This document shows, piece after piece, positions 1 to 64,000 of a stretch of DNA of 64,000 bases. Location: positions 12,011 to 76,010 of the forward strand of contig CAZWMJ010000003.1 of assembly GCA_964635045.1 (NCBI GenBank). Reading direction: 5' to 3'. The notes below the pieces were generated by a model. It was not told the origin of the DNA. It saw only the letters and a program-made list of their open reading frames with translations, and searched no databases. The position numbers and the translations under genes are program-made. Every line of letters starts with the position of its first letter. Positions within the stretch are counted from its first letter, which is position 1. This stretch comes from an uncultured Gammaproteobacteria bacterium (GTDB taxonomy: Bacteria > Patescibacteriota > Microgenomatia > Levybacterales > UBA12049).

Positions 1-815
1 GCCACAACCACCTGTCAGCTTTACTGCTATTTGCCATCCCCATCGCCTTTTACTTTTTGAAAATCTATTGGCCAACCCCGCGTATTCGTTACTTGTTTCT
101 TGTTACTTGTTTCTTGTTACTTGTTAGTCTGTTTCTTACTTTAGGCCGCGCTTCGATGCTATCCCTGTTTATCGCTTCGATCATCGGTCTGTTGTTGGTG
201 AAACTAACTGTTAAACAGCGGATGGCGATAGCATTGACTATAGGAATTTTATTCACTCTTTTTGCTCTGCCGTTTGGCTTTGGCTTTGTCAAGAATAACT
301 TCCCCGCCAAAGCGAAAGTGGACATCGCAAGACAAGATATAAACAGGCCTTTGTACTGGAGGTGGGCGGTTAAGAATCTCACCTTCCATCCTTATTTTGG
401 CACGGGCCTTGATACTTTCGGCAAAGTCAGCAAAGTGTCCTCTTTTCTGGAGAAATCAACAGCTTTGCGCTCGGATCACGTTCACAACTTTTTCCTGCAA
501 ATGCTCTCCGACGCCGGCATTTTTGGCTTCCTAACCAGCACCATTCTTATCTCCTCCGTTCTATGGCAAGCGCTAAGAAAGTTCAAAGTTCAAAGTTCCC
601 CGGCCTCGCCAAGCGAAGCGGGGCGGGCAAAGTTGAAAGTTGAAGAACGAAGTTTTTATTTAGCTCTCTTTGTTGGCTTATTCGCTTCAACGCTTAACGC
701 TTTGGTTGACTACGACTGGCAGCTTCCCAGCGTATTTTTAATTTTCTGGATGATGGGGGGAATGCTCACTTCTGCCAGCCAAGACGTCTGGCCGCGAAGA
801 GAAGTAGAAGATTGA
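1..815 (+). CDS. O-antigen ligase/Wzy-like polytopic membrane protein, C-terminal part. The frame is open from base 1, so the gene is truncated by the window edge.
   Basis: Frame 3 is open from position 3 through the TTG at 57 to the stop at 815. The product has multiple TM helices. It contains in-frame heptamer repeat tracts at 88-126 and 577-652. Confidence 0.45.
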   Translation, partial: HNHLSALLLFAIPIAFYFLKIYWPTPRIRYLFLVTCFLLLVSLFLTLGRASMLSLFIASIIGLLLVKLTVKQRMAIALTIGILFTLFALPFGFGFVKNNFPAKAKVDIARQDINRPLYWRWAVKNLTFHPYFGTGLDTFGKVSKVSSFLEKSTALRSDHVHNFFLQMLSDAGIFGFLTSTILISSVLWQALRKFKVQSSPASPSEAGRAKLKVEERSFYLALFVGLFASTLNALVDYDWQLPSVFLIFWMMGGMLTSASQDVWPRREVED

Positions 816-1407
816 TTGGCAAGTAAACGAAAAACCCAAGCAGGCCTGTTACAAAAAATATTCGAAGCGAAGCCGGCTCAAATTGGTAAAAGTATGAAAA
901 ATAAAGACTGCAGCTGCCAACTCTTTCTCTTTGAATGCAGTTAATGTTTTCTGTACTGTCTGAAAAAATAAAGGAAAGCATGCCGATTATTAGTACATAA
1001 AAGGTCGCTCCAATCCAACCATGCGGATGAATCATGCGTGTCAAAAGAATTCCGGTAATAAGAGCAGGGATTATAGTAAGATGGTGCATGGTGACAACAA
1101 ATCTAAACGTGGGAAACGAGGGAGCGAAGGCGTAGGCGGCAACTTTGGTTGGGTCGCTTTGGAAAAAAATATTTCCCAAAAAACTCGGTATGTACATACC
1201 TTCCGGTATCAATAGAGCGCAGAACATAGCGGTAAGAAGGAAGCGGTTTCGTGTAAAAAGTCCAATTGTTGTTAAACCCAGTCCTGTTGAGGAAAGCCAG
1301 AAAATTCTTGATGGAGTGCCAAGAACAAATATCTTAAGGATGAAATCGGCAATCCAAAAAGCTCCCGTGACCAAACCAAGATAAAATAACGGGTCTTTCA
1401 GTTTCAT
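766..1407 (-). CDS. Polytopic membrane protein of unknown function
   Basis: A 213-aa ORF, strongly hydrophobic with at least 5 predicted TM helices. No recognisable catalytic motif. Confidence 0.35.
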   Translation of the reverse strand: MKLKDPLFYLGLVTGAFWIADFILKIFVLGTPSRIFWLSSTGLGLTTIGLFTRNRFLLTAMFCALLIPEGMYIPSFLGNIFFQSDPTKVAAYAFAPSFPTFRFVVTMHHLTIIPALITGILLTRMIHPHGWIGATFYVLIIGMLSFIFSDSTENINCIQRERVGSCSLYFSYFYQFEPASLRIFFVTGLLGFFVYLPINLLLLFAARRLGWQK

Positions 1408-1876
1408 TTTTTAATTGTACAACAAAAGTTTTTTCTTATCCATCCCGCGTTTATCGAATGGGCCACGGCCTTGAGTTTACCGAATGGGCTGGATTTTTTA
1501 GAAGCGGTCGAATATAATAGTAAATAGCAATCAATGTTTGAGTCAATAAAACAAATTTCTATACTTATTTCAAAAACTGACAAAATTTGGTTAATCCCAA
1601 TTTTACTTTTGCTTGTAATCATTGTGTTTTTAATTATAAGCGCGCAGATTACTCCCGTTCCAATATTTCTATACCCAATTATATGAGAAATACTATCCGC
1701 TGGATGAATCTGCTCTTTGTGTTAATCCTCTTGATTTTTTTTTACTTTGTTGTTGTCGGAATATCTTCAATAATTTACAGAATAGTAACTAATAGAAAAA
1801 ACAGGGAAAGCACTTCATACTGGAAAAACGCGAAAAAACAGATATTCAATAAAAAATATTTTGAATTTACCTACTG

Positions 1877-3565
1877 ATGTACATTTTAGGAATTTCTGCT
1901 TTTTACCATGATAGCGCTGCAGCGTTAATAAAAGATGGCCAAGTGATCTTTGCAGTAGAAGAAGAACGCTTTACAAGAATAAAACACGACAATGTGTTCC
2001 CTCTTCAGGCAATTAAAGCCTGTCTTTCGTACAAAAACCTATCGATTAATGACATTGCTTATATTGCTTATTATGAAAAACCGCTTCTCAAATTTGAAAG
2101 AATCCTGCAAACGTTTGTAGAAACGTATCCTTTTTCTCTCAAATTGTTCTTAAAATCGATCCCTGAATGGATTGGTGAGAAAATTAAAGTACAGCATATA
2201 CTTAGAAAAAAAGTTGGCTACAAAGGAAAGGTGTTTTTTATACCGCATCATTTATCCCATGCAGCTGCAGCCTTTTACTCCTCGCCTTTCAAGGAATCGG
2301 CAATTATTACAATTGATGCTATAGGTGAATATCAAACTACCGCCTTATGGCAAGCTAAAAATAATGACATCATGCTTCTTAAATCAATGAGCTTTCCCCA
2401 TTCCCTAGGTCTTCTATATTCAACCTTTACGGCGTTTTTGGGTTTTCGAGTTAACGAAGATGAGTATAAAGTAATGGGGCTTTCTGCTTATGGTAAGGCT
2501 ACATACAAAGATAAAATGCATCGAATCATTAATATGAAAAATGATGGAAGTTTTCATCTCGATATGAAGTATTTTTCGTTTCGGGAAAGCTTCCAAATGT
2601 GGAGCAAAAAATTTGAAAAATTATTTGGTAGACCTCGAAAACCCGATGATATAATCAGCCAGCGAGACAAAAATCTTGCAGCAAGCATTCAACAAGCAAT
2701 AGAAGAAGTTTATTTCAAAATTCTCAATTATCTTTATGGTTTAACCAAATCTCAAAATCTATGCATGGGCGGCGGTGTTGCGCTCAACGCATTAGTAAAC
2801 GGCAAAATATACAAAAAGACCCTATTTAAACATGTGTATGTTTTTGGTGCAGCTGGAGACAGTGGAGGAGCAATTGGTGCTGGGCTTTTTACATACCATA
2901 GTATTTTGGGATACACCAAGAGAATACAAATAAACAATTTATATTTTGGTTCTTCATATGGCAATGATGAAATTGAAGCTATTTTCAGAAATTATAACAT
3001 TCGATATCAAAGAATCGATAACGAAGATGAGCTTTTGGATAAGGTGGTTTCGTTACTGAGTCACGGAAATATACTTGGGTGGTTTCAAGGTCGGATGGAA
3101 TTTGGACCGCGAGCTCTCGGTGCTCGATCAATTATAGCCAAACCAAACCCGCGTTTTATGAAAGATAAAGTAAACAAGATAAAAATACGGGAGCTTTTCC
3201 GACCGTTTGCCGGTTCTATTCTGCAAGAGAACGTACATGAATACTTTGATGTCCCTGAAAAATATCATTCCTCGCCTTTTATGACTTTTTGCTTTCCAGT
3301 AAAGAAAGAAAAATCTGTACAATTAGCAGCTCTTGTACATAGAGACAGAACTTGCAGGATTCAGACAGTAACTAATGAAAATGGCCGATATTACAGACTA
3401 ATCAAAAAATTTTATGAACGTACTGGTATTGCCTGCATCCTAAATACCAGCTTTAATCTTAAGGGAGAGCCAATTGTAGAAAATCCAGAACAAGCTATTG
3501 AAGATTTCTTAAAAACTGATATAGATAACCTCGTTATTGGTAATTTAGTTGCTCAAAAACGTTAA
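1877..3565 (+). CDS. Carbamoyltransferase, NodU/CmcH/TobZ family
   Basis: The N-terminus MYILGISAFYHDSAAALIKDGQVIFAVEEERFTRIKHD is the typical Kae1/YgjD-like carbamoyltransferase start. Length 562 aa; HHLSHAAAAFYSSPF motif present. Confidence 0.85.
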   Translation: MYILGISAFYHDSAAALIKDGQVIFAVEEERFTRIKHDNVFPLQAIKACLSYKNLSINDIAYIAYYEKPLLKFERILQTFVETYPFSLKLFLKSIPEWIGEKIKVQHILRKKVGYKGKVFFIPHHLSHAAAAFYSSPFKESAIITIDAIGEYQTTALWQAKNNDIMLLKSMSFPHSLGLLYSTFTAFLGFRVNEDEYKVMGLSAYGKATYKDKMHRIINMKNDGSFHLDMKYFSFRESFQMWSKKFEKLFGRPRKPDDIISQRDKNLAASIQQAIEEVYFKILNYLYGLTKSQNLCMGGGVALNALVNGKIYKKTLFKHVYVFGAAGDSGGAIGAGLFTYHSILGYTKRIQINNLYFGSSYGNDEIEAIFRNYNIRYQRIDNEDELLDKVVSLLSHGNILGWFQGRMEFGPRALGARSIIAKPNPRFMKDKVNKIKIRELFRPFAGSILQENVHEYFDVPEKYHSSPFMTFCFPVKKEKSVQLAALVHRDRTCRIQTVTNENGRYYRLIKKFYERTGIACILNTSFNLKGEPIVENPEQAIEDFLKTDIDNLVIGNLVAQKR

Positions 3566-4560
3566 TTACAAGGAATCAAGTTAGTACTAGTCAAATAGTC
3601 AAAAATTTCATTGGCAAATAGTCTGTATCCTGCTTCGTTTGGATGCCAGTCTGGAAATGCCGTATCGGGTTTTATCAATTTTGGTAGCTGTCCATAAAAA
3701 TACACATTTGTATGTTCTCCAACAAATTTTTCTACGAGTTTTTTTTGGTGTTCATTAAACGCTTGAGGACTACCAGAAGGAGTACCTAGGATAACAAGAA
3801 TATTTTTATACATCCTGCGCAATGATTCCATAGCAGAGTACTGATACTGCAGTATTTTATCTTCTCCATATTGTTCTTCTAAATCACTTGCTGTTTTTGC
3901 GTTATAAGGATAAAAATTATCTCTATTCTGGTATTCTTCTAATTGTCCATTTTGTTCCATCTGTTTTCGGTATATTTTAGATTTTTCTAAATCTTGATCT
4001 AGTATGTGTCTAAAATCATCATTCTTTAATAGCCATAAAATTACATCTGGATTATATTTAAGACCTCGTTTTTTGAATCGTGTTATCGCATATTCAATAT
4101 CATACCCTCCCACTCCTAGATTTATCACTTCAAATTTTTTGATATTTTTGCATTGCAGTCTGCTGTTCAATAAATCTTCAAGTTTTTCTGGATAATTATC
4201 CTTTGTATTGACATATAGACCATATGTGAAAGAATCGCCGAGGGTAAGTATTCTAAACGTGTTTTGTGCTTTTTCAACCGAATATTCGTACCGCTCATTT
4301 AAACCTTCTGCATTTATAGTTATTTCATACTTATAGTCATCCGGTAACCAGGACGGTTTGTTGTTGATATTTCTGTTCGGTTTAAATTCATAAAAATATT
4401 TGAGATCGCCGTCTTCTGAAAAAATGAGATCGGTTTTCATTATTGGATTTATCCTCGTTGTGCTAAGGACATCTTTTGACTTCCTATACATGTTAAATCC
4501 AATCAAGGCAATCATTATCAGTTCAGTTGCAATAAAAAGTAAAATAAATTTCTTTTTCAT
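3562..4560 (-). CDS. SGNH/GDSL-family hydrolase with N-terminal membrane anchor
   Basis: GDSFTYG block (ILTLGDSFTYG) and an N-terminal TM helix. 4-nt overlap with the convergent upstream gene. Confidence 0.6.
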   Translation of the reverse strand: MKKKFILLFIATELIMIALIGFNMYRKSKDVLSTTRINPIMKTDLIFSEDGDLKYFYEFKPNRNINNKPSWLPDDYKYEITINAEGLNERYEYSVEKAQNTFRILTLGDSFTYGLYVNTKDNYPEKLEDLLNSRLQCKNIKKFEVINLGVGGYDIEYAITRFKKRGLKYNPDVILWLLKNDDFRHILDQDLEKSKIYRKQMEQNGQLEEYQNRDNFYPYNAKTASDLEEQYGEDKILQYQYSAMESLRRMYKNILVILGTPSGSPQAFNEHQKKLVEKFVGEHTNVYFYGQLPKLIKPDTAFPDWHPNEAGYRLFANEIFDYLTSTNLIPCN

Positions 4561-4729
4561 ATCTCATTTCTAATTATCCACTCTGAAAAAGGAGGAATAA
4601 GCTAGAAAGATCTTACTGTCTTTATCACTATAAATATGGTTTATGTACGATTCTCGGTTTTAAGACTTATATTTTTTGCATTATTTGAAAATAGGTTGTT
4701 CGCTTTTTGTGGCAAAAAGCAAGTAAATA

Positions 4730-5620
4730 CTAATCTTTTTTGAATCTCTGTATAACTCCTGATATCTCAAAGATAATAATTGCAAGGAGGAGTACGAATG
4801 GCAGTCGTATGAAGTCAATGCATCTCTTCTTTTTAAGAAGATACACGTTTATATTAATATAGGTTTTTGTGTGTTTCAGGAGAGTTGAATGATAAAAATG
4901 AAATCTCAAGTTTGGCCATCGCCGTTTTAGAACAATCGGTACTGCTCCATTACGGTATCTCTGCAGAAGAAAATCTTTTAGGTTTTTCCTTTCCTTATGA
5001 AACACGAGAATATCTTTATCAAACAAAATTACCCCCTTTTTTGTAAAAATTTGAGCGGCGACATCCATATCGTCTCCCGTATACCGTATTGTTTCATGAA
5101 ATGAGATTTCCATGTGCTCCAAGAAAATTTTTTTTATTGAGGCGTTATCTGTTCCTAAGTAAAGAATGCCGCTCGGTGTAACTCTGCTCATAGTTATCCG
5201 AACCTCTCTTTGCTTTTGTAAAATTAAAGAGTAGAGGCTCTCTTTTGGAATACTTATGACACGTCCTTGAATAGCAACTGCATGTGGATGTTTTAGATGA
5301 GAAGCAATAGTATTTTTAATCCAATTACGGGTAGCAACACAATCATCATCGGTTATAAGGAGTACATCGCCTTTTGCAAGTGCAATTCCAGCGTTTCTCG
5401 ATATAGAAATACTCACGATCGGTTGGTACAAATAGCGCAGATTTAATGTTTTAGAAAATTTCTCAACGACTTCTTTTGTTTCATCTACAGAAGCGTTATC
5501 TATGATAATCACTTCTGATGGTAACACAGACTGTTTTTCTATCGAACGCAAGCAGTTAACTAAGCTCTTGGCACGGTTGCGGGTAATTATGATTACTGAC
5601 GTTGTCACAGTTTTTCTCAA
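4730..5620 (-). CDS. Family 2 glycosyltransferase
   Basis: N-terminal VIIITRNRAKSL...IIIDNASVDET...LITDDDC are GT2 DxD-type motifs. Confidence 0.75.
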   Translation of the reverse strand: MRKTVTTSVIIITRNRAKSLVNCLRSIEKQSVLPSEVIIIDNASVDETKEVVEKFSKTLNLRYLYQPIVSISISRNAGIALAKGDVLLITDDDCVATRNWIKNTIASHLKHPHAVAIQGRVISIPKESLYSLILQKQREVRITMSRVTPSGILYLGTDNASIKKIFLEHMEISFHETIRYTGDDMDVAAQIFTKKGVILFDKDILVFHKERKNLKDFLLQRYRNGAVPIVLKRRWPNLRFHFYHSTLLKHTKTYININVYLLKKKRCIDFIRLPFVLLLAIIIFEISGVIQRFKKD

Positions 5621-5652
5621 AGTAGATAGAGTATATCATCATTCCCTAAAAC

Positions 5653-7668
5653 ATGGTAGAATCAGTAAAAATGATTAAGAGAGTTATTTTTATTCTTGCT
5701 GATACTCTGCGGGCAAAACATGTTGGTTTATATGGGAAAAATCCTTCCCCAACCCCAAATATAGATAGACTAGGAAAAAAGGGCGTGGTCTTTACAAATA
5801 CATATTGCTCTAGCACCTGCACAGATCCTTCCATTACGTCGATTATGGCAGGCAAATATCCTCTTTCTGTACAACTCGTAAATCATGGAAGATACGTGAC
5901 GCTTGATGAAGAGGAACAGGTGGCAAAAGTCCCCCTCCTTCCAGAGATTCTCAAATCGCATAGATATAAAACTGCCGCTATTGACTGGTTGGGAAGATGG
6001 CATAAAAGGGGATACGATTATTATAGTGGAAGAATCAACAAAGATTTTGATGAAGAGTATCCCATTTTTGATCGGCTTCCATTCCCTCTTTTTATAAGAG
6101 CTTTTGATAAACTACTAGTCAAAAACTTTAACCGAGTATTCTTAACTCGATGGTATTACTCCTTCTTAGCAAATCCAAAAATTCCTTATGATACTGCAAA
6201 TATTATTATCGATAAAGCAGTAGAAATATTGGAAAAAAGCCGGCAAAAACCATTTTTTCTCTATCTCCATTTCTGGGATATTCATACTCCTCACATAAGA
6301 CCTAGGGGACTCAGATCGTATCTTTTTGATAGTGTCGAACAAACGTATACTGCGGAAATTAAGTTTTTAGATGGGGAAATTGGGAGATTAGTAGCTTATC
6401 TGGATAAAACAAACCAAATAGACGATACGCTTATCGTTTTAACAGCTGACCATGGAGAAAATTTTTTTGAGCATGATATGCCCCTACATCACGAAAACCT
6501 TTATGAGGATGTCGTGCGGGTGCCTCTGTTTTTTTACTACCATCCCCTTGGAAGGAAAAGAGTAGATACATTAGTTCAGCAAGTGGACATTATGCCAACA
6601 GTCCTTGCCATACTCGGTTTTCCTATTCCTGCTAATATTGATGGGAAGAGTCTCTTACCTCTCATACGAAGTACAAAGAAAAAGATACGAGATTTCGCCT
6701 ATTTCGAAGACATTACGTATAGGAGGCTTCGTTTTATGCGTAACACAAGGCGACGAGGTATCCGCATAGGCCAACATAAGTATATAGAAACATTAAGTGG
6801 CGCTAACGGAGAACTTTATCAAATTACTCCACGAGAAGATTTGTTTCATGTTAAGGAAGAGTTGTACAATCTTCAAACAGATTCTTTGGAGAGGAAGAAT
6901 ATTATAAGGGAAAAAACATATATTGCAAAAAAACTTAGAGAAAAATTGCATGGGAAAATTTTGGAATTGAACAGAAAACGCTTGCGAAATAATCCTGACC
7001 TTAATAAAAAGGTTGAAAGGAGCCTTCAAGTAATTAGGAAAGCGGTAAAACGGTTTAAGGGAAAAGAAATCGCTCTTGCCTGGACCGGCGGGAAGGATTC
7101 TACCGCTCTTCTTCATCTTGCGCGCTTAGCTTTTGACGGCAAAATTCCTTTTAAGGTAATTTTTAATGACTCCACCATGGAGTTTGAAGAAATTTATCGG
7201 TTTATTGAAAAAATATCCAGGCTTTGGGGCATCAAAGTAATTACCATTAAACATTCGGACAAAGAACTGGCGGAATTTCACAATACCCGCGACCGTGAGA
7301 AGAAAAAAGAACTGTCAAGAATTATGAAAATTACCGCCATTAACAGCGCCTTAAAAAAATATAAACTAAAAGGATTTATGGCGGGTATCCGCTGGGACGA
7401 ACATGAAAGCAGGTCCAAAGAAAAATATTTCTCTCCAAGATCGGATCATATACGAATTCATCCTCTTCTTCATTTTACCGAAAGTGATATTTGGGAATAC
7501 ATCAAGTTTTTCGGCGTTCCCTTTGTTGATCTTTATTCGAAAGGCTATCGTTCTTTGGGAGAAAAACCCTTTACTCACAAGGCCGCGCCCGGACAAGGGG
7601 AGAGATCGGGCAGAGAACGCGATAAAGAACAGCTGATGCAGAGACTGCGGAAGATGGGCTACTGGTAG
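5653..7668 (+). CDS. Fusion protein: N-terminal sulfatase/alkaline-phosphatase-superfamily domain plus C-terminal PAPS-reductase/PP-loop (CysH/CysD-like) domain
   Basis: N-domain: ILADTLRAKHVGLYG...TPNIDRLGKKGVVFTNTYC..CTDPSITSIMAGKYP and DHGENFFEHD...VRVPLFFY, which are sulfatase-family blocks. C-domain (about 7030-7668): KGKEIALAWTGGKDSTALLHLARLAF, a PP-loop SGGKDS-type motif of the PAPS-reductase family. Confidence 0.7.
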   Translation: MVESVKMIKRVIFILADTLRAKHVGLYGKNPSPTPNIDRLGKKGVVFTNTYCSSTCTDPSITSIMAGKYPLSVQLVNHGRYVTLDEEEQVAKVPLLPEILKSHRYKTAAIDWLGRWHKRGYDYYSGRINKDFDEEYPIFDRLPFPLFIRAFDKLLVKNFNRVFLTRWYYSFLANPKIPYDTANIIIDKAVEILEKSRQKPFFLYLHFWDIHTPHIRPRGLRSYLFDSVEQTYTAEIKFLDGEIGRLVAYLDKTNQIDDTLIVLTADHGENFFEHDMPLHHENLYEDVVRVPLFFYYHPLGRKRVDTLVQQVDIMPTVLAILGFPIPANIDGKSLLPLIRSTKKKIRDFAYFEDITYRRLRFMRNTRRRGIRIGQHKYIETLSGANGELYQITPREDLFHVKEELYNLQTDSLERKNIIREKTYIAKKLREKLHGKILELNRKRLRNNPDLNKKVERSLQVIRKAVKRFKGKEIALAWTGGKDSTALLHLARLAFDGKIPFKVIFNDSTMEFEEIYRFIEKISRLWGIKVITIKHSDKELAEFHNTRDREKKKELSRIMKITAINSALKKYKLKGFMAGIRWDEHESRSKEKYFSPRSDHIRIHPLLHFTESDIWEYIKFFGVPFVDLYSKGYRSLGEKPFTHKAAPGQGERSGRERDKEQLMQRLRKMGYW

Positions 7669-9131
7669 GAAGAGGTTTTTCTATGTTGGGAAAGTATATT
7701 GATGAGAAGCCCTACTAGAAAAAAGAAAAGTAATCCAACACGATCAGTAAATAATCGTGGTTCCCATACGCCTCGAGTTACGAATGTAAGGAAGCAAACG
7801 AATAGTCCAATAGCAAGAAGCTTATGTTCACCTCTTAATGATCGTATTCCTTTCATAAAGTTCCGCATAATTTCAGCTATGATAGCCAATAAGAGTAATA
7901 GACCGAAAAACCCTAGTTCACTTGTGACTAAAAGATAAGTATTATGAACGGATGCTGGAAACCGTTGTGAAAGAAGATCATCTGTAAAATCATATGTAGT
8001 AAAAAAGATTGGGAAATTACCTCCTCCAATACCCAATAAAGGTGCGTATTGAATTGTATATTGGGCCTGTCTAATTAACTCTATTCTTACATTTAAACTC
8101 TCGTCATCCAAGGAAAAATTGACAAATCTATTAATAATAAATGGATTAAACAATGTTAATGTCATAAGAATAAATAACCAGATGATAAATTTTCTAACCG
8201 CCCCTTCCCAAAAGACCTTATGGGGTCTATTAATTCTTATTATGAGTACAAAAGTAATAAGTATGGAAAATATAGCTATTGCTGCCCCCCATCGAGATAA
8301 TGTAGCGATAATTATCATAACGCCAGCTATAGAGCCCATGATTGAGATAAGTCTTAGTGTAATATTCTGGTGAAATATCATTACAATGCTAACAGGTAAG
8401 AGAATACCAATATAAGCACTTAAAAGATTTGGATGTGAAAATGTGCCAATTGTTCTGAAGTATGGGTTGTCATTTATATATATCAAACTTCGTATAGAGA
8501 GTATAGTTTCTGCATTCTCGATTGGAATTCCAATCAAGCCGCCTTTTACGAATTGCATAGCTGTTATGATTGCTTCAAATACTATTGTACCTACAAGTGC
8601 ATAGATAATACCTCGGAGATCTTTTTGCGCCAGTGTTAGACGCGAGAATACGAGATATACCATAAGACCGTAGATTAGTTTTAACAACCATACGAGTGAT
8701 GCTTGAATGTTAAAACTAAAGATCGTGGATAATTCTGCGAGTGCAAGGAACAGGAAAAGTAGAATCTCAAGTCTCACTGCAAGAAAAGTACTTTTACGTT
8801 TGTAGTATTGATAGATAAGTATCATAATTAGTGGTAAGAAAAGTATGATAGATAACGAGATATTGATTCCAAATTGTCTATTGTTTAATACGCTTGCGGA
8901 GTCAAGCCTTGGGGTGGTAACGGTTGTCAGCTGCAAATCAGATTCAGTTGGTCCTATAGGTAATGCTAAAACAAACAAAAATATCAATATTAATTTCCAG
9001 GGGAGTTTTTTTAAGGATAAAATAAGAGAACTGGACTGGAAAAGTCTGAAAAGATGAAATGAGGAAACAGAATTAAGCAGTTTGTTAGACAGCTTGAAAA
9101 ATGAATTGATCAGCAGACTTTGATTATCCAT
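7659..9131 (-). CDS. O-antigen ligase (Wzy_C)-family polytopic membrane protein
   Basis: 490 aa with about 10-12 TM helices and a central periplasmic loop containing ...RWGAAIAIFSIL..., typical of O-antigen ligase/polymerase family. Confidence 0.6.
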   Translation of the reverse strand: MDNQSLLINSFFKLSNKLLNSVSSFHLFRLFQSSSLILSLKKLPWKLILIFLFVLALPIGPTESDLQLTTVTTPRLDSASVLNNRQFGINISLSIILFLPLIMILIYQYYKRKSTFLAVRLEILLFLFLALAELSTIFSFNIQASLVWLLKLIYGLMVYLVFSRLTLAQKDLRGIIYALVGTIVFEAIITAMQFVKGGLIGIPIENAETILSIRSLIYINDNPYFRTIGTFSHPNLLSAYIGILLPVSIVMIFHQNITLRLISIMGSIAGVMIIIATLSRWGAAIAIFSILITFVLIIRINRPHKVFWEGAVRKFIIWLFILMTLTLFNPFIINRFVNFSLDDESLNVRIELIRQAQYTIQYAPLLGIGGGNFPIFFTTYDFTDDLLSQRFPASVHNTYLLVTSELGFFGLLLLLAIIAEIMRNFMKGIRSLRGEHKLLAIGLFVCFLTFVTRGVWEPRLFTDRVGLLFFFLVGLLINILSQHRKTSSYQ

Positions 9132-9141
9132 TCGTAATTGC

Positions 9142-9915
9142 TCATTCTATATTCGCTATGAGAGCGTTTTTTACTTTGGTCTGGCCGATATTGAAAGAGA
9201 CGGTTTCGCCCGCAATCAGTCTTTTGTTTTTCTGGAATATCCACTCATTTTCAAACGCGCGTACTTGCATTTTTACCTTGAGAGTAAGGTCTGTTTTTCT
9301 GGGATCGGTTCTAAGCAGAGTTTCTCCACCGGCGGTGGTGACGGTTATTTCGGCCGGTTTTACTTCTTTTTCCAGCAGCTCAACAATTTTTTCTCCATTT
9401 TGATTCACCTCGCCGTCGCCCGCTTTAAGACTTTCGGCAAACCACGGCCATTGATCGTACAGTTTTGCGGTAATAATTTTGGTCTGAGTTGCCGCCTGAG
9501 AACCAATATTTTTCATTTCCAAGATTTTTCCCTGAATAATTCCCGAGTTAAATCTAAGCTCAATGGGAGAGCCTATTTTGATAATTTTATTTTTGTATTC
9601 CAAATCGCCGCTTCGATTGTTCACTTTGGCCAGAATTTTTGCCCGGATAAACAGGTCTTTGTTGGAGATTGGATTGTCGGGAGTGTCAAAGATGTCAATA
9701 TCTAAAAGTTGGGCAATCTTTTCGCCGGTTGGACTTTTCTCAATATCTCCTTTTTGCAAAGAATTGGCTTGATAAATAGTTACATTTTGGGTCAGTACAG
9801 AAATGTCGGTCCATTGCTCCTGCGGATTGAAAAACTTAAAAAGAATCACGCCCGCCAAGATGACGACGATGATAATGAGGTAGTCAAGCGGCCGCAGTTT
9901 TTTGACGAAGTTCAT
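9142..9915 (-). CDS. Hypothetical N-terminally membrane-anchored protein
   Basis: 257-aa ORF with a single N-terminal TM helix (LIIIVVILAGVILF) and a soluble domain. No identifiable motifs. Confidence 0.4.
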   Translation of the reverse strand: MNFVKKLRPLDYLIIIVVILAGVILFKFFNPQEQWTDISVLTQNVTIYQANSLQKGDIEKSPTGEKIAQLLDIDIFDTPDNPISNKDLFIRAKILAKVNNRSGDLEYKNKIIKIGSPIELRFNSGIIQGKILEMKNIGSQAATQTKIITAKLYDQWPWFAESLKAGDGEVNQNGEKIVELLEKEVKPAEITVTTAGGETLLRTDPRKTDLTLKVKMQVRAFENEWIFQKNKRLIAGETVSFNIGQTKVKNALIANIE

Positions 9916-9956
9916 GCTATTTTTGGTTTACCACGTCTAATCACGTCAGATGTGGT

Positions 9957-10382
9957 TTAACGTGGTTTTAATATCTTGACTGAAAAGACCGTGTCATTCC
10001 AGGCTCTTTTTTTAAGAAGGTAGGGGATGGTGATTTCCACTTTTTGATTAGTCATCAAGGCGGAGTTTGTGGCGACTTTTGTTTTGGAGGAGATTTTTGT
10101 TTTGTCTGTCACGATAAATTTGGGAATATTCGCTCCTTTAATATCGGTGATTAATTCTGTCCCTTTGGGATTTTTCCGTATTTCTTTGATGGTTGCGGAA
10201 AAGGTGTAGAAGGCGCTTACGGACTTGATTGACTTGTTTGACGGGAGAATCGGCAGAAGTTCGCTGATATACTGGACGTTTGATTTTGGTTTGTTCGCGC
10301 CTACTTTCAAAAAAGACCAGCCGGCCACAGATAAAACAATTAGTACAATCAAAACAATAAGCAAATTGTAGGAGTTTTTCAT
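9957..10382 (-). CDS. Hypothetical small membrane-anchored protein
   Basis: 141 aa with an N-terminal TM helix. Compact spacing with neighbours. Confidence 0.35.
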   Translation of the reverse strand: MKNSYNLLIVLIVLIVLSVAGWSFLKVGANKPKSNVQYISELLPILPSNKSIKSVSAFYTFSATIKEIRKNPKGTELITDIKGANIPKFIVTDKTKISSKTKVATNSALMTNQKVEITIPYLLKKRAWNDTVFSVKILKPR

Positions 10383-10431
10383 AAATATCTAAAATTATTA
10401 TGGCACAAAAATCGCCATTGTCAAAGGGTAT

Positions 10432-11022
10432 TTATTGGGCGGAGGGCGAAGCCGCGTTTGACGCGGGCGGGGCGGTAGCCGCGTTTGACGCTGCGGGTAA
10501 TATTAATATCACCCGTTCTACGTCGGTTTTGGCCCCGCCTGACGCTGAAAAAGAAACTACCACCAGCACATTATTTCCTATTTTAATATTATCGACGGTG
10601 GTGGGATTAAGTTTGGCGTTTGGCTCATCCAGTCTTATAAAATAATAGACTTTTTTCCCTCCGTCATTTCTTAGCGTTACGGTCTTGCCGTTTTTCTCCA
10701 GAGTCCAGCTTTGATTCTCCACCATGCTTTTAAGCGCGCCGCTGTAGGTCTGGGTGATTTTGGTTTGGGTAATAAGGCCTTTGGAGTTTTGGATGGCGTT
10801 TTGGGCTTTTTGAAAGCCGTTGGCCGGTTGTTTCAATTGAGTAAGAGAAGCTTTTGTTGTTTCCGCCCCCTTTTTACCAACCGATTGCTGAAGACCTAAA
10901 AAATATCCTCCAATAGCGATAATGAAAGCCATCACCCCCAGCGATAAATAGACCATAAAAACGTGTTTGGCGGAATTTTCAGAATTTGCCCCGCTCAGCG
11001 GGGTTGAGACTGGTTGATCCAT
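10432..11022 (-). CDS. Hypothetical membrane protein with Ala/Pro/Ser-rich C-terminus
   Basis: The internal Met at 11022 is the chosen start, because the longer ORF to 11157 would overlap the next gene. Single TM helix (VFMVYLSLGVMAFIIAIGGYFLG). The 3' end overlaps tandem GCGTTTGACGC hairpins. Confidence 0.3.
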   Translation of the reverse strand: MDQPVSTPLSGANSENSAKHVFMVYLSLGVMAFIIAIGGYFLGLQQSVGKKGAETTKASLTQLKQPANGFQKAQNAIQNSKGLITQTKITQTYSGALKSMVENQSWTLEKNGKTVTLRNDGGKKVYYFIRLDEPNAKLNPTTVDNIKIGNNVLVVVSFSASGGAKTDVERVILILPAASNAATAPPASNAASPSAQ

Positions 11023-11052
11023 GCTGTATTTTATAGTGTCACAGTCATTTTC

Positions 11053-11078
11053 AAATGTCAAGCCCCCGCCAAAGGCGG
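11053..11078 (-). terminator. Rho-independent terminator candidate
   Basis: Perfect 9-bp GC stem gcccccgcc-aaa-ggcgggggc immediately downstream of the stop of the 11117..11767 gene. On the minus strand it is followed by a T-rich tract. Confidence 0.45.
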
Positions 11079-11116
11079 GGGCGCAGACCCTGAGCGAACG
11101 AAGTGAGTCGAAGGGG

Positions 11117-11767
11117 TCAAGTATAAGATTTGAGAAGAGCGAAGGCTTTATTAACATATTCTTCTTTGACTACCAGCGTCAGTTCATTGTGAGTGGAGAT
11201 GATTTCAATAACATTGATGCCCTCCCAGGCCAGCAGTTTTAAGATGGCGTAGTAAACTCCCGGCCTTTCCACAGTGTTTCTTGGCAGAAGAAGGGTGATG
11301 GAGGATAAACCCTCTATCTTTGCCACCAGTTTTTCGTCCGCAAAAATGCCCTCCAATTTTTTGACAATGCCGCGGCTTATAATAAAGGTGGTTTCTCTTA
11401 CTCCCTGAGCCAAATTGCAAAGTATGTCGCGGTCTGTTTTTATAGCGGAAAATAATTCATGTTGTTTTTCGGTCATGGTTGCGGAGTTTATGAAGGTAAA
11501 TCCCACTAGATTGAGGCGAACAGTCAGATCTCCCAGATTTATTTTTTGATTCATCTTTGGGTTTGGATCGTTTTTGAGTTTATCGCTGACTCTTTTTAAG
11601 GCCATCACGATCGCCCCTCTTTTGACATCTTTGAGCAGTTTTTTTTGAATCTGTTCTCTCAGGTCTCTGGCCAGAGCGGAGAAGCTTATGATATCGCGAG
11701 TTAAAGCATACTCCAAAAAGGGAGTAGTTTTGACTATTTCTTCCACAACCTGTGCTGTGCTAATCAT
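11117..11767 (-). CDS. Uncharacterised ~215-aa protein, paralog of the 22043..22687 product
   Basis: 216 aa. Clear similarity to the 22043..22687 product in the N-terminal 45 residues (VVEEIVKTTPFLEYALTRDIISFSALARDLREQIQKK versus VSEIIKTDELGLEAFRAGILNLSAYAEKIQKRVEAI) and in overall length. Divergent from the lysW cluster. Confidence 0.45.
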   Translation of the reverse strand: MISTAQVVEEIVKTTPFLEYALTRDIISFSALARDLREQIQKKLLKDVKRGAIVMALKRVSDKLKNDPNPKMNQKINLGDLTVRLNLVGFTFINSATMTEKQHELFSAIKTDRDILCNLAQGVRETTFIISRGIVKKLEGIFADEKLVAKIEGLSSITLLLPRNTVERPGVYYAILKLLAWEGINVIEIISTHNELTLVVKEEYVNKAFALLKSYT

Positions 11768-11805
11768 ATTTTATTTTTACTCGCGGGTCCTGCCAATAAT
11801 ATCGC

Positions 11806-11907
11806 TCAGGGTCCTGTCGCGGGTTCCTTTCCCGCCAGTGCTCGTTCTAGTGAAGCAAGCTTCAACGAACTGCGCGCTGTCGGGAGCCCTTCCACCCGCG
11901 CCACCCC
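11806..11907 (+). repeat. RPE-like ~100-bp repeat element, copy A
   Basis: Core gggtcctgtc...cagtgctcgttctagtgaagcaagcttcaacgaactgcgcgctgtcgggagccc shared with the 26342, 28307 and 63659 copies. Flanked by direct repeats tttttactcgcg (11775-11786 and 11913-11924). Confidence 0.7.
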
Positions 11908-11980
11908 TCGCTTTTTTACTCGCGTCACCCGCCCTGCTTACCTAACTTCTGTGACAAGTGTAACACTTATTGTCAATTTT

Positions 11981-12030
11981 GTCAAAATTAGGCAAAAAGT
12001 TGACAAATTGTATGATTAGATATATAGTAA
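11981..12030 (+). promoter_or_regulatory. Candidate promoter/operator for lysW
   Basis: TTGACA(11999-12004)-N17-TATAGT sigma70-like pair. Motif gtcaaaattaggcaaaaagttgacaaatt is shared with 27808-27835 upstream of the wecB-like gene. Confidence 0.35.
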
Positions 12031-12038
12031 CCTGCATT

Positions 12039-12239
12039 ATGATAAATGGCAATGGTAATAAATCTTTAACTGGCGCCTGCGCTGTTTGCGACGCGCAGAT
12101 TTCCCACGCCGATTCGCTGGAACAATCGGAAATTATTCTTTGTCCCGAGTGCAAAAGCAGATTAGTGGTGGAAAGCATTAAAGGAAGTCAGTTTGTCTTA
12201 TCACAGGCTCCAGAGGTTGAGGAAGATTGGGGAGAATAG
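12039..12239 (+). CDS. lysW: Amino-group carrier protein LysW (alpha-aminoadipate/glutamate carrier)
   Basis: Four-Cys zinc ribbon CAVC...CPEC and the diagnostic C-terminal EDWGE tail. The ORF track gives 11970..12239. The internal Met at 12039 gives a 66-aa product of typical LysW size. Confidence 0.7.
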   Translation: MINGNGNKSLTGACAVCDAQISHADSLEQSEIILCPECKSRLVVESIKGSQFVLSQAPEVEEDWGE

Positions 12240-12246
12240 GATTTTC

Positions 12247-13089
12247 ATGAAACTTGCTATTCTTCACTCAACAATCAGGGCTGAGGAAAAACTCCTCATG
12301 GAAGCCTCCAAAGAACGCAAAATTGACATTGTTCTCATCGATATTCGAGATCAGATATTTAATCCTGCGACCTACAAAGTTGATTTTGACATCGCTTTGG
12401 AACGCAGTGTTTCCTCGGTTAAGGGCATGTACGCCACCCAATTTTTGGAGTCTTTGGGAGTGCCGGTGGTTAATACTTCCCGCATTGCCGCTATCTGCCA
12501 GGACAAATTTCTGACTTCTCTCTCTCTGAAAAGAGCCGGCGTTCCCACCCCCAAGTTTGCTCTGGTTTTTTCCGAACGGCAGGCGATTGAGGCGGTGGAA
12601 GAGCTGGGAGGATATCCGGTGGTAGTCAAGCCCAATTTAGGTTCGTGGGGCAGGCTGGTGGCCAAAGTGAACGATCAAGACGCGCTGGAGGCGATTATCG
12701 AACAAAAAACCACTCTGGGCGGCCCCCATCATCAGGCCATTTATGTGCAGGAGTATATTGAAAAACCGGGCCGCGATATCCGTATTCATGTGATTGGAGG
12801 GAAAGTAATAGCCGCCATTTATCGGCAAAGCGAGCATTGGATTACCAATACGGCCCGGGGAGCAGAAGCCATTGCCTGTAAAATAGACAATGAGCTCTCC
12901 GTTATTGCCGAAAAAGCGGCCGGCTCGATTGGAGTGGGTGTTTTGGGACTGGATATTCTGGAGACCAAGACCGGATATGTGGCTAATGAAGTTAATCATA
13001 CCATGGAGTTTAAAAACGTTCAGCGCGTGACCAAAATAGACATTGCCGGCACCATTCTTAATTACTGTATGTCTGTTGTCAAAAAATGA
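12247..13089 (+). CDS. lysX: RimK/LysX-type ATP-grasp ligase (LysW gamma-glutamyl ligase)
   Basis: MKLAILHS... start 8 nt after the lysW stop. ATP-grasp blocks: VVVKPNLGSWGRLV, IYVQEYIEKPGRDIRIHVIGGKV, YVANEVN. About 280 aa. Confidence 0.8.
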   Translation: MKLAILHSTIRAEEKLLMEASKERKIDIVLIDIRDQIFNPATYKVDFDIALERSVSSVKGMYATQFLESLGVPVVNTSRIAAICQDKFLTSLSLKRAGVPTPKFALVFSERQAIEAVEELGGYPVVVKPNLGSWGRLVAKVNDQDALEAIIEQKTTLGGPHHQAIYVQEYIEKPGRDIRIHVIGGKVIAAIYRQSEHWITNTARGAEAIACKIDNELSVIAEKAAGSIGVGVLGLDILETKTGYVANEVNHTMEFKNVQRVTKIDIAGTILNYCMSVVKK

Positions 13090-14135
13090 AAAAAATTACC
13101 GTTTCTATTATTGGGGCGTCTGGTTATGCCGGAGGAGAACTGCTTCGGATTTTGCTGTTTCACCCAAGTGTTGTGGTGGCGCAGGCGACGTCGAGAAAGT
13201 TGGCCGGACAGCCGGTCGGAACAGCCCATCCCAATTTAAGAGGAGTTACCGATTTGGTTTTTTGCGATCCCCAAGAGCTAAAAGCTTGCGATGTGCTTTT
13301 TGTGTCATTGCCCAATACCGTTTCCATGGGGCACATGAAAGATTATCAAAAAATTGCCCCCAAAATTATTGATTTGGGAGCGGATTTTCGGCTTAACACC
13401 GAGGAGTCATTTACCAATTTGTACAAAAAAGCGCATCCGCTGCCCGCTCTTTTGCCAAAATTTGTCTATGGACTGAGCGAACTGCATCGAGCGGAAATTA
13501 AAAAAGCCGACTATGTGGCCTGCGGAGGCTGTGAGGCCACCGTTTCCATTTTAACTTTATATCCGCTCATCAAGCATCATTTAATTGAAGAAACATCAAT
13601 TATCATTGACGCCAAAATGAGCAGCTCGCAGGGAGGCAATGAGGTTAATTCTTCTTCGCATCATCCGGAAAGAGCGGGGGTGGTGCGTTCCTACAAGCCG
13701 GTCGATCACAGACACTGGGCGGAAATTGAACAGGAACTTGCGCCTTTTGCCCCCCATATTAAAGTGGCGGTTTCTGCCACCACCATTGAGATGGTGCGAG
13801 GGTTGCTAGTGACTATTCACACTAAGCCGGTGAAAGGAGTTTTGGAAAAAGACATTTGGAGAGCGTACAGAGCAGAGTATGGTCAGGAGCCGTTTATCCG
13901 CATTATCAAAGAGGCCAACGGGAATTATCGCTATCCGGAGCCCAAAATTCTTACAGGAACAAATTATTGCGACATTGGTTTTTCCCTAAGCGAGCGGGAG
14001 GGCAGGCTGGTGGCTATTGGAGCTATTGACAATCTGGGCAAGGGGACGGCCGGGCAGGCGGTGCAGGCGATGAATTTGATGTGTGGCTTCACCGAAACAG
14101 CGGGCCTCACTTTTCCAGGAATTCACCCTATATAA
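13086..14135 (+). CDS. argC: N-acetyl-gamma-glutamyl-phosphate reductase family (ArgC/LysY)
   Basis: VSIIGASGYAGGELLRIL NAD-binding start, catalytic Cys region ACGGCEAT. 349 aa. 4-nt overlap with lysX. Confidence 0.85.
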   Translation: MKKITVSIIGASGYAGGELLRILLFHPSVVVAQATSRKLAGQPVGTAHPNLRGVTDLVFCDPQELKACDVLFVSLPNTVSMGHMKDYQKIAPKIIDLGADFRLNTEESFTNLYKKAHPLPALLPKFVYGLSELHRAEIKKADYVACGGCEATVSILTLYPLIKHHLIEETSIIIDAKMSSSQGGNEVNSSSHHPERAGVVRSYKPVDHRHWAEIEQELAPFAPHIKVAVSATTIEMVRGLLVTIHTKPVKGVLEKDIWRAYRAEYGQEPFIRIIKEANGNYRYPEPKILTGTNYCDIGFSLSEREGRLVAIGAIDNLGKGTAGQAVQAMNLMCGFTETAGLTFPGIHPI

Positions 14136-14138
14136 CTT

Positions 14139-14933
14139 ATGATTATCTTAAAAGTTGGCGGGGGTAAAAACATTAACTGGGATTATATTGCTTCGGATAT
14201 CAAAAATCTTGGCGAAAAAGTGGTTATTGTCCACGGCGCCAACGTGTGGATGAGAGAAATTTCGGAAAAATTGGGTCTGCCGGAGAAAATAATCACCTCC
14301 CCTTCCGGTTTTACCAGCCGCTACACAGATAGTAAAGTGATGGAAGGTTTGACGATGATTTACAGCGGACTGATAAATAAAAAAATTGTAGCCACTTTAC
14401 AAAAACACGGTGTTAATGCGGTAGGCCTGACAGGCGCGGACGGGAAATTATGGCTGGGAAAAAGAAAAGAGATTATTTACGAAAAAGCAGGTGACAAAGT
14501 AAAAATAATTCGCGATTCGCTGACCGGCAATGTGGTTTCGGTAAATGTCTCACTTTTAACGTTACTTATTAAAGAAGGTTATACGCCGGTTATAACTATT
14601 CCCGCTATTACCGACAAGGGCGAACTTATCAATGTAGATAACGATCGGGCGGTGGCGGTAATGGTCAAAGCGCTTTCCGTCGCAAAAGTGGTGATGCTGT
14701 TTGAGGCTTCGGGCCTTTTGGCAGATAATGAAGACGAATCTTCCAAAATATCATCAATTGAAAAGCAAAAGCTGGATAGTTTTTTGGAAAAAGCTCATGG
14801 CAGAATACGTAAAAAATTGTTGGGTGCCAAAGAGGCCATACTTCATGGCGCCAAACATGTTTATTTTGGCGATGGCAGAATTGCGCATCCTGTCAAAGAA
14901 GCGCTTTTGGGAAAGGGAACGGTGATTCAATGA
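14139..14933 (+). CDS. argB: Amino-acid kinase family, acetylglutamate kinase-like (ArgB/LysZ)
   Basis: MIILKVGGG...VIVHGAN start; carbamate/amino-acid kinase fold motifs. 264 aa. Confidence 0.8.
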   Translation: MIILKVGGGKNINWDYIASDIKNLGEKVVIVHGANVWMREISEKLGLPEKIITSPSGFTSRYTDSKVMEGLTMIYSGLINKKIVATLQKHGVNAVGLTGADGKLWLGKRKEIIYEKAGDKVKIIRDSLTGNVVSVNVSLLTLLIKEGYTPVITIPAITDKGELINVDNDRAVAVMVKALSVAKVVMLFEASGLLADNEDESSKISSIEKQKLDSFLEKAHGRIRKKLLGAKEAILHGAKHVYFGDGRIAHPVKEALLGKGTVIQ

Positions 14934-16075
14934 ACGATTATTTGGTGGCTTCTTATCCGAATCGGGGAGTGACATTTGTGTCAGGGGCGGGACCATATTT
15001 TTTGGACCAAAACAAAGTGAAATATCTTGATTTGGGAAGCAATTACGGCGTTAATATTTTCGGTTTCACTCACCCAAGAATAACAAAAGCTTTGGAAATT
15101 CAGCTGGGTAAAATTACCAACATTCACGGTTCGTTTGGCAGTGATGTCAGAAGTCGCGCGGCAGAAGAGCTGGTTAAGCGCTGTGGCGGAGGGCTTGCCC
15201 GGGTTTTTTTCTCCAATTCAGGTTCGGAAGCGATAGAGGCGGCGATTAAATTTGCCCATCTGTTTAGCGGTAAATCTCATTTTGTCGCCATGGAAAATGG
15301 CTATCATGGGAAGACATTGGGAGCGTTATCGGCTACAGGTAGCGGAAAATATCGCGTTCCCTTCCTGCCGCTGTTGTGGAATTTCAGCCATGTTGTTTTT
15401 GGCGATCAAAATTCCTTAAAGAAAAGTATTCGTCCGGACACGGCCGCTATTATTCTGGAACCGATTCAGGGAGAGGGAGGAATTGTTCTTCCTCCAAAAG
15501 GCTATCTTAAATTTGCGCAAAAACTGTGTCAAGAAAAAGGCATACTTTTGATTACCGATGAAATTCAAACAGGGTTGGGCAGGACCGGCACTTTTTTGGC
15601 AGGCGAGCAGGACAATTTAACGCCCGATATTCTGTGTTTGGGAAAAGGACTGGCAGGAGGAATTCCGATTGGAGCAACGCTCACGACAGAAGAAATTGCC
15701 CAAAAAATACCGCTTCATGTTCACACATCGACATTCAGCGGCAATCCACTCTCCTGCGCCGGCGTTTTGGCGGTTTTGAAAGAATTTGAAGACGGAAAAG
15801 TGCTTGCTCATGTCAGAGAAACAGGAGAATATTTTTTATCAGAGCTTAAAAAAATAAAACATCCAAAGATTGTAGCGGTTCGGGGAATTGGTTTGATGTT
15901 GGCAATAGAATTATCGGAGAATGCCACTCCCGTTCTTAAAGCTTTACAGAATGAAAAAATCATCGCCATTCCGGCCGGAGCAAATATCATTCGTTTCCTG
16001 CCCTCATACCTGATTACCAAAAAAGAAATAGACAGGGCAGTTTCAGTTTTACGAACTATTTTTAATAACTTTTGA
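14930..16075 (+). CDS. argD: Class-III PLP aminotransferase (acetylornithine aminotransferase ArgD/LysJ)
   Basis: GSEAIEAAIKFA, LITDEIQTGLGRTG, FSGNPLSCAGVLAVL are class-III aminotransferase blocks. 381 aa. 4-nt overlap with the upstream gene. Confidence 0.85.
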   Translation: MNDYLVASYPNRGVTFVSGAGPYFLDQNKVKYLDLGSNYGVNIFGFTHPRITKALEIQLGKITNIHGSFGSDVRSRAAEELVKRCGGGLARVFFSNSGSEAIEAAIKFAHLFSGKSHFVAMENGYHGKTLGALSATGSGKYRVPFLPLLWNFSHVVFGDQNSLKKSIRPDTAAIILEPIQGEGGIVLPPKGYLKFAQKLCQEKGILLITDEIQTGLGRTGTFLAGEQDNLTPDILCLGKGLAGGIPIGATLTTEEIAQKIPLHVHTSTFSGNPLSCAGVLAVLKEFEDGKVLAHVRETGEYFLSELKKIKHPKIVAVRGIGLMLAIELSENATPVLKALQNEKIIAIPAGANIIRFLPSYLITKKEIDRAVSVLRTIFNNF

Positions 16076-16108
16076 GCTTTAAGCTTTGCGCTTTGAGCTT
16101 TATTTACC

Positions 16109-16789
16109 GTGTGCAGATTTTTACTTGTCAGATCAGAAAAAAAGATAAAGCCGCAAAAATTACTTAGCCAGTTTGCCAGCATGTGTCAAAAAAGCCGGGC
16201 GCCGGACGGGGATTGGCAGGGAGACGGATGGGGAATGGCATACAAAACTCAAAACTCAAAACTCAAAACTCAAAACTGGCAAATACATAAATCACTAAAG
16301 CCGATATGGGAGGAACGAGATAAATTTGGGCAGTTTGAAGAAACCAATGTATTTGTAGCTCATGCCAGAAGCGCCGGCTTCCCGCAACACAAAGGAAATA
16401 TTGCGTTTAATCAGCCTTTTATCGATAATGACCTGTGTTTTGTTTTTAACGGTCTGATTCGTGGTGTCACCGTTCAAAGAAAACTCAAAGGAGAAATCGG
16501 GGCGCAGAAGATTTTTAGTCTTATTCTTGAGGAGTTAGGTAGCAGTAAACCCGATGAGGTTCTTAAAACAGTTGACAAGTTGATTGTTGCCAACTCCAAA
16601 AAAATTACGGGGATGAATATCGGCTTGGCCAGAAATAACAAATTTTACCTTTTGTGCGAGTATGACGGTAACGCTTCTTATTTTGCTGTCAGATATTTTC
16701 AAAACAATGATTTAACGATTGTTTGTTCGGAACCAATCGGCAAATACGAGTGGAAAACAATGCAAAAAGGCGAGATTCTGGTATTGTAA
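16109..16789 (+). CDS. YafJ-type class-II glutamine amidotransferase-like Ntn hydrolase
   Basis: N-terminal Met-Cys nucleophile (MCRFLLV). DGDWQGDGWGMAY and HARSAGFP...NQPF blocks are typical of YafJ/class-II GATase domains. Contains an in-frame (AAAACTC)n tract at 16238-16275. Confidence 0.55.
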   Translation: MCRFLLVRSEKKIKPQKLLSQFASMCQKSRAPDGDWQGDGWGMAYKTQNSKLKTQNWQIHKSLKPIWEERDKFGQFEETNVFVAHARSAGFPQHKGNIAFNQPFIDNDLCFVFNGLIRGVTVQRKLKGEIGAQKIFSLILEELGSSKPDEVLKTVDKLIVANSKKITGMNIGLARNNKFYLLCEYDGNASYFAVRYFQNNDLTIVCSEPIGKYEWKTMQKGEILVL

Positions 16790-16797
16790 CTCATCGT

Positions 16798-18597
16798 ATG
16801 AGAATAAAAGAAGAATTACAACGGGTAATTAAGCAGATTGTAAGCGATCTGGGGGTGGAGGGGATAGAGCCGGTGATGGAGACGCCGGCTGTGCCGTCAC
16901 ATGGAGACTATTCGACAAATATTGCTATGGCAATATTCTCTAATTCAAAATTCAAAATTCAAAATTCAAAACTACAAGTCAAAACTCAAAAATATAAAAG
17001 TCCACTAGAGCTTGCCGAAGCCATTGCCGAATTGCTTAATACTAAATACCAAATACCAAATACTGACCTCATTGAGGCGGTCGCGCCCGGTTTTATCAAT
17101 TTCCATCTCTCCAAAGACTATTTGGTCGGTCGATTAAATGATCCGCTGTCTGAAAAAGAAAAGTTTGGGCAAACCGCTAGATTAAAAGATAAAAGTATCA
17201 TTGTAGAATTTACCGATCCAAATCCATTCAAAGAGTTCCATATTGGACATCTTTACAGCAATGTTGTGGGTGAGTCTTTATGCCGGCTTTTGGAAGCAAA
17301 TGGAGCGCGGGTTATGCGGGCAAACTATCAGGGAGATGTGGGGATGCACGTTGCAAAAGCCCTTTATGGGCTTTTGCAAAACTTAGAACTTAGAACTCCC
17401 CACTTCGCTAAAGCTTCGCGGGGCAAGCAGAACTCAGAACTGGATAAGAAACCACTCGATGAACGGGCAAAACTTTTGGGCGAGGCGTATGCGTTGGGAG
17501 CAAAAGCTTACGAGGGAGATGAGACGGCCAAAAAAGAGATAAACGAGCTCAACAAAAAAATTTACCAGAAAGAGCCGGAGATAATGGATCTTTATGAAAA
17601 GGGGAGGCAGTGGAGTTTGGATTATTTTGAAACTATTTACAAGCGTTTGGGAACTAAGTTTGATTTCTATTATTTTGAGAGTAAGGTGGGAGAGATTGGC
17701 TTAAAACTGGTCAAACAGTATGTCAGTGAAGGAATTTTTGAGGAAAGCGAGGGGGCGGTGGTTTTTCCGGGCAAACAATTTGGTCTTCATACCAGAGTTT
17801 TTATTAACTCCCAGGGATTTCCGACCTATGAGGCAAAAGAGCTTGGGCTTGCTCCCACCAAATATGAGGATTTTCCCTACGATCAATCTATTATCGTCAC
17901 CGGTAATGAGATTATTGAATACTTCAAGGTGCTGATGGCGGCTCTTGCCAAGATTCGGCCCGACTTGGCTTTGAAAACCAAACATATTCCTCATGGCATG
18001 GTGCGGCTTAAGCAGGGGAAGATGAGTAGCAGAACCGGCGATGTGGTGACAGGGCAGTGGCTGTTGGATGAGACTAAAGGAAAAATAAAAGAGCGGTTTT
18101 CGGAAATTAAGGATGAGGTGGCAGAGCAGGTGGCGGTGGGAGCGGTTAAGTACGCTCTGTTAAAAAGCGGTTTGGGCAGAGACATCGTTTTTGATTTTGA
18201 AGAATCAATCAATTTAGAAGGCAACAGCGGGCCGTATTTGCAGTATACGTACGCTCGTACACGTAGTGTACTCGCAAAATCTAGAATTCAGAATTCAGAA
18301 TTCAGAATTAGCCTCGCAAGGTCTCACCTTGCGAGGCTAGAAGTTGAGGAATTAGTTCTTCTTCGTCTGCTTCATAGATTTCCGGAAGTAGTGGGGGAGG
18401 CGGCGGAGAAATTTACTCCCAATTTTTTGTGCAATTATCTTTTTAATTTAGCCCAAGCCTTTAATCTCTTTTACCAAAAACACCAAATTATCGGCAGTCA
18501 ACAAGAGGCTTTTCGTTTATCCCTCACTCGTGCTATCGGCCAAACTCTCAAAGAAGGATTAGATCTTTTGGGGATTGTCGCCCCCCAGAGAATGTGA
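16798..18597 (+). CDS. argS: Arginyl-tRNA synthetase
   Basis: Class-I HIGH motif FHIGHLYSNVVGESL; KMSSRTGD (KMSK-type) motif; DALR anticodon-binding C-terminus. Start moved to the ATG at 16798 just after the upstream stop. Carries several in-frame heptamer tracts and a 13-bp palindrome. Confidence 0.9.
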   Translation: MRIKEELQRVIKQIVSDLGVEGIEPVMETPAVPSHGDYSTNIAMAIFSNSKFKIQNSKLQVKTQKYKSPLELAEAIAELLNTKYQIPNTDLIEAVAPGFINFHLSKDYLVGRLNDPLSEKEKFGQTARLKDKSIIVEFTDPNPFKEFHIGHLYSNVVGESLCRLLEANGARVMRANYQGDVGMHVAKALYGLLQNLELRTPHFAKASRGKQNSELDKKPLDERAKLLGEAYALGAKAYEGDETAKKEINELNKKIYQKEPEIMDLYEKGRQWSLDYFETIYKRLGTKFDFYYFESKVGEIGLKLVKQYVSEGIFEESEGAVVFPGKQFGLHTRVFINSQGFPTYEAKELGLAPTKYEDFPYDQSIIVTGNEIIEYFKVLMAALAKIRPDLALKTKHIPHGMVRLKQGKMSSRTGDVVTGQWLLDETKGKIKERFSEIKDEVAEQVAVGAVKYALLKSGLGRDIVFDFEESINLEGNSGPYLQYTYARTRSVLAKSRIQNSEFRISLARSHLARLEVEELVLLRLLHRFPEVVGEAAEKFTPNFLCNYLFNLAQAFNLFYQKHQIIGSQQEAFRLSLTRAIGQTLKEGLDLLGIVAPQRM

Positions 18598-18620
18598 TAT
18601 GATACGATACCTTTTGATAT

Positions 18621-19895
18621 ATGAATTTTCATAGGACTGTCTTGCCAAATGGTCTTCGTTTAATTCTTATTCCGATGGAGTCGGTGAAAAGCGTCACCGC
18701 GCTGGTGATGGTGGGGGCGGGCAGCCGCTATGAAACCAGAGACAACAACGGAGTCTCTCATTTTCTGGAACACATGGCCTTCAAAGGCACCAAAAAAAGG
18801 CCCTCCGCAATTTTAATTTCCAGTCTGATTGACGGCATCGGCGGAGAATTTAACGCTTTTACTTCCAAAGAAACCACCGGTTACTATATCAAATCATCAT
18901 CAAACCATATCAATTTACTGCTGGATGTGCTTTCCGACATGCTGAGAAATTCGCTTTTTGACGCCAAAGAGATTGACAAAGAGCGGGGAGTAATCCTCGA
19001 AGAAATAAATCTTTACGAGGATACGCCGGTCCGCAAAATCGGCGATGTCTATGAACAGCTTCTGTACGGGGACACGCCGATGGGGTGGGATGTGGCAGGC
19101 CAAAAAGAAATTATCAAAAAAATAGACCGTCAAAATTTCATTTCTTACATGGAAAGTTTGTACAGCCCGCACAATATGACAGTGGTGGTGGCCGGAGGGT
19201 TTAAATCGTCGGCAGTAACAGAACTGGTCCAAAAATATTTTGGGCAGATGGCGCGTTTCAAAACTAAGCCGGCTGAAAAGGTTATTGAAAAGCAAATAAA
19301 ACCCAGCCTTTTCATCAAACAAAAAAATACCGAACAGGCGCATCTGGCTTTGGGCGTTCGCACTTTTCCGGTACACGACAGCCGCCGCTACATACTGTCT
19401 GTTTTGGCCACCATTTTGGGTGGGGGAATGAGCAGTAGGCTCTTTCATGAAGTGCGGGAAAAACGCGGCCTTGCCTATTATGTCCGCTCCAGCAATGAAC
19501 ATTATGATGATTGCGGAAGTTTGGTTTCCACCTCCGGCGTTGATCCAAAGCGCATCGAAGAAGCGATAACCGTGATACTTGATCAGTATCACAGAATTTC
19601 CAATTTCCAATTTCCAATTTCCAATGAGGAGTTAGCAAAGGCCAAAGAATACATGAAAGGGCATCTTATTTTGGAGTTGGAAGACAGCCGGGCGGTGGCC
19701 GGTTTTTACGGCTCGCAGGAGATATTGGAGAGGAAAATAGAGACGCCGGATGAGGCGATTGCCAAAATTAAAGCGGTGACTGTGGAAGAGCTGGAAGCAG
19801 TGGCCAAAGAGATTTTTAGGCCGGAAAGATTAAACCTGGCCGTGATCGGCCAATTTGACTCTGGACAAAGATTTGAAAAACTGCTACAAATGTAA
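18621..19895 (+). CDS. M16-family (insulinase-like) zinc peptidase
   Basis: Inverted zinc motif HFLEHMAFKGT (HxxEH). 424 aa. Contains the (TTCCAAT)n tract at 19596-19626. Confidence 0.8.
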   Translation: MNFHRTVLPNGLRLILIPMESVKSVTALVMVGAGSRYETRDNNGVSHFLEHMAFKGTKKRPSAILISSLIDGIGGEFNAFTSKETTGYYIKSSSNHINLLLDVLSDMLRNSLFDAKEIDKERGVILEEINLYEDTPVRKIGDVYEQLLYGDTPMGWDVAGQKEIIKKIDRQNFISYMESLYSPHNMTVVVAGGFKSSAVTELVQKYFGQMARFKTKPAEKVIEKQIKPSLFIKQKNTEQAHLALGVRTFPVHDSRRYILSVLATILGGGMSSRLFHEVREKRGLAYYVRSSNEHYDDCGSLVSTSGVDPKRIEEAITVILDQYHRISNFQFPISNEELAKAKEYMKGHLILELEDSRAVAGFYGSQEILERKIETPDEAIAKIKAVTVEELEAVAKEIFRPERLNLAVIGQFDSGQRFEKLLQM

Positions 19896-19975
19896 ATAGG
19901 ACTTAAGGAATAAAGGATTAAAGCGATAAGTATTTATTATTTATCACTTAAATCTTTTAATCTTAAATTCTTAAT

Positions 19976-20440
19976 ATGGAGCATTCTGTTGTACTAGTTA
20001 AGCCCGATGGTGTGCAAAGAGGTTTGGTGGGGGAGATTATTCACCGCTTTGAACAAAAAGGATTAAAGCTGGTTGGCTTGAAGATGACTGTCCTTGATGA
20101 TTCGCTGCTTGATAAATGGTACGCTCATCACAAAGACAAGTCCTTTTTTGGAAAGCTTAAAACCTACATGAAGTCGTATCCGGTGGTGGCCATGCTGTGG
20201 GAAGGGGTGGAGGCGGTGGCAGTTATTCGCCAGATGACGGGAGTAACTTTGGGCCGTCAGGCCGCGCCCGACACCATTCGGGGCGATTTGTCCATGAGCC
20301 AGCAATTTAATCTTGTTCATGCCTCGGAAAGTAGGGACACTGCCCAAAAAGAAGAGAACCTGCTGTTTAGTCCAACGGAGATTTTTAAGTGGGAAAAACT
20401 GGACCGCAGTCAAATCTATACCGAAGAAGAACTGGGATAA
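19976..20440 (+). CDS. ndk: Nucleoside diphosphate kinase
   Basis: MEHSVVLVKPDGVQRGLVGEIIHRFEQKGLKLVGLKM; active-site region NLVHASES. Confidence 0.9.
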   Translation: MEHSVVLVKPDGVQRGLVGEIIHRFEQKGLKLVGLKMTVLDDSLLDKWYAHHKDKSFFGKLKTYMKSYPVVAMLWEGVEAVAVIRQMTGVTLGRQAAPDTIRGDLSMSQQFNLVHASESRDTAQKEENLLFSPTEIFKWEKLDRSQIYTEEELG

Positions 20441-20445
20441 GATGT

Positions 20446-21930
20446 TCACGCAGCGGGAAATGGTAAACCGAGCCTTCGACGAGCAATATATTGGGCTGCT
20501 AAATCTAAGGGATCAACAGGAATTTTTCCTCTGTAGTCTTTTAACCCTTTCCATATTTGGGAAATTTCTGTAAGTGCAAAAACAACATAGGTAGATTCAA
20601 GTTTTTCTTCTTTTAGTAATTGACCTTTTTTGTCGTGTTCTCTATGGACGTGGAAAAGGATATCACGAAGATAGGTAAGCGCTCTTTCTGGGGGAGCCCC
20701 TGTTTTAACAGCATGTGCAAGCGCTACTACTTTTTCCAAAGCCCAGGGATTCAACATCTCAACTGCGATGCCCGCTTTACGAAGTTCTTCTAGGTATGGG
20801 CCATGTTCATCTTGTGCGACTTCAGGGATACCAATTAAGGCTACTTGGTTTACTCCCATAGTTTTAAGATATCTTGCAGTTACTTCCGGTAAAGTCACTA
20901 CTTCCGTCTTCGACCCCTCCAACAAGTCTCGAATAGCGGGTGTAAATACAGGCGTTGTATTACACGCAAGAGTTATTACATCAGGATCATGTTTCATCAT
21001 TTCTAAAATCTCTCTTGAAAGGCCTGCCCAAACTAAAGGACTGCGAACACGATTTTCGATAGAATATCCCATTTCGGGGATAGAGATAGTTTCTATGCGA
21101 GGCATATAGATATCTCGTGCTGGAACACCCATTTCTCTAAGTAACTGTCGAGTATGAAAGTTAATAAGTGTTTTGAATAGATCGCCGGATTCAGGTGGAT
21201 TGCCAGTCACAATGTTTATTTTTCCACGTAAGTGCGATCTTTCTAAAGTGTTCTCCGTTTCTTTTGCAATATCTGATATTTGGGTATCGACTATACTAGA
21301 AAATAGTTGCTGAGGATTAAATTCAACCCCCCACGTATATCCTCCTGCATTAGTTGTAACTGTAAAAGGCTCAACAGTTAGGGGTGATAAGACATCTGGG
21401 TCAACAATATGAATAAAAGGAGTTTTTATCATATGTCTTTCACCGTTTCTTCCACGGACAAGTTTAGCATTTGACAAAGGATGTACTAGTCCGCGACCTA
21501 CGCCTAATTGATCTAGGGTTTCGTTACTAGCAAACATTATAGGGTTATTTAGACCTAAAACTTTGTTTAGTTTTTCAAAATCAACTTCTTCATCGCCCCG
21601 AACATGAGTCATGATTAGAATAGGTTTTCCAGCCCGATCAAATGATTGCCATAAACCTGTTTTTAATTCTTGGGCAAGGAGCACACCTCTCTCTCCATAC
21701 TGAAATCTATTATGTGCTGCCTCAGCGCAGCCTTCTGAATGAGGATTTCGGCTTAATAAGAACCAGATGTTAGCCCCAGTCAAAACATTAATTGTATTTC
21801 TGACCTCGTAGGGGACATATCTTTCTCCCTTTGAGCGATCGAGTAAGGTCTTAGCCGCATCCAATTGCCACTCACGGTAAGACCTTGGATCACCAAGACC
21901 TAATGAAAATTCAACCCCACCTCGTTGCAT
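20446..21930 (-). CDS. Asp/Glu/hydantoin-racemase-family domain (C-terminal) fused to an unidentified ~230-aa N-terminal domain
   Basis: C-terminal half carries IVTGNPPESG..., LACNTTPVF (ACNTAH-like) and IGIPEVAQDE blocks. N-terminal half is unassigned. 494 aa is about twice normal racemase length. Confidence 0.35.
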   Translation of the reverse strand: MQRGGVEFSLGLGDPRSYREWQLDAAKTLLDRSKGERYVPYEVRNTINVLTGANIWFLLSRNPHSEGCAEAAHNRFQYGERGVLLAQELKTGLWQSFDRAGKPILIMTHVRGDEEVDFEKLNKVLGLNNPIMFASNETLDQLGVGRGLVHPLSNAKLVRGRNGERHMIKTPFIHIVDPDVLSPLTVEPFTVTTNAGGYTWGVEFNPQQLFSSIVDTQISDIAKETENTLERSHLRGKINIVTGNPPESGDLFKTLINFHTRQLLREMGVPARDIYMPRIETISIPEMGYSIENRVRSPLVWAGLSREILEMMKHDPDVITLACNTTPVFTPAIRDLLEGSKTEVVTLPEVTARYLKTMGVNQVALIGIPEVAQDEHGPYLEELRKAGIAVEMLNPWALEKVVALAHAVKTGAPPERALTYLRDILFHVHREHDKKGQLLKEEKLESTYVVFALTEISQIWKGLKDYRGKIPVDPLDLAAQYIARRRLGLPFPAA

Positions 21931-21984
21931 AGTGCACCCTCCTACTATAGGATAGGAAAGTATTTAACCATACCAGTTGTTTTT

Positions 21985-22030
21985 TGTAAAATTTATGCTA
22001 TAATATTACAAACATTACAATTTGTAATAA
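21985..22030 (+). promoter_or_regulatory. Candidate promoter plus palindromic operator upstream of the 22043 gene
   Basis: TATAAT at 21989-21994, followed by perfect inverted repeat attacaa-t-ttgtaat (22012-22026) flanked by additional TTACA repeats. Confidence 0.35.
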
Positions 22031-22042
22031 ATATTACATATT

Positions 22043-22687
22043 ATGGTTACTGTGGCCAAGGCTGTTTCGGAAATTATTAAGACAGACGAATTGGGTTTAG
22101 AAGCCTTTCGTGCAGGAATATTAAATTTGAGCGCCTACGCAGAGAAGATTCAAAAACGGGTTGAGGCCATTACTTTTAAACAGGTAAAAAAGGGGACAAT
22201 TACCGTGGCGCTATCTAGAACCACTAAAGGTTTACCTACGGTTCCTTTACACTCCCAGCTTATAGTTAGTAATATTGCTGTTAAGTCTTCTTTATCGGCG
22301 CTCACGTTTGATAAAACACCCGAGGTTTATAGAAAAATATCTATTTTAAATCCTTTTATTTTACTTTTGCACGATTTATTCGCTGTGGTGGAGGGCCCGT
22401 CTGAAGTAACAATAGTCTATTCCGAAAGATCAAACGAAACCATTTTAAACCACTTTGCCACCAAACCCAAAGCGGAATATGATAATTTAGCTGCTATTAC
22501 GGTGCAAATACCCAAGAAATTAGCAGATACCCCAAACGTTGTTTATAGCTTCCTAAGCGTTCTTGCGGTAAAAAGAATTCATGTGATCCAGATAGTGACA
22601 ACATTTGCAGAGACTTCCTTCATTATTAAAAAAGAAGATATGGAAGAATCGTTGAAATCTTTAAATACCTTTTATGAAAAATCCTAA
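22043..22687 (+). CDS. Uncharacterised ~215-aa protein, paralog of the 11117..11767 product
   Basis: See the 11117..11767 entry. 14-nt overlap with the downstream asparaginase-like gene indicates co-transcription. Confidence 0.45.
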   Translation: MVTVAKAVSEIIKTDELGLEAFRAGILNLSAYAEKIQKRVEAITFKQVKKGTITVALSRTTKGLPTVPLHSQLIVSNIAVKSSLSALTFDKTPEVYRKISILNPFILLLHDLFAVVEGPSEVTIVYSERSNETILNHFATKPKAEYDNLAAITVQIPKKLADTPNVVYSFLSVLAVKRIHVIQIVTTFAETSFIIKKEDMEESLKSLNTFYEKS

Positions 22688-23198
22688 TTCTATTCATTTT
22701 ATTATGACCGGAGGAACTATTGATTTTATATGGGATAGTAGGCAGGATAGTATGATCGTAAACAAACAATCAAGAGTTCCAGATTTTTTTGCAAAATATT
22801 ATCTGGACAAAAATATGATGTTTACGCAAGTCTGTATGAAAGATTCGCGCGCATTAACAACGGACGACTTAAAAGCAATAAAAAAAACGGTTGAGGAAAG
22901 TCCTTGCACTAAAATAGTAATTACTCATGGAACATATACCATGCCTGACACTGCTCAGTTTTTGACAAAAGGATTAAAAAGGACTGACCAAACGATTGTT
23001 TTAACCGGTTCTTCAACACCGCTGATTGGGTTTGAACTGTCAGAGGCCGTTTTTAACTTGGGTTTTGCAGTGGCAAAGGTGCAAGATTTACCCAACGGAG
23101 TCTATGTATCTATATTAGGTCGGACATTAACTTCACAAGAGATGGATAGAAGCATAAAGGCGGGAAAGTTTTTTGAAATTTTTGGTATTAATGGATAA
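22674..23198 (+). CDS. L-asparaginase-family N-terminal domain protein (short, 174 aa)
   Basis: HFIMTGGTIDF (TGGTIA block) and ITHGTYTMPDTAQFL (HGTDTM block) of asparaginase/GatD N-domain. The C-terminal domain is absent. Confidence 0.5.
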   Translation: MKNPNSIHFIMTGGTIDFIWDSRQDSMIVNKQSRVPDFFAKYYLDKNMMFTQVCMKDSRALTTDDLKAIKKTVEESPCTKIVITHGTYTMPDTAQFLTKGLKRTDQTIVLTGSSTPLIGFELSEAVFNLGFAVAKVQDLPNGVYVSILGRTLTSQEMDRSIKAGKFFEIFGING

Positions 23199-23981
23199 TT
23201 AAACTTGATTTTGAAGTACAAATTTATAGAGAAGAATTGCAAACAAGACCGTTATTAGATAAGAAATTATCACTCCTAAAAAAATTCCATACAAAGGTAC
23301 AAAAAAATAAAAAGCTACTGCAAAAAGAATAGTTCCTATAGTCCCATGAGGGATTGTGCGAGCGGTTGATGCTGTATAGTTAATGCCGTGGGTTTTTGAC
23401 AGTAATATGAGTGAAGAAAAAATACCAGCCGGAAAACTTCCCATTAAACCACCCCAAAGTGGTCCTAACAATTTAGCTAATAAAACAGCAGTTGCTATAA
23501 CTCCTCCTGAAAATAATACTCGAAAAAGGAAATTTTGTAGCGTTGATTTAAAAGCAGTAGGTTTTCTGTGGGGATAGCTATTAAGAAAAAGAATTGTAAT
23601 GAGAGTAATAATAGCGGCAAGAAGCAGTGATATCCAGATATTCTTTAAATTTATTAGAAGTAGTGGGAGGGTAAAAATAAACCAAACAAGCGCCCCGCCC
23701 CCAGATGCTAAAATTCGACCATATTTGTAGAAACGAATGAACGCTATGATGAAAAAAGAGTTTAGCGCCACGGCTACAGGTACAATTGGGATGGCGGCAA
23801 CAGCTTCTTTGGAGCTTTGGGTCCAGGCAAGAAAAATAAGAGTGAGAAGGATGGTAGAGGGAAGACCAATAAAGAGTCCGCCAATTTTTGATCCGTATCT
23901 TTCTGATAGCCAAATTGTTGTCGCAATATAGGTGCCACCAAAAAGAAAAGACAGTAATAATTTAATCGCGAATAGGTCCAT
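23199..23981 (-). CDS. Polytopic membrane protein of unknown function
   Basis: 260 aa with about 8 TM helices and no motifs. Stop abuts the asparaginase-like gene stop. Confidence 0.4.
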   Translation of the reverse strand: MDLFAIKLLLSFLFGGTYIATTIWLSERYGSKIGGLFIGLPSTILLTLIFLAWTQSSKEAVAAIPIVPVAVALNSFFIIAFIRFYKYGRILASGGGALVWFIFTLPLLLINLKNIWISLLLAAIITLITILFLNSYPHRKPTAFKSTLQNFLFRVLFSGGVIATAVLLAKLLGPLWGGLMGSFPAGIFSSLILLSKTHGINYTASTARTIPHGTIGTILFAVAFYFFVPLYGIFLGVIISYLITVLFAILLYKFVLQNQV

Positions 23982-24117
23982 AAATAGTATTATAACACTT
24001 TTTATCTTCCCGCATTCTCACACAAATTCAATAATTAATCGCCACCCCTCTTTTTAGTAGGGAGTTTCAGTCAAAAAATGGATGCCAAACTTGATAGACT
24101 TCAAAATATTCTTGATG

Positions 24118-24165
24118 GATTTGTTGGGCGGGGTAACTGGATTCGAACCAGTGACCTCTCGGTCC
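24118..24165 (-). pseudogene. tRNA 3'-half remnant (anticodon-loop to CCA; Pro-like)
   Basis: Sense strand GGGACCGAGAGGTC-ACTGG-TTCGAAT-CCAGT-TACCCCGCC-CA. The anticodon-stem 3' strand and variable loop are identical to the adjacent tRNA-Pro, but there is no 5' half. Confidence 0.45.
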
Positions 24166-24182
24166 CGCCCGCCTAAATTCTG

Positions 24183-24254
24183 TCGGGGATGACAGATTTG
24201 AACTGTCGACCTCTCGGTCCCGAACCGAGCGCGCTACCGCTGCGCCAATCCCCG
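24183..24254 (-). tRNA. tRNA-Pro (anticodon CGG)
   Basis: Manually folded: acceptor CGGGGAT/ATCCCCG; D-arm GCGC-AGCGGTA-GCGC; anticodon stem CTCGG/CCGAG with loop TTCGGGA; T-arm GACAG-TTCAAAT-CTGTC. Confidence 0.8.
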
Positions 24255-24428
24255 AATTTTTGGCGGGCTACCGACCCGCTTCGCCCAAGCTTCAGCGAGG
24301 CGAGTGAACTAGTCTCCGCAGCTTTTTTCATTGTATTTTATTGTATCTTCAAATGCAAATTATTACATGATGGATAGAGCAGTCCCGTTCTAGTTAACAA
24401 ATGAGGTTTTATATAGTACTTTAGAATA

Positions 24429-25091
24429 ATGAGTAAAATAAGGTTAACACAGATAAAAATTCAGAAAATTAAAAAATTGAGAAGTCAGGGATGCAGTTTG
24501 CCTGAAATTAGCAATGAATTACATATTCCGAAGACAACGGTATTTAGATATGTTCAAGACGTCGAGATTTTGCCGGAGTTTTTAAGAGACTGGTCGATTA
24601 AGCGGGGAGGAAGCAGAAAAAGAAAGTTGCTAAAAGAAACAAAAGCATATGAAGAAGGCAAAAAGCTGGTTGGAAAATTGTCTGATAAGGAGAAAGCACT
24701 ATTTTTATCAGCTCTTTACTGGGCAGAAGGCAGTAAAGGAGATTTTGGATTATCTAATACAGATGGGATGCTTATTAAGATATTTGTAACAGGATTGCGA
24801 GAAGTATTTCATGTTACAGATGAGAGGTTAAGAATAAGCGTGCGTTTATATGAGGATTTAGATAAGGAAAAAAGCTTGTCTTTTTGGTCGCAAATTGTTA
24901 ATATACCAAAGGAAAGGTTCGTGGGAGTTAACATTCTTGCTGGAAAGAAAAAAGGAAAGCTTGAGCATGGAATGTGTAGAGTTAGAGTGTTAAAAGGAGG
25001 AGACCTGCTTAAAAAGGTAAATGGAATCAATAAGGCTGTTATTGAAGCGTTTGTCCCTATAGCTCAATTGGATAGAGCACCCCGGTCCTAA
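24429..25091 (+). CDS. HTH-domain protein with LAGLIDADG-like motif (possible homing-endonuclease-like protein)
   Basis: N-terminal HTH (LRSQGCSLPEISNELHIPKTTVFRYV); central LSALYWAEGSKGDFGL resembles a single LAGLIDADG block. The 3' end overlaps tRNA-Arg by 39 nt. Confidence 0.3.
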   Translation: MSKIRLTQIKIQKIKKLRSQGCSLPEISNELHIPKTTVFRYVQDVEILPEFLRDWSIKRGGSRKRKLLKETKAYEEGKKLVGKLSDKEKALFLSALYWAEGSKGDFGLSNTDGMLIKIFVTGLREVFHVTDERLRISVRLYEDLDKEKSLSFWSQIVNIPKERFVGVNILAGKKKGKLEHGMCRVRVLKGGDLLKKVNGINKAVIEAFVPIAQLDRAPRS

Positions 25092-25126
25092 CGGGGAGAT
25101 TCCCAGTTCGAGTCTGGGTAGGGATA
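25053..25126 (+). tRNA. tRNA-Arg (anticodon CCT)
   Basis: Acceptor GTCCCTA/TAGGGAT (G1-U72); D-arm GCTC-AATTGGATA-GAGC; anticodon stem CCCCG/CGGGG with loop GTCCTAA; T-arm CCCAG-TTCGAGT-CTGGG. Confidence 0.75.
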
Positions 25127-25128
25127 CA

Positions 25129-26325
25129 TTATTTTAGACTCACCGTGTACAGATTGGGGGAAATGGCGGGATTGCCAAGATTAGTCAGTACGACTACCTT
25201 TGATCCATTAGGCCATGGAAATACATAGTTATCCAAAAAGGGTCCGGCATAGATGGTGGTGGCATTGGTGCCGTCATATTCCATCACCTCTATTTTTTTA
25301 TCGTGAACATAAACAAGATGTCTTGAGTCGGGAAACCAAGTTAGAGGAGATGGGGAATTAGCCAGAGAATCAAGCGCTTTGAAGTTTTTATCCTCTTTAA
25401 TGTCATAGACATAAACAGCGTCTTTTTTTATATCTCTCTGCTCCGCTGTCGAATCAGCGCCTATCAGTCTGGGGGAGATGATGATGGGGAGAGTGGCGGA
25501 ACTACTTGCCTGATAAAGAATCTTTGTCTCATCCGGCGACCAGGAGACGATATTGAAATTATCATTAATTTGTTTTTGCAAAGCGGGTTTAAGGCCGCTG
25601 AGGCGGGCTTTTTCTTTTTCGTTTTTTTCCTGCTGCTGAGCTTCTTTGAGGCTGGCAATAGTGGCCGTCACATCTTTGGGATCCTGATTAAAGCCCCCGG
25701 CGCTTAATAAATATATGGTTTGATCGCTGTTGTCCCGGGAAATGGTGGTTAATAATTCTTTACCGTCAGGAGACCAGACAAAGTCGGCTTTGGAAAATAA
25801 GTCTGCCGTGTCGTCAGTTATTTGGCTTGCGGCCGATTGCAGGGTTAAAATGGGTTTTTGGGTCATATCCAGCACATAAATGCCGTTTTTTCTGGCCGAT
25901 TGGGAAGCGACCCGATAGGCAAGTCTCGTTAAAGATGGATCAACCACCGGATTTTCCACACCGCTTGAGGTAATATTTTCCAGTTTGGGGGCGGTGGGGA
26001 AAAGAAGTGCCTGAGCTTTCGCCACCACCTCTTTTTGGACGGTTATTTCTTTTTCCCACGGAAAATATCCTTCCTTAAAGATGCGGACTTTGTATTTTCC
26101 CGGGGATAGATTGATGGTGTTGTCGGTGGCAGTGGTCAGGTGGCCGTCAATAAATACCGAAGCGCCGTCCGGATCGCTGGTGGCCACCAAAAGTCCCGTT
26201 CCCAAAAACTCCGGCCTTCCGCTGATTATGCCGAAACGGTAGCCTCTGCCGTATAAAACAACAATGGTTGTGCCCAAAAGCAAGAATAAGAAAATTAACA
26301 GCGGGATAAGTATTTGTCTTTTCAT
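25129..26325 (-). CDS. Membrane-anchored PEGA-domain plus TolB-like beta-propeller protein
   Basis: N-terminal TM; GASVFIDGHLTTATDNTINLSPGKYKVRIFKEGY is a PEGA-type motif. Repeated WSPDGKELL / WSPDETKILY / WFPDSRHLVYV blades. Confidence 0.5.
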   Translation of the reverse strand: MKRQILIPLLIFLFLLLGTTIVVLYGRGYRFGIISGRPEFLGTGLLVATSDPDGASVFIDGHLTTATDNTINLSPGKYKVRIFKEGYFPWEKEITVQKEVVAKAQALLFPTAPKLENITSSGVENPVVDPSLTRLAYRVASQSARKNGIYVLDMTQKPILTLQSAASQITDDTADLFSKADFVWSPDGKELLTTISRDNSDQTIYLLSAGGFNQDPKDVTATIASLKEAQQQEKNEKEKARLSGLKPALQKQINDNFNIVSWSPDETKILYQASSSATLPIIISPRLIGADSTAEQRDIKKDAVYVYDIKEDKNFKALDSLANSPSPLTWFPDSRHLVYVHDKKIEVMEYDGTNATTIYAGPFLDNYVFPWPNGSKVVVLTNLGNPAISPNLYTVSLK

Positions 26326-26341
26326 TAAATGGTGGGCTTAC

Positions 26342-26437
26342 GGGGTCCTGTCAGAAGTTTTTCCCGTCAGTGCTCGTTCTAGTGAAGCAAGCTTCAACGA
26401 ACTGCGCGCTGTCGGGAGCCCTAACTTCTGCCACCCC
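26342..26437 (+). repeat. RPE-like repeat element, copy B
   Basis: Near-identical to the 63659-63756 copy, with terminal inverted segments cagaagtt...aacttctg. Generates the spurious ORF 26264..26452. Confidence 0.75.
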
Positions 26438-26569
26438 CTATATTATACTTAATCAAAATGCTTATTGCAAGATAAAAGATGTGAGGATATAATCAAGATA
26501 GTATAAGGCTAACAAGCATTTTTGATAGAGAAGATAGATATTTTGATATAGATATTGATTTAATCGCGT

Positions 26570-27595
26570 ATGTTATTTAAGCGCATCGGCATAGATTTGG
26601 GTACGGCTAATACTTTAGTTTATCTGGTAGGCGAAGGCATTGTGCTTAACGAGCCCACGGTAGTGGCTGTCACCGCAGAAGAAGATAGAGTAGTGGCGGT
26701 GGGACGCGAGGCTAAAGAAATGCTGGGCAGAACTCCCGGCAACATTGTGGCTTTAAGACCTCTTCGTGACGGTGTGATTGCCAACTACACTATAACTGAG
26801 GCCATGCTTTCTTATTTTATTGACAAGGCTGCAGGTAAGTCGCGTTTCTTTAAGCCGGAGGTAATGGTCTGTATTCCCAGCGGAGTGACACAGGTGGAGA
26901 GACGGGCGGTTTTGGACGCCACCATGTCGGCCGGAGCCAAAATTGCTTATTTGATTGAAGAGCCTCTGGCCGCCGCCATCGGAGCTAAAATTCCCATTGC
27001 TCAAGCGGCCGGACACATGGTGGTTGATATAGGTGGCGGATCAACGGAAGCGGCAGTTATTTCACTGGGTGGTGTGGTGGTGCACAGCTCGGTTAGGGTA
27101 GCGGGCAACAAAATCGATGAAGCGATAGCCAACCACACAAAAAAGAAATTCAATTTGCTAATAGGCGAGAGAACGGCCGAGGAAATAAAGATTACCATCG
27201 GAAATGCCCTGCCGGAGGGAGGAGCGTCTAAATCAATTGCCGGGCAGGATAAAATGGAAATAAGAGGCAGAGACAGTGTGTCCGGCCTTCCGCGAACGAT
27301 AGAGTTGAGCTCGGTTCAAATCAGCGAGGCCATAAAGCCGGTCCTGTTGGATATTATCCAATCGGTCAAGGCCGTTTTGGAGCAGACACCGCCTGAGTTG
27401 GCATCGGACATTATTGATAAAGGTATTGTGATGACCGGCGGAACCTCGCTTGTCAAAAATTTTGATAAATTGATGACCCAAATAACCGGTGTTCCTTGTC
27501 ATGTGGCCGAAGATCCGCTTTTATGCGTGGTAAGGGGAACGGGAGTAGCGCTTGAGAACATAGAACTTTACAAAAGAAGTATTAGCAAAAAATAA
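26570..27595 (+). CDS. mreB: Rod-shape-determining actin homolog MreB
   Basis: IGIDLGTANTLVY phosphate-1 motif, VVDIGGGSTE, MTGGTSL. 341 aa. Confidence 0.85.
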   Translation: MLFKRIGIDLGTANTLVYLVGEGIVLNEPTVVAVTAEEDRVVAVGREAKEMLGRTPGNIVALRPLRDGVIANYTITEAMLSYFIDKAAGKSRFFKPEVMVCIPSGVTQVERRAVLDATMSAGAKIAYLIEEPLAAAIGAKIPIAQAAGHMVVDIGGGSTEAAVISLGGVVVHSSVRVAGNKIDEAIANHTKKKFNLLIGERTAEEIKITIGNALPEGGASKSIAGQDKMEIRGRDSVSGLPRTIELSSVQISEAIKPVLLDIIQSVKAVLEQTPPELASDIIDKGIVMTGGTSLVKNFDKLMTQITGVPCHVAEDPLLCVVRGTGVALENIELYKRSISKK

Positions 27596-27607
27596 ATAGA
27601 TGGTGAA

Positions 27608-27632
27608 GGGTCCTGTCAGAAGTTTTTCAGAG
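27608..27632 (+). repeat. RPE-like repeat element, 5' fragment (copy C)
   Basis: gggtcctgtcagaagtttttc matches the first 21 nt of copies B and E, then diverges. Confidence 0.5.
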
Positions 27633-27807
27633 TTTTATCCTATAACATTTTTATGATATTTGCAGGATATGATAAAAAGGGGAGAGATTAAAAAACTTTC
27701 ACAAAAGAGATGACGTATAGTAATTATATTGAAGCGACAAAAAGAATTGATGATTTTATAGGTTGGCAGGCGTGAGTGTTAGGATAGAAATTTGAGTACT
27801 GAAATTG

Positions 27808-27835
27808 TTCAAAATTAGGCAAAATGACAATTATT
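27808..27835 (+). promoter_or_regulatory. Candidate promoter/operator motif shared with the lysW upstream region
   Basis: ttcaaaattaggcaaaatgacaattatt versus 11981-12010 gtcaaaattaggcaaaaagttgacaaatt. Confidence 0.3.
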
Positions 27836-27842
27836 AACTAAG

Positions 27843-28682
27843 TTGGTTAGAACTTATAGTAAAAATGATATGCTGGACAAAAAAAAATTGCTTGGAGTTG
27901 GTGTCACCGACGCCACCGGAGAACAAATCCTAGAGTATATCTTACAAAGTCTAAAAAAATCCGCCGAAAAGTACTACATTGTGACCCCCAACCCGGAGTT
28001 TTTAGTGTTTGCCGCCACCTCCCCGACCTTCAAACAAATTTTAAACGATGCACGATTAGCCCTCTGTGACGGGATAGGTGTATTTTGGGCCGGCAAGGTT
28101 TTGGGGAAAAACTTTAAAGAACGCACAACAGGAGTTGATTTGATGGAAAAGCTATGTTTGGCGGTTGCGGAAAAGCCTATAACGGTAGGATTTTTGGGAG
28201 GAGGGTCAAAAATAGCAGAGAGGACTGCCGAGTGCTTAAAACAGAAATATCCGGGTTTAAAGGTAGTTTTCGCAGGTGAAGAGTGGTCGAAAGACAAATT
28301 TGCTCAGGGTCCTGTCCCGCCTTTTCTTCCCGTCAGTGCTCGTTCTAGTGAAGCAAGCTTCAACGAACTGCGCGCTGTCGGGAGCCCTTCTAGGCGTGCC
28401 ACCCTTCGTTCTATCGATCTCCTCTTTGTCGCTTTCGGCTTTCCCAAGCAAGAGGAGTGGATTGTTGAAAATTTACCTCATTTACCGGTCAGAATAGCCA
28501 TGGGGGTGGGAGGAGCGTTTGATTATTTAAGCGGCGCCGTGCCCCGAGCCCCATTATTTATTCGCAAAATCGGCTTGGAGTGGCTGTTTCGTTTAATTAT
28601 CCAACCCTGTCGGCTCAAACGTCAACTGGCTCTTTTGCGGTTTGTTTTGCTGGTTTTGAAAGAGAAATTATCGAATAATTGA
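27843..28682 (+). CDS. WecB/TagA/CpsF-family glycosyltransferase carrying an in-frame repeat-element insertion
   Basis: Family blocks DGIGVFWAG, VGFLGGG, LLFVAFGFPKQEEW, AMGVGGAFDYLSG. Residues ~PVPPFLPVSARSSEASFNELRAVGSPSRRATL are encoded by repeat copy D (28307-28404). Confidence 0.7.
   Translation: MVRTYSKNDMLDKKKLLGVGVTDATGEQILEYILQSLKKSAEKYYIVTPNPEFLVFAATSPTFKQILNDARLALCDGIGVFWAGKVLGKNFKERTTGVDLMEKLCLAVAEKPITVGFLGGGSKIAERTAECLKQKYPGLKVVFAGEEWSKDKFAQGPVPPFLPVSARSSEASFNELRAVGSPSRRATLRSIDLLFVAFGFPKQEEWIVENLPHLPVRIAMGVGGAFDYLSGAVPRAPLFIRKIGLEWLFRLIIQPCRLKRQLALLRFVLLVLKEKLSNN
28307..28404 (+). repeat. RPE-like repeat element, copy D (inside a CDS, in frame)
   Basis: gggtcctgtcccgcc...cagtgctcgttctagtgaagcaagcttcaacgaactgcgcgctgtcgggagccc...gccaccc. 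The ORF stays open across it. Confidence 0.75.
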
Positions 28683-28698
28683 TGTTATAATATTATAT

Positions 28699-29874
28699 AT
28701 GAGAATTCTTTATCTTCAGACTTTTCCTTTGTACGGATCCGGTTCCGGCACTTACGCTCGGGAATTAGCATGCGAAGTTGCCAAAAAACATCAGGTGGCA
28801 ATGGTGGCTCCGGAAAACAGACAAATCCCCGGAGTTAAGATGTATAAAGTTGATTTACCTGTAAAAATAGCTTTTACCGGTCATCCCGAATGGCCGGATT
28901 GCAAGCTTTATACAAAAGTAGGCGGAAAAGAGCTGTCAGCGAATTATCTGTCTTACTTTCAAAGAACAATAGAGGCTGTTAATGACTTCCAGCCAAATAT
29001 TATCCATGTTCATCATCTGATGCCGCTAACTTGGATTGCCCGTTTTATAAAAATAGCCTATGGTCTTAATTTTATGGTAACGGTTCATGGATCTGAGCTA
29101 CCAACTCTGGAAAATGACAAACGATATCCTTATTTAACAGCAGAAGCATTGCACAAAGCCGTTCGTATTATTCCAAACAGTTTTTGGACACGCGATTGGA
29201 TGAAAAGGGTGCTGGGGGAAGGCTTTGAAAATCAAATAAGAGTCATTCCGGGAGGGGTGGATCTTTCACAATTTCCGGAAAAAATGGATACAACGGAAAT
29301 TGATAAAAAATACGGTTTGAAGGGAAAGAAAGTAATAATGTTCTCCGGTAAGTTAACAAAATATAAGGGTGTCCGCTATCTTATTCAAGCCGCCAAAAAT
29401 ATTGACGGCACGATTATTATTGTTGGCGATGGTCCGCAACGCCCGGAATTGGAAACTATCAAAAAAAATCTTAAAATATCAAACGTTCTTTTCTTAGGTT
29501 ACATTAATAACCACGCGTTGATCAAGCTTTATTATAGAGCGGATGTCTGCGTGGTGCCCAGTATTTGGGATGAACCGCTGGGATTAGTAGTTTTGGAAGC
29601 AATGGCAACCAAAACGGCGGTGGTGGTTACCAGAAAAGGGGGAATTCCTCTTATGGTAAAGGATGGGGTAAATGGTTTTTTTGTGAGGCCTAAAAATGCC
29701 AAAGAAATTGCTCTAAAAGTAAATACTTTGTTACAAAACGATACATTAAGACATAGGATAGGAGAGAAAGCTAGACAGACGATTTTGGAGCGGTTTACGT
29801 GGGAAAAGATTGCCTTGCGATTTACGAGAATGTATGAAGAATTTAGAAAAAAAGAAAAAATAGTTAGCACATAA
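28699..29874 (+). CDS. GT4-family (GT-B) glycosyltransferase
   Basis: EPLGLVVLEAMATKTAVVVTRKGGIPLMVKDGVNGFFV is the E-x7-E GT4 signature region. Confidence 0.8.
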   Translation: MRILYLQTFPLYGSGSGTYARELACEVAKKHQVAMVAPENRQIPGVKMYKVDLPVKIAFTGHPEWPDCKLYTKVGGKELSANYLSYFQRTIEAVNDFQPNIIHVHHLMPLTWIARFIKIAYGLNFMVTVHGSELPTLENDKRYPYLTAEALHKAVRIIPNSFWTRDWMKRVLGEGFENQIRVIPGGVDLSQFPEKMDTTEIDKKYGLKGKKVIMFSGKLTKYKGVRYLIQAAKNIDGTIIIVGDGPQRPELETIKKNLKISNVLFLGYINNHALIKLYYRADVCVVPSIWDEPLGLVVLEAMATKTAVVVTRKGGIPLMVKDGVNGFFVRPKNAKEIALKVNTLLQNDTLRHRIGEKARQTILERFTWEKIALRFTRMYEEFRKKEKIVST

Positions 29875-31028
29875 TGAGAATTGGATTACTGCTTCCATCA
29901 ATTTACATGTACGATAGGTTTGGGAAAAATCGTATTTTTGCACCGGGGGAGCTTGGAAGATCACTTGCGGACGGTTTAGTTAAAAAGGGGCATGAGGTTT
30001 ATTTCTACACAGCGCCAGGAGTGGAAACAGAAGCAAAGTTAATTGCCGGAGACGAAGAACTTTTATCGAAAGACCCTTTTTATTATCTTTTTCGAAATCG
30101 ATCAAAAGAAGAACAAGACTTTACAACAGCAGAAATTAGAAAAAGGGATTATGAATATACATTAACACTTAAGGCCTATCAAGATGCAACAAGAGGAAAA
30201 CTGGATATAGTTCACTCATATCACGATTTTGGGGCGCATTACTTTAATGAACTAACAGGTTTTCCAACCGTGTATACGCTGCACGATCCGCTTCCGCAGA
30301 CAACAGATACAATTGAATATCATCGTTTTTCCCAATTTAAAAATCATAATTATGTTTCAATTAGCAATTCGCAAAGAAGAGGATTAGTAGACCTCAATTT
30401 TGTCGAAACAGCATATCATGGATTAGAAATTAATAATTATATTTTTGGCGAGGGGAAAGGAGGATATCTTATTCACTTCGGCAGGATTTTGGAAGATAAG
30501 GGCGCCCATATTGCAATAGAAGTAGCAAAGCGAACAGGATTTCCTTTAAAAATCGCATCGAGTTCTATTAAGGCGAATATATCGGAATTATATTATAATC
30601 AAAAAATAAAACCGCAAGTTGATGGAAAAGTAATTTCCGAAGTAGGATTTCTCGAAGGGAAAGAAAAGTCGGATTACATTAATAATTCAAAAGCTTTTCT
30701 TTTCCCGATCAACTGGGAAGAGCCGTTTGGTTTGGTAATGATTGAGGCGATGGCTTGCGGCACACCGGTTGTTGCCTTTAACAGGGGCAGCGTTTCTGAA
30801 ATAGTGCGAGATGGTTTTACAGGGTTTGTTATAGACCCCGATAACGAAGACAGGCCGGGTATTGGTTCATGGGTTATTAAGAAGAGGGGAATAGAAGGTT
30901 TAATAGAAGCAGTTCAAAGAATTGGAGAAATAGATAGATCTGCTTGCCGCAAACACGTTTTGGAAAATTTTACCATCGAAAAGATGGTGGAAGGATACGA
31001 AAAAGTGTATCAGAAAGTTATAGATTAG
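29874..31028 (+). CDS. GT4-family (GT-B) glycosyltransferase
   Basis: EPFGLVMIEAMACGTPVVAFNRGSVSEIVRDGFTGFV. Start overlaps the upstream stop. Confidence 0.8.
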   Translation: MRIGLLLPSIYMYDRFGKNRIFAPGELGRSLADGLVKKGHEVYFYTAPGVETEAKLIAGDEELLSKDPFYYLFRNRSKEEQDFTTAEIRKRDYEYTLTLKAYQDATRGKLDIVHSYHDFGAHYFNELTGFPTVYTLHDPLPQTTDTIEYHRFSQFKNHNYVSISNSQRRGLVDLNFVETAYHGLEINNYIFGEGKGGYLIHFGRILEDKGAHIAIEVAKRTGFPLKIASSSIKANISELYYNQKIKPQVDGKVISEVGFLEGKEKSDYINNSKAFLFPINWEEPFGLVMIEAMACGTPVVAFNRGSVSEIVRDGFTGFVIDPDNEDRPGIGSWVIKKRGIEGLIEAVQRIGEIDRSACRKHVLENFTIEKMVEGYEKVYQKVID

Positions 31029-31078
31029 CCGCAGTTGCCGCTTGACAAAAGATGTATTAAGGTGTATATTCAAAATAT

Positions 31079-31327
31079 ATGTTAAGAACACAAGTAAATT
31101 TACGCGAAGATCAATATCAAATTTTGAGAATCCAAGCCAAAAAAGAAAATGAGTCTTTATCTGAAATCGTGAGGAAACTGATTGATTTGGGGGTTAAATC
31201 GCACAGGCAGGAAAACAACGCCTACATTCTTTTAGAAATGGTCAAAGAGGCCGGAAAAAGCGGGGAAAAACACCTAGCAACTACTTACAAAAGATTATTG
31301 TATGGTCAAACAAGTAGTAAAAAATGA
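31079..31327 (+). CDS. Ribbon-helix-helix antitoxin (VapB/CopG-like)
   Basis: 82 aa; N-terminal NLREDQYQILRIQAKKENESLSEIVRKLI is an RHH-type pattern. 4-nt overlap with the PIN gene. Confidence 0.5.
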   Translation: MLRTQVNLREDQYQILRIQAKKENESLSEIVRKLIDLGVKSHRQENNAYILLEMVKEAGKSGEKHLATTYKRLLYGQTSSKK

Positions 31328-31713
31328 CTATTTTTATAGATTCCAGCGCCTTTATTTCCATTTGGGACAAAGATGATTCCAATCATCGGGCTGCCATTAA
31401 AATTTCCCAAGAACTGCAAGCAAAAAAAGCCACTATTTTAACTTCCAATATCGTAGTGGGAGAAGTGTTGACTGTTTTAAGCATGAAGCTTGGTATAACA
31501 ATAGCCAATGAATGCGGAGAATATTTGCAGCGATTAAATACCATTTTTGTGAATGAAAATCTTCACCAAAAAGCTTGGGAAGCCTTTCAAAAAAGAACCA
31601 GCAAGAATTTAAGTTTTTTTGACTATACCAGTTTTGTTATTATTAAAGAATTCAAAATTGATAAGGCGTTTAGTTTTGACAAAGATTTTAAAAAATTAGG
31701 AATTAGGCAATAA
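31324..31713 (+). CDS. vapC: PIN-domain toxin (VapC-like)
   Basis: IFIDSSAFISIWDKDD (Asp1), TSNIVVGEVLT (Glu), SFFDYTSFVI...FSFDKDF (Asp3/4) are PIN acidic residues. Confidence 0.65.
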   Translation: MTIFIDSSAFISIWDKDDSNHRAAIKISQELQAKKATILTSNIVVGEVLTVLSMKLGITIANECGEYLQRLNTIFVNENLHQKAWEAFQKRTSKNLSFFDYTSFVIIKEFKIDKAFSFDKDFKKLGIRQ

Positions 31714-31740
31714 ATTTTCGATAAGAGCATCAATTTTTTT

Positions 31741-33180
31741 ATGGCAAACTTGCGGGTACTGATGACCGGTTATGAATCTGCGCCATACTATAAACGCGGG
31801 GGGTTGGGGGATGTGATGGAGTCTCTCCCAAAAGCGCTTGCGGGTATTGGTATTGACGCGAGAGTTGTTATTCCTTATTACGATGAGATAAGAAAGAAAT
31901 ATCATTTTGAGAAAGAGGGGGAATTTGTAGTTCGATTCTATAAAGAAACAGAACACATAGGGGTATATTCTTCGGTACTTCCCGCCACTAAGATCCCTTT
32001 TTATTTTTTACAAAACAGCAATTATTTGTCTTTAAGCAGAGCGAAAGATAAGACTAAACGGATGGGTCAGTTTGCATTTTTTGATCTGGCGATTGTTAAT
32101 TTTATCCACTATCTTTCAAAACATCACAAATGGACTCCATCTATAATTCATTGCAATGATTGGCATACGGCTTTAATTCCTCTTATCTTAAAGAAAATGA
32201 AGCTTGCGATTCCAACTCTTCTCACCATCCATAATCTTCTTTATCAGGGAATTGGATCTTTAAAAGTTTTGGATTTACTTGACATTAAGGATGAAGAGGC
32301 AAAAGAGCTGAAAAGAGGAGTTCCCGCAAATGAAATGAATGTTTTGGGAGAAGGAATTGTTCATGCGACTTACGTTTCAACTGTTTCTCCAACTTACGCC
32401 AAAGAAATTGCGCAGACAGAACACGACCATAATCCAATCTCACCATTTCTTCTTAAGAGAGAGCACGAAAGATTAGGAGGAGATGGAAAGATCATAGGAA
32501 TTCTTAACGGCATAGATTATGATATTTGGGATGCGGCCAAAGACGAGTTTATTTTTCATAAATTCGATGTTTCTAATTGGCAAGTTGGCAAGAAAGACAA
32601 CAAAGAAGATTTATTGAAAAGTTTGGGTTTACCGGATAAGCCGACTTTTTGTTTTGTGGGCAGAATGGCTATTCAGAAGGGTTTGGACGTTTTGATAAAA
32701 GCCATAGGAAGAATTTCACACCTTGATGCTAATCTGATAATTTTAGGCTCGGGTGATTCGAGAATTCAAGCCGGTATTTTACAAACAGCAGAAAAATTTC
32801 CCTGGGTCAAGCCGGAGTTTGTTTACAGCGAAGAACTGGCTCACAAGATTTACGCCGGATCGGATTTTATTCTTATTCCTTCTCACTACGAGCCTTGCGG
32901 ACTGATTCAGATGATTGCCATGCGTTATGGGACTCTGCCGATTGCTTCCAAAACCGGGGGACTGGCAGATACGATTGATGATGGGGAAAATGGTTTTCTT
33001 TTTAAGAACGGTTCATCACTCTCTTTAGTCAACACTATTCATAGGGCGATAAAAGTATATAATAGTTTAGAGAGACGTCAAAAGATGGCGGAGAGGGCTA
33101 TACGGACTGATTTTTCCTGGGACAAAAGCGCGCTCTTGTATAAAAAGCTGTATTTAGATATGTTAAAGAGTAGTCGATAG
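31741..33180 (+). CDS. glgA: Glycogen/starch synthase (GT5)
   Basis: MANLRVLMTGYESAPYYKRGGLGDVMESLPKALAGIGIDARVVIP is the KxGGL motif region. 479 aa. Confidence 0.8.
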   Translation: MANLRVLMTGYESAPYYKRGGLGDVMESLPKALAGIGIDARVVIPYYDEIRKKYHFEKEGEFVVRFYKETEHIGVYSSVLPATKIPFYFLQNSNYLSLSRAKDKTKRMGQFAFFDLAIVNFIHYLSKHHKWTPSIIHCNDWHTALIPLILKKMKLAIPTLLTIHNLLYQGIGSLKVLDLLDIKDEEAKELKRGVPANEMNVLGEGIVHATYVSTVSPTYAKEIAQTEHDHNPISPFLLKREHERLGGDGKIIGILNGIDYDIWDAAKDEFIFHKFDVSNWQVGKKDNKEDLLKSLGLPDKPTFCFVGRMAIQKGLDVLIKAIGRISHLDANLIILGSGDSRIQAGILQTAEKFPWVKPEFVYSEELAHKIYAGSDFILIPSHYEPCGLIQMIAMRYGTLPIASKTGGLADTIDDGENGFLFKNGSSLSLVNTIHRAIKVYNSLERRQKMAERAIRTDFSWDKSALLYKKLYLDMLKSSR

Positions 33181-33183
33181 TTT

Positions 33184-34086
33184 ATGGCTGATTGGCAATT
33201 TTTACAAAATCCGCTTTCCAAAAAATGGGTGATTTTGGCGCCCCGACGTTCCAAGCGCCCCGACGTGGCCAAGGGAACTGAACCGGTTTGTCCGTTTTGT
33301 TTGGGCCGGGAAAAAAACGAGCAGGAGGTGTATCGTATTGGCGGAACAGTGGGTGAAGCAGACTGGCAAGTTCGCGTTTTGCCCAACAAATTTCCTTTTG
33401 CCCCGATTCATGAAATTGTTGTCCATTCCCCCGACCATCACAAAAACTTTGATGAGTTGCCGCTTGATCAAATTGAGCTTATTTTGCAAGCTTTCAGACA
33501 GCGCTATATCACTCATAAAGACAAAGGTCAGGTGTATATCTTTCATAATCGGGGAGAGGGAGGGGGAGAAAGTCTGCCTCATCCCCATACTCAGATTACA
33601 GTTATACCGCCTGAGGTCAGATTGGATATTCCCCGTTTAGATCCGTCATCATCAATTGGAGTGGGGCCGGGAAGCGAGGAGCAGATGCAGGTTGAAACAG
33701 CACATTTTTATCTTTTCTGTCCCAAAACCAGTCAATGGCCCGATGAAGTGTGGGTGGCCCCAAAGCTTCGGGGAAGAACATTTGATGAGATTACCGATCC
33801 GGAAATAGCGGATCTGGCTTTTGTACTTGCTCGTCTTGTGCAAATTATGGATCTTCGTCACGGCAGGGAATTTCCATTTAATTTTTATATTTATCCGGGA
33901 GGAGACTGGTACTTGAGACTGATTCCGCGAAGTAAATCTCTGGGCGGATTTGAGATTGGAACCGGTGTTTTTGTTAACACACAGGATCCAAAAGAAACAA
34001 TACTATTCATAAAAGAACATTTTGCGATTCCCAATGAGGAAAAAATAAGAAGCGAACATCAGGCGGAGTACGGGAAGGGGGTATAA
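33184..34086 (+). CDS. galT: Galactose-1-phosphate uridylyltransferase (HIT superfamily)
   Basis: CPFC zinc site; LPHPHTQI HxHxQ catalytic motif. 300 aa. Confidence 0.7.
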   Translation: MADWQFLQNPLSKKWVILAPRRSKRPDVAKGTEPVCPFCLGREKNEQEVYRIGGTVGEADWQVRVLPNKFPFAPIHEIVVHSPDHHKNFDELPLDQIELILQAFRQRYITHKDKGQVYIFHNRGEGGGESLPHPHTQITVIPPEVRLDIPRLDPSSSIGVGPGSEEQMQVETAHFYLFCPKTSQWPDEVWVAPKLRGRTFDEITDPEIADLAFVLARLVQIMDLRHGREFPFNFYIYPGGDWYLRLIPRSKSLGGFEIGTGVFVNTQDPKETILFIKEHFAIPNEEKIRSEHQAEYGKGV

Positions 34087-34095
34087 GGACTTTTT

Positions 34096-34305
34096 TTATT
34101 CTTGCTTTTGCGGAATTCCCAACAACCAAAGGACGGCTTCTTTTTTGTAGCGGCGATCGCCGCGGGAGTTTATTCTTATCGCCGGAAGTTTGCCTCTTTT
34201 GCCCCAGCGTTTGATAGTCAGAGGCGAAACCCGCAGAACCTGAGCCACTTCTCGCACCGTTAGCAGATCTGGAAGATTAGAGATTGATATTGTTTGTTCG
34301 CTCAT
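34096..34305 (-). CDS. Excisionase/MerR-type HTH DNA-binding protein
   Basis: 69 aa; LLTVREVAQVLRVSPLTIKRWGKRGKLPAIRI is an Xis-family HTH. Confidence 0.5.
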   Translation of the reverse strand: MSEQTISISNLPDLLTVREVAQVLRVSPLTIKRWGKRGKLPAIRINSRGDRRYKKEAVLWLLGIPQKQE

Positions 34306-34403
34306 AGCCTTGGGACTATAACTTTTATAATCGTTGTAATTGTTTTATGATTATAAAGTAACAGAGTATATCAGTATTTGTCAATACCCCAAAATGAGTA
34401 ATT

Positions 34404-35465
34404 TTAGGTTTTTCCGTATTGATAGACAGAAGCCGAGGCGTACATGCCTGCTCCAAAACCGACAAATAAGATGGTATCGCCGTTTCTTATTCTTCCTTCT
34501 TTAACAGCTCGTATCAAGGCCTTGGGAATAGAAGCGGAGGATAAATTACCTTGCTCAAGATCATAATATAGTTTTTCCGCAAGATTAGGCGGGAGATGGT
34601 GAGTTAAGGACTCAAGCATTGGTCCGCTGGCCTGATGGGGGATAATAATATCAATGCCGTCTGGCGGCAGTTTTGCCGCTTCTATGGTTTTTTCCATAAG
34701 CCGGGCAATTTCTGCCGCGCTTTTGATAACAGCTCTGCCGTTCATTCTGAATTTTCCTGTTAGAGATGGGGGAACCGGTACCACCATTGCCGGCTCAACA
34801 ACCTGGTCATCATCAAAGGGCATTTCTATAGCTTGTGATTGTGGCTCGGGAAAATGATAATTGAGTGAAGCCAAAGGTAAAAGACCGTCTTTGCCGACGA
34901 TAAAACTTACAGCCACCGCCCCATCGCCAAAAATTGCCTGGGAAAGGGAGGGATCTTGTTGTGCGCCCTGCGGATTTTTTAGATCAACCAGGGTGGGAGA
35001 GTATTTTTCCGAGGAAACTATCAGAACCCGCGCGCCGGCAAAAGCTTCCCGGTATTGATGCAAATGCGAAAGGACTTGAGTAAATCCGGAACAGGCGGCG
35101 TACACATCCAGGGCAATATCGGGATCAAGACCATAGACATGTTCAACTAAATAAGAAGCGTTGTGTTCTTCGGTGGGGTAGCTGGTAGTGAAAAAGACCG
35201 CATCTATTTTGCCACCCGTTCTTCTAACCAGCGGCTCTGCCGCAGCCACACCCATGGAAAGAACTGTTTCGTCGGCATCGGCTTGCGGCCGTTCTATGAC
35301 GCCCAGTTTATCAAAAAAATCTTGCGCTGTTAAAACTCTACCCCCGTTTGTGGCGATATTCCAAGAAGCCAATATATCATTTGTTAAGCGTCCTGTGGGC
35401 AGATATAAACCGCAAGACAAAAGAGGAGTTTCGCTATAAGGCGCGCGCTCAACTCTAATTGTCAT
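34404..35465 (-). CDS. Beta-ketoacyl-ACP synthase III (FabH)-like condensing enzyme
   Basis: Active-site Cys in AACSGF; His in IIPHQASGPM; Asn in FGAGMYASA. GC content visibly higher than surroundings. Confidence 0.6.
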   Translation of the reverse strand: MTIRVERAPYSETPLLSCGLYLPTGRLTNDILASWNIATNGGRVLTAQDFFDKLGVIERPQADADETVLSMGVAAAEPLVRRTGGKIDAVFFTTSYPTEEHNASYLVEHVYGLDPDIALDVYAACSGFTQVLSHLHQYREAFAGARVLIVSSEKYSPTLVDLKNPQGAQQDPSLSQAIFGDGAVAVSFIVGKDGLLPLASLNYHFPEPQSQAIEMPFDDDQVVEPAMVVPVPPSLTGKFRMNGRAVIKSAAEIARLMEKTIEAAKLPPDGIDIIIPHQASGPMLESLTHHLPPNLAEKLYYDLEQGNLSSASIPKALIRAVKEGRIRNGDTILFVGFGAGMYASASVYQYGKT

Positions 35466-35470
35466 ATTGT

Positions 35471-35869
35471 TTACTTCAATTCTACAGTCGCGCCTGCGGC
35501 CGTAAGTTTAGCTTTGGCCTCTTCCGCTGTTTTTTTGTTGACCGCGGTCATCACTTCTTTGGGCGCGGCGTCAACTAAATCCTTGGCCTCTTTAAGACCC
35601 AATGTTGGGACTAATTCTCGCAGAGCTTTAATAACGGCAATTTTGTTGGCTCCCGAACTTGCCACCACCACATTAAAGACCGTCTGTTCTTCTTTAGGTT
35701 CGTCCGCGTCAGACGCGGTTGCATTTCCAGCGTTTGCCGGCGCTGCGGCTGCCATTGCTTGGGCCGAAACTCCAAACTTTTCCTCCAAAGCTTTCACCAA
35801 CTCGGAAAGCTCCAAAACGGACATCTCCTCAACTGTTTTGATTAAATCATTTTTGCTAAGTTTAGACAT
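35471..35869 (-). CDS. rplL: Ribosomal protein L7/L12
   Basis: [34 protein letters not shown]...[12 protein letters not shown]. Confidence 0.9.
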
Positions 35870-35927
35870 TTATAATCACCTCCATTCGTTATCAGCAACT
35901 AGCCATTAGCAACTAGCCCTCAGTTAT

Positions 35928-36473
35928 TTAACTGATGGCTGAAGGCTGATTACTAGATGCTTTCTTATTTTCAATTATCTTTAGCGTCATCACAAATTTC
36001 TGTAGATTCCAACTCAATGCTCTGTGCAAGCTATAAATGGGCGCTTTCAATCCGCCCACCAACTGAGCAAGCAAGACCTCGCGGGCGGGGAGAGCGGATA
36101 ATTTTAGCAGTTGATCAGCCGTTAGCGCTTGACCCTCCACAATGCCAAATTTAATAACAGGCAGTTTGAGAGTTTTTATTGTCTTGGCAAGCGCTTTTAG
36201 GGGAGCGATAATGTCATTGTAGGCGAACAATGTTGCCGTCGGCCCGTCTAGCGAACTTCCAATTTCCAATTTCCAATTTCCAATTTCCAATGCGCGTTTA
36301 AGTAGAGTATTCTTCGTTACAACGATCTCGGCATCAACAGCCTTGACCATCTTTTTAAGCTCCTCGAGCTGTTTATGAGTCAGGCCCTGATAATCGGCAA
36401 AAACCAAACTTTTGGCGCGGCCGACCTTATCTTTAAGTTTAGCAACAATATCAATTTTCTTCTGACTAGCCAT
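35928..36473 (-). CDS. rplJ: Ribosomal protein L10
   Basis: L10 fold residues upstream of rplL. Contains the in-frame (TTCCAAT)n insertion encoding EIGNWKLEIG (36256-36292). Confidence 0.85.
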   Translation of the reverse strand: MASQKKIDIVAKLKDKVGRAKSLVFADYQGLTHKQLEELKKMVKAVDAEIVVTKNTLLKRALEIGNWKLEIGSSLDGPTATLFAYNDIIAPLKALAKTIKTLKLPVIKFGIVEGQALTADQLLKLSALPAREVLLAQLVGGLKAPIYSLHRALSWNLQKFVMTLKIIENKKASSNQPSAIS

Positions 36474-36479
36474 AATAGT

Positions 36480-36640
36480 AAATTAAAAGTTAAAAGTTCA
36501 AAGTTAAAAATTAAAAAAAACACTCCGAAGAGTGCGCAAAACTTGCTTCTCCTCGGTAGGCTTTATTCCTTTTGGGATCCTACTGTCTCAGGTTTGTCAC
36601 GTTTGACGTGATTTATTAAAGTTTACCACAGAGGGGAGAG
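36480..36640 (-). promoter_or_regulatory. rplJ upstream leader region with heptamer repeats and a CACGTTTGACGTG hairpin
   Basis: aattaaaagttaaaagttcaaagttaaaaattaaaaaaaa tract, then gtcacgtttgacgtgat (36597-36611). Location corresponds to the L10 autoregulatory leader in other bacteria; its structure is not verified here. Confidence 0.3.
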
Positions 36641-36645
36641 AGCTG

Positions 36646-37008
36646 TCAAGAAGAATTTTTCAGAGAAAGCATATTGCCCATGTTAAGCTGACCTCGTATT
36701 TCATTTTGTCTTCTAAGAGCATCTCCGGGCTGTTCGCCCGTTGGAGGGCAAAGCGCCGCCAAAAGCGCATCAAGAGTTCCAATTGAAAGTCCTACTGTTA
36801 TTCTTCCTACAGAAAGAGCGGCTTTGTGTTGATTTGGACAATCTTCATCCGGTCCACGAAGACTGGCGCTTTTTCCGGGGACTAAAAATAATTCTAGAAA
36901 ATCAGTTAAACCAGTTTGGTCAATTTGTTTTAGTGCAGCGAGATGATGAGGCGTAACATATAGCATCCCTGGATTTTGTGATCTTGGGGCCTCTATTGCA
37001 GCCGACAT
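36646..37008 (-). CDS. Hypothetical protein (GC-rich insert between rplA and rplJ)
   Basis: 120-aa ORF with no motifs. Composition differs from neighbours. Confidence 0.3.
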   Translation of the reverse strand: MSAAIEAPRSQNPGMLYVTPHHLAALKQIDQTGLTDFLELFLVPGKSASLRGPDEDCPNQHKAALSVGRITVGLSIGTLDALLAALCPPTGEQPGDALRRQNEIRGQLNMGNMLSLKNSS

Positions 37009-37034
37009 AAATTATATTAAGTATATTATGGTAT

Positions 37035-37559
37035 TTATATTAAATCAAGATGTCGTTTTGGCCTCTGTCTAGCTTGAGGCTTGATTTTAACAGAGTAACC
37101 GTCTGTTAATAAATTTGTTGCAGTTTGTATATGGTTTGATGGATTCTTTTGTTGACTGTCTTCGGGGAAGCAAATCGCCAGAAAGACAGTGATCGCTCCT
37201 AAATCATACAAGGTGGATACAGCTTCTCCGCGGCCATCCGTTGCGACTATACAAGTAGGTTTATGCTTGGGATTTTTCAAGCCGGCGGGATAGACAATAG
37301 GGATAAATCTAACCTCTCTTGTATTAGTTACTGCGGAAGCAAAAGCTACTAATAGCCATTTATGAGTTGAAGCTTGTCGAGCTAATTCCGAATCGGGATT
37401 AAGACCTAATCTTTCTGCGACAGAATCTTTTTTTTCTAAGGTTGTTAGACCGGTTAGTCCTTTAAGAGTAATTTCAGACACAGTAAGAGATGCCGGTCTT
37501 GGCGAATCCGTATGAAACGGAGAACGTCTTATTTCATCAATTTCTCCTAAAGCAGTCAT
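37035..37559 (-). CDS. Hypothetical protein (GC-rich insert between rplA and rplJ)
   Basis: 174-aa ORF with no motifs. Confidence 0.3.
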   Translation of the reverse strand: MTALGEIDEIRRSPFHTDSPRPASLTVSEITLKGLTGLTTLEKKDSVAERLGLNPDSELARQASTHKWLLVAFASAVTNTREVRFIPIVYPAGLKNPKHKPTCIVATDGRGEAVSTLYDLGAITVFLAICFPEDSQQKNPSNHIQTATNLLTDGYSVKIKPQARQRPKRHLDLI

Positions 37560-37760
37560 AGTGACGGGAATAATACCACATATTGTGTCTGATTACAAAT
37601 AGAGTAAGGCTAGCTTAGAGAGGAAATGTCCAGCTTTATTCCCGGGGACCCCACACAATGCTTCCTTGCTCCCATGGTCCTACGTCCATGCGGGACGTCA
37701 AACGTCCCAGCCACGTTTGACTGTGGCGTCGCAAGAGCGCATATGCGGGGGCAAGCATGG

Positions 37761-38657
37761 TTAGGATAATGTTGAAAAATCTATTCTTATTCCAGGAGAC
37801 ATAGTACTTTTTAGTGTTACGCTTTTGATTTTCCCGTTGCCGATGGCTGATAGAACAGCTTGAATGTTGTCTGTCAACTGGTTATCCGTCATGGATAGTT
37901 TGCCCACCGATAGATGGATGATAGGAGCTGTTTCTGTTTTGAAGCGAAGCTGATTGCCTTTCGATAAGCTCAGGGCAAGTTTCCCCGGATCATTGGTGAT
38001 GGTGCCGTTTTTGGGATTGGGCATGAGCCCTCTGGGGCCCAAGATTTTGGCCACTTTGGCTAATTTCGCCATCATGTCCGGCGCGGCAAGGAGCACATCA
38101 AAATCAATCTTGTTTTTTTCAATTTTACCGATTAACTCATCCGTAGCAATCGCCACTCTAATTTGTTTGCCGGTGCCATGGGGAAGATTTACATTGCCGG
38201 AAAGACCTTTTTCTGTGGTATTAACATGCAGTTCAACCGTGCCGTCAATCCGCCAGCTGGCGGATACCTTCCTTAAAAGCTCAAGTGCTTCGGCGAGAGG
38301 ATAGCGTTTAGTTCGGTCAACTGCCACCAATGCCTGTTTGTAGCGGCGGCCTCGCTCACGGGGATGGGTATCACGAGGGGTACGGGTATCACGAGTATCA
38401 CGGGGAATTTCTCCCTGTGGTACCTGTGGTACTTTTTCACCCTGTGATACCTCTATTTTGGCCTGCCCGCCAGTTGCTTCGCCGTCAGGCGATGGCAGGC
38501 GGGCCAGCTCTTCCTCGCTTGGTCCGACAGCCACCACTCTCTCTCCGCCATGAGCGCCTTTGACCAATTTTTTAGCCTCTTTTCTTTTTTTATCCTCTTT
38601 TTTTTGTTCTTTCTCGGCTTCTTCAATGCCGAGAGTCTTAACACGAATTTTTCCCAT
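37761..38657 (-). CDS. rplA: Ribosomal protein L1 with ~100-aa Lys/Pro/Arg-rich N-terminal extension
   Basis: Conserved L1 core (YPLAEALELL...GNVNLPHGTGK...LGPRGLMPNPK). The extension (38340-38657) contains the PRDTRDTRTPRDTHP repeat and is GC-rich. Confidence 0.8.
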   Translation of the reverse strand: MGKIRVKTLGIEEAEKEQKKEDKKRKEAKKLVKGAHGGERVVAVGPSEEELARLPSPDGEATGGQAKIEVSQGEKVPQVPQGEIPRDTRDTRTPRDTHPRERGRRYKQALVAVDRTKRYPLAEALELLRKVSASWRIDGTVELHVNTTEKGLSGNVNLPHGTGKQIRVAIATDELIGKIEKNKIDFDVLLAAPDMMAKLAKVAKILGPRGLMPNPKNGTITNDPGKLALSLSKGNQLRFKTETAPIIHLSVGKLSMTDNQLTDNIQAVLSAIGNGKIKSVTLKSTMSPGIRIDFSTLS

Positions 38658-39079
38658 TACGCTACCTCCACTCCCATCGATCTGGCTACTCCGCCAACTA
38701 TTTTTGATGCAGCGTTAAGGTCATCGGTATTCAAATCTTCCATTTTGGCTTTGGCGATTTCCTCAACTTGAGCTTTGGTTAAACTTCCGACTGTTTCCTT
38801 GCCCGGCTTTTGGGCGCCCTTTTCTTTCATTAGCGCTTTTTTGATCATCTCGGCAACCGGAGGTTTTTTGGTGATGAAAGAAAAAGTGCGATCCACGTAA
38901 ACAGTGATGATTACCGGAATAATGGTGCCTTTGGCCTCCGCTGTTTTTTCGTTGAAAGCCTTGACAAATTCCATGATGGGCAATCCATGCTGTCCCAGAG
39001 CCGGACCAACCGGCGGCGCGGGAGTAGCCTCTCCAGCGGGGATGTTTAGTTTAATTAAAGTTTTAATTTTCTTAGCCAT
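38657..39079 (-). CDS. rplK: Ribosomal protein L11
   Basis: [43 protein letters not shown]. Confidence 0.9.
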
Positions 39080-39089
39080 AATACTTCTA

Positions 39090-39205
39090 GACGATAGAAG
39101 ATAGAAAATAGAGGGTAGTTTTTTGATGCTGGAAGGTTGAAGGTAGATTTCTTGTTATCTAACTTCCATCCTCTATATTCAAAATACTATCTTCTACCAT
39201 CTATC
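39090..39205. repeat. Imperfect long inverted repeat at the boundary of the dnaA-like insertion
   Basis: atagaagatag...atagagggtag on the left, against ctctat...ctatcttctacc on the right, plus ggaagg/ccttcc sub-palindromes. Confidence 0.4.
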
Positions 39206-39268
39206 ATCTACCGTCAAAGTTATCTATTGATTTTAGCATAAAAGGGGAAAGTTATGCAATGAGGATAG

Positions 39269-40390
39269 ATGTTAAGAGAAAAATTTATATTGCAGGAGTA
39301 TAATTGCGATATGAGAGAGCGTGAACATAGAAGGAGACGGGAGATAATTGGACTACCTCTTTCTTCCCGATACACATTTGGAAATTTTGTGGTAGGAGAC
39401 GGTAATCGTGAAGCATCCAGCGCAGCGTTGGAGGTGGCCAGACAGCCAGTCTTTGGCTATAATCCACTCGTTTTTTATGGTGGCGTAGGCATGGGTAAAA
39501 CTCATTTACTTGAGGCTATTGGTAATTACGTTTGCGATCAAGGCGGACAGGTCTTTTACGTAAATGCTGCACAGCCGGAAGCACTGATGGATTTAATTCA
39601 TCAAAGAAGGTCTGCTCATAAATCAATTCGTCAAGCGCGAGTGGTGCTTATTGATGAAGCGCAATTATTTCCAAAAGACAGAGTGATTCGACAAGGTTTG
39701 AGAACCCTAGTCAATAATTTGAATGAGCGACTTGTTCAGTTGGTTTTTGCGGCTGATCGGGGCTCGCAGTTTACAGTATCTTTAGAAAATCCTTCCGGAG
39801 ATCGTTTAAGAGAGAGCGGGGGATTAGTTGTCCGGATTAGACCGCCCGATTTATCAACGCGCATTACTATTTTAGAAAAGAAGGCAGATGAGAAACAGAT
39901 GAAGATCGCTCCGTCGCTTCCAGAAGTTTTTGATTATCTTGCCCGTCGATTTACCGGTAGTATTCGTGAGTTGGAAAGGGGATTAGAGCAAGTTGTAGTT
40001 TATGCGGCAACTCATAATGAGCTTCTTACTCTTGAGACGGCTGTAGCTGCCGTTGAGGAGTTTTTTCAACGATCAAGGCTCACGGCTGAAAGTATTTTGG
40101 CGGCAGTTGCAGAAAAGTATGGCATATCAAGAGAAGCTATGACCACTCATGGACGTGGTGATCCGCAAATTCTTCAAGCGCGTCATGTAGCAATGTATCT
40201 ATTAAGCATAGATACAGAACTCTCACTTGCGGAAATTGGTGAATTACTAGGCGGATTCGAATATTCCACAGTTATCAACGCTTGCGCAAGAATTAGGGAC
40301 GAGCTTGATGCCAATTCAACCTTGAGCAGATGGATTGGCGATATTCGTGGAACCCATGGAGTAAAACTAGATAAAAGTTTATCAGCGTAG
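39269..40390 (+). CDS. DnaA-like AAA+ protein (domains III-IV only)
   Basis: YNPLVFYGGVGMGKTHLL Walker A, VVLIDEAQLF Walker B, C-terminal DnaA domain-IV-like HTH region (ILQARHVAMYLLSI...YSTVINACARI). Lacks DnaA domains I-II. GC-rich. Confidence 0.55.
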   Translation: MLREKFILQEYNCDMREREHRRRREIIGLPLSSRYTFGNFVVGDGNREASSAALEVARQPVFGYNPLVFYGGVGMGKTHLLEAIGNYVCDQGGQVFYVNAAQPEALMDLIHQRRSAHKSIRQARVVLIDEAQLFPKDRVIRQGLRTLVNNLNERLVQLVFAADRGSQFTVSLENPSGDRLRESGGLVVRIRPPDLSTRITILEKKADEKQMKIAPSLPEVFDYLARRFTGSIRELERGLEQVVVYAATHNELLTLETAVAAVEEFFQRSRLTAESILAAVAEKYGISREAMTTHGRGDPQILQARHVAMYLLSIDTELSLAEIGELLGGFEYSTVINACARIRDELDANSTLSRWIGDIRGTHGVKLDKSLSA

Positions 40391-40394
40391 AAAA

Positions 40395-40673
40395 TTATGG
40401 CTTTGGTTTTATTTCTTGTTCAGATTTCAAAAGCATATGAGTGACGACACAAACTGTCCCTGCTGTCATAAAGATTCCATAAGCCGCATAGAAGTCTCCT
40501 GTAGGTCCATTCAACATTCTTTCCTGCATTTTCACTAAGGAAGCAATAGCTGTACCATCTACGGCAGCTCTTGTTACGGTTTCCTTCCAAGAAGAGTTTT
40601 TGGGGACTACTAAATCCCAGCCTTTTAAAATCGCAGCACTAGTTCTAGTAAATGCTGGTTTTAATCTTTCCAT
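40395..40673 (-). CDS. Hypothetical small protein
   Basis: 92-aa ORF inside the same island. Confidence 0.25.
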   Translation of the reverse strand: MERLKPAFTRTSAAILKGWDLVVPKNSSWKETVTRAAVDGTAIASLVKMQERMLNGPTGDFYAAYGIFMTAGTVCVVTHMLLKSEQEIKPKP

Positions 40674-40688
40674 AAGTTTTCTAAGTTT

Positions 40689-41279
40689 CTACAGTTTGCT
40701 GACTTGGAGGAAGTCGAGCTCAACCGGGGTTTCGCGGCCGAAGATGGAAACCAGCACTTTGAGTTTGCCTTTTTTGTCATCGATTTCACTGATGGTTCCC
40801 AAAAAATCGGCAAAGGGGCCGTCCACAATTTTTACCGCTTCATTGACGGAGAAAGCGGTTTTGTAGAGCGGCTCTTCCACTTTCATAAATTTTTGGATTG
40901 CCTCCACTTCTTTATCGGAGATGGGAGTTGGTTTGTTGCCTACACCCACGAAAGCGGTTACTCCCTGGGTGGTTCGAACCAACAGCCATGTTTCATCATC
41001 CAAAATCATTTTTACCAACACGTAGCCGGGGAAAATTTTTTCTTTGACCGTGTCTTTTTTTCCCTGCGAAACTTTAATAGTATTTCTGGTGGGAACGATG
41101 ATGTCAAAGATTCTCTCGGTAAAGCCCAAGGTTTGTATTCTCTGCCATAGCTGTTTGGCAACTTTATCTTCGTGTCCCGAATAGGTATGCACGATATACC
41201 ATCGGCCGTCATTGGGTTTGGCATCTGCTTTCGCTGTTTCTTCTTTTGTTTGTTCAACCGGTATTATTTGTTTGTCCAT
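40689..41279 (-). CDS. nusG: Transcription antitermination factor NusG
   Basis: [21 protein letters not shown] domain and C-terminal KOW region ([19 protein letters not shown]). Confidence 0.85.
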
Positions 41280-41284
41280 ATTAT

Positions 41285-41470
41285 TTATTTTACTATTAAT
41301 TCCATTAATTTGGTAAAGATAAAATCAGCTCCCCCTAAAAAAAGACCAACTATCAAACTTGTCAAAATAACTACAATAGTCAGCCGTGTCACCTCGGCCC
41401 GTGTCGGCCAGGAAACCTTTTTCAGTTCATCCTGAGTTTCTTTTAAAAAAACAATTGGATTTTTTACCAC
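41285..41470 (-). CDS. secE: Preprotein translocase subunit SecE
   Basis: 61 aa. ...[36 protein letters not shown] is typical SecE. Immediately upstream of nusG. Confidence 0.7.
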
Positions 41471-41562
41471 TGCGGGTTATTGTATCAAAGATGCAACGAG
41501 TTGTAAATACTTGCAATAACATGTTACAATAAAACTAACCACGTCAAACGTGGCAAGCTCTT

Positions 41563-42435
41563 ATGAAGATAAGAAAAGCTGTAATTCCCGCCGCTGGATT
41601 TGGAACGAGGTTTCTTCCCCAAACCAAGGCTATGCCCAAAGAGATGCTGCCGATTGTGGACAAGCCTGTTATTCAATATGTGGTGGAGGAGGTAGTTGAT
41701 GCCGGCGTGGAGGATGTAATTATAGTTACAGGGGCGAACAAACGGGCGATTGAAGATCATTTTGACACTCCGGCCGCCGAGCTTTCTTCGTGGTTGGAAG
41801 TGGGAGGCAAAGAAAAGGCGCTTTCGGAAATAAAAAGAATTTCCGAGATGGCCAATTTTATCTATATTCGTCAAAAAGGTCCTTACGGCAATGCCACCCC
41901 CATTAGAAGCGTTAAGCATCTGGTTAACGGAGAGCCCTTTTTAGCTTTTTGGGGAGATGAGTTTACCAAAGCAGATCCTTCCCGGGCAAAACAAATGATT
42001 AAAGCTTATGAAAAATATAATGGAGCGGTTTTGGGCGGAATGAAGCTGTCGCGGCCGGAAGATTTCAAGCGTTATGGATATGTCAAGGGAAAAGAAATTG
42101 AGCCGGGAGTGTGGATTGTAGATGGTCTGGTGGAAAAACCCGGCAAGAACAGCGCCCCCTCGGATCTGGCAATTGTGGCCAATTATCTGCTGACGCCCGA
42201 TATTTTCCCGGTACTTGAGGATCAAAAGCCGGGGACGGGAGGAGAATATTATTTGCCGGAGGCGATAGATACGCTGGCCCGGGAAAAACCGGTTTATGCT
42301 CTGGAGATAAAAAACGCCAAATATTTTGATACGGGAAATAAGCTGGAATATATGCGAACAGTGGTGGAGTTTGCTCTGGAACATCCGGAAGTCAACGGAG
42401 AATTCCGTCAGTTCCTCAAGGGGTTGAAGTTGTAA
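41563..42435 (+). CDS. galU: UTP-glucose-1-phosphate uridylyltransferase
   Basis: KAVIPAAGFGTRFLPQTKAMPKEMLPIVDKPVIQYVVEE. Confidence 0.85.
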   Translation: MKIRKAVIPAAGFGTRFLPQTKAMPKEMLPIVDKPVIQYVVEEVVDAGVEDVIIVTGANKRAIEDHFDTPAAELSSWLEVGGKEKALSEIKRISEMANFIYIRQKGPYGNATPIRSVKHLVNGEPFLAFWGDEFTKADPSRAKQMIKAYEKYNGAVLGGMKLSRPEDFKRYGYVKGKEIEPGVWIVDGLVEKPGKNSAPSDLAIVANYLLTPDIFPVLEDQKPGTGGEYYLPEAIDTLAREKPVYALEIKNAKYFDTGNKLEYMRTVVEFALEHPEVNGEFRQFLKGLKL

Positions 42436-42467
42436 ATAGATTCTTTTTTTGATAAAATAGGGTACTT

Positions 42468-42842
42468 ATGGATAGGAGAGAAAGAGATTATGGTGGAAGA
42501 CCTCGTTCAATACTCCCAGTAAGTAGAATAGTTGATAAAGCTATACCGACAGTAGATCGCGTGATAGGTTTTTTTGACCGGATTCGTCACCCAAACGGAG
42601 CAGTCAACCCCCATGCATCTGCAATAGAAGAGGTGATGAGAGCGGCAAAAAGAGATAATATGGATGTGCTTTTAAGACCGACCGGTCAGCATCTGGAAGT
42701 TGTTGTTGGCAGATTTGTCAGTGAACATGAGCGGATTGTTAAAGTTGGAGCTGGCGTTGTTTTGACTGCCGGTTTAGTGGCAGGAGCGGCAGGATTTTGG
42801 CTTCGCAGACATCGTCGTGAGCCCCCAAAACCAAAAAAATAA
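42468..42842 (+). CDS. Hypothetical protein with C-terminal TM helix
   Basis: 124-aa ORF with no motifs. Confidence 0.3.
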   Translation: MDRRERDYGGRPRSILPVSRIVDKAIPTVDRVIGFFDRIRHPNGAVNPHASAIEEVMRAAKRDNMDVLLRPTGQHLEVVVGRFVSEHERIVKVGAGVVLTAGLVAGAAGFWLRRHRREPPKPKK

Positions 42843-42871
42843 TAGTAAAATTTGCTATACTATAATTTATC

Positions 42872-43507
42872 ATGACAAAACGATTATCGATTTTCTTTCT
42901 GGGAGTTTTTCTTTTTGCTTCTTTTGTCGCTTTTTCCTATTTTGTTCATAAAGACCTTTTCACCCAATTTGATTTTGATACTACGGTCAAAATTCAGGAT
43001 CACGTTTCGGATAGACTCAGTAGTTTTTTTTCCTACTTTAGTTTAATGGGAAGCGCTGAAGTGATAACAGCCGTTTTGATTGTTGTGGTTTTTTTCCCCC
43101 GTCAGATCCTGCGGAAATTATTTATGCTGCCGGCCTATGTTTTAGTTTTCTTTTTCGGTATTTATGGCAAGACTTTTGTTGAACACAAAGGCCCGCCGTT
43201 TTTGTTTTATCATTACAAGCTAAACTTTCTTTTCCCCACCAGCTATGTGCAGACAGCCAATTCTTATCCTTCCGGACATTCGGCCAGAACCATATTTTTA
43301 AGCGTAATTCTCATCGCGCTTTTGCTAAAAGATGGGAAGTTCACGCCGCTGAAGATATTTTTAGTACTGTTTATTTTATCTTTTGATTTGATCATGCTGG
43401 TTTCCCGAGTGTATCTGGGCGAGCATTGGACAACGGATGTCGTTGGGGGAGCGCTTCTGGGAGCCAGTCTGGGGCTTTTAGCAACTTATGTTATTATAGA
43501 TGGGTGA
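42872..43507 (+). CDS. PAP2-family membrane phosphatase
   Basis: PSGHS and SRVYLGEHWTTDV (SRx5Hx3D) are PAP2 motifs 2 and 3. Confidence 0.7.
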   Translation: MTKRLSIFFLGVFLFASFVAFSYFVHKDLFTQFDFDTTVKIQDHVSDRLSSFFSYFSLMGSAEVITAVLIVVVFFPRQILRKLFMLPAYVLVFFFGIYGKTFVEHKGPPFLFYHYKLNFLFPTSYVQTANSYPSGHSARTIFLSVILIALLLKDGKFTPLKIFLVLFILSFDLIMLVSRVYLGEHWTTDVVGGALLGASLGLLATYVIIDG

Positions 43508-44868
43508 AGTGGTTGGTTTTTATCCTATTTTTATTATTTACCATATCTTCAACGCTTGTTTCTCTCAACCGCTTTTGGCAGTACGAGGTGTTTTATTATG
43601 ATTTTGGTATTTTTGACAGAGCCATTTGGCAGGCGGCGCACTTTCAGGCTCCCATTATCGATCATTTGGTGGTGGGAGGAAAATGGATTTTTGCCGATCA
43701 TTTCAATCCCAGCATCTTTATTTTTTCTCCTCTTTACTGGTTGACCAACAGAAGCGAGATTTTGTTGATTGCTCAGGCGGTGGTGGTGGGACTGTCCGGA
43801 CTGGTGATTTATCAAATAGGAAAAATCGTTACCAAACACTCATTTTTTTCTTTGGGCGTGGTAGTTTGTTACTATCTTTTTATCGGTCTGCAAAACGCGG
43901 TGATTTCCGATTTCCACGAAACTACGCTGACCACTCTTTTTATAACTCTTGCTTATTATTTTTTTCTGAAAAACAGAAAGATTTGGTTTCTGATGTTTTT
44001 TATTTTGATACTTGGTTTTAAGGAAAGCAATTTTTTGCTGGGGATGGGGATGGCGGTAAGTATAGCTCTATTAAATAAAACTTGGCGCAAGTTTTCGTTT
44101 CACTTAATAATTCTCTCAATTATTTGGGGGATAGTGGCGATTAAACTGTTGATTCCTTATTTTTCCGGAGGGATATTTCAGTATGAGGTGGTGTTTTCCT
44201 GGGATAAGTTAAATATTATAGCCGATCTATTTGATAGTGAGATGAAAAGGTCGGTCGTTTTTGACAGCCTATTTGCTTTTGGCTTGTTACCGATTGTCAA
44301 TCCGGCATTTTGGTTTGTGATAATTCAGGATTTTCTGGTGAGATTTCTTTCAGGCAGAGTCAGTCTTGGTCTTCACTACAGCGCCATGTTGGGCTCTATT
44401 ATGGCGATTGCCTCCATTTATAGTTTTTCTCTCATCATAAAAGTTAGAGATATCAGAAGACATTTTTATTTGGTACCTATTATTTTGATTCTAACTTCTT
44501 TTTTTCTTTATCGCTTCGTCATGCACGGACCGCTGGCTCTTTCTTATCATCCTCAGTTTTACAGCCACACCGGCGATTTTAAATTTTTGGATAGTCTTCT
44601 TTCCAAAATTCCCAAAAATGCCACAGTGATGACTCAAAACAATCTGGCCTCTCACCTGACTCATCAAAAAAAGATATGGGTGTTAAAAGATAATTATGAA
44701 GTTTATAAAGCAGATTATATTATTATGGATTTGCGAAGTGGTCAGAGCGCCAATAATTTTTTCCCCACCAAAAATCCGAAGGAAATCTTAAAAAAACTGA
44801 TAGCCGATCCCGATTATTCTTCGATGTTTAACAACAAAAATCAATACATCTTCCAAAGAAAACCATAA
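43504..44868 (+). CDS. Large polytopic membrane protein (DUF2079/GT-C-like)
   Basis: About 12 TM helices. YDFGIFDRAIWQ block. Probable GTG start at 43504 overlapping the PAP2 stop by 4 nt; the ORF track starts at 43426. Confidence 0.45.
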   Translation: MKWLVFILFLLFTISSTLVSLNRFWQYEVFYYDFGIFDRAIWQAAHFQAPIIDHLVVGGKWIFADHFNPSIFIFSPLYWLTNRSEILLIAQAVVVGLSGLVIYQIGKIVTKHSFFSLGVVVCYYLFIGLQNAVISDFHETTLTTLFITLAYYFFLKNRKIWFLMFFILILGFKESNFLLGMGMAVSIALLNKTWRKFSFHLIILSIIWGIVAIKLLIPYFSGGIFQYEVVFSWDKLNIIADLFDSEMKRSVVFDSLFAFGLLPIVNPAFWFVIIQDFLVRFLSGRVSLGLHYSAMLGSIMAIASIYSFSLIIKVRDIRRHFYLVPIILILTSFFLYRFVMHGPLALSYHPQFYSHTGDFKFLDSLLSKIPKNATVMTQNNLASHLTHQKKIWVLKDNYEVYKADYIIMDLRSGQSANNFFPTKNPKEILKKLIADPDYSSMFNNKNQYIFQRKP

Positions 44869-44906
44869 TTTTTTCCCCAAGTTTTGATAGAATAGGGGAA
44901 AATCTT

Positions 44907-47474
44907 ATGGCTAATTGGGAAAGAGGCCCGTTTGGTCTTAGAACAACACAAGAGGGGTTGCCTATTGCGCAGCAGAGAGTAGAGATAAGAGAGGCGATTC
45001 TGCGCAGTCATACTATTATTGTGGTTGGTGAGACTGGTTCAGGCAAAACAACACAAATTCCTCTCATGTTTCTTGATGCACTTTCTCCCAGAGCAAAAAT
45101 CGCCATTACAGAGCCAAGACGTCTTGCAGCAACTTCGGTGGCACGGTTTGTAGCTGGACAAAGAGGTTCAAGATTAGGTGGGGAGGTGGGTTATCAGGTT
45201 CGTTTTGACGATCAGACTGGTCTTGGTACCAGACTTAATTTTTATACAGATGGTTTATTACTAAGAAAAATACAAGCCGATCCACAACTTTTAGAATTCG
45301 ACGCTGTGATGGTAGATGAAGCACACGAGAGAAATTTGGATACTGATTTCTTGTTAGGACTTTTGAAAAGCATTCAGCGCAGACGAAAGGAAGGAGCAAG
45401 AGAGTTAAAAATCGCGGTGGCCTCCGCCACCATGGAAGAAAGTAAGTTCGCCGCCTTTTTGGATGATGCTCCCATTATCCGTATTCCGGGAAGACAATAT
45501 CCGGTTGCCATTCATTATGAAGCGCCAGGATTTGATTACGTCTCCACAGCCACCCAAAGAGCAATAGCCATTGTTCAGAGTGGAGATGATGGAAATATTC
45601 TCATTTTTATGCCCGGTGTGGAGGAAATAAATAGGACTATAAGAGTATTACGGCAACATGGAGTATATGGATCAATTATTTTGCCGCTCCATGGACAGCT
45701 AACGGCTGAAGAGCAAGATAGGGTTTTTGAAGATGGATCCCAGCGAAAAATTATTGTGACCACCAATATTGCTGAAACTTCGGTCACTATCCCTAATGTC
45801 CGATTTGTGATTGATGCTGGATTTATTCGACAGATTGAGTTTAATCCAGAGACAGGCATAGAAGCTTTAGTCACGGTACCACATGCTCAAAGCGGAGCTA
45901 TTCAGCGAGCAGGCAGGGCAGGAAGAACGGCCCCGGGGGAATGTTATCGTCTTTATTCGGAGCAAAATTATCAGCAAAGACCACCCTTCCAACGGCCGGA
46001 AATACAACGGGTGAATTTGGGACGGGTAGTGCTTTTGATGAAAAAATTAGGCATCAACGATATTGAGAAGTTTGAATTTGTCGATCAACCACCAAAAGAA
46101 TTATTAACACAAGCTATTGAAACATTACAATTCCTCGGTGCTTTGGATGATGAGGGTAATTTAACGCAGGTAGGCAGTCTTATGGCTGAGTTTCCGCTGG
46201 AACCGCATGCTTCACGAACTGTGGTGGAAGCCATCAAAAAATCCTGTATAGATGAGGTTTGTACAATCATGGCCTTTAATGGTTTGCGATCGGTTTTTGC
46301 AGTTCCTTTTGGCCAAAAGGAGCAAGCGGAGCAAGCGCATCGCCGGTTTAGAGTAGATGGTTCCGACTTTTTAACACTTCTTCGTGTTTGGAAATTGTTT
46401 GTTGAGCAAAAGATGGATGAAGGGTGGGCGCATGATAATTTTCTTAATTATTCCACTTTAAGAGAAGCAGGAAATATTCGCTTACAGCTTCTGGCCATTC
46501 TGGGGAGATTTGGTATAAAACCGAACAGAGAGGCTGCTCCCGAGGCAATTGCCAAGTCGATTATTGCCGGTCATGCCGATAATTTATTGGTTGCCACCAA
46601 AAGCCGTTCTTATAAAGATAGCTATAAACTGATTCGAGGGGGCAGTACTGTTTTTATCCATCCATCATCGGTTTTATTTGGTAGCAATGCTACCTTTGCT
46701 GTGGCCTCGCAAATTGTTAGAATTGATAATGGTGTTCGGGCTCATCTTTGTCAAGTTGTTGAACCTGGCTGGATTTCTGAGGTGGCTTCGCAACTTCTCA
46801 TCAAAGAACAAAAACCTCAACTTCATTATTCTAAAACAGGAGAAGTGGTGGAGAGAGTTCCTGTTTGTCTAAAAGGTGACCCTGATCACCCCATTTCTTT
46901 TTTTGAAAAACCAGCTGTTAGTCCTTTAGCAGCCAGAGTATTTGCCAATGCGCTGGCTCAAGGGATTGTTTCTTTACCAGAGGAGATAATAAGACATAAT
47001 AAAGGCGTAATGGAACGAGCGAGGGATTTTTGGATACGTTCAGCCGGCAGGATACCAAGAGATTTTGATCCAGCCAAAGTCTTTACAGCCAAAGAGTTGA
47101 CAGCAGTATTTGTTGGAAGAATTGGAAATATCACTTCCAGACTGGCTCTTCTTAAGGCAATGAAAGAGGGGAGAGTGGATATCCGACTTCAGATGGAAGA
47201 TTATATCCCTTCCGATTTACAGGAAGAAATAGTTTCAGGTAATCCTGATACAATTACTATTGGAGGTAGAACATATTCAATTGGATACACACGTAAGGGA
47301 AGATTTTCCGCTCATATCGTCGTTGGACTTGAAGATTTACCTTTATTGCCGGATGACCTTGCTCTTCCTAATGGCCGTCAAGTATATGTTAGCGTGCGGA
47401 TTGAGAATGAACAATCAGGAAGACCTCTTTCCGTAAGCCAAGCAAAAGAAAAACACACCCCCAATTTGCTATAG
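44907..47474 (+). CDS. DEAH-box ATP-dependent RNA helicase, HrpA/HrpB-like
   Basis: VVGETGSGKTTQIP (motif I), DEAHER (motif II), TNIAETSVTI, QRAGRAGR (motif VI). 855 aa with HA2/OB-like C-terminal region. Confidence 0.8.
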   Translation: MANWERGPFGLRTTQEGLPIAQQRVEIREAILRSHTIIVVGETGSGKTTQIPLMFLDALSPRAKIAITEPRRLAATSVARFVAGQRGSRLGGEVGYQVRFDDQTGLGTRLNFYTDGLLLRKIQADPQLLEFDAVMVDEAHERNLDTDFLLGLLKSIQRRRKEGARELKIAVASATMEESKFAAFLDDAPIIRIPGRQYPVAIHYEAPGFDYVSTATQRAIAIVQSGDDGNILIFMPGVEEINRTIRVLRQHGVYGSIILPLHGQLTAEEQDRVFEDGSQRKIIVTTNIAETSVTIPNVRFVIDAGFIRQIEFNPETGIEALVTVPHAQSGAIQRAGRAGRTAPGECYRLYSEQNYQQRPPFQRPEIQRVNLGRVVLLMKKLGINDIEKFEFVDQPPKELLTQAIETLQFLGALDDEGNLTQVGSLMAEFPLEPHASRTVVEAIKKSCIDEVCTIMAFNGLRSVFAVPFGQKEQAEQAHRRFRVDGSDFLTLLRVWKLFVEQKMDEGWAHDNFLNYSTLREAGNIRLQLLAILGRFGIKPNREAAPEAIAKSIIAGHADNLLVATKSRSYKDSYKLIRGGSTVFIHPSSVLFGSNATFAVASQIVRIDNGVRAHLCQVVEPGWISEVASQLLIKEQKPQLHYSKTGEVVERVPVCLKGDPDHPISFFEKPAVSPLAARVFANALAQGIVSLPEEIIRHNKGVMERARDFWIRSAGRIPRDFDPAKVFTAKELTAVFVGRIGNITSRLALLKAMKEGRVDIRLQMEDYIPSDLQEEIVSGNPDTITIGGRTYSIGYTRKGRFSAHIVVGLEDLPLLPDDLALPNGRQVYVSVRIENEQSGRPLSVSQAKEKHTPNLL

Positions 47475-47503
47475 GCCTTAATTTTTGATATACTTAACGC
47501 CTC

Positions 47504-48565
47504 ATGACAGCAGAAAGACCATCTGGTCCAGATCAAGGCACCCGACTTGCCGAAAGTCTACTAGGCAGTGAAAAGGTTTTGTCTGGGCTTTTAGCTGGAG
47601 ATAAAAGAAAAAGGCCAATTTTGCAAGTAATGGTTTCCAAACTCATGGATGATCCTCTAGGACAACGTGGTTTCATAGAAACAATTTTTAGTGAGTTAGC
47701 CGGAGAAGGTGATTTTAGGGATATAAGAAGACGCAATGCGGCACTGGCAATTCTGGTGGATGATGAAGGTGATAATATCAGTTTACCAAAGGATATAAGA
47801 CCGATTGTAGAGGCTAATCCAACAGTGGTATGTGTTGCATATCAAAGGGCAGTTGCCCGACAGACAAAATTGAATAATCCTTTTTCTGGTTCTATTTATA
47901 GGCTTCTTAAAGTCGGACAAGCTATAGCTTCTTACCTTGGCAAAGATGCACAAAAAGGGCAAGAAATTGTAGATGGGTGGGAACAACTGGCAGGACAGTT
48001 TCCTGGAATTGATGTTCGAAATTATATACGCGCAGAAGTTCAAAAAATTAAAGACGGAATGTTTCCTCACGCTCAACTTGATTTTAGGGTGGAACAATTA
48101 AGGAAAGAGGGATTAACAAATCTTCAAATAGCAGAGAGGTTAGCAAGGACACTGCCGGTCATTGCGGCTTCAGCCAGCCGTTTGATTGCCCAGGGAAGAA
48201 TAGAACGAAGGGACAATGTTTCAGCGGCTAAACTCCTGCAGATTTTACAAGAATTTAAAGCTGCTTATCCGGTCGGGGCACTCTCTTTAAAAGAGATGGG
48301 AAAAAAACTGGGAGAAGCACTTGGTAAAGGGCCAAGAACCCGGGAACGGGCAAGACAGATTTATGATAAGTTAAAAGCGGCGCATGATGATCTTCCTCCG
48401 ACAAGGGGAGTCGGTGTGGAAAAACTTCCTTCAGAATACCGAGAGCGTTTAAGTCGGGAAGTTTCAGCAAGGATTAATCAAGGCATGGACAAAAAACAAA
48501 TAGCGGATGAACTGCATGTTCCAGCCACTTGGGTTGAGAAATTATCACCTCCCAAAATGATCTGA
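47504..48565 (+). CDS. Hypothetical protein co-transcribed with the helicase
   Basis: 353-aa ORF 30 nt after the helicase stop. No confident motifs. Confidence 0.35.
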   Translation: MTAERPSGPDQGTRLAESLLGSEKVLSGLLAGDKRKRPILQVMVSKLMDDPLGQRGFIETIFSELAGEGDFRDIRRRNAALAILVDDEGDNISLPKDIRPIVEANPTVVCVAYQRAVARQTKLNNPFSGSIYRLLKVGQAIASYLGKDAQKGQEIVDGWEQLAGQFPGIDVRNYIRAEVQKIKDGMFPHAQLDFRVEQLRKEGLTNLQIAERLARTLPVIAASASRLIAQGRIERRDNVSAAKLLQILQEFKAAYPVGALSLKEMGKKLGEALGKGPRTRERARQIYDKLKAAHDDLPPTRGVGVEKLPSEYRERLSREVSARINQGMDKKQIADELHVPATWVEKLSPPKMI

Positions 48566-48628
48566 TTTCACATCTTGCCGCTTTTATACCTTTGTTTACA
48601 CACCTTGGGGGTGTGCTAGGTTCATATT

Positions 48629-49320
48629 TTACAACTTAGCTTCTGGCGGAAGATCTGTATCAACTATCTTGTTAATTATTTCCAAAGCAGTTTTCATAAG
48701 GACAAAATCTCTTGCTAACATAGGAGCCTGCACAGATATCGTTCCGCCAATGGGGTGCCCTTCAATTTGCAAATCTGCCCTACCATCAGCAAGTTCTTCA
48801 GGAAGGCGAATTACTTTTGCAAAGTTACCAGTTTCGTCTACCAGATAATAAGTATGATATCTATCCGAAAAAGCAATGCCCGGGAAGGTCATATCGTTAA
48901 CCTCTTCTTCTGTAAAGACGCCTGCGACACGTTCTTTCACTTCATCAAGTGTTAATCCAAATCGTTCTTCCCAATCATAGGCATGATGCCGTCTGACTGC
49001 TTCCCAGGTTTCTCTGTCGGTATGTAAACCGAGACTTACCATTGTGGGAGTATTGACTCCAACCTTCGAAAGTGCTCTGGCGCTCCGTTGAAGGAATGAA
49101 TGACACCAATACTGACTTCATCAATACCCTGAAATGTACAATCAGTATAAAACCAGAGCATTTCACTATCACGATATCCACCCATGTCTTCAAATCTTTC
49201 AGGGGATTTATCAGCAAATCTAATTAGTTTTTCAACAACTTTTTGTTGTAAACGCGCTAGATCCCTTGCAAGCTCTTTATTTCTCGCTTGTTCGATAAAA
49301 ACTTCTTTTGCGGGAAACAT
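48629..49320 (-). pseudogene. Frameshifted gene (two overlapping ORFs 49036..49320 and 48629..49042)
   Basis: Adjacent minus-strand ORFs in different frames overlapping by 7 nt. A third frame is also open across the junction. Confidence 0.3.
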
Positions 49321-49356
49321 TGTTTTGTCAAGAAAGCGGGCAGGCCAGATTCGATG

Positions 49357-49429
49357 TGGCAGGGATGCCAGGATTCGAACCTGGAAAAGCAGTTTTGGAG
49401 ACTGCCGTGATACCGTTTCACCACATCCC
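49357..49429 (-). tRNA. tRNA-Trp (anticodon CCA), CCA encoded
   Basis: Acceptor AGGGATG/CATCCCT; anticodon stem GCAGT/ACTGC with loop CTCCAAA; T-arm CCAGG-TTCGAAT-CCTGG; 3' GCCA. Confidence 0.85.
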
Positions 49430-49484
49430 TACGTTGCTAGTTTCTCAGGGTAAAACCTATTCATATTAAAAAGCTAGGAAATAT

Positions 49485-49660
49485 TATTTCAGTTTTTCTG
49501 TTTCTTTGTGATCGGTGCGTTTGCGGCAGTGTCGGCAATACTTTTTCAACACCAGCTTTTCCGGCGTGTTTAATTTATTGCGGCTGGTAATATAATTTCT
49601 GTTTTTACAAACAGCACAAGTGAGTCCCAAAGTAACTCTGTGTTCGCCTTTTTTCGCCAC
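49485..49660 (-). CDS. rpmG: Ribosomal protein L33
   Basis: Translation (GTG start) MAKKGEHRVTLGLTCAVCKNRNYITSRNKLNTPEKLVLKKYCRHCRKRTDHKETEKLK, with two CxxC pairs. Not in the supplied ORF track because it is under 60 aa. Confidence 0.7.
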
Positions 49661-49820
49661 TTCGTCGCTTTGCCAAGTCAGACTTGGCTTTGCTTCTCAG
49701 CGCAAGCATTTAATCGCTTGAACTAAAAAGCTACCTCCTTCTTTAGAGTTTACACCGATGTTGCTTAAAAAGCAACAGAATGTGAGCCGGCGATGGGAAT
49801 CGCCCGCCTTGCCATTTTTG

Positions 49821-49892
49821 AGCCGACAGTGGGAATCGAACCCACGCTCAATTCATTACCAATGAATCGTTTTGCCACTAAACTATGTCGGC
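49821..49892 (-). tRNA. tRNA-Thr (anticodon GGT)
   Basis: Acceptor GCCGACA/TGTCGGC; anticodon stem ATTCA/TGAAT with loop TTGGTAA; T-arm GTGGG-TTCGATT-CCCAC. Confidence 0.8.
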
Positions 49893-49937
49893 TAAGTTAA
49901 TATATTTTACTTGAAGATTTAAAAAAAACAAGTACGG

Positions 49938-50021
49938 TGCTAAGGGAGGGAATTGCACCCCCGAAGCCCTTTCGGACGTCTGGTCTACAGCCAGATGCGA
50001 TTGCTACTCCGCCACCTTAGC
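49938..50021 (-). tRNA. tRNA-Tyr (anticodon GTA) with long variable arm
   Basis: Acceptor GCTAAGG/CCTTAGC; D-arm GCGG-AGTAGCAA-TCGC; anticodon stem TCTGG/CCAGA with loop CTGTAGA; long variable stem CCGAA-AGGGC-TTCGG. T-loop TGCAATT is atypical. Confidence 0.7.
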
Positions 50022-50069
50022 CTAATTAGCCACTAGCAACTAGCCGCTAGCGTTTAGTTTGAGCCTCCT

Positions 50070-50140
50070 GACAGAATCCCCGCCTGCCAAAGCTTCCGCC
50101 GCTAACTGCGTAAGCTGTAGGCGGATGCGGGCAGGGAACT
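50070..50140. other. Structured GC-rich spacer between tRNA-Tyr and tRNA-Thr
   Basis: Nested hairpins ccccgcctgcc...ttccgcc-[loop]-ggcgga...gcgggcagg. The same CCCGCCTGC / GCGGGCAGG pair recurs at 50325-50373. Confidence 0.25.
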
Positions 50141-50177
50141 GTCGTCATATGTTTATCCCAGAAAATTCAGCCGACTC

Positions 50178-50251
50178 TGGAGCCGACTGTCAGACTTGAA
50201 CTGACGACCTGCTGTTTACAAAACAGCTGCTCTACCACTGAGCTAAGTCGG
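50178..50251 (-). tRNA. tRNA-Thr (anticodon TGT), CCA encoded
   Basis: Acceptor GCCGACT/AGTCGGC; D-arm TAGCTCAGTGGTAGAGC; anticodon stem GCTGT/ACAGC with loop TTTGTAA; T-arm GTCAG-TTCAAGT-CTGAC; 3' TCCA. Confidence 0.85.
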
Positions 50252-50680
50252 CTAGAATTTACGGGATCCCGTAAATCTAAGCCAATTTTATCAAAATTGG
50301 CAAGATTTTACTGGGGCAAAACAGCTGCCCCGCCTGCAATTGCCTTCGGCAAAAAGCCGATGGCGGGCAGGCTGGAACATTTTCATTTTACCAAACAATA
50401 TACTGGGGGACAAGTCCTTGCTCAGGAAGTAAAAAAAGAAGAATAAGTTCATCTTTGGTACAGAGTGCGACTTGGATTTTCCCCAAAACAGACAATTAGG
50501 AAGACTCATCTGCTGACCAAGGCCAACAAATATGCGTCTTGTCATCCGCCATCACTTTTAAGATGTTGGCGGACTACCTCATTAGCGCTGAATTTGTGGA
50601 GGAAAATACTCCAAACTTACTCTTATACCAAAGAACAATAATAGCATATAAGAAATAAAGGCGGATGTCAAGATTTTGGT

Positions 50681-51307
50681 TTAAAATCCCAGCAGTTTCA
50701 TGGCAAAACTGACTATGTCGAAAATAACTCCGCCTAAGCTCACCCCGCCGATTGGAAATAGCAGTAGAAAGAATAGTATAAACATGCCCATTGAACCAAA
50801 CGATAGATAAACTGCCGCTTCGCGCTCCGGCAGGAGAAAGGCGAATATTTTGGAGCCGTCAAGAGGAGGAATGGGAGTAAGATTGAGAACGGCCAGAAGT
50901 AAGTTGTATTTGACAGTCAAAAAAAGAAACCAACCAATAAATGAGGGAAAGACCATGGGGATAGTAGAGAGGGTCTTAAAAATAATTGCCGCGATAGTAG
51001 CAATGAGTATGTTAGTTAGAGGTCCGGCAAGAGCGACAAGGGCTACATCTTTTTTCCCCTCTTTCAGATTAAATGGATCAACCGGAACCGGCTTGGCGGC
51101 GCCAAAAATAATGGGGGAGCCGGAAAGAAGGAGAAGGAGGGGAAGAGCGATACTCATCATAGGGTCAATATGGGATTTGGGATTAAGCGTTAATCTTCCC
51201 ATCAGTCTGGCAGTTGGATCGCCTAGGCGGTCTGCCACAAATCCATGAGCTACTTCATGGAGAATGGCGGAGAAGATTAAAATTACTAAACCCAAAATAA
51301 GCTCCAT
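50681..51307 (-). CDS. Site-2-protease-family (M50) intramembrane metalloprotease
   Basis: HEVAHG (HExxH) in TM1, multiple TM helices, second zinc-ligand region. Confidence 0.7.
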   Translation of the reverse strand: MELILGLVILIFSAILHEVAHGFVADRLGDPTARLMGRLTLNPKSHIDPMMSIALPLLLLLSGSPIIFGAAKPVPVDPFNLKEGKKDVALVALAGPLTNILIATIAAIIFKTLSTIPMVFPSFIGWFLFLTVKYNLLLAVLNLTPIPPLDGSKIFAFLLPEREAAVYLSFGSMGMFILFFLLLFPIGGVSLGGVIFDIVSFAMKLLGF

Positions 51308-51478
51308 ATTGTTTACTCTATAGTTCTATGATATCATATATAATACAGAATTTTTGAAGTGAGATATGAGATTTTTTTGATTCAGAATTCTTGAAATTTT
51401 GATTTTTTGGATTCAAGATTTAAAATATTCAAACTCAAGGATATCAAAAAGATCCCACGTCAAGAAATCCAAACGAAT

Positions 51479-51736
51479 ATGGCAATGAAGTGTTTTAATT
51501 GCGGCAAGGGGGTCATGTTTGGTCGTCAGCATACGCATCATCCTGGGGTGGCGGGAGGACGATGGAAAAAAAGAGCTCCTAAAACACCGAAAATTTTCAA
51601 GCCTAATTTACATTATGCTCGTATTAAAGTTGAAGGAGGGATGAAAAGAGTCAGACTTTGCACAAAGTGCCTTAGGAGAGAGAAGAATAAACAAATTACC
51701 AATAAACCAATAAACAAATCAATGCAAAATATCTAA
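51479..51736 (+). CDS. rpmB: Ribosomal protein L28
   Basis: MAMKCFNCGK...KIFKPNLHYARIKVEGGMKRVRLCTKCLR matches the L28 pattern (C-x2-C ... PNL ... RV-x-C-x2-C). Start moved to the internal ATG at 51479. Confidence 0.6.
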   Translation: MAMKCFNCGKGVMFGRQHTHHPGVAGGRWKKRAPKTPKIFKPNLHYARIKVEGGMKRVRLCTKCLRREKNKQITNKPINKSMQNI

Positions 51737-52470
51737 ACGATTGGTAGTATTACCTTTTCAAGGTCGGGGTATCCGTTTATAAAATCTTTAACGCTCATCG
51801 GTTTTCCGCCTTCCACCTGAAGTTTTTGATGAGGCAGAAACTTAATAATCCGATTGTTGATTGTTGATTGTTGATTGTTTGAAGTTGTGATTTGGACTTT
51901 GGTCCAAACGCTGGGCCAGGGGTAATAAGCCCTGATCATTCGATCAAGAATTTCTGGCGGTGGGGGATTATTAATGTCGAAATACCCATCTTGACGGGTC
52001 AAACTTTTAGTAAAGGTGGTCCGGGAATGGTTTTGAGGCGTTAGTTTAATTTTTCCAGCAGCAAAATCCTGAATAATTTTAGGCAGAATTTCACCAGCTC
52101 GCTGAAACATTTTTTTACTCAAAGTATCAAAATTATCACTGTCAGAAAGTACTATTTCTTCTTGCCATATTATTGGTCCATGATCTACTTCCTCGTCCAT
52201 TTTAATAATGGTGATGCCGGATCTTTTGTCGCCGTTTAAGATGGCAGTTTGAATGGGCGAGGCGCCGCGGTATTTAGGTAAAAGCGATGGGTGGACATTG
52301 ATAAATCCATATTTTGGGGCATTAAGTTCTTGTTTTGTTAAAATCCTGCCATATGAAGCAACAACTCCCAGATCGGCTTCGTTTAATGAGTCAACTAGTA
52401 CAAAATGTTTTACCAGCTGGTTTTTGATGGGTTGGACAAATAATGGAGTTCCCAAAAAAACTATTTTCAT
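51733..52470 (-). CDS. fmt: Methionyl-tRNA formyltransferase
   Basis: MKIVFLGTP...FINVHPSLLPKYRGASPIQTAILNGD. Contains the in-frame (GATTGTT)4 tract at 51849-51885. Confidence 0.8.
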   Translation of the reverse strand: MKIVFLGTPLFVQPIKNQLVKHFVLVDSLNEADLGVVASYGRILTKQELNAPKYGFINVHPSLLPKYRGASPIQTAILNGDKRSGITIIKMDEEVDHGPIIWQEEIVLSDSDNFDTLSKKMFQRAGEILPKIIQDFAAGKIKLTPQNHSRTTFTKSLTRQDGYFDINNPPPPEILDRMIRAYYPWPSVWTKVQITTSNNQQSTINNRIIKFLPHQKLQVEGGKPMSVKDFINGYPDLEKVILPIV

Positions 52471-53024
52471 AACTCAATTTCTTCGAACACGTCATTGCCT
52501 TTTTTGTCTTTTTTGCTTTTGAACAGCTTTTCTTTTTGTTCCAGCACTCGTTGGGTAAAGAGAATGCCGTTGAGATGGTCTGTTTCATGCTGGATAATGG
52601 TGGCCAGAAAACCCGTGAACACACGGGTTTTAGTTGAAAGTTGAGAGTTGAAAGTTGAGAGTTGCTGATAGCGAACCTTAATTTCTTTTGCCCGATGGAC
52701 CATGCCCCAGACATTGTGGATAGAAAGACATCCTTCCAGTTTTTTCGAGCGTCTGGGAACGCCTTTTGTTTTTTCCAAAGAAACCTCAAGTATTTGCGGG
52801 TTTAGAAAAACAGAAATGGGGGATTTCAGATATGGTTTGGCAAGGAAAATTCGAAACGGACTGCCAACCTGTGGCGCCGCCAGGCCGACTCCGATTGGGT
52901 CTTTGGTTGCCAGCAAGGTTTTTTTCATTCCCTCAATTAATTCCAGAGTTTTTTTATCAATAGCTTGAACCGTCTTTGCCGGAGTAGTTAAAACCGGATT
53001 AGGCACCTTAACAATCTGCAACAT
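52467..53024 (-). CDS. def: Peptide deformylase
   Basis: GVGLAAPQVG, EGCLS, HETDHLNGILF motifs. In-frame (GTTGARA)4 tract at 52621-52660. Confidence 0.85.
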   Translation of the reverse strand: MLQIVKVPNPVLTTPAKTVQAIDKKTLELIEGMKKTLLATKDPIGVGLAAPQVGSPFRIFLAKPYLKSPISVFLNPQILEVSLEKTKGVPRRSKKLEGCLSIHNVWGMVHRAKEIKVRYQQLSTFNSQLSTKTRVFTGFLATIIQHETDHLNGILFTQRVLEQKEKLFKSKKDKKGNDVFEEIEL

Positions 53025-53210
53025 TGCCTTACATTATATCATAGAATAATTTTTATTAAAGGTCGTCATGATGTTATTATGGACGTTATTAAGGCTAGAT
53101 TTAACACCAAAAAAAGCTGCAGCTTGATTTTGTGTTAATTTTATTGTAGTGTGCATATTGTATAGTGCAATAGCGTATTTGACATTTATTAATATAATAT
53201 AGGATGTACG

Positions 53211-53834
53211 ATGGAAACAGTAGAATGGAATAAAGCATACAAAATTTTTTATAGCGATAAAGAAGCAATTCTTGCCGACCTTAAGAGAGAAGTTAACAGA
53301 TATCCTTATCTTAAGGAAATTCTTGTTATCTTAGCCGCGGGGACGCTTATTTCTGCAGCGCTTGTTATGCCGGATATTGCAAAACTTATTAACCCCAGAA
53401 TTTGGCGGGGAGAAGGTTATCGGAAAGATAGGTTGCGACAGACGCTGAAACGATTACAAAAGAAAAAACTGATAGAGGTGGTGGAGACGAAAGATGGACA
53501 GGTAGTTAAGATTACGGAAAATGGTCTAACTCGCGCCATGAAATATAAACTTGATGAGATGAAGATTAAAGAACAAAAATCATGGGATAGGAAGTGGAGG
53601 ATTGTAATTTTTGATATACCGGATGATAAAAAGAGAGTTCGTGACGAGTTTAGGGAGCGGTTAAAACAATTGGGATTTTTTCGATTGCAGGAGAGCGTTT
53701 TTGTGCATGCCTTTCCCTGTTTTGACGAGGTAGAGTTCTTGCGGCAGATTTATGAGGTTAATATCAACGTTACTTACATTCTTGCAATAACAATAGAAGG
53801 GCAAGAGGGTCTTCAAGATTTTTTCAAACTTTAA
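53211..53834 (+). CDS. PaaX-like protein: membrane/wHTH N-terminal part plus Cas2-fold C-terminal domain
   Basis: C-terminal WRIVIFDIPDDKKRVRDEFRERLKQLGFFRLQESVFV follows the Cas2/PaaX_C pattern (vvvYDv..kRR.kv.k.L..yG.rvQ.SVF). N-terminus has a hydrophobic helix and a winged-helix-like segment. No cas1 or CRISPR array nearby. Confidence 0.45.
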   Translation: METVEWNKAYKIFYSDKEAILADLKREVNRYPYLKEILVILAAGTLISAALVMPDIAKLINPRIWRGEGYRKDRLRQTLKRLQKKKLIEVVETKDGQVVKITENGLTRAMKYKLDEMKIKEQKSWDRKWRIVIFDIPDDKKRVRDEFRERLKQLGFFRLQESVFVHAFPCFDEVEFLRQIYEVNINVTYILAITIEGQEGLQDFFKL

Positions 53835-53870
53835 AGAGTTTGATTTAAAGATTTTAATTTGTCTTAAATT

Positions 53871-53982
53871 TTAGCTTCAGGTTCAACACCAATTTCAGCT
53901 GCAGCATAAATTGGTGTTGGTTTGATATTCAAATTCCGCGTAAAATCCACACCTAAAATCCAGCGGTTGGGGAAAATGGGTT
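53871..53982 (+). repeat. 112-bp direct repeat, copy 1
   Basis: 109/112 identical to 54476-54587. Contains perfect 11-bp inverted repeat aacaccaattt-cagctgcagcat-aaattggtgtt. Confidence 0.8.
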
Positions 53983-54039
53983 GGTTTTTGTTCAATTGAC
54001 TCTGCAGTAATAATTTGCTTAAATAGAATTTAGCTTAAT

Positions 54040-54450
54040 ATGGAAAGCCAGTCTGAAGCAAGGCCGAGAATTCCAGTTTCTCCTTCGGAACAAAGGCTTT
54101 TGGATCGTTTCATTCACGTTGGAGTTGCAATATTTATGGCAGGAATAGTTACAGCTAAATCTGGATTTGAAGATGAAGCCAAGTATGAAAAGCTTAACGG
54201 CGCTATCGTGGTCATGCAAACAGAACGTTCATTAGGAGAGGGAAGTCATCATGAAACAGAAGGGCCTGGGCTAGAGAAGTTGATAGAGAGACGCGATCAG
54301 TTGAGTAAGTTTGCGGATAAAAAAGCACTTTTTAGCAGTGCACTTTTTGTCTTAGGTTCTATGTTTGCTGGACTTGGAGATCGTCAGAGGAGAGGGCTTT
54401 CGATGGTGCACCCTGGAGTAGAAGAGGAATTAACGAAGAAGAGAGATTAA
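54040..54450 (+). CDS. Hypothetical protein with 2 TM helices, flanked by the 112-bp direct repeats
   Basis: 136-aa ORF. No motifs. Confidence 0.35.
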   Translation: MESQSEARPRIPVSPSEQRLLDRFIHVGVAIFMAGIVTAKSGFEDEAKYEKLNGAIVVMQTERSLGEGSHHETEGPGLEKLIERRDQLSKFADKKALFSSALFVLGSMFAGLGDRQRRGLSMVHPGVEEELTKKRD

Positions 54451-54475
54451 AAGAATTTTTTAAAGTTGAGTATAT

Positions 54476-54587
54476 TTAGCTTCAGATTCAACACCAATTT
54501 CAGCTGCAGCATAAATTGGTGTTGGTTTAATATCCAAATTCCGCGTAAAATCCACACCTAAAATCCAGCGGTTGGGGAAAATGGGTT
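54476..54587 (+). repeat. 112-bp direct repeat, copy 2
   Basis: See copy 1. Confidence 0.8.
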
Positions 54588-54594
54588 AAAATTA

Positions 54595-55071
54595 TTAGAG
54601 AGGATTTTGGAGGGGTTTGGGGAGATTTTTGAAATATTTTTTGACCACGGATTTTAGGCTCCAGAATTTTTCAGCGTCGAAAATTATCAGAGTAAGAAAA
54701 ACCAGACTAAAAATCACGTGCTGGTCAACCAGAAAAGAAGCCGTTCCTTTGCCAACATAAGGGAAATGCAGAATAGGGAGGTAATAAAGAACCATCATTA
54801 TTATGCCGCCAACCGCGGCGGGACGAATAAAAACCCCCAAAATCAGAGCCGCCCCAATTAATGTTTGTCCCCAGGAATTAGACAGATTAATCCAACCGAT
54901 GTTATTTGCATTGGCAAACCAGTCATAAAGAAAGGGTAATGTTTGAGAGCTTTTAAGATACCCGGCGGCGCTCCAGTTGGGATCTAAAATTTTGGTCACG
55001 CCGGAATACAAGAAAATCCATCCCAGAGAGAGCCGGAGAGCCAGCAAAATTATTTTTTGCCCTTTATTCAT
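54595..55071 (-). CDS. DoxX-family membrane protein
   Basis: LRLSLGWIFLYSGVTKILDP is the DoxX signature. 4 TM helices. Confidence 0.6.
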   Translation of the reverse strand: MNKGQKIILLALRLSLGWIFLYSGVTKILDPNWSAAGYLKSSQTLPFLYDWFANANNIGWINLSNSWGQTLIGAALILGVFIRPAAVGGIIMMVLYYLPILHFPYVGKGTASFLVDQHVIFSLVFLTLIIFDAEKFWSLKSVVKKYFKNLPKPLQNPL

Positions 55072-55148
55072 ATTCCGTCCTTCATCATTTATACTTCATC
55101 CCCCGCCTGCATCGCTTTGCGAAGCATTGCGGGCAGGTTAATCCTTAG

Positions 55149-57482
55149 TCAATATCCTCTCCAGTCAAGTAATTTCTGTTTGGCTTGGGCGTCATCGGTG
55201 GCGATGTTGGTTAATATATATTGCAAAGACTCGATCGCTTTTTGCTCAAGCTCAGGCTTGACGACATTTTTTGCTTTATCCAAAGACAAATCATGGTAGA
55301 AAAGCCCAAGGGCATAGTAGGCGTCGCGGTAGTCAGGTTTGAGTTTGACTGTTTTTTCAAGAGCAGATATGGCGTCCCTGCCTTTGCCGTTTTGACCATA
55401 CAGCAATCCCAGATTGTAGAAAATTTTGGCATCGGTGGGAGCCAGCAGGCTGGCTTTTTTTACCGCCTCAAGATCCTCGGCCAGATATTTCGGGTCGGTT
55501 TGAGATAGAGCATAAAACATACGGACGCGGGTTTTCCAAAAGACAACATTGTTGGGGTGTTTCAATACAATATCGTCGCTTAAAGCAATTGCCTGCTCTT
55601 TTAATAATAATGCTTGTTGTCCGGCTTGGCTGGCAATAGTGGGATCTGTTTGATTGGCAAGCGCCGCTGCCAAAATGGCGCTATTTATAGAAAACTCATC
55701 GGCAAAGGTCGGTTCATCGCCTCGTACTTGCACGGCCTCCTGCAGTTTGGGATAGGCCTCCTGATACTGCCCAGATCGATCCAGATTGTAGCCCAAAGCG
55801 AAGGCTTTATCGGCCAGCCAGAAACGAAGCAAAGTAAATTGTAAATAAAAAATAACAAATAAAAGTATGACGATTGCCAGCCATTGATAACTTTTTATCT
55901 CTTCTTTTGGAGATACAGGAGGGTTTTGGGGTTTGATTTGCTCGTTCAGGACAAAGGCGAAGGCGGGGATGAGGAAGAAATAGAGATTGATGATGACCAC
56001 CGAGAAGCCGAAGAAGTTGGAAACTAAAATGGAGAGGTAAGCGCTCAAAAGCGCAATTTCCAATTTCCAATTTCCAATTTCCAATGATTTAGATTTGAGA
56101 TTTTTAAAGATTAGCCAAAGGAATGACCCAATCATTATAAGGTAACTTCCCAAACCAAAAATTCCAGTAGTTGCCAGATAATTTAGGTATTCGTTGTGGG
56201 CTTTGTTGTAGAGAAAATCCCATTCGCTGGTTAGATTATGATTGGTCGGGCGATACTGATAATAGGCAAAGGCGAATGTTTCAACTCCCGATCCAAAAAG
56301 GGGGTTATGGCGGGCGATATCAAGCGCTCCCTGCCAGACAAATCTGCGAATATCTCCCGACTCCGTCCCGCCGGTTTCAAGGGCAGGACCCTGTGGTTTA
56401 ACTTCTAACTGCTTACTACTAACAGCTGACTTTTTGAGACCGGAAAGAGTCCATTTATTCAATTGTTCAAAAGGAGAACCGACCACAAAAGTAATACTAC
56501 CAATAAATATAAATAAAAGTATTAAGTATTTAGTATTTAGTATTTTGTATTTGTTAATCAAACGCGTTTGCCAAATGTAGATTGCAATAAAGAAGGCTAG
56601 TCCTACCCAAAGACCCAAGAAGCCTGAGCGGGAGTTGGTGAAGAGAAAAGCGAGGTAGAATAATATAACAAGTAACACGTAACAAGTAACACGTAACAAT
56701 TTTTTTCGCGTCACGTTTTTCGTGTCACTCGCCACATTGATAACAAAAGCTATGGCAATAGGTATTAAAATAGACAAATACGCTGCCAGCCAGTTGGGCT
56801 GGCCAAGGGTGGAGAAGATGCGCACGCGCGGCTGAAAAGCCTCGGTCCAGCAGGAAACATCCAAATTTCCCCGCAGCATCAAACAAGTTGGATCATAGCC
56901 AAAATGAGAAGGCAGTCCCCAGAGAGTCACGATGAGACCGGAGATAAGACTAACAAAGAGTAATCGTTTAACCATTACTATCGCTCGGGGTTCTGCCGCT
57001 CGCTCGTCCAAAGGTGCTCCTTCTAGTGAGCCACTACTCAACGAAGATGCGCCCCTTTGGACGCCTCCGCTCGCGTCACCCCTAGCTCGATGCCATCCCT
57101 CATTAACCACAAAATTACTTAAAAAAGCGTAGTATAAAAATATATAGGAGATGATGGAAAGCAAGCCTCCGTTAAATCTTGAATAAAATCCCCAAATGGA
57201 AGTATGGGTGTCCAGAGAATGAAAAGTTGCGATAATTTGAGAAATCAGGAAAAGAATAATTGGGATATCAAGCGGTGTTCTTTGAATTGAGATTCTTCTC
57301 TGAGTAATCATTTTTACCAGCCAAGCTCCCGCAATCACCAAAGTCAGAGCAAAGGTCAGCCACATCTTGTTAAATTCAAAAAGCTCATAGGTATCCCCGG
57401 CCATGGTCAAAGGGATAAGTAAAAAGATCAGATAGAAGCAGTATTCGATGGCGCGGTTTACGATTTTGGTCAAAGTTTCCAT
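55149..57482 (-). CDS. O-antigen-ligase-like polytopic membrane protein with C-terminal TPR repeats and two in-frame repeat insertions
   Basis: Wzy_C-like loop (NSRSGFLGLWVGLAFF). C-terminal TPR (YNLGLLYGQNGKGRDAISALEKTVKLKPDYRDAYYALGLFY). Contains the (TTCCAAT)n tract at 56051-56092 and a diverged inverted RPE-like copy at ~56985-57110 encoding ...GASSLSSGSLEGAPLDERAAEP... Confidence 0.55.
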   Translation of the reverse strand: METLTKIVNRAIEYCFYLIFLLIPLTMAGDTYELFEFNKMWLTFALTLVIAGAWLVKMITQRRISIQRTPLDIPIILFLISQIIATFHSLDTHTSIWGFYSRFNGGLLSIISYIFLYYAFLSNFVVNEGWHRARGDASGGVQRGASSLSSGSLEGAPLDERAAEPRAIVMVKRLLFVSLISGLIVTLWGLPSHFGYDPTCLMLRGNLDVSCWTEAFQPRVRIFSTLGQPNWLAAYLSILIPIAIAFVINVASDTKNVTRKKLLRVTCYVLLVILFYLAFLFTNSRSGFLGLWVGLAFFIAIYIWQTRLINKYKILNTKYLILLFIFIGSITFVVGSPFEQLNKWTLSGLKKSAVSSKQLEVKPQGPALETGGTESGDIRRFVWQGALDIARHNPLFGSGVETFAFAYYQYRPTNHNLTSEWDFLYNKAHNEYLNYLATTGIFGLGSYLIMIGSFLWLIFKNLKSKSLEIGNWKLEIALLSAYLSILVSNFFGFSVVIINLYFFLIPAFAFVLNEQIKPQNPPVSPKEEIKSYQWLAIVILLFVIFYLQFTLLRFWLADKAFALGYNLDRSGQYQEAYPKLQEAVQVRGDEPTFADEFSINSAILAAALANQTDPTIASQAGQQALLLKEQAIALSDDIVLKHPNNVVFWKTRVRMFYALSQTDPKYLAEDLEAVKKASLLAPTDAKIFYNLGLLYGQNGKGRDAISALEKTVKLKPDYRDAYYALGLFYHDLSLDKAKNVVKPELEQKAIESLQYILTNIATDDAQAKQKLLDWRGY
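56985..57110 (-). repeat. Diverged RPE-like repeat element (copy F) inside a CDS
   Basis: The reverse complement gcgcatcttcgttgagtagtggctcactagaaggagcac aligns to the element core gcgcagttcgttgaagcttgcttcactagaacgagcac. It is a GC-rich island in an otherwise AT-rich gene. Confidence 0.5.
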
Positions 57483-57538
57483 GAATGATTTATTCTAACA
57501 CATTGGTAAAACAGTGGGCAAGATAGTATAATCCAAAC

Positions 57539-58504
57539 ATGGATAAAAGGGCGCGGGTTATTAAATATTTTCAAAATGCCGATCAATTGACGCTGAAAAA
57601 CATCCGCTATCGGCAGTCTTTACACGCTTTATTTAAATGGCTTCTGCAAAATGATGCGGTGGAAAGGGACATTACCACCAAGTTATTCTTTTCCGATTAC
57701 TCCCAAAAGTCAATCGCCCGCATTTTGGCCAGATCGGACACGGTTGTTGCTGGAGCCTTGGAAATAAGTTTTTTTTTGAAAACTTTTACTCGTCTTGATT
57801 ATAAAATTTTAGCAAAAGACGGCGCTTTTATTAAAACGGGAGAAGGTGTTTTAGAACTTACCGGTGAAGCTTACGAAATACTATCTTTTGAACGGGTGAT
57901 GCTGAATATCCTACAGAGGCTTATGGGTATTGCCACCCAAACGCAAAGGGTTGTGGCAAGATTAGACGGGCTCAAACTGACTGAAAAACCTTTGATTGCG
58001 GCCACCCGAAAAACCGCGTGGGCGGCCTTAGATAAAAAGGCGGTGGCGGTGGGAGGGGGAGTGACGCATCGGCTAACACTCTCTGATTGGGCGCTGGTGA
58101 AAGACAATCATCTGGTTCTCATGGAAAAAATGTTTAATTTATCAGGCGAGAAAGAGACGGCGGTAAAAGCGCTTTCGATATTTTTGAAAAAATCCCGCAA
58201 GTCTTTTATGGAAATTGAGGTGGAGAAAAAAGATACCATCGAGGCATTAATTAAAACTTTTCTTTCGCATAAAACGGATAATGTTCTTGGCATCATGCTG
58301 GATAATTTTTCAGCCGCTCTGGCCAAAAATGCGCTTACGGAGTTGAAAAAAAAATACGATCTAAGCCGCATTATCTTTGAGGCCTCGGGAGGCATAACTG
58401 CTGAAAATCTTATGGAGTGGGCCCAAAGCGGAGTGGATGTTATTTCTCTGGGGGCGCTGACTCACTCGGTTAAATCAGCCGATTTATCTTTAGGTGTAAG
58501 ATAG
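57539..58504 (+). CDS. nadC: Quinolinate/nicotinate-nucleotide phosphoribosyltransferase family (NadC/ModD-like)
   Basis: GIMLDNFS block and C-terminal TIM-barrel motifs (EASGGIT). 321 aa. Confidence 0.6.
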   Translation: MDKRARVIKYFQNADQLTLKNIRYRQSLHALFKWLLQNDAVERDITTKLFFSDYSQKSIARILARSDTVVAGALEISFFLKTFTRLDYKILAKDGAFIKTGEGVLELTGEAYEILSFERVMLNILQRLMGIATQTQRVVARLDGLKLTEKPLIAATRKTAWAALDKKAVAVGGGVTHRLTLSDWALVKDNHLVLMEKMFNLSGEKETAVKALSIFLKKSRKSFMEIEVEKKDTIEALIKTFLSHKTDNVLGIMLDNFSAALAKNALTELKKKYDLSRIIFEASGGITAENLMEWAQSGVDVISLGALTHSVKSADLSLGVR

Positions 58505-58544
58505 TACCTGTAGCCTCCCAGGCCAGGCCTGGGAACGTAATAAT

Positions 58545-59435
58545 TTATTCTTTAACGCACTTCCCCCCGGCGTCGGGGTGGGAGCTATCCAATTCGCAGG
58601 TGTATTCTGTCGGACACTTTGCATCGGTAATCCTCCCGCAAGATTGACCTGATTCTATTTTTAATATGCATATGCCATCGGCACATTCCTTATCGTTTTG
58701 AATGATTTCATCTTTCGGGATTATTGCTGATTTTTGATTAGAATCTATAAATTTAAAGGTGGAGAGAATTTGATCCAATAATTTTATGTTATTTACCGGA
58801 TCTTCATAAAAGACAAACTGAATTATTTTGTCGCTTATAGAAAAAGATACTTCTTGATGGTAGGTGCCTGCAAGATATTGATTTTCCGGGATTATTCCGC
58901 TGACTTTGACAGCATTAACACCGTCAATAATTATGTTTTCGCTCTTTAGATATTTATCTTGCTGTGGATAGCCAGCTTTTTGAAATTCGTTTTTATTCCA
59001 AATTGCAACAGTTACAAGCGCAAATGGTCCTTCGTTGACCTCGTTGATATCAATATCGTTTTCTGTTAAAAAAATCTGGTCGCCAAATTTTGGTGATTGT
59101 TTTAAGTATACCGTTGGCGGATATCTAAATTGGAATTTATATTTCTCGTCCTTATACGTTTTCCAGTTGGCAGTTGGGTCTGTGGTGGGGGTTGGAGTTA
59201 GTGGAGAGGAAGGCTTGATTGAAGTTTGCGGAGAAGGTTTCGGGGTTTGTTTATTTGCTTGATTTTTAACAGCGGACATGATTACTGTGGAAAAGATGAC
59301 AACAATAATTAATATTATTAAAATCAAGTTTAACGGAAATATTTTGGGAGAGGGCGGTTGAGTGGAGAGAACCGGAGATGGAGCAACAGGAACCGGATTG
59401 ACAGGAACCTGGGGCTGCGGCAAATTTTCTTCCAT
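58545..59435 (-). CDS. Type-II membrane surface protein with Pro-rich N-terminus and Cys-rich C-terminal module (paralog 1)
   Basis: The N-terminal 58 aa and C-terminal ~75 aa are near-identical to the 59863..60789 product. The central ~160 aa are unrelated. Confidence 0.5.
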   Translation of the reverse strand: MEENLPQPQVPVNPVPVAPSPVLSTQPPSPKIFPLNLILIILIIVVIFSTVIMSAVKNQANKQTPKPSPQTSIKPSSPLTPTPTTDPTANWKTYKDEKYKFQFRYPPTVYLKQSPKFGDQIFLTENDIDINEVNEGPFALVTVAIWNKNEFQKAGYPQQDKYLKSENIIIDGVNAVKVSGIIPENQYLAGTYHQEVSFSISDKIIQFVFYEDPVNNIKLLDQILSTFKFIDSNQKSAIIPKDEIIQNDKECADGICILKIESGQSCGRITDAKCPTEYTCELDSSHPDAGGKCVKE

Positions 59436-59588
59436 AACTTTACTTTACCATATTGGGAAAATGAGAGCAAGGAAAGATATTATCGGCGATGAGATTTAGA
59501 AGATAGTTTGTAGGCGATATAAAGAAGAAGTCCTGTGATTAGAACTAGAGATACGGCGATTTGTGCAATAGCATTACTAACCCAAAAA

Positions 59589-59807
59589 TTATTCATTTTC
59601 TAACTTTTTCTCAAACAACACTGTTAATAGTAAGAATATTGTACCCAAGGCAATGTCTGCTGTCAATATGAAGATGTCATATATGCTTTGGGGAAGCGAA
59701 ATTGCTGATCCGACAAACGGGACTACAAAGAAAGCGGCAGATATGTTAATTGATAAACCAGAAAGAGCTTTAAGCCAAGGATTGGTTAAAACTATTCTCA
59801 TAAACAA
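59589..59807 (-). CDS. Small 2-TM membrane protein between the paralogs
   Basis: 72-aa hydrophobic ORF. Weak. Confidence 0.2.
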   Translation of the reverse strand: MFMRIVLTNPWLKALSGLSINISAAFFVVPFVGSAISLPQSIYDIFILTADIALGTIFLLLTVLFEKKLENE

Positions 59808-59862
59808 TTTTATCAGGTATTAACCTTACTTTAACATATTGGCAAAAGGGGAGCAAGATTTT

Positions 59863-60789
59863 CTAATAAATTCTAACGCATTTCCCTCCGGCGTCGGGGT
59901 GGGATCCATCTAATTCGCAGGTGTATTCTGTCGGACACTTTGCATCGGTAGTCCTCCCGCAAGATTGACCTGATTCTATTTTTAATATGCATATACCATC
60001 GGCACATTCCTTATCGTTTTGAATAACTTTATCTTTCGGGGTTATTGCTGATTTTTGATTAGAATCTATAAATTTAAAGGTGGAAAGGATTTGATCCAAT
60101 ATTGACAACAGCTCTTTATCGTAGTTAATAGGAGTTTCATACCATGTTTTTCCAAATCCGGCTGCCGTTGAGAACATTTCTAAATTAGGTTCTTTTTTAC
60201 ATATAGTCCATATTAGATTATTGGTTGAAGCTGATTCGGTGGTTTTGGGTCTTCTAAAGGTAAATTCAGCAGCTTTTATTTCGACAAAATCTTTGAATTT
60301 GTCAGACGGAATTTCGGATGGTGGACTATCCGGGAATCGGCAAACATCTGGTCCCCAAGCCATTGGGTTATAGCTCCTAAAAACGTGACCATTCTTGGAG
60401 ATTGAAATATCTTGACTAAGTTGAATGTTTCCATCTTTATAGAGATCTACTTCTTTTGACTTGTCTTCTAAAACCCAACTTTCCGGATACTTGATTGAGG
60501 ATTTGCCGTCTTTAATGATGTAAGTTTTCCAATTTGCTGTTGAATCTGGCGTGAGAGTTGGTGTGGATGTGGGGGATGGTTGGATAGATGGCGATGGGGT
60601 TTGTTTATTTGGTTGATTTTTAACAGCGGACATGATTACTGTGGAAAAGATGACAACAATAATTAATATTATTAAAATCAAGTTTAACGGAAATATTTTG
60701 GGAGAGGGCGGTTGAGTGGAGAGAACCGGAGATGGAGCAACAGGAACCGGATTGACAGGAACCTGGGGCTGCGGCAAATTTTCTTCCAT
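59863..60789 (-). CDS. Type-II membrane surface protein with Pro-rich N-terminus and Cys-rich C-terminal module (paralog 2)
   Basis: See paralog 1. The 5' ~200 nt (60590-60789 versus 59236-59435) are identical at the nucleotide level. Confidence 0.5.
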   Translation of the reverse strand: MEENLPQPQVPVNPVPVAPSPVLSTQPPSPKIFPLNLILIILIIVVIFSTVIMSAVKNQPNKQTPSPSIQPSPTSTPTLTPDSTANWKTYIIKDGKSSIKYPESWVLEDKSKEVDLYKDGNIQLSQDISISKNGHVFRSYNPMAWGPDVCRFPDSPPSEIPSDKFKDFVEIKAAEFTFRRPKTTESASTNNLIWTICKKEPNLEMFSTAAGFGKTWYETPINYDKELLSILDQILSTFKFIDSNQKSAITPKDKVIQNDKECADGICILKIESGQSCGRTTDAKCPTEYTCELDGSHPDAGGKCVRIY

Positions 60790-60884
60790 AACTTTACTTT
60801 ACCATATTGGCAAAAGACTAACAAGCTGTTAGAATACTACCAAATCCAAATAAACAAATAAACCAATCAATAAGTTAATGTTTA

Positions 60885-61262
60885 ATGAAAAATATAGAGA
60901 AAATAAAGGATATCCATGAAAGAATTTACCAGTTTGTAGTGCGTGTTCTAAAAGTTACTAAAGAGCTTCCAAAAACACCTCAAAACATCATTCTTATAGA
61001 ACAGCTTACAAAATCAGCGACATCAATGGGAGCTAATGATCAAGAAGCTGATGGGACGGATAGTAGGAAAGATTTTATTGCCAAATATGCCATTGTTCGA
61101 AAAGAAAGTAAAGAGACTAATTTCTGGTTATTATTAATTTCTGACACTAACCTGCCTTTGATAAGAGCAAAAGCATTAGAAATACTTCAGGAAGGACAAG
61201 AAATAGTTGCTATTGTTAGTAGCATTTTAAATAAAACTCGAAATTACAAAAAAAATTCATGA
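60885..61262 (+). CDS. Four-helix-bundle protein (23S rRNA intervening-sequence protein family)
   Basis: 125 aa. IYQFVVRVLKVTKELPKT...LTKSATSMGANDQEADGTDSRKDFIAKYAIVRKESKETNFWLLL fits the four-helix-bundle family pattern. Confidence 0.55.
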   Translation: MKNIEKIKDIHERIYQFVVRVLKVTKELPKTPQNIILIEQLTKSATSMGANDQEADGTDSRKDFIAKYAIVRKESKETNFWLLLISDTNLPLIRAKALEILQEGQEIVAIVSSILNKTRNYKKNS

Positions 61263-61281
61263 TGGTAACTTTACTGTTTTA

Positions 61282-62472
61282 TTGGTAGTATTGGTATGTA
61301 TTGGTAGTATTTTTATGTTAAATCGTTTTTTCTCTCTTTTTTCTCACGACATCGGGATCGATTTGGGGACTTCCAATACTCTGGTTTATGTTACCGGCCG
61401 CGGCATTGCCATTCGCGAACCCTCAGTGGTGGCTCTGCACAAAAAGACCAAAAAAATTATTGCCATTGGCACGGAAGCGAAAAAAATGGTTGGTAAAACG
61501 CCGGCCACCATCACAATAGTCAAACCGCTTCGAAGCGGAGTGATTTCCGATTTTGACGTGACGACGGCCATGATTTCCCATTACATCAAAAAAGTTCACG
61601 AGACCGGCGCCCTCATGCCGTCTTTTGCCAGACCAAAGGTGGTTATTGGTATTCCCTCATCAGTTACCGAAGTAGAAAGAAGAGCTGTGTGGGAGGCGGC
61701 GCTGGTGGCAGGGGCGCGCGAGGCCTTTCTTATCGAAGAACCGATGGCGGCGGCCATTGGCGAAGGCGTGTCTGTTTTTGCTCCGACAGGGGTGATGGTG
61801 GTTGACATAGGAGGAGGGACGACTGAAATTGCTATTATTTCTCTGGGAGGGATTGTGGTGGGAAAGTCGTTTCGGATGGCCGGAAACGAGATGGATCAGG
61901 CGATTTTGCATTATGTCAGACTCCGTCATGGATTGCTGCTGGGGGAGCCGACGGCGGAGGAGTTAAAGATAAAGATTGGCAGTGTATATAAAAGTAACTC
62001 AAAAGTCAAAACTCAAAAGTCAAAACTCAATCAGGTAGAGTTAGATGGAGCAAACTTAAAACAGGAAGAGGGGGAGGGGGGGGAGAAAGTTGTAACGGAG
62101 GTGGAAAGGGGAGAGAAAATGGCAATTGTTCGGGGACGAGACATAGAAACGGGACTACCCAAAAGCATCCGTCTCAACGAGACAGAGGTGAGAGAGGCTT
62201 TGGCGCCGGTTATTAGCAGAATCATTGAAGAAATCGCCGATGTTTTAGAAGAGGCGCCGCCCGAGCTGGTGGGCGATATTTTGGAACACGGCATTTTGTT
62301 AACAGGAGGAGGGGCAATGCTGAGCGGATTTGATCACTTAATTATGGAGAGGACTCATATGCCGGTAATTATTGCAGCGGATCCTCTCACCGCTGTGGTT
62401 CGGGGGGCGGGAAAGGTGCTGGAAGATTCTGCTTTTTTACAGCGGGTAAAAGTAACAGGCGGTTTAAAGTAA
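61282..62472 (+). CDS. mreB: MreB paralog with large in-frame insertions, first gene of mreBCD
   Basis: IGIDLGTSNTLVY, VVDIGGGTTE, LTGGGAML. Possible true start at MLNRFF (61315). About 45-aa insertion including the (AAAAGTC/AAAACTC)n tract 61983-62030. Confidence 0.8.
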   Translation: MVVLVCIGSIFMLNRFFSLFSHDIGIDLGTSNTLVYVTGRGIAIREPSVVALHKKTKKIIAIGTEAKKMVGKTPATITIVKPLRSGVISDFDVTTAMISHYIKKVHETGALMPSFARPKVVIGIPSSVTEVERRAVWEAALVAGAREAFLIEEPMAAAIGEGVSVFAPTGVMVVDIGGGTTEIAIISLGGIVVGKSFRMAGNEMDQAILHYVRLRHGLLLGEPTAEELKIKIGSVYKSNSKVKTQKSKLNQVELDGANLKQEEGEGGEKVVTEVERGEKMAIVRGRDIETGLPKSIRLNETEVREALAPVISRIIEEIADVLEEAPPELVGDILEHGILLTGGGAMLSGFDHLIMERTHMPVIIAADPLTAVVRGAGKVLEDSAFLQRVKVTGGLK

Positions 62473-62479
62473 TAGTTTT

Positions 62480-63274
62480 ATGCGGGAGCGAGAAAAATTT
62501 TTGGGCGTTTTTTTTATCTTCTTTTTTTTGTCAGTAACTCTTTTAGTCTTAGCAAAGAGCCAAAGAGCAGGCGGCGTGCAGACATTTTTGGAAAAAATAT
62601 TCCAACCATTTCAAAGCAGTGTTTTAAATTTAACTCGCGCAGTAACATCTCTCACTAAAGATTCAAATTCTGATTTGCGGGAAGAAAATCTTAAATTAAG
62701 ACAGCAATTGGTAGATCAAAAAGCGCTTATTGAAGATAATAAGGCGCTTCGGGATCAATTCCAAACTTCAATTCCTCGATCTCAAAGTGTTCTGCCGGCG
62801 AAAATAGTTGGAGCTCCCAGTCTTGTGCCGGGTATTTCCGAGCCTGAAACTTTTGTAATTGACAAGGGGGCAAATGATGGGATTACAGTTGGGCAGGCGG
62901 TTGTTTTCAAAAATTATCTGGTGGGGAAAATTACCAAAGTGACAGCTCTTTATTCTTTGGTAATACTCTCTATTAATCCGGATTTTTCTATCACCGCCAA
63001 AGACGTGGAGACGCAAGCTCCGGGTGTGGTAAAAGGAAGAGGTAGCGGCACGATGATTTTTGACAATGTAATACTATCCGATCGGCTTACCTTATCCGAT
63101 CTTGTGGTGAGCAAAGGTGAAATGGATATAAATGGGGGGGGAATTCCCAAAGATATTATAGTTGGAAAAATTACATCGATTGATAAAAAACCAAGCGCTC
63201 TTTTTCAAACAGCTTCTGTGAAAAGCTTACTTGATTTTTCCAGAATGGAGACGGTTTTCGTATATCTTCGATGA
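62480..63274 (+). CDS. mreC: Rod-shape-determining protein MreC
   Basis: N-terminal TM, coiled-coil (LREENLKLRQQLVDQKALIEDNKALRDQ), beta-rich C-terminal domain. Position after mreB. Confidence 0.7.
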   Translation: MREREKFLGVFFIFFFLSVTLLVLAKSQRAGGVQTFLEKIFQPFQSSVLNLTRAVTSLTKDSNSDLREENLKLRQQLVDQKALIEDNKALRDQFQTSIPRSQSVLPAKIVGAPSLVPGISEPETFVIDKGANDGITVGQAVVFKNYLVGKITKVTALYSLVILSINPDFSITAKDVETQAPGVVKGRGSGTMIFDNVILSDRLTLSDLVVSKGEMDINGGGIPKDIIVGKITSIDKKPSALFQTASVKSLLDFSRMETVFVYLR

Positions 63275-63657
63275 AAAATTGGTTTCTGCTGTTAATCGCA
63301 ATTTTACTGGCTATTTTTGAAGGCACAACTTTGATACTGCCGATAGTTTTTATTTATCTAAACATTTTATTTATCAAGAAAAGAAATCTTTTTATGTTCG
63401 TTATTGCTTTTGTCTGCGGGCTGATTTTGGATGTAATAATGCTTAAACCAATTGGGCAAAGCAGTCTTTTTTTTGTCGTTTCGCTTTTTGTGATTGAACT
63501 TTATGAGAGAAAATTTGAAACAAGGACTAATTGGTTTATCCTGCTGTCGTCATTCTTAGGCAGTTTTGCCTATCTGCTTTTGGCGGGAAACCACGATATA
63601 ACAAAACTGTCGTTGATAAGCAGTATCGTTGGGTTTTTATTGTTTAAACTATTATAG
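63271..63657 (+). CDS. mreD: Rod-shape-determining protein MreD
   Basis: 128-aa polytopic membrane protein overlapping the mreC stop by 4 nt. Position-based call. Confidence 0.55.
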   Translation: MKNWFLLLIAILLAIFEGTTLILPIVFIYLNILFIKKRNLFMFVIAFVCGLILDVIMLKPIGQSSLFFVVSLFVIELYERKFETRTNWFILLSSFLGSFAYLLLAGNHDITKLSLISSIVGFLLFKLL

Positions 63658-63658
63658 A

Positions 63659-63756
63659 GAGGGGTCCTGTCAGAAGTTTTTCCCGCCAGTGCTCGTTCTA
63701 GTGAAGCAAGCTTCAACGAACTGCGCGCTGTCGGGAGCCCTAACTTCTGCCACCCC
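63659..63756 (+). repeat. RPE-like repeat element, copy E
   Basis: ggggtcctgtcagaagtttttcccgccagtgctcgttctagtgaagcaagcttcaacgaactgcgcgctgtcgggagccctaacttctgccacccc. Confidence 0.75.
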
Positions 63757-63763
63757 TGATTTT

Positions 63764-64000
63764 ATGAAAACAGGAGTAGCTTTTGGGGATTTTATAAGAA
63801 CTGAGAAATTGTCGCGAAGACACGATGATGATTTTTCCATGCGAAGAGCCAGAATGCGCGATTCTCTGATGCTGCTGTCTTTTATTTTGGTTTTTACCCT
63901 TCTTTTTATCAGACTTTTTTATATTCAAATTTTTCAAGGAGTCTACTATCGCAATCTTTCCGACAATAATCGTTTGCGAACAACCGTTATTCACGCTCCC
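63764..64000 (+). CDS. mrdA: Penicillin-binding protein 2 (MrdA), N-terminal fragment running off the window
   Basis: MKTGVAFGDFIRTEKLSRRHDDD...LLSFILVFTLLFIRLFYIQIFQGVYYRNLSDNNRLRTTVIHAP has the typical PBP2 N-terminal TM and R-x-x-x-x-NR-x-R motif. No stop before the end of the window. Confidence 0.65.
   Translation, partial: MKTGVAFGDFIRTEKLSRRHDDDFSMRRARMRDSLMLLSFILVFTLLFIRLFYIQIFQGVYYRNLSDNNRLRTTVIHAP

Follow-up and report, generated by a model that had tools for sequence, protein, structure and literature searches.

The window, the whole 64-kb stretch of DNA analysed here, belongs to a Microgenomates/CPR genome, and hosts 22 heptanucleotide tract segments, as detected by TRF and lag-7 scans. 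Sixteen of the 22 segments (73%) are coding, lie in frame, and are spread over nine genes, among which argS, def, fmt, rplJ and mreB. Identities of the host genes are confirmed by Pfam, and all the host ORFs are intact. Tracts are A/T-rich, and include 4-5 units. Per base, intergenic DNA is still 2.4-fold enriched in tracts. Segments found in genes other than argS are listed below, along with a GC-rich element that splits one of them.

88-126, plus strand: GTTACTT/GTTTCTT x5.6 in perfect 14-nt alternation, in a Wzy-like gene (57-815), encoding the hydrophobic segment rylflvtcflllvs
578-598, plus strand: AAAGTTC x3, left half of a split array in the Wzy-like gene
599-628, plus strand: 30-nt GC-rich element CCCGGCCTCGCCAAGCGAAGCGGGGCGGGC, set between the heptamer units of the Wzy-like gene, a CCCCAC...GCGGGGCAAG family variant
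629-644, plus strand: AAAGTTG x2.3, right half of the same split array
16243-16277, plus strand: CAAAACT x5.0, perfect and in frame, in a GATase_4 (YafJ-like) gene
19595-19625, plus strand: (AATTTCC)4AAT, in the loop of an M16 peptidase
36257-36291, minus strand: perfect sense-strand (GGAAATT)5, in rplJ (L10)
51852-51879, minus strand: perfect sense-strand (AACAATC)4, in fmt
52632-52664, minus strand: alternating CAACTCT/CAACTTT x4.7, in def
56054-56085, minus strand: sense-strand (GGAAATT)4.6, in a Wzy-TPR gene, identical to the M16 array over 33 nt
56517-56552, minus strand: sense-strand AAATACT x5, likewise within the Wzy-TPR gene; TAA is part of the unit, with a patch at the would-be in-frame stop
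56666-56699, minus strand: alternating CTTGTTA/CGTGTTA x4.9, in the Wzy-TPR gene, encoding the hydrophobic peptide llrvtcyvllvi
61996-62030, plus strand: alternating AACTCAA/AAGTCAA x5, falling in mreB2 within about 37 aa of loop sequence inserted by comparison with solved MreB structures

Six additional tracts, to which no strand is assigned, reside in non-coding DNA or reach into it.

16071-16101: TTTGAGC x4.4, unit with TGA, running across the stop codon of an aminotransferase gene into the spacer
35894-35917: AGCAACT-type x3.4, unit with TAG, between rplJ and rplL
36480-36517: TTAAAAG-type x5, unit with TAA, intergenic, upstream of rplJ
39088-39112: TAGAAGA-type x3.6, intergenic, upstream of a dnaA-like gene
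39187-39210: CTATCAT-type x3.4, inverted partner of 39088-39112
50027-50051: TAGCCAC-type x3.6, in the spacer from tRNA-Tyr to tRNA-Thr

The argS gene hosts four sites, all on the plus strand.

16942-16991, plus strand: site 1, AATTCAA x4.3, perfect, followed by AAAACTC/AAAAGTC-type units; ArgS residues 49-65, disordered in the model
17038-17063, plus strand: site 2, AATACCA/AATACTA x3.7; ArgS residues 81-89
17380-17397, plus strand: site 3, left part, AACTTAG x2.6, an array shared with the related locus L001
17398-17427, plus strand: site 3, GC-rich mini-element of 30 nt, CCCCACTTCGCTAAAGCTTCGCGGGGCAAG, which L001 lacks
17428-17441, plus strand: site 3, right part, where the array continues as CAGAACTCAGAACT
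18283-18309, plus strand: site 4, AGAATTC x3.9, perfect, beginning at conserved Ala-Lys codons
18309-18339, plus strand: perfect 14-bp-stem hairpin TAGCCTCGCAAGGT-CTC-ACCTTGCGAGGCTA, in frame in argS, adjoining the site 4 array

Tracts are present at essentially every position given in an earlier note on this DNA, which had also stated, correctly, that reading frames are kept. Its interval 16076-16108 corresponds to 16071-16101, and the YafJ-like array has 5.0 copies, not four. The same note had named rplJ as a host (the array is now placed at 36257-36291), and had listed the tracts now placed at 36480-36517 and 16071-16101 as intergenic, the latter in fact crossing a stop codon. It had missed the arrays at 19595-19625 and 56054-56085, and, in the spacers, those at 35894-35917, 39088-39112, 39187-39210 and 50027-50051.

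The preference for period 7 is sharp. The window contains nine perfect period-7 arrays with 3 copies or more, whereas 20 shuffles that preserve dinucleotides predict 0.0; the other periods between 4 and 15 yield none. Four window arrays exhibit a perfect 14-nt ABAB alternation by TRF. The orientation of the arrays tracks the host gene, not the replication strand. In 80 related loci, totalling 1.25 Mb, 61 tracts have period 7, five period 8, one period 9, and none the other periods tested; in an independent metagenome set of 0.82 Mb, 48 period-7 tracts contrast with 0-4 tracts at other periods. Most tracts are coding in these wider sets as well (69 of 83, and 39 of 48 in the metagenome set), and all the array-bearing ORFs inspected in relatives are intact. 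Density follows a falling gradient: per 100 kb, the window carries 21.9 tracts, the closer clade 8.0, and more distant Patescibacteria 1.8. The repeats, formerly regarded as characteristic of this genome, are thus a property of the whole Microgenomates-type CPR clade, the window being at the high end. Searches for relatives of the window genome at 90% identity or more retrieved none, and its proteins form singleton clusters. As repeats are prone to mis-assembly, and the DNA comes from a metagenome-assembled genome, arrays might be suspected to be products of assembly or sequencing. Reading frames are however intact, and the combination of arrays of 50 nt at most, below read length, with the recurrence of orthologous array sites across dozens of genomes, independently assembled in many projects, makes such an artefact very unlikely, with a probability close to nil.

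Coding arrays steer clear of stop codons. A stop trinucleotide is present in all six intergenic units of the window, and in the unit of 15 of 74 coding arrays; in the latter, each of the 18 would-be in-frame stops has exactly one base changed. Coding arrays either lack stops altogether, or have each would-be stop mended by a single-base change. The length distribution of perfect tracts is bimodal, with a mode at 28-35 nt; this class holds 74% of coding arrays, and 43% of those in non-coding DNA. Arrays of about 25 nt, a length that shifts the frame, make up 7% of the coding, as opposed to 35% of the non-coding set (Fisher p = 0.0014). These data bear on the possibility that the tracts are classical contingency loci, in which gain or loss of units switches genes on and off. 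Adding or removing one 7-nt unit does shift the frame, and two hosts are surface-polysaccharide (Wzy-type) genes. Yet, most hosts are essential, single-copy genes (argS, def, fmt and rplJ, by Pfam), arrays include merely 4-5 units, the frame-shifting length class is depleted among coding arrays, and all the array-bearing ORFs inspected, in the window and in relatives, are intact. Essential, single-copy hosts with intact frames argue against classical phase variation, which the earlier note had also disfavoured, and only a very slim chance can be assigned to it.

Within genes, arrays fall exclusively in disordered loops or in membrane segments. In the ArgS model pLDDT values <50 are found only at tract sites 1, 3 and 4, the site 4 array and the adjoining hairpin corresponding to residues 496-515. 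Site 2, where the peptide NTKYQI.NT is conserved, is confidently modelled. The def array encodes 11 aa and is matched, in solved deformylases, by the short variable segment between the VRYQ and GFLA stretches; the net gain is 5 aa.

Tracts had been interpreted as peptide inserts, but many of them are not. Sequence comparisons indicate that M16 and L10 arrays overwrite native sequence, leaving length about unchanged. The M16 loop measures 11 codons in the arrays of the window and L001, and also in some 13 non-periodic orthologues. Position and phase are common to the two arrays, but the unit is AATTTCC in the window and AATTCGA in L001, and the resulting peptides (RISNFQFPISN and KIRSSKFEIRN) are unlike, although the relatives are close. 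The rplJ array stands in for the native L10 loop, adding one residue net (+1 aa) when compared with B. subtilis L10. The L10 loop has a median length of 20 residues in 48 periodic and 49 non-periodic homologues alike, and 16% of pairs are identical at lag 7, where other lags give 5-10%. Length neutrality could also result from insertion followed by compensating deletion, if loop length is under selection. Some arrays are nevertheless clear net insertions, for instance at site 1 of argS in the related locus L082 (+30 nt), and in the MreB loop.

In general, orthologous arrays begin at one conserved codon and agree in phase, while the unit differs by lineage, and is homogenised across all copies. 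At argS site 4, for example, arrays anchored at the Ala-Lys codons are present in about 20 of the 38 loci, and in the distant locus L048 the AGAATTC unit is found again, in identical phase. The site 2 array is common to L082 and L084, in the same phase, and has been extended through clustered substitutions, in the absence of indels. Distant orthologues do not carry the same peptides devoid of DNA periodicity; rather, peptides differ and periodicity persists. Conserved position and phase, combined with homogenised, lineage-specific units, make the arrays look like old hotspots rewritten in place, not like one-off products of the mini-insertion mechanism that the earlier note had offered as an option.

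Genuine mini-insertions are represented by the 30-nt GC-rich elements. Three composite tracts include non-periodic GC-rich segments of about 30 nt (599-628, 17398-17427 and 18309-18339). Array phase is uninterrupted across the element at 599-628, and deleting in silico the one at 17398-17427 restores an in-phase array. Removal of either element leaves no duplicated unit, and the target-site duplication typical of MITEs is therefore lacking at both places. At least 120 matches in 114 distinct contexts have been identified; 98 contexts lie within ORFs, the length of 96 elements is a multiple of 3, and 108 of the 114 contexts have no flanking heptamer array, leaving six that are array-associated. 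Elements are most often 30 nt long, and have no more than a short CCCC/GGGG stem. The GC-rich pieces are a separate, widely dispersed family of in-frame mobile mini-elements, selfish DNA landing in permissive loops of the kind that heptamer arrays occupy.

The heptamer arrays could have spread in a similar way, as pre-formed cassettes of about 30-33 nt (4-5 heptamers), inserted or ectopically copied from other arrays into permissive sites. Cassettes would resemble the 30-nt GC-rich element, and possibly share its machinery, for example a Y1/RAYT-type transposase. Identical units do recur in unrelated genes and genomes: AATTTCC has been found in three unrelated window genes and at four other loci, and the 31-nt sequence (AATTTCC)4AAT is the same in three contexts (L010, L028 and the window). 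Overall, 55 distinct units occur in 83 tracts, against 78.6 expected. The narrow size of the arrays (28-35 nt), the 30-nt net insertion in L082, the occupancy of the same loops by a truly mobile 30-nt element, and two Y1_Tnp genes adjoining argS in L084 point in the same direction. Against cassettes, M16 and L10 arrays replace native sequence at unchanged length, arrays open on locally conserved codons, orthologues share phase and differ in unit, and neither termini nor flanks are conserved among the three AATTTCC copies of the window. Moreover, dozens of different units exist, GC-rich genomes carrying GC-rich ones, and neither a Y1 (RAYT) transposase nor any other transposase or candidate enzyme for array making is encoded in the 64-kb window. 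On balance, movement of cassettes is an unlikely source of the arrays.

Alternatively, arrays may be selected for function, either as tunable disordered linkers or 7-residue periodic surface peptides, or as signals in DNA or RNA, for instance sites bound by a protein, or recombination junctions for the exchange of loop cassettes. This would suit arrays kept at the same sites over deep divergence, the conserved site 2 peptide of ArgS in a confident part of the model, the inverted pair of arrays upstream of the dnaA-like gene, and a divergent argS block of L082, both ends of which coincide with tract sites. The last is however the one case supporting recombination. Peptides encoded at one site are wholly unlike in close relatives, arrays lie in segments with pLDDT <50, and non-periodic orthologues work with loops of equal length. 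The coexistence of many different units in one genome makes a single binding protein unlikely. Selection for function is accordingly deemed improbable.

The reading that fits best, and that we hold to be probably correct, is that a mutational process specific to Microgenomates-type CPR/Patescibacteria makes, and re-homogenises, short tandem arrays in a 7-nt register; a replication or repair peculiarity had been suspected before. Copying would proceed out of register by 7 or 14 nt, through replication slippage, or through template switches or gene conversion involving misaligned units. A local seed heptamer may thus overwrite about 30 nt, length being kept, or changed by whole units. Purifying selection would then purge products which shift the frame, introduce stops or damage the fold, so that surviving arrays look "deliberately" in frame. 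Since +7 or +14 intermediates would be null alleles in essential genes, arrays there must arise or change in one step, either length-neutral or by 21 nt. Array peptides would be tolerated by-products rather than selected modules. Simple in-place spreading does not predict the narrow 28-35 nt mode, and the non-random choice of units, as in the reuse of AATTTCC, is easier to reconcile with pre-formed cassettes, or with a process that is sequence-specific, than with local seeding at random. A more speculative scenario, which we consider doubtful, envisages a dedicated clade-specific enzyme rewriting patches of about 30 nt to 4-5 local heptamers, and arrays doubling as junctions for loop-cassette exchange. 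The activity might reside in a "stuttering" primase-polymerase, or else in a repair polymerase that fills gaps and has a footprint of 7 nt, at work where mismatches go uncorrected, and loop cassettes might be swapped by homologous exchange between co-occurring lineages.

An excess of heptanucleotide repeats is known in other prokaryotes. In the parts of PMC4692102 dealing with the work of Mrázek et al. (2007), period 7 is described as the only over-represented one, in a lineage-specific manner; Xanthomonas and Nostoc arrays (GGGNATC/GGGGAYT) as intergenic, G-rich and G4-capable; and heptamer repeats as extensively variable in length and sequence between close relatives, possibly the "footprint" of polymerase slippage. 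CPR arrays share with these repeats the unit of exactly 7, the sole period in excess, lineage specificity and variability among relatives, but are mostly intragenic, A/T-rich, made of 4-5 units, and often length-neutral replacements. Cyanobacterial heptamer repeats (STRR), described in 2008 by Elhai and colleagues (a study cited in PMC3116915), reportedly contain embedded small dispersed repeats (SDR). Characteristic STRR units are CCCCAGT, TTGGTCA and CAACAGT, all absent from the unit lists of the window, the relatives and the metagenome set. The resemblance lies in the reported presence of several heptamer families per lineage, and of GC-rich mobile elements of about 20-30 nt both inside arrays and in intact genes; phylum and units are different, and the CPR GC-rich element is array-associated in 6 of 114 copies only.

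Rickettsia palindromic elements (RPEs) are dispersed families of selfish DNA of about 150 bp, inserted in frame in coding genes and encoding a conserved peptide (PMC10969869). As in RPEs, in-frame repeats are tolerated in unrelated housekeeping ORFs at fold-compatible positions. The similarity holds especially for the 30-nt GC-rich element, which is dispersed, multi-copy and in frame, and is not a palindrome of about 100-150 bp. Heptamer arrays differ in being tandem, with a unit that varies by site, and apparently made locally. In Borgs, in-ORF tandem repeats all have unit lengths divisible by three, and give rise to disordered segments (PMC9879509). Borg and CPR repeats are both pervasive, fast-evolving, A-rich, found in uncultivated lineages, and associated with disordered segments within ORFs, but the CPR unit is 7, and the peptide period 7 aa. 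Since 7 is not divisible by 3, the frame is kept only through total length, or length-neutral replacement. Contingency loci of Haemophilus and Neisseria reside in dispensable surface or restriction genes, where copy number switches the frame. CPR arrays also consist of short units that are not a multiple of 3, within or beside genes, but their hosts are essential genes, and frames are always intact.

Searches of the literature retrieved no published description of such heptamer arrays in CPR bacteria. In this branch of ultra-small bacteria short stretches of genes, including essential ones, are rewritten with the frame kept, and the in-frame arrays point to an unusual, undescribed quirk of DNA copying or repair, not to gene switching. 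Should a dedicated enzyme and the exchange of loop cassettes be real, episymbiotic bacteria would have built-in means to diversify protein surfaces, even those of essential proteins, and the same might also explain the heptamer repeats of cyanobacteria, long unexplained.

Heptamer tracts are present at essentially all the positions where the earlier note had claimed them, and Tandem Repeats Finder located several further period-7 arrays. In an exact-periodicity scan of the window, 9 perfect period-7 arrays of at least 3 copies were observed against 0 expected from 20 dinucleotide-preserving shuffles of the same DNA, and the remaining periods between 4 and 15 gave none. A scan of the window tolerating imperfect matches recovered 15-16 arrays at period 7 and 6 at period 14, the latter at the same loci, and none elsewhere. 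Of the 22 tract segments in the window, 16 are coding and are spread over 9 genes, and the other 6 are intergenic. As coding DNA occupies 88.5% of the window, arrays are per base ~2.4-fold enriched in intergenic DNA (binomial p = 0.03). Host genes were assigned by Pfam:

16109-16789, GATase_4 protein gene
16798-18597, ArgS gene
18621-19895, M16 peptidase gene
35928-36473, minus strand, L10 gene (rplJ)
51733-52470, minus strand, Fmt gene
52467-53024, minus strand, Def gene
61282-62472, MreB gene (mreB2)
two Wzy-type protein genes, also array hosts

The period-7 excess is not confined to the window. The nearest ArgS homologues are labelled Microgenomates, Levybacteria and Roizmanbacteria, the top non-self match being 68-69% identical, and by sequence similarity place the source in the Microgenomates group of CPR/Patescibacteria. 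In 80 argS-centred loci of related genomes (one genome per species, 1.25 Mb), 61 tracts have period 7, against 5 with period 8 and 1 with period 9, and none was found at periods 5, 6, 10 and 11. Tracts per 100 kb amount to 21.9 in the window, 8.0 in the closer half of the argS-centred loci, and 1.8 in more distant Patescibacteria of the Parcubacteria and Saccharibacteria types. An independent set of 120 metagenome contigs (0.82 Mb), fetched by an unrelated sequence pattern, repeats the picture, with 48 tracts at period 7 and 0-4 at each other period from 4 to 12. The excess is therefore a feature of the clade, of which the window genome lies at the high end, and not characteristic of this genome alone, as had been supposed. 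The occurrence in both sets also excludes, for practical purposes, an assembly artefact.

Every host reading frame in the window passes through its array, as first noticed from the sequence. On the sense strand, arrays are A-rich where the protein is soluble and T-rich where they encode membrane segments of Wzy proteins. A replication-strand bias was rejected: GC skew is positive across the whole window, yet array orientation tracks gene orientation. Two heptamer arrays in inverted orientation (39088-39210) lie ahead of a short DnaA-like gene (39269-40390, 373 aa, Bac_DnaA plus Bac_DnaA_C domains); since GC skew keeps its sign there, the region is probably not a replication origin. No arrays were found within RNA genes, Rfam and ARAGORN having detected only tRNAs.

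The lengths of perfect arrays are bimodal. A chance-like decay from 14 to ~21 nt is followed by few arrays at 22-27 nt, and by a second mode at 28-35 nt, corresponding to 4-5 units, which is absent at periods 6, 8 and 9. When relatives and metagenome data sets are pooled, arrays of 28-35 nt make up 74% of the coding and 43% of the non-coding ones, whereas the ~25-nt class, whose 3.5 copies amount to a +14 that would shift the frame, accounts for 7% and 35%, respectively (Fisher p = 0.0014). Classical phase variation, in which units are gained and lost to switch genes, is disfavoured, as the earlier note had argued from the essential genes: besides being essential, host genes keep their frames intact, and coding arrays are poor in the length classes that would shift the frame. 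Stops are handled differently in the two settings. Each unit of the 6 intergenic window arrays contains a stop trinucleotide; coding units are stop-free in all three frames, or belong to arrays too short for an in-frame stop, or are patched. Stop-containing units occur in 15 of 74 coding arrays, and each of the 18 would-be in-frame stops has been lost by exactly one base change, a count which is partly circular, since tracts were selected inside open frames, and shows only that stop-containing units are used. The patched array AACTTAG-AACTTAG-AACTAAG is found both in argS of L001, the locus of a close relative, and in an unrelated gene of another argS-centred locus (L018).

The unit repertoire is non-random. 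Only 55 distinct units occur in 83 tracts, against a mean of 78.6 for random draws (minimum 71 in 2000 trials), though part of this recurrence stems from orthologous arrays in the argS-centred loci. The AATTTCC/GGAAATT unit, as an example, resides in three unrelated window genes and four other loci. Four window arrays feature a perfect ABABA alternation of two units one base apart. Recurrent units and the narrow 28-35 nt mode are in keeping with a rival explanation which is still alive, namely that arrays derive from a mobile or pre-formed heptamer cassette.

When tracts are placed on the AlphaFold model of ArgS (mean pLDDT 85.8), as the earlier note had proposed, sites 1 (residues 49-65), 3 (195-215) and 4 (496-515) coincide with the only regions below 50 (residues 52-62, 198-212 and 498-510), whereas site 2 (residues 81-89) lies in a confident region. 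The Def array, 11 aa long with a net gain of 5 aa, aligns with a short variable segment between the 'VRYQ' and 'GFLA' stretches, and the MreB2 array resides inside a ~37-aa loop insertion rich in Glu, Gly and Lys. The window hosts a second mreB paralogue (26570-27595), canonical in that its 341 aa give one uninterrupted Pfam match; of the two, only mreB2 carries a heptamer array.

Tracts had been described as peptide inserts. This holds for argS site 1 of the relative L082, where 30 nt have been gained, and for the MreB loop, but not for the loops of M16 and L10, whose length is unchanged or increased by one residue. The M16 loop carries arrays of AATTTCC in the window, of AATTCGA, in the same phase, in L001, and of CAAATCA in the relative L028, and is non-periodic in ~13 other orthologues. 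Its length is 11 codons in most of the non-periodic orthologues as well as in the window and L001, and all three units start with locally conserved AAAAT[TC] codons. Similarly, the 13-aa array region of L10 differs in length by one residue from B. subtilis L10. Of 112 Microgenomates-type L10 homologues, 48 carry a loop with a 7-aa period and 49 lack this periodicity, the median loop length being 20 residues in either group; residue pairs are identical in 16% of cases at lag 7, against 5-10% at the other lags from 4 to 10. At argS site 2, L082 lengthens a shared AAATACY array through three clustered substitutions and no indel. At site 4, arrays of 7-nt or 14-nt units occur in ~20 of 38 loci, their start falling on the same pair of conserved Ala-Lys codons throughout; the units vary between AAAAGTC and, in a 50%-GC genome, CGAAGCA, and relatives have the phase in common but differ in the variant homogenised. 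On these alignments, many arrays appear to replace native sequence instead of adding length. Because of the comparisons at M16, L10, Def and argS sites 2 and 4, arrays can be viewed as old, positionally stable hotspots, the units of which seem to turn over in concert, outpacing the accumulation of point mutations.

The tract-bearing window proteins all fall in singleton clusters at 90% identity, and the comparison of close relatives drew on the trio L001, L082 and L083. L001 and L082 are 100% identical for kilobases on either side of a ~600-nt block at the argS 5' end (L001 3540-4090), in which they are only 53-90% identical and carry different arrays; both ends of the block are at tract sites. 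At argS site 3 the three close relatives have three contents within conserved flanks: a pure AACTTAG array in L001, a CAAATCT array with a central GC palindrome in L082, a longer hairpin element in L083. This single case suggests homologous recombination of tract-bearing segments, with import of a divergent allele, and arrays as possible junctions. Horizontal transfer was rejected as the source of the near-identity of window and L001 at site 3, since their whole argS core is 80-95% identical and shared ancestry suffices.

The best-supported reading of these comparative patterns is a clade-specific mutational process working in a 7-nt register, the products of which would be filtered by selection for frame, lack of stops and fold; the replication/repair peculiarity put forward in the earlier note finds its place here. 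As +7 and +14 intermediates in an essential gene are null alleles, arrays there would have to arise or be altered in a single event, which could be a 21-nt quantum or a length-neutral overwrite. Such an event could be out-of-register templated copying, whether by slippage with return, by template switching or by conversion between misaligned units. It is preferred to simple unit-by-unit expansion on account of the length-neutral loops, the phase shared by orthologues, local seeds, concerted unit changes and ABAB patterns. Pfam scans of ~60 window ORFs yielded neither a transposase nor a reverse transcriptase, Ku/LigD or an unusual polymerase, and no candidate enzyme for the array process is encoded there. 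In PMC4692102, heptamer excess is tentatively related to 7 nt matching the DNA segment at the polymerase active site, a proposal that would be compatible with the arrays described here.

GC-rich segments of ~30 nt interrupt or trail three window tracts (599-628, 17398-17427, 18309-18339); once that at 599-628 or at 17398-17427 is taken out, the array is back in phase and no duplicated target remains. The element CCCCACTTCGC-N4-GCTTCGCGGGGCAAG, found in the window (17398-17427 and 599-628), in L001 (4823-4866) and in metagenome loci (L085-L204), is translated as PHFAxASRGK or, in a different frame, as TPLR...GFAGR, and longer variants contain an inner palindrome. It has at least 120 metagenome matches. 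Among the matches listed (L085-L204), at least 114 contexts are distinct, 71 copies are exactly 30 nt long, length is a multiple of 3 in 96 of 114, and 98 of 114 lie within ORFs, which are unrelated to one another, on either strand. The notion that arrays are footprints or flanks of this element, hence of hairpin-dependent origin, was rejected, because heptamer arrays flank only 6 of the 114 listed copies and target-site duplications are missing. The element is a selfish mini-element separate from the arrays, with which it shares permissive loops. Like the RPEs of Rickettsia (PMC10969869), it is tolerated in frame, and it seems to be a previously undescribed selfish element of the RPE kind in CPR genomes. 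A general search for GC-rich islands lacked specificity, returning 137 of them. The relative L084 carries two Y1 transposase genes (PF01797, IS200/IS605 or RAYT type; 8467-9084 and 12718-13407) within 8 kb of argS; these are candidate mobilisers of GC-rich hairpin elements, and the window has none. The rplA gene (37761-38657, minus strand) encodes an L1 of 298 aa, in which the Pfam match is limited to residues 170-288, and includes a 92-nt GC-rich hairpin (38458-38549, dG ~-39 kcal/mol) and period-9/18 repeats (38366-38432, 38568-38605). The hairpin has the appearance of a palindrome inserted in frame into the gene of an essential ribosomal protein. A ~125-nt GC-rich segment encoding HRARGDASGGVQRGASSLSSGSLEGAPLDERAAEPRA (56981-57107), within the otherwise AT-rich Wzy-TPR gene (minus strand), which encodes a membrane protein, is probably another inserted element.

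Other repeats reside in the window. A 105-nt intergenic repeat with core AAGCTTCAACGAACTGCGCGCTGTCGGGAGCCCT is dispersed in four copies, 73-96% identical (11810-11914, 26342-26446, 28308-28412, 63661-63765); it has no match in Rfam, and may serve as a leader, a promoter or a terminator. The short motif GGGTCCTGTCAGAAGTTTTTC is found at 26335, 27600 and 63654. In a region including 53096-53143, 53870-53982 and 54475-54587, a 113-nt repeat, 97% identical, carrying the palindrome CAACACCAATTTCAGCTGCAGCATAAATTGGTGTTG flanks the ORF at 54040-54450 and adjoins a Cas2-like/PaaX_M-domain gene (53211-53834), upstream of which lies a related palindrome. Two tandem paralogues (58545-59435 and 59863-60789, minus strand), neither of them matched in Pfam, have 94-95% identical blocks of 228 and 241 nt in common; a conserved 48-nt upstream motif is present three times in this region (58545-60836), and the pair would reflect a recent duplication or ongoing gene conversion. 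The 9-mer TATTGGTAG is repeated 3.4 times at 61280-61311, directly upstream of the likely mreB2 start (ATG at 61315); in L001 (~7940-7975) the motif ends a 147-nt insertion just upstream of ndk, absent from L082.

To our knowledge, heptanucleotide excess has been noticed over decades in a few bacterial lineages, with no mechanism and always in intergenic DNA. The nearest analogue would be the cyanobacterial STRR and SDR elements (Elhai 2008, as cited in PMC3116915). Literature searches turned up no account of heptamer arrays from CPR bacteria. In PMC4692102, which summarises Mrázek 2007, an excess of heptamer SSRs is reported in some bacteria, and intergenic G-rich heptamer arrays are studied in Xanthomonas and Nostoc. 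Tandem repeats of Borgs (PMC9879509) likewise give rise to disordered stretches in proteins, yet with unit lengths that are in every case a multiple of three, whereas the units described here measure 7 nt. The period-7 SSR excess was thus already known; here arrays are coding, in frame, often length-neutral, concerted, and extend across an uncultivated clade. The essential-gene setting is a natural filter which exposes properties of the process (one-step, often length-neutral, locally seeded, homogenising arrays faster than point mutations) and makes its mechanism testable. Arrays also affect protein annotation and alignment-based phylogeny in CPR bacteria, as apparent lineage-specific 'inserts' and low-complexity loops are manifestations of a periodicity at the DNA level, and change by concerted evolution instead of one residue at a time.

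Follow-up and report, generated by a model that had tools for sequence, protein, structure and literature searches.

A hairpin-forming repeat dispersed between genes and, in frame, within genes of Candidatus Levybacteria

The palindromic elements of Rickettsia (RPEs), summarized in PMC10969869 after Ogata et al. (2000, 2002), are palindromic sequences of about 100–150 bp that lie both in intergenic regions and in unrelated housekeeping genes, where they are read in frame as loop inserts and leave the host protein intact. REPINs, the REP doublets mobilized by RAYT Y1 transposases, have conserved inverted arms and a variable spacer, and show compensatory changes (PMC3116915). In-frame fusion is also recorded for MITEs and similar repeats, namely Coxiella QMITE1, intragenic ERIC, large BOX and the Anabaena MITEs (PMC10969869, PMC5896051). 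In-frame palindromic repeats are already known elsewhere, Rickettsia being the best-known case, but for Levybacteria a full-text literature search found no earlier description of such an element, and the original prediction had likewise known of no equivalent in this kind of genome.

Here we describe a hairpin-forming repeat of about 100 bases that is dispersed in the genome of an ultra-small bacterium, Candidatus Levybacteria (Microgenomates, CPR), and its relatives, and that exists between genes as well as in frame within genes, essential genes included. The window (the whole stretch of 64,000 nucleotides analyzed) belongs to Candidatus Levybacteria; a cyanobacterium as its source was rejected. 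The repeat has no match in Rfam, and the taxa carrying it so far are Levybacteria and Curtissbacteria, both Microgenomates. It is present in at least 10 independent assemblies, which excludes the assembly artefact of a single contig that the original prediction had allowed for.

Four full copies (A–D), one 21-nt remnant and one diverged copy were found in the window, all on the + strand. Copy A (11809–11907, 120 bits in the covariance model below) lies between an ACT-domain gene (- strand) and a RimK/LysX-type ATP-grasp gene (+ strand); its inner helix is GCGGGT/ACCCGC and its 'GPV...' frame is open. Copy B (26343–26437, 104 bits), between a PEGA-domain gene (- strand) and mreB (+ strand), is a short variant of 95 nt, which is not a multiple of three, with the inner helix AGAAGTT/AACTTCT. 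Copy D (63662–63756, 105 bits) is 96% identical to copy B over 105 nt, has the same inner helix, and begins 5 nt past the mreB2-mreC operon, whose third and last gene is an ORF lacking annotation, probably mreD. The 5' remnant GGGTCCTGTCAGAAGTTTTTC (27608–27628) starts 13 nt past the mreB stop codon and is a deletion derivative, since the relative L003 has a full-length copy (1–57) at the same post-mreB site; the fragment had been noticed before, as extending to 27632. The placement of B and the remnant on either side of mreB, and of D after the mreBCD operon, is as originally described. Copy C (28307–28404, 118 bits; inner helix CGCCT/AGGCG) lies in the sense direction in the WecB/TagA/CpsF glycosyltransferase gene (27870–28682, + strand), keeps its frame as predicted and encodes GPVPPFLPVSARSSEASFNELRAVGSPSRRAT in a protein of 270 amino acids that is identical to the recorded P0001. 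The diverged copy (56985–57088, 61 bits, E-value = 6 × 10-15) lies in the gene of a 777-amino acid protein with O-antigen-ligase-like (Wzy_C) and TPR regions (55149–57482, - strand), which reads it as ...GWHRARGDASGGVQRGASSLSSGSLEGAPLDERAAEPR... It belongs to another subfamily with GCC/GTC-type termini, and has compensatory changes in the middle stem and a broken inner hexamer helix. This copy had been taken to be inverted; it shares the + strand with all the others, and only its host gene runs antisense to it.

The family itself was borne out. A 44-nt core, CAGTGCTCGTTCTAGTGAAGCAAGCTTCAACGAACTGCGCGCTG, occurs four times in the window without mismatch, always on the + strand (0 expected from 100 shuffles), and a repeat search clusters the four copies of about 105 nt together. 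A covariance model, trained on 18 copies and then run on both strands of the window, gave 104–120 bits on the + strand at 11806–11913, 26340–26443, 28304–28411 and 63659–63762, and only 14–18 bits on the reverse strand.

The element consists of two strongly conserved arms, a hypervariable Watson–Crick-paired helix of 6 bp and a tip that varies between lineages. The arms, GGGGTCCTGTC-H6-TTTCC(N)TCCCGYCAGTGCTC and GCGCGCTGTCGGGAGCCCTTCC-H6'-TGCCACCCC, pair as a rod with conserved bulges, and in the H6/H6' helix the sequence is free and pairing is obligatory. RNA folding, proposed earlier as a check, gives a stable rod hairpin, with energies between -41 and -46 kcal/mol and z values from -4.2 to -5.8. 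Across the 18 copies, 94.8% of the cells are paired (37–51% in slid registers), and changes on both sides of a pair number 45 cells, as against 12.6 in shuffles, none of 500 shuffles being as high. Double changes occur at six of the eight pairs of the inner helix, with G–T intermediates almost absent. The pair cagaagtt/aacttctg, at first thought to mark the ends of the element, in fact forms the inner helix in just two copies, B and D, and the other copies have different, mutually complementary hexamers there, unrelated to the flanking sequence. Because the same center of about 70 nt occurs in copies with wholly different inner helices, simple copying followed by decay is insufficient to explain the family. 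No terminator-like tail was found on the element.

In-frame relatives were found in WecB/TagA, RadA, PRPP synthetase, LeuRS, ArgRS, SufC, RecJ, Tgt and others, with two to four copies in each LeuRS gene. A peptide-profile search recovered 27 cluster representatives, which span many unrelated proteins, housekeeping ones for the most part, and copies were verified at the DNA level at the LeuRS, ComEC and RadA loci. The lengths of all 14 distinct intragenic copies are congruent modulo 3, with the frame kept and no stop codons, whereas two of the three intergenic copies fail in this respect: B and D fall 4 nt short of the in-gene copies, and their short cassette brings a TAG stop into the GPV frame. 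The in-gene copies are read as G/P/S/A/R-rich loops of about 33–44 residues with the linker motif GPV..FPPASARS..RAVGSP..ATP, and the WecB, RadA and Prs copies, found by nucleotide search alone, share one open frame. Wherever the position was inspected, it is a loop. In RadA, 36 residues stand in place of four in S. pneumoniae RadA, just past the Walker A helix, and in PRPP synthetase 46 residues stand in place of seven in B. subtilis Prs. The WecB insert has a pLDDT below 50 in an otherwise confident AlphaFold2 fold, and is thus predicted to be a disordered loop. Orthologues of WecB have related segments in the same loop, which are nucleotide homologues of the intergenic copies (68–120 bits in the covariance model) and not an ancient protein domain devoid of such similarity, the case that would have spoken against insertion; in the wecB of the closest relative (L003), only a 3' remnant of about 13 nt is left. 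The originally proposed picture of an RPE-like palindromic family, both between genes and in frame within them, is supported.

In the conserved arms, conservation at third codon positions (0.958) matches that at first positions (0.950), and between genomes the element is 87% identical, as against 73% for mreB and 67% for wecB. The constraint is on nucleotides and pairing, not on the peptide. The occupied loci differ from genome to genome, and copies decay by internal deletion, as seen in the window (27608–27628) and in L003 wecB; the L003 contig ends within the repeat. Both the PEGA–mreB and the post-mreB copies are absent in L004, L005 and L007. The G-rich strand holds all 18 copies across 11 loci, a bias that is based on local GC skew rather than mapped origins and is partly confounded by gene orientation for the sense copies. 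The skew stays positive where genes lie on the - strand.

We consider it fairly probable that the repeat is a non-autonomous, hairpin-forming DNA element specific to Microgenomates, which is spreading now or did so recently and survives where little harm is done; it is best read as RPE-like in behavior and REPIN-like in build. It is probably moved as single-stranded DNA by some enzyme. An enzyme acting in trans, perhaps a Y1/HUH transposase related to those of RAYT or IS200/IS605, would recognize folded single-stranded DNA and take the hairpin as its substrate. Its action on the lagging-strand template would account for a helix that covaries, bulges that are conserved, the lack of target duplications (none, TA or other, in 18 copies) and the uniform orientation. 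The in-frame copies would be the survivors of selection for an open frame, a length divisible by three and a permissive surface loop. Among about 60 ORFs in the window, Pfam revealed no transposase, recombinase or HUH gene, and no mobilizing enzyme was linked to the element at any locus examined. As no locus was recovered in its virgin, empty state, the ends given here are approximate and we infer the insertion event. In WecB, RadA and ArgRS, distant lineages have copies in the same loops, which could mean that these were inherited vertically from an early date and not inserted repeatedly.

Like RPEs, the element is intergenic and in frame, sits in loops, leaves the host protein intact and inhabits a host-dependent bacterium with a reduced genome, with no known mobilizing enzyme in either case. 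However, it belongs to another phylum (CPR/Patescibacteria) and has no known sequence relationship to RPEs; its arms are extremely conserved class-wide, with a hypervariable paired hexamer, its copies all have one orientation relative to GC skew, and it reuses the same loops in many lineages, with as many as three or four copies in a single LeuRS gene. With REPINs it shares two conserved inverted arms, a less conserved spacer, a long predicted ssDNA/RNA hairpin, non-autonomy, the absence of target duplication and insertion into or beside existing copies. REPINs are extragenic, whereas the Levybacteria element is plentiful in coding sequence, has arms of about 35 nt that are not obvious small palindromes themselves, and has no conserved GTAG or CGTC tag (CGTC appears only where a variable Y is T); no RAYT gene was seen in the window or any retrieved locus. 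MITEs too are short non-autonomous repeats, some with open frames that give translational fusions, but they have recognizable terminal inverted repeats, usually target duplications, and only occasional in-frame cases, while the present element is often in frame in essential genes and without duplication. IS200/IS605-type transposition uses imperfect DNA hairpins with extrahelical bases, makes no target duplication and is tied in orientation to the lagging-strand template; in these elements and their palindrome-associated derivatives, either end has its own small hairpin, and insertion takes place beside a fixed tetra- or pentanucleotide. The Levybacteria element likewise has an imperfect hairpin, a uniform strand and no duplication, but its ends pair together as one rod, and its flanks show no fixed motif apart from a TCG that often precedes the 5' end. 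The mobile GC clusters in the mitochondria of yeast and the palindromic repeats of algal organelle genomes are GC-rich sequences in AT-richer reduced genomes and, like this element, are palindromic and land in frame in coding regions, although they are much shorter (30–50 nt), different in sequence and presumably different in mechanism.

What counts against a selfish element is that decaying copies ought not to be more conserved than the surrounding genes; turnover, gene conversion or a function at the level of the host would have to account for the excess. Selection might keep a strand-specific hairpin, as RNA or as ssDNA on the lagging-strand template, for mRNA stabilization or processing, protein binding, or a priming or replication-related signal, its presence in coding regions being merely tolerated. 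Conservation above that of mreB and wecB, unrelaxed third codon positions, strict covariation with conserved bulges, the uniform G-rich-strand orientation, the filling of the same gene loops across lineages and the proximity to the beginnings and ends of operons (B upstream of mreB, D downstream of mreB2-mreC-mreD) would all suit such a role. We regard it as rather unlikely, however, since presence differs among close relatives, deletions occur without apparent harm, the sites are mixed (divergent promoters, operon ends, and both sense and antisense in coding regions), the tip is unconstrained between lineages, terminator-like tail and Rfam match are lacking, and a function for a -45 kcal/mol hairpin within the LeuRS, RadA and SufC frames is hard to imagine. 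Conserved arms at either end of a variable interior could also be the long terminal inverted repeats of a DDE-type cut-and-paste element, and a related Levybacteria contig (L012, 3779–4918) does contain fragments of an IS630-like helix-turn-helix transposase, with a weak HTH_32 match in L004. This is improbable: 0 of 18 copies has a target-site duplication, a transposase binding double-stranded DNA gives the arms no cause to covary for the pairing of 6 bp, strong strand bias is unexpected for such elements, and a full-length element with these termini was looked for and not seen.

The two remaining explanations concern the gene products. That the linker peptide is a functional module recombined among proteins, with the intergenic copies as by-products, would fit the single frame used in WecB, RadA and Prs and the motif's recognizability in 27 cluster representatives, but synonymous positions are not relaxed, and codons that vary in the arms are held as reverse complements, a constraint on nucleic acid rather than protein. 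Intact intergenic copies exist, two of them (B and D) frameshifted with the TAG in the GPV frame, translation of the Wzy copy runs along the opposite strand and gives an unrelated peptide, and the insert is disordered by prediction, all of which makes a peptide module very improbable. We give hardly any credence to an intron-like sequence that is excised from RNA to yield proteins without the insert, even though unusual intervening sequences are found in the rRNA and tRNA genes of CPR bacteria (PMC13011429) and the fold is very stable and conserved. An excised element would escape the in-frame constraint that holds for 14 of 14 in-gene copies and fails in two of three intergenic ones; the three copies that came from nucleotide search alone share one open frame, and no ribozyme or intron family matched.

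The surroundings of copy A contain one further trace. Two 12-nt direct repeats do exist there, but they do not bracket the copy as first reported, lying 23 nt upstream (11774–11785) and 5 nt downstream (11913–11924) without abutting it, and as the other 17 copies have no flanking duplication, their interpretation as a target-site duplication finds no support. After each repeat comes a terminus-like motif (GGTCCTGCC and TCACCC): the first leads into a solitary 5'-terminus-like GGGTCCTGCC (11785–11794) and the second into a solitary 3'-terminus-like GTCACCC (11924–11930), both on the + strand. The direct repeats are probably what is left of a second element that surrounded copy A.

Based on a covariance model built from 18 copies of the element and then run on the window, exactly five full elements were recognized, every one of them on the forward strand: copy A (11806-11913, +, 120 bits), copy C in the WecB/TagA gene (28304-28411, +, 118 bits), copy D (63659-63762, +, 105 bits), copy B (26340-26443, +, 104 bits) and a diverged copy in the Wzy-TPR gene (56985-57088, +, 61 bits, E = 6e-15). 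At these five sites the opposite strand scores only 14-18 bits, so the orientation of the element is well defined. Another copy is represented by a 21-nt piece of its 5' end at 27608-27628 (+), and the window total is four full copies, one diverged copy and one remnant in 64 kb; a minus-strand remnant candidate at 56345-56391 (6.9 bits, E = 5.5 with the covariance model) is unsupported. The 44-nt core, CAGTGCTCGTTCTAGTGAAGCAAGCTTCAACGAACTGCGCGCTG, has four mismatch-free occurrences in the window, all on the forward strand, where none is expected by chance, and a repeat search of the window grouped the four copies of about 105 nt as one family. The common plan of the flank-aligned copies is GGGTCCTGTC, a variable block, TTCCCG(Y)CAGTGCTCG...GCGCGCTGTCGGGAGCCCT, a second variable block and GCCACCC(C), and their G+C content is about 55-64%, against 41% for the window. 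The original prediction, a palindromic repeat family resembling the Rickettsia palindromic elements (RPEs) and found both between genes and in frame within them, is confirmed with corrections; the Wzy-TPR copy, which had been described as inverted, is oriented as all the others and is antisense solely to its minus-strand host gene.

In the alignment of 18 distinct copies from 11 loci, the 5' arm reads GGGGTCCTGTC - H6 - TTTCC(N)TCCCGYCAGTGCTC and the 3' arm GCGCGCTGTCGGGAGCCCTTCC - H6' - TGCCACCCC, H6 and H6' being the two sides of a sequence-free paired 6-bp helix, and the apical segment varies in sequence and length by lineage. Pairing of the two arms gives a rod whose bulges are conserved. 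Standard pairs were found in 94.8% of the cells of this alignment, and pairing falls to 37-51% when its registers are slid. Changes on both sides of a pair occur in 10 pairs and 45 cells, compared with 12.6 in shuffles, and none of the 500 shuffles was as high. Folding of single copies gives rod hairpins (-41 to -46 kcal/mol, z = -4.2 to -5.8). The covariation is mostly in the H6/H6' helix, whose 5'-arm hexamers (GCGGGT, AGAAGT, CGCCT, AGAAGC, AATCGC, AAAAGC, CGGGT, CCGGAT, AAAAGT, AGTAGT, AGTTCT and ACCGCT) each have an exact complement on the 3' arm, with G-T intermediates nearly absent; only the most diverged pair of copies, namely, the Wzy copy and that of the related locus L014, have this helix disrupted. 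The inverted pair cagaagtt/aacttctg, previously taken for the ends of the element, turned out to be the H6/H6' helix of copies B and D. Copies A, B, C and D and those of two related loci, L001 and L002, share an identical centre of about 70 nt yet carry wholly different hexamer cassettes, and the same hexamer types reappear with other tips in other genomes, so that centre and cassette seem to have been reassorted, via partial gene conversion or some directed process.

When the conserved arms are considered in the translated frame, conservation is 0.958 at the third codon position, 0.950 at the first and 0.887 at the second, and in the Wzy copy it is the opposite strand that is read, giving an unrelated peptide. 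The constraint on the element acts on the nucleic acid and not on the peptide. Between the window and the related locus L007, the host DNA is 72.8% identical in mreB and 66.9% in wecB, compared with 87% in the element; between the window and L003, the closest relative found, the values are 77-86% for host coding DNA and 95-98% for the element. In L001, L002 and L011 (a locus with a LeuRS gene), the element (84-93%) is essentially the sole DNA similarity to the window, L001 and L011 having besides it one match of about 33 nt each. To judge from these identities, the element is conserved beyond mreB, which would be unexpected for decaying selfish copies.

Copy C lies in frame within the WecB/TagA gene, as had been proposed, and adds GPVPPFLPVSARSSEASFNELRAVGSPSRRAT to the protein. 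This protein is identical to a database entry (P0001), with nearest named relatives in Candidatus Levybacteria, Microgenomates and Patescibacteria, and in its AlphaFold2 model (34 orthologues; mean pLDDT 86.5) only the insert residues 145-178 fall below 50. In the RadA gene of L001, the element is read in the WecB frame and is situated directly behind the Walker A helix, where 36 residues take the place of 4 in S. pneumoniae RadA (5lkm); in the PRPP synthetase (Prs) gene of L002, it is again in the frame used in WecB and RadA, and 46 residues take the place of 7 in B. subtilis Prs (1dkr). Both inserts fall between conserved blocks of the solved structures. An exhaustive search of 1.84 billion representative proteins with a profile of the encoded peptide gave 27 cluster representatives (E <=0.001). 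Two LeuRS are among the sequences inspected, one holding two copies and the other three to four, and the matches further include ArgRS (annotated as such in one representative, and one is named Candidatus Curtissbacteria), Tgt, RecJ, SufC, FolC, a topoisomerase fragment, a DnaX-like protein and glycosyltransferases. For some of these matches the DNA was fetched, and LeuRS, ComEC-like and RadA genes proved to hold genuine copies (68-120 bits).

Fourteen of the 18 distinct copies examined are within coding sequences, and the lengths of all 14, taken between identical landmarks in every copy, are congruent modulo 3 (98, 101, 116, 119 or 131 nt plus one flanking base), copies from protein searches being in frame by construction; nucleotide search alone gave three (WecB, RadA and Prs), and all three are in one common open frame. 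Copies B and D, which lie between genes, have 4 nt fewer, and this results in a TAG stop in the GPV frame, the reading frame used by the in-frame copies. The modulo-3 lengths of the intragenic copies, together with their lack of stop codons, argue for translation of the element and against its excision. No tRNA gene is interrupted by the element, either in the five-tRNA cluster at 49360-50252 (-) or at 24183-24254.

Inspection of the flanks of the 18 copies revealed no consistent target-site duplication, and no relation between the hexamer and the flanking DNA was found. The 12-nt repeats around copy A (11774-11785 and 11913-11924), for which such a duplication had been suggested, do not abut the element but are 23 nt and 5 nt away from it, and they run into terminus-like motifs (GGGTCCTGCC at 11785-11794 and GTCACCC at 11924-11930) that are terminus variants known from the L014 and Wzy copies. 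We take them for the probable outer remains of a second element. At each of the 11 loci, the forward strand of the element is the G-rich strand; the lagging-strand template is the G-rich parental strand. Where minus-strand genes lie, the GC skew of the window is still positive; it is this skew, not the direction of transcription, that the intergenic copies and the antisense Wzy copy track. One conserved T-G pair is present in 16 of the 18 copies and would be a C-A mismatch on the opposite strand.

The post-mreB site carries a full copy in L003, whose contig starts inside it, and the 21-nt remnant in the window, so the copy in the window was internally deleted. In the WecB loop of L003, the element is gone and about 13 nt of its 3' end are left (CGTACCACCACTCGC against CGTGCCACCCTTCGT); because this end is retained, the loop represents a deletion derivative and not a virgin site. 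Copy B, between the PEGA and mreB genes, and the post-mreB copy are missing from the syntenic regions of three related loci (L004, L005 and L007). Copies B and D are 96% identical across 105 nt at unrelated loci, and the WecB copy of L007 is nearer to B and D than to the WecB copy of the window. No virgin empty site was recovered in the WecB of L003, a close RadA relative or the LeuRS P0268: the contig of the RadA relative begins past the element site, and the near-identical LeuRS P0268 carries both copies. One loop of WecB holds family members or heptamer-repeat peptides in many orthologues. The post-Walker-A site of RadA is occupied by the element family, related families or an unrelated family, or is empty, depending on the lineage, and the N-domain loop of ArgRS holds the element in P0123 and a heptamer-repeat sequence in the window. 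This reuse of loops may represent either recurrent insertion under a selective filter or the renewal of ancient copies through conversion.

The closest behavioural match is the RPE (PMC10969869). Like RPEs, the element is a dispersed, multicopy, imperfect palindrome of the ~100-150 bp class, and is inserted in frame in unrelated intact genes (WecB, RadA, Prs, LeuRS, ArgRS, SufC and others). As its host belongs to the Levybacteria, common descent with the RPE families of Rickettsia is unlikely, and the element would be better described as behaving like an RPE than filed as a member, the comparison being one of behaviour and not of RPE sequence. The closest architectural match is the REPIN, in which inverted arms are conserved around a variable spacer and compensatory changes are frequent, and for which RAYT transposases have been proposed as movers (PMC3116915). 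The element likewise has two inverted conserved arms and a variable spacer that form a hairpin, with compensatory changes. However, REPINs are extragenic, whereas the element is mainly within coding sequences (14 of 18 copies), and no RAYT (Y1 transposase) gene was found among the approximately 60 ORFs of the window or in the fetched loci. Because REPINs are extragenic and are defined by their RAYT, the element is not filed as one. The head tetranucleotide of REP sequences is reported to be a conserved GTAG or CGTC (PMC3733652); no GTAG was seen in the element copies, and CGTC occurs within CCCGTCAG of some copies, its T being the variable Y position (C in A and D).

Several other candidates were considered. 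Classical MITEs have a target-site duplication at each copy, of which the 18 copies give no consistent sign; in the small sample of the window and 12 non-redundant related loci, no gene lies between solitary termini as it would in an autonomous parent IS. The RYYYAAC and GTTRRRY boxes of integron attC sites are absent, the basal arms being GGGGTCCTGTC and TGCCACCCC, and the window contains no cassette array or integrase. In an Rfam 15 search of the window, gathering scores were reached by tRNAs only, and the best sub-threshold matches of the element have E values of at least 2. A self-splicing intron is disfavoured by the lack of a ribozyme or intron match and by frame and length constraints that favour translation, an insert of 33 residues is far too short for an intein, and no copy was flagged in a simple terminator scan. 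A cyanobacterial origin, with Nostoc-type small dispersed repeats, was at first suggested by the heptamer repeats; the protein matches are to Levybacteria instead. Exact 40-nt scans recovered at least one locus in a genome collection and at least one in a metagenome collection, and a plasmid search gave no match. In viral contigs, the 5' arm was unmatched and the 3' arm had nine 18-mer matches, none of which scores with the covariance model, and these are therefore regarded as chance.

The element is structured, strand-specific and multicopy, has been gained and lost, is conserved in nucleotides and pairing, and many essential proteins tolerate it, in frame, within their loops. From its conserved arms and bulges, pairing-only helix and free tip, its missing target duplications and its single orientation relative to the lagging-strand template, we infer that it is probably a non-autonomous mobile DNA whose folded single strand would be the substrate of a putative trans-acting enzyme. 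All these traits are those of hairpin-dependent single-strand systems. A Pfam search of the approximately 60 ORFs of the window revealed no transposase, recombinase or HUH enzyme, but ordinary housekeeping and cell-envelope genes. A further-reaching reading, which we consider unlikely, is that the element would be the cis hairpin of a putative Microgenomates-wide single-strand DNA system that is specific to the lagging-strand template and renews or re-targets copies at fixed loops. Its enzyme may be of the HUH or recombinase type, say, and the loops may be permissive ones in essential genes; the arms may be the recognition site, and the free covarying 6-bp helix may be a spacer or specificity module. 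This reading is kept alive by the conservation above mreB and the reassortment of centre and cassette. The former, unlike that of decaying selfish copies, and the identical centres of about 70 nt with unlike cassettes would also suit a function of the element in its host, which we hold to be quite improbable. A single-strand DNA system of the kind described, if true, would be a new class of hairpin transposon living largely within coding DNA, and would account for a large share of the lineage-specific insertions characteristic of CPR proteins.

In the full-text literature on CPR, Patescibacteria, Levybacteria and Microgenomates, the coverage of which was incomplete, no description of such an element was found, and it goes unmentioned in a 2026 survey of Patescibacteria introns. 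The element combines RPE-like behaviour with a REPIN-like build in a phylum for which no earlier report was found. In-frame palindromic repeats have hitherto been treated as a peculiarity of Rickettsia, and the CPR family, which is independent and apparently conserved to a much higher degree, suggests that the phenomenon recurs in reduced genomes. The CPR hosts are ultra-small and episymbiotic, and the element resides in their aminoacyl-tRNA synthetases, RadA, SufC and cell-envelope enzymes. If this is right, it helps to account for unexplained insertions and length variation of CPR proteins and may account for some contig breaks in assemblies (L003 is one contig ending within the repeat), the element being a candidate cause of further difficulties in assembly and annotation, and the arms, covarying helix and strand bias would serve as handles for tracing the mobilising enzyme in hosts that are not culturable alone.

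Tandem heptamer repeats of the AATTTCC, AACTCAA and AATTCAA types also exist in genes and encode in-frame peptides, e.g., NSKFKIQNSKLQVKTQKY and LEIGNWKLEIG. In the window they are found at 16942-16993 (ArgRS), 19595-19641 (M16 peptidase), 36247-36293 (ribosomal protein L10), 56055-56087 (Wzy-TPR), 61996-62041 (an MreB paralogue of 396 aa, compared with the usual ~340) and 16232-16291 (hypothetical). By its flanking residues, the loop with the ArgRS repeat is the element-bearing loop of P0123, and heptamer-encoded peptides are found, too, in the loops of WecB and RadA from other lineages. The ribosomal protein L1 gene (37761-38657, -) harbors a palindromic array of 7-nt units at 38367-38451 (GGTATCACGAG... 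/ ...CTGTGATACC) with the in-frame peptide EVSQGEKVPQVPQGEIPRDTRDTRTPRDT; because L1 has 298 aa and its Pfam L1 match covers 170-288 only, the N-terminal half seems repeat-expanded. The LeuRS proteins P0268 and P0121 (locus L011), from different assemblies, are 99% identical, and their sole difference is a 7-residue indel, DPKSEIR, equal to 21 nt or three heptamers, which suggests copy-number polymorphism of a heptamer repeat within this essential gene. The L011 LeuRS gene is called as two ORFs (716 and 211 aa), as against 936 aa in its relative. Further short repeat families of CPR proteins, read as in-frame peptides, were noted at 12571-12689 of the related locus L013 and in six proteins (P0122, P0126, P0136, P0146, P0178 and P0247); among them are VYPERSRR, SLRAKRSNL...IASS...PRNDK, ISDDARQS...SLSE and SERSEESK..FAIAQDDK. 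The small repeat encoding VYPERSRR is nested in one element copy, within the apical segment. Several element families seem to be involved in the in-frame repeat phenomenon.

Elsewhere in the window, two adjacent minus-strand genes without Pfam match (58553-59461 and 59874-60815; 296 and 308 aa) share segments of about 230-240 nt that are 94-95% identical, which looks like a recent tandem duplication. A 113-nt direct repeat (53870-53982 and 54475-54587; 97% identical) lies on both sides of a small ORF that adjoins a PaaX/Cas2-like gene (53211-53834); each copy contains a 36-nt palindrome centred on CAGCTGCAGC, and a related palindrome is present at 53096-53143. A short DnaA-like gene at 39269-40390 encodes 373 aa with Bac_DnaA and Bac_DnaA_C domains, and because the GC skew keeps its sign there, it is probably not at a replication origin. 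L001, the sole match of the core among the genome-collection matches listed, is a 7-kb contig (CAZDTO010000052.1) of a MAG labelled uncultured Gammaproteobacteria; since its RadA shares 98% identity with one from Levybacteria (P0206) and the element is present, this contig is almost certainly mis-binned.

What the first reader, a model, noticed from the sequence alone, without database searches (positions are those of the whole stretch)
11970..16789. LysW amino-group-carrier pathway in a reduced-type genome, with a YafJ-type Ntn amidohydrolase where LysK would be
The strip lysW-lysX-argC(lysY)-argB(lysZ)-argD(lysJ) is tightly packed, with 4-nt overlaps between genes. LysW carries the CAVC...CPEC zinc ribbon and the EDWGE tail. 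LysX is a RimK-type ATP-grasp ligase. This is the Thermus/Sulfolobus-type carrier-protein route, in which the substrate is tethered by its alpha-amino group to the gamma-carboxyl of the LysW C-terminal Glu. No M20 LysK/ArgE-type deacylase is present. The next gene instead encodes a class-II glutamine-amidotransferase-like Ntn hydrolase with Cys2 nucleophile (MCR...). That chemistry is gamma-glutamyl amide hydrolysis, which is formally the same bond type as the LysW-gamma-Glu-N(alpha) isopeptide. This suggests a non-orthologous replacement of LysK for product release. With no homocitrate/aminoadipate genes in view, the likely product is ornithine from glutamate. Amino-acid biosynthesis is unexpected in a genome of this style. 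argS follows directly.
Basis: partly seen in the sequence, partly recalled or inferred. Interest (0 to 1): 0.85.

Follow-up and report, generated by a model that had tools for sequence, protein, structure and literature searches.

The report
Cysteine hydrolase replaces LysK in LysW pathway
A candidate-phyla-radiation bacterium carries the carrier-protein (LysW) route to lysine/ornithine, but a small cysteine N-terminal-nucleophile amidohydrolase sits where the usual metal-dependent release enzyme LysK would be; this swap recurs in many bacterial phyla and has not been described.

Summary
Window 12039-16789 encodes lysW, lysX, lysY(argC), lysZ(argB), lysJ(argD) and a 226-aa class-II-glutamine-amidotransferase-like Ntn hydrolase (Cys2), followed by argS. 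The 64 kb holds no M20 LysK.

- The hydrolase gene lies directly after lysJ in 68 of 75 related genome loci from several phyla.
- An independent sample of LysW clusters (seeded on LysX) gave 17 complete clusters with the Ntn gene only, 10 with a true LysK only, and none with both or neither.
- Two arginine operons contain it as the only unassigned gene, with the deacylase step as the only missing one.
- The model's best structural match is EgtC, a gamma-glutamyl amide hydrolase. The Asp that binds the free alpha-amino group of glutamine is an invariant Gly here.

New finding: about a quarter of LysW genes in Ntn-type clusters end in EDWGQ instead of EDWGE. These need deamidation before loading, a Pup/Dop-like logic.

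LysX, LysZ and a conserved upstream ACT-domain gene group with aminoadipate (lysine) clusters, although no homocitrate genes lie in the window.

Nothing is shown biochemically, and genome-wide absence of LysK could not be tested.

The parts
11117..11767 (-). ACT-domain protein (216 aa), divergently transcribed from lysW; candidate amino-acid-sensing regulator of the operon
   Evidence: Weak Pfam DUF7523 plus ACT_7/ACT_9 hits. A homolog lies about 60-270 nt upstream of lysW, on the opposite strand, in about 50 related loci. It is absent from arginine-type and LysK-type clusters. The role is inferred.
12039..12239 (+). lysW: amino-group carrier protein with a zinc ribbon (CAVC...CPEC) and C-terminal EDWGE
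   Evidence: PF21344 32.9 bits, above the gathering score of 27. Full-length alignment to solved LysW proteins. The ORF could start further upstream (TTG 11970), but homologs are 55-60 aa.
12247..13089 (+). lysX: RimK-type ATP-grasp ligase that loads the amino acid onto the gamma-carboxyl of the LysW C-terminal Glu
   Evidence: TIGR02144 331.7 bits, cut-off 275.6; LysX_preATP_grasp plus RimK domains. Groups with aminoadipate-cluster LysX.
13086..14135 (+). lysY/argC: semialdehyde-forming reductase; 4-nt overlap with lysX
   Evidence: TIGR01850 363.5 bits, cut-off 233.6.
14139..14933 (+). lysZ/argB: carrier-bound amino-acid kinase
   Evidence: NF010659 [LysW]-aminoadipate kinase 279.3 bits, cut-off 223.
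14930..16075 (+). lysJ/argD: class-III aminotransferase; 4-nt overlap with lysZ
   Evidence: PF00202 332.5 bits. ArgD and LysJ models match but stay below their specific cut-offs.
16109..16789 (+). Cys-Ntn (class-II glutamine-amidotransferase-fold) amidohydrolase, 226 aa. Proposed LysW-gamma-glutamyl amide hydrolase, a LysK analog. In relatives whose LysW ends in Gln, it is also the proposed LysW deamidase.
   Evidence: GTG start then Cys2. AF2 model pLDDT 94.7. Best structural match EgtC, TM 0.72. Directly after lysJ in 68/75 loci. Mutually exclusive with true LysK. Residues 46-56 are a lineage-specific loop encoded by a heptanucleotide repeat.
16798..18597 (+). argS (arginyl-tRNA synthetase), 8 nt downstream and probably co-transcribed; not a conserved part of the system
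   Evidence: TIGR00456 370.6 bits. Among the related loci argS follows the Ntn gene only in L026 and L047, which are arginine-type clusters.

Best explanation
The strip is a LysW (amino-group carrier protein) biosynthetic operon.

Established for the homologous enzymes, inferred here:
- LysX uses ATP to attach the alpha-amino group of the substrate to the gamma-carboxyl of the C-terminal Glu of LysW. By phylogeny the substrate is most likely alpha-aminoadipate; glutamate is possible.
- LysZ, LysY and LysJ then phosphorylate, reduce and transaminate the tethered substrate.

Proposed for the last gene, inferred only:
- It encodes a stand-alone class-II-amidotransferase-fold Ntn hydrolase.
- After removal of the initiator Met, Cys1 attacks the gamma-carbonyl of the LysW terminal residue.
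- The amine (lysine or ornithine) leaves, and a LysW-gamma-glutamyl thioester forms. The Asn114-Gly115 oxyanion hole stabilises it.
- Water then regenerates LysW-Glu.
- Arg87 holds the free alpha-carboxylate of the terminal Glu.
- The Asp that binds a free alpha-amino group in glutamine-using relatives is an invariant Gly131. This fits a glutamyl residue whose alpha-amine is in a peptide bond.

The enzyme therefore does the job of the M20 metallohydrolase LysK by different chemistry. In relatives whose lysW encodes a C-terminal Gln, the same active site would first deamidate LysW-Gln to LysW-Glu. The window's own LysW ends in Glu.
For: 1. Conserved position. lysJ lies directly upstream on the same strand (median gap about 14 nt) in 67 of 75 genome loci with enough upstream sequence. 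The count is 68 once the split lysJ of L028 is included. The loci span CPR classes, Aminicenantes, Acidobacteriota, Coprothermobacterota and others. In other lineages the gene sits between lysY and lysZ, or after lysZ, but still inside the cluster.

2. Complementarity. In a sample seeded on LysX rather than on the hydrolase, 17 complete clusters have the Ntn gene only and 10 have LysK only. None has both or neither. Partial loci add 13 Ntn and 2 LysK. The M20 genes are true LysK (NF003367 383-424 bits, cut-off 363; L154 at 340.6 bits, below the cut-off but its best hit).

3. Missing-step logic. L047 reads argH-argG-argF-lysW-X-Y-Z-J-Ntn-argS and L046 reads argH-argF-lysW-X-Y-Z-J-Ntn-argG. These contain every arginine step except the deacylase, plus exactly one unassigned gene.

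4. Fold. The pLDDT 94.7 model best matches EgtC, a gamma-glutamyl amide hydrolase (E 4e-12, TM 0.72). Next come YafJ-like proteins and the GlmS/PurF glutaminase domains.

5. Active site. In 108 family members Cys2 and Arg3 are present in 107; His85, Arg87, Phe113-Asn114-Gly115 and Gly131 are invariant; Lys134 is present in 107. hhalign places Gly131 on the Asp of YafJ ETDSE, which corresponds to GlmS Asp123.

6. LysW tails. 24 LysW genes end in EDWGQ. All are in Ntn-type clusters or clades (24/107). None of 17 in LysK-type clusters does (one-sided Fisher p 0.019). There are at least 16 independent E/Q switches. A Gln tail cannot be loaded by an ATP-grasp ligase without a deamidase.

7. Co-evolution. 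Pairwise distances of the hydrolase track those of LysX/Y/Z/J (r 0.67-0.82; the Lys enzymes among themselves give 0.79-0.83).
Against: - There is no biochemical or genetic test.
- Genome-wide absence of LysK could not be checked for this or any related genome; only 64 kb, or 10 kb either side of each locus, was visible. In Thermus, lysK is known to lie outside the main cluster (own knowledge), so absence from a cluster is not absence from a genome.
- One locus (L035, Roizmanbacteria) has an M20 gene next to lysW as well as the Ntn gene. That M20 is not LysK-like (72 bits to NF003367; best hit is the generic ArgE/DapE family).
- Seven loci carry the hydrolase away from any lys gene: Entotheonella/Tectimicrobiota and one Chloroflexi.
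- The Asp-to-Gly equivalence rests on a profile alignment (probability 87%) and secondary-structure position, not on superposed coordinates.
- The Fisher test ignores phylogenetic non-independence.
Confidence: 0.7

Rival explanations
1. The Ntn protein is only a maturation or repair enzyme for LysW. It would deamidate a C-terminal Gln, or clear mis-loaded or dead-end LysW adducts. Product release would be done by a LysK or another peptidase encoded elsewhere in the genome.
For: Gln-ending LysW genes occur only with the Ntn gene. lysK can lie outside the cluster in known organisms (own knowledge). L035 keeps an M20 gene beside the cluster.
Against: 83 of 107 LysW in Ntn-type clusters, including the window's, already end in Glu and need no deamidase, yet the gene is retained. 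No cluster combines the Ntn gene with a true LysK, and every complete cluster has one or the other. The arginine operons L046 and L047 would lack their deacylase.
Confidence: 0.12
2. The Ntn protein is a free-glutamine glutaminase, or acts on another small gamma-glutamyl compound. It would be linked to the operon only indirectly, for example by supplying glutamate as amino donor for LysJ.
For: The fold and catalytic residues are those of glutamine amidotransferase domains. Databases call it 'glutamine amidotransferase'. Orphan copies exist outside lys clusters.
Against: The Asp that binds the alpha-amino group of free glutamine is an invariant Gly. A glutamate-supply role does not explain the strict either/or pattern with LysK, nor the link with Gln-ending LysW.
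Confidence: 0.06
3. Rival on the product, not on the mechanism. In this genome the operon makes ornithine from glutamate (ArgW-type use), rather than lysine from alpha-aminoadipate.
For: No homocitrate synthase, homoaconitase or homoisocitrate dehydrogenase lies in the 64 kb. The closest relatives L010 and L011 also lack them within 10 kb. argS follows directly, as in the arginine-type loci L026 and L047. Some LysW enzymes are bifunctional (PMC12998189).
Against: The window's LysX is 50-64% identical to LysX of clusters with aminoadipate-forming genes and 38-42% identical to arginine-operon LysX, whose clade (100/100 bootstrap) excludes it. LysZ passes the [LysW]-aminoadipate kinase model but not the bifunctional models. 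The upstream ACT gene is seen mostly with aminoadipate-type clusters, many of which have no HCS/AAA gene in view, and never with arginine-type ones. No argF/G/H lies in the window.
Confidence: 0.25

Closest known systems
LysK, [LysW]-lysine/ornithine hydrolase (M20 family, ArgE/DapE homolog; Thermus, Sulfolobus, Thermococcus)
   Same: Same proposed reaction: hydrolysis of the isopeptide between the gamma-carboxyl of the LysW C-terminal Glu and the alpha-amino group of lysine or ornithine. Same operon slot directly after lysJ in LysK-type clusters.
   Different: Unrelated fold and chemistry. LysK is a metal-dependent M20 hydrolase of about 350 aa. This protein is a 226-aa Cys N-terminal-nucleophile hydrolase that would act through a thioester intermediate. 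LysK-type clusters in the sample never have a Gln-ending LysW.
EgtC, ergothioneine-biosynthesis Ntn amidohydrolase (PDB 4zfj/4zfk/4zfl)
   Same: Best structural match (E 4e-12, TM 0.72). Stand-alone class-II amidotransferase fold with Cys as N-terminal nucleophile. Cleaves a gamma-glutamyl amide to release an amine.
   Different: 18% identity. Scores 42.7 bits against the EgtC model cut-off of 218.65. No egt genes nearby. EgtC acts on a free gamma-glutamyl group with a free alpha-amine, and this family has Gly where the amine-binding Asp should be.
YafJ-like stand-alone class-II glutamine amidotransferases (Pfam GATase_4; PDB 3mdn, 1te5)
   Same: Same domain architecture and size. MC... N-terminus, DGWG, H-x-R and H/F-N-G motifs align.
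   Different: Barely reaches the Pfam threshold (24.5 vs 23). 22% identity to E. coli YafJ. Family-specific invariant or near-invariant Arg3, Gly131 and Lys134. YafJ has no known link to a carrier protein.
Dop, the deamidase/depupylase of the Pup system (works-like analogy only)
   Same: Logic only. A small carrier or tag protein is encoded with a C-terminal Gln in some lineages and Glu in others. One enzyme is proposed both to deamidate the Gln and to cleave the gamma-glutamyl isopeptide. An ATP-dependent ligase (PafA there, LysX here) needs the Glu form (own knowledge of Pup/Dop; for LysW).
   Different: Dop is a glutamine-synthetase-fold, ATP-binding enzyme, unrelated to Ntn hydrolases. Pup tags lysine side chains of proteins for degradation, whereas LysW protects the alpha-amino group of a metabolite.

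Membership tests
LysW / amino-group carrier protein pathway | Small zinc-ribbon carrier protein with a conserved C-terminal EDWGE ending in Glu | tested here: met
   CAVC...CPEC plus EVEEDWGE. PF21344 32.9 bits, above 27. Aligns to PDB LysW through the tail. Below the NCBIfam cut-offs.
LysW / amino-group carrier protein pathway | LysX-type RimK ATP-grasp ligase adjacent to lysW | tested here: met
   TIGR02144 331.7 bits, cut-off 275.6; starts 7 nt after lysW.
LysW / amino-group carrier protein pathway | LysZ kinase, LysY reductase and LysJ aminotransferase in the same operon | tested here: met
   NF010659 279.3 bits (cut-off 223) and TIGR01850 363.5 bits (cut-off 233.6). LysJ is a class-III aminotransferase but stays below the LysJ-specific cut-offs.
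LysW / amino-group carrier protein pathway | M20 LysK hydrolase for product release | tested here: not met
   No PF01546 or LysK-like sequence in the 64 kb. The rest of the genome was not available.
alpha-aminoadipate lysine pathway (Thermus type) | Homocitrate synthase, homoaconitase (large and small subunits) and homoisocitrate dehydrogenase | tested here: not met
   Absent from the window. Present inside or beside the orthologous cluster in relatives such as L005, L012, L025 and L030. The rest of the genome could not be tested.
Class-II (Ntn) glutamine amidotransferase fold | Cys directly after the initiator Met as N-terminal nucleophile | tested here: met
   GTG-Cys2; Cys2 in 107/108 family members.
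Class-II (Ntn) glutamine amidotransferase fold | Four-layer alpha-beta-beta-alpha Ntn fold | tested here: met
   AF2 pLDDT 94.7. Foldseek probability 1.00 to EgtC, 3mdn, GlmS, PurF and AsnB glutaminase domains.
Class-II (Ntn) glutamine amidotransferase fold | Arg binding the substrate alpha-carboxylate, and an Asn-Gly oxyanion hole (GlmS Arg73, Asn98-Gly99) | tested here: met
   HAR87 and FN114G115 are invariant and align to YafJ HIR / HNG and 3mdn HVR / HNG.
Class-II (Ntn) glutamine amidotransferase fold | Asp binding the free alpha-amino group of glutamine (GlmS Asp123, T-D-[ST]-E motif) | tested here: not met
   Replaced by invariant Gly131 in G-x-I-G-[AS]-[QE]-K. Based on alignment, not on coordinates.
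EgtC (ergothioneine biosynthesis) | Match to TIGR03442 at its cut-off, and egtA/B/D/E gene context | tested here: not met
   42.7 bits against 218.65. The neighbours are lys genes, not egt genes.
LysK ([LysW]-lysine hydrolase, NF003367) | M20 metallopeptidase fold and sequence | tested here: not met
   The 16109-16789 product matches no M20 model. It is an analog, not a member.

The most novel reading that the evidence does not exclude
A previously unrecognised family of Cys-Ntn amidohydrolases is the carrier-recycling enzyme of LysW pathways in many bacterial phyla. The family comprises about 770 clusters at 50% identity and thousands of sequences. It would both release the finished amino acid (lysine or ornithine) and, where lysW encodes ...EDWGQ, activate a 'pro-LysW' by deamidating its C-terminal Gln. 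That would be a metabolic counterpart of the Pup/Dop deamidase-depupylase logic. If so, genomes now scored as having incomplete lysine or arginine synthesis (CPR Microgenomates, Aminicenantes, Acidobacteriota, Desulfobacterales) are in fact complete for these steps.
Probability: 0.55. Interest if true: 0.9.

Novelty: new variant of a known kind. Interest (0 to 1): 0.8.

Why it matters
- It would fill a recurrent hole in the LysW-type lysine and arginine pathways of uncultured bacteria. That changes auxotrophy predictions for CPR organisms usually assumed to make no amino acids.
- It would be a clean case of non-orthologous displacement: a metallohydrolase replaced by a thioester-forming Ntn hydrolase acting on a protein-tethered metabolite.
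- It shows that the 'invariant' C-terminal Glu of LysW is often encoded as Gln. That predicts a maturation step not known for amino-group carrier proteins.
- The family has no curated model in Pfam or NCBIfam and is annotated only as 'hypothetical' or 'glutamine amidotransferase'. No paper in the searchable library links LysW to such an enzyme or mentions EDWGQ.

Tried and rejected
- Exact-sequence look-ups of the window's Ntn protein found no contig. The lysJ product was found only on contigs of 4.4 kb or less. The source genome could therefore not be inspected beyond the window.
- Rfam scans found no riboswitch or leader upstream of lysW that could have named the end product.
- hhalign of the family against the E. 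coli GlmS glutaminase domain alone gave only a 19-column match around the Asn-Gly motif, and nothing in global mode. YafJ was used as the bridge instead.
- The profile search against PDB sequences found only 3mdn, at E 0.0026.
- The AlphaFold-database fold library was unavailable.
- A 477-aa 'fusion' of the hydrolase with LysZ (P0374) is a frameshift or gene-call artefact of a lysY-Ntn-lysZ cluster, not a Rosetta-stone fusion.
- L149 first looked like a cluster with neither enzyme. True LysK queries showed a LysK 0.5 kb beyond lysJ.
- The M20 gene of L035 first looked like a counter-example. It is not LysK-like.
- Entotheonella loci were checked for a hidden lys context. The neighbours are luciferase-like oxidoreductases and a transposase.
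- GC content gives no sign of recent transfer.

Full report
**1. Observation**

The region holds six tightly packed genes on the + strand.

- HMM scans identify a LysW-like zinc-ribbon protein at 12039-12239. Pfam PF21344 scores 32.9 bits against a gathering score of 27, but the protein is below the NCBIfam LysW cut-offs.
- LysX (12247-13089) passes TIGR02144 with 331.7 bits against 275.6.
- ArgC/LysY (13086-14135) passes TIGR01850 with 363.5 bits.
- LysZ (14139-14933) passes NF010659, [LysW]-aminoadipate kinase, with 279.3 bits against 223.
- ArgD/LysJ (14930-16075) is a class-III aminotransferase.
- The 226-aa protein at 16109-16789 barely reaches Pfam GATase_4 (24.5 vs 23) and weakly resembles EgtC (42.7 bits vs 218.65).

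The LysW candidate aligns over its whole length, including ...EEDWGE, with the solved LysW proteins of Thermococcus, Thermus and Sulfolobus. The last gene starts with GTG followed by Cys (MCRFLL). argS most likely starts at 16798, 8 nt after its stop.

Pfam scans of every ORF of 250 aa or more found no M20 peptidase, no homocitrate synthase, aconitase or isocitrate-dehydrogenase-type gene, and no argF/G/H in the 64 kb. tblastn with reference proteins agreed. The nearest relatives are named Microgenomates/Gottesmanbacteria.

**2. Is the last gene part of the pathway?**

A database search found 732 homologs of the Ntn protein, annotated 'hypothetical' or 'predicted glutamine amidotransferase'. 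A profile scan of 185,579 species genomes returned 80 loci.

Of 75 loci with at least 1.3 kb upstream, 67 have lysJ directly upstream on the same strand, with a median gap of about 14 nt. L028 has a split lysJ, which brings the count to 68. The taxa include Gottesman-, Roizman-, Levy-, Davies-, Shapiro- and Pacebacteria, Dojkabacteria, Parcubacteria, Aminicenantes, Acidobacteriota, Coprothermobacterota and Thermoanaerobaculaceae.

About 25 clusters also contain homocitrate synthase, and several contain homoaconitase and homoisocitrate dehydrogenase. One example is lysW-X-Y-hcs-hacL-hacS-hicdh-lysZ-J-Ntn in L005. The exceptions without lys genes nearby are one Chloroflexi and six Entotheonella/Tectimicrobiota loci.

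**3. Complementarity with LysK**

To avoid sampling only hydrolase-containing loci, I scanned metagenome contigs with a LysX alignment.

- Among clusters that are complete and have at least 1.1 kb beyond lysJ, 17 carry the Ntn gene only and 10 carry an M20 gene only. None carries both or neither. L149 was reassigned to the M20 group after the LysK search.
- Partial loci add 13 Ntn and 2 M20.
- The M20 genes sit directly after lysJ and are true LysK: NF003367 [LysW]-lysine hydrolase scores 383-424 bits against a cut-off of 363. L154 scores 340.6 bits, below the cut-off but still its best hit.
- In one lineage the Ntn gene lies between lysY and lysZ. This is a divergent branch (about 32-35% identical to the window's Ntn protein) named Desulfobacteraceae/Desulfobacterales by the sources, with 3,268 homologs. 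In two loci the gene lies after lysZ. It always starts MCR[FLI]L.
- Across the Ntn-type loci of both scans, the only one with any M20 hit is L035. That protein is a generic ArgE/DapE-family member (133.7 bits vs 217.6, and only 72 bits to the LysK model).

**4. Missing-step logic**

Five Ntn-type loci are flanked by arginine genes.

- L047 reads argH-argG-argF-lysW-lysX-lysY-lysZ-lysJ-Ntn-argS.
- L046 reads argH-argF-lysW-...-lysJ-Ntn-argG.
- L026, L089 and L022 have argF just before lysW.

L046 and L047 contain every step from glutamate to arginine except removal of the protecting group, and exactly one gene without an assigned step.

**5. The protein**

AlphaFold2 with a 37-sequence alignment gives pLDDT 94.7. 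Foldseek against the PDB ranks EgtC first (E 4e-12, TM 0.72, 18% identity). EgtC is the ergothioneine Ntn hydrolase that cleaves a gamma-glutamyl amide. Next come the YafJ-like structures 3mdn and 1te5 and the glutaminase domains of GlmS, PurF and AsnB. At sequence level only 3mdn is detectable (E 0.0026).

In 108 family members taken from the loci, the following residues are invariant or nearly so: Cys2, Arg3, Gly40, Gly42, Trp67, His85, Arg87, Phe113-Asn114-Gly115, Gly131, Lys134 and Ser207.

Profile alignment to E. coli YafJ (probability 87%, E 4e-7) matches HAR87 to HIR and FNG to HNG. It matches G-E-I-G131-A-Q-K to G-E-T-D-S-E-K. The YafJ ETDSE motif corresponds to GlmS E121-T122-D123. 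From my own knowledge of the GlmS glutaminase domain, Arg73 binds the substrate alpha-carboxylate, Asn98-Gly99 form the oxyanion hole, and Asp123 binds the free alpha-amino group.

This family therefore keeps the nucleophile, the carboxylate clamp and the oxyanion hole, but has an invariant Gly where the amine-binding Asp should be. That is what one expects if the glutamyl residue is the C-terminal residue of a protein: free alpha-carboxylate, alpha-amine in a peptide bond. This is inference from alignment, because I had no coordinates to superpose.

The family is basic (median pI 8.7) and LysW is very acidic (median pI 4.1), like the other LysW-binding enzymes.

**6. An unexpected correlate**

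Of the LysW genes in the fetched loci, 24 end in ...EDWGQ followed by a stop (CAA x19, CAG x5). The remaining 103 end in ...EDWGE.

Of the 24, 23 are in clusters shown to be Ntn-type. The other (L096) is a truncated locus whose LysX is 83% identical to an Ntn-type one. No LysW in a LysK-type cluster or clade ends in Gln. The counts are 24/107 against 0/17 (one-sided Fisher p 0.019, not corrected for phylogeny). Parsimony on the LysX tree needs at least 16 E/Q switches, spread over CPR, Acidobacteria-like, arginine-type and Desulfobacterales-type clusters. The closest relative of the window, L010, is one of them. The window's own LysW ends in Glu.

A terminal Gln has no gamma-carboxylate for the ATP-grasp ligase, so a deamidase is obligatory. 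A glutamine-amidohydrolase-fold enzyme encoded in the same operon is the obvious candidate. Since 83 of 107 Ntn-type clusters encode Glu and still keep the enzyme, deamidation cannot be its only role. The logic parallels Pup-Gln/Dop, where one enzyme both deamidates and depupylates (own knowledge).

'EDWGQ' occurs in no paper of the library. The 2025 paper on this pathway still treats the ArgE homolog LysK as the hydrolase (PMC12998189).

**7. Lysine or ornithine here?**

A neighbour-joining tree of 140 LysX sequences puts the five arginine-linked sequences in their own clade (100/100 bootstrap). In the full tree this clade sits next to the second LysX copies of LysK-type clusters. The window falls in the large clade that contains the aminoadipate-gene clusters, whose monophyly has 68/100 support.

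- Identity of the window's LysX is 50-64% to HCS/AAA-linked clusters, 38-42% to arginine-linked ones and 42-51% to LysK-type ones.
- LysZ passes the [LysW]-aminoadipate kinase model but not the bifunctional models.
- An ACT-domain gene divergent from lysW (window 11117-11767) is conserved in about 50 type-A loci, many of them aminoadipate-linked. It is absent from the arginine-type loci.
- Against lysine: no aminoadipate-forming genes lie in the 64 kb or beside the two closest relatives, and argS follows the operon.

I rate lysine as more likely than ornithine, at roughly 60:25, with the remainder for bifunctional use.

**8. Further support and limits**

Pairwise distances of the hydrolase correlate with those of LysX/Y/Z/J (r 0.67-0.82). 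The Lys enzymes among themselves give 0.79-0.83, and all exceed 500 permutations. This is consistent with long co-inheritance. An exhaustive profile search finds 771 clusters at 50% identity with E of 1e-3 or better, 293 of them at 1e-10 or better. Nearly all are single-domain proteins of 210-230 aa.

Limits:
- There is no experiment.
- Genome-wide absence of LysK is untested.
- One locus has an extra non-LysK M20 gene.
- Orphan copies exist in Entotheonella and Chloroflexi.
- The active-site equivalences come from alignment.

**9. Verdict**

The finding is real. Its central interpretation, an Ntn amidohydrolase as a non-orthologous replacement of LysK, is the best-supported explanation (confidence about 0.7). 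It extends well beyond this window.

It is a new variant of a known system. I found no curated family, no informative database name and no literature. The Gln-ending LysW adds a second testable prediction.

Noticed in passing
L010 5954-6142, L026 5853-6026, L025, L035, L047, L173, L174 and 17 other loci (lysW 3' ends); window lysW 12039-12239 for comparison: About a quarter of LysW genes in Ntn-type clusters encode a C-terminal Gln (...EDWGQ-stop) instead of the canonical Glu. None in LysK-type clusters does. At least 16 independent E/Q switches are needed. This implies an obligatory deamidation step.
   Followed up: yes
window 11117-11767 (-); paralog 22043-22687 (+): A 216-aa protein with a weak DUF7523 N-terminal hit and a C-terminal ACT domain. 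A homolog is conserved divergently about 60-270 nt upstream of lysW in about 50 related loci. It is absent from arginine-type and LysK-type clusters. It may be an amino-acid-sensing regulator.
   Followed up: partly
window 16071-16101, 16243-16277, 16942-16991, 17038-17063, 18283-18309, 19595-19625, 36257-36291, 36483-36516, 51852-51879, 52632-52664, 56054-56085, 56518-56552, 56666-56699, 61996-62030, 88-126, 578-598: About 16 heptanucleotide tandem arrays (3-7 copies, different units) lie in coding and intergenic DNA. The array at 16243-16277 encodes the KTQNSKLKTQN loop insertion of the Ntn protein, which 94% of family members lack. Others lie inside argS. They are reminiscent of cyanobacterial STRR repeats.
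   Followed up: partly
L046 3333-12010; L047 2518-12671; L026 5011-13029; L089; L022: Bacterial arginine operons built on the LysW carrier route (argH/argG/argF flanking lysW-X-Y-Z-J-Ntn, sometimes followed by argS). Their LysX forms a separate, ArgX-like clade.
   Followed up: partly
L124, L125, L128, L134, L135, L144, L147, L150, L152, L157, L158, L166, L169, L170, L173, L174: A second cluster architecture, lysW-X-Y-Ntn-Z-J, with a divergent branch of the hydrolase (about 32-35% identity). Sources attribute it to Desulfobacteraceae/Desulfobacterales. It has 3,268 database homologs.
   Followed up: partly
L035 3463-5611: In one Roizmanbacteria locus a GNAT-like gene and a generic ArgE/DapE-family M20 gene (not LysK-like) sit just upstream of a Gln-ending lysW, in a cluster that also has the Ntn gene.
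   Followed up: partly
L074, L077, L078, L080, L081, L082 (Entotheonella/Tectimicrobiota) and L008/L009 (Chloroflexi), position about 10001-10650: Orphan copies of the hydrolase with the family's invariant residues but no lys genes within 10 kb. In L074 the neighbours are luciferase-like oxidoreductases and a DDE transposase.
   Followed up: partly
window 5653-7668 (+): A 671-aa ORF combining an N-terminal sulfatase domain with a C-terminal PAPS-reductase-like domain. This is an unusual fusion, located in a glycosyltransferase/O-antigen-ligase neighbourhood.
   Followed up: no
window 20446-21930 (-): A 494-aa ORF with weak aminoacyl-tRNA-editing (YbaK-like) and Asp/Glu-racemase domain hits in one protein.
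   Followed up: no
window 25053-25127 (+): ARAGORN calls a tRNA-Arg(CCT) here, but Rfam's tRNA model does not report it at gathering score: five tRNAs against six.
   Followed up: no
window 26570-27595 and 61282-62472 (+), 62480-63274 (+): There are two MreB paralogs. The second matches the MreB model in two stretches, which suggests an insertion, and is followed by MreC.
   Followed up: no
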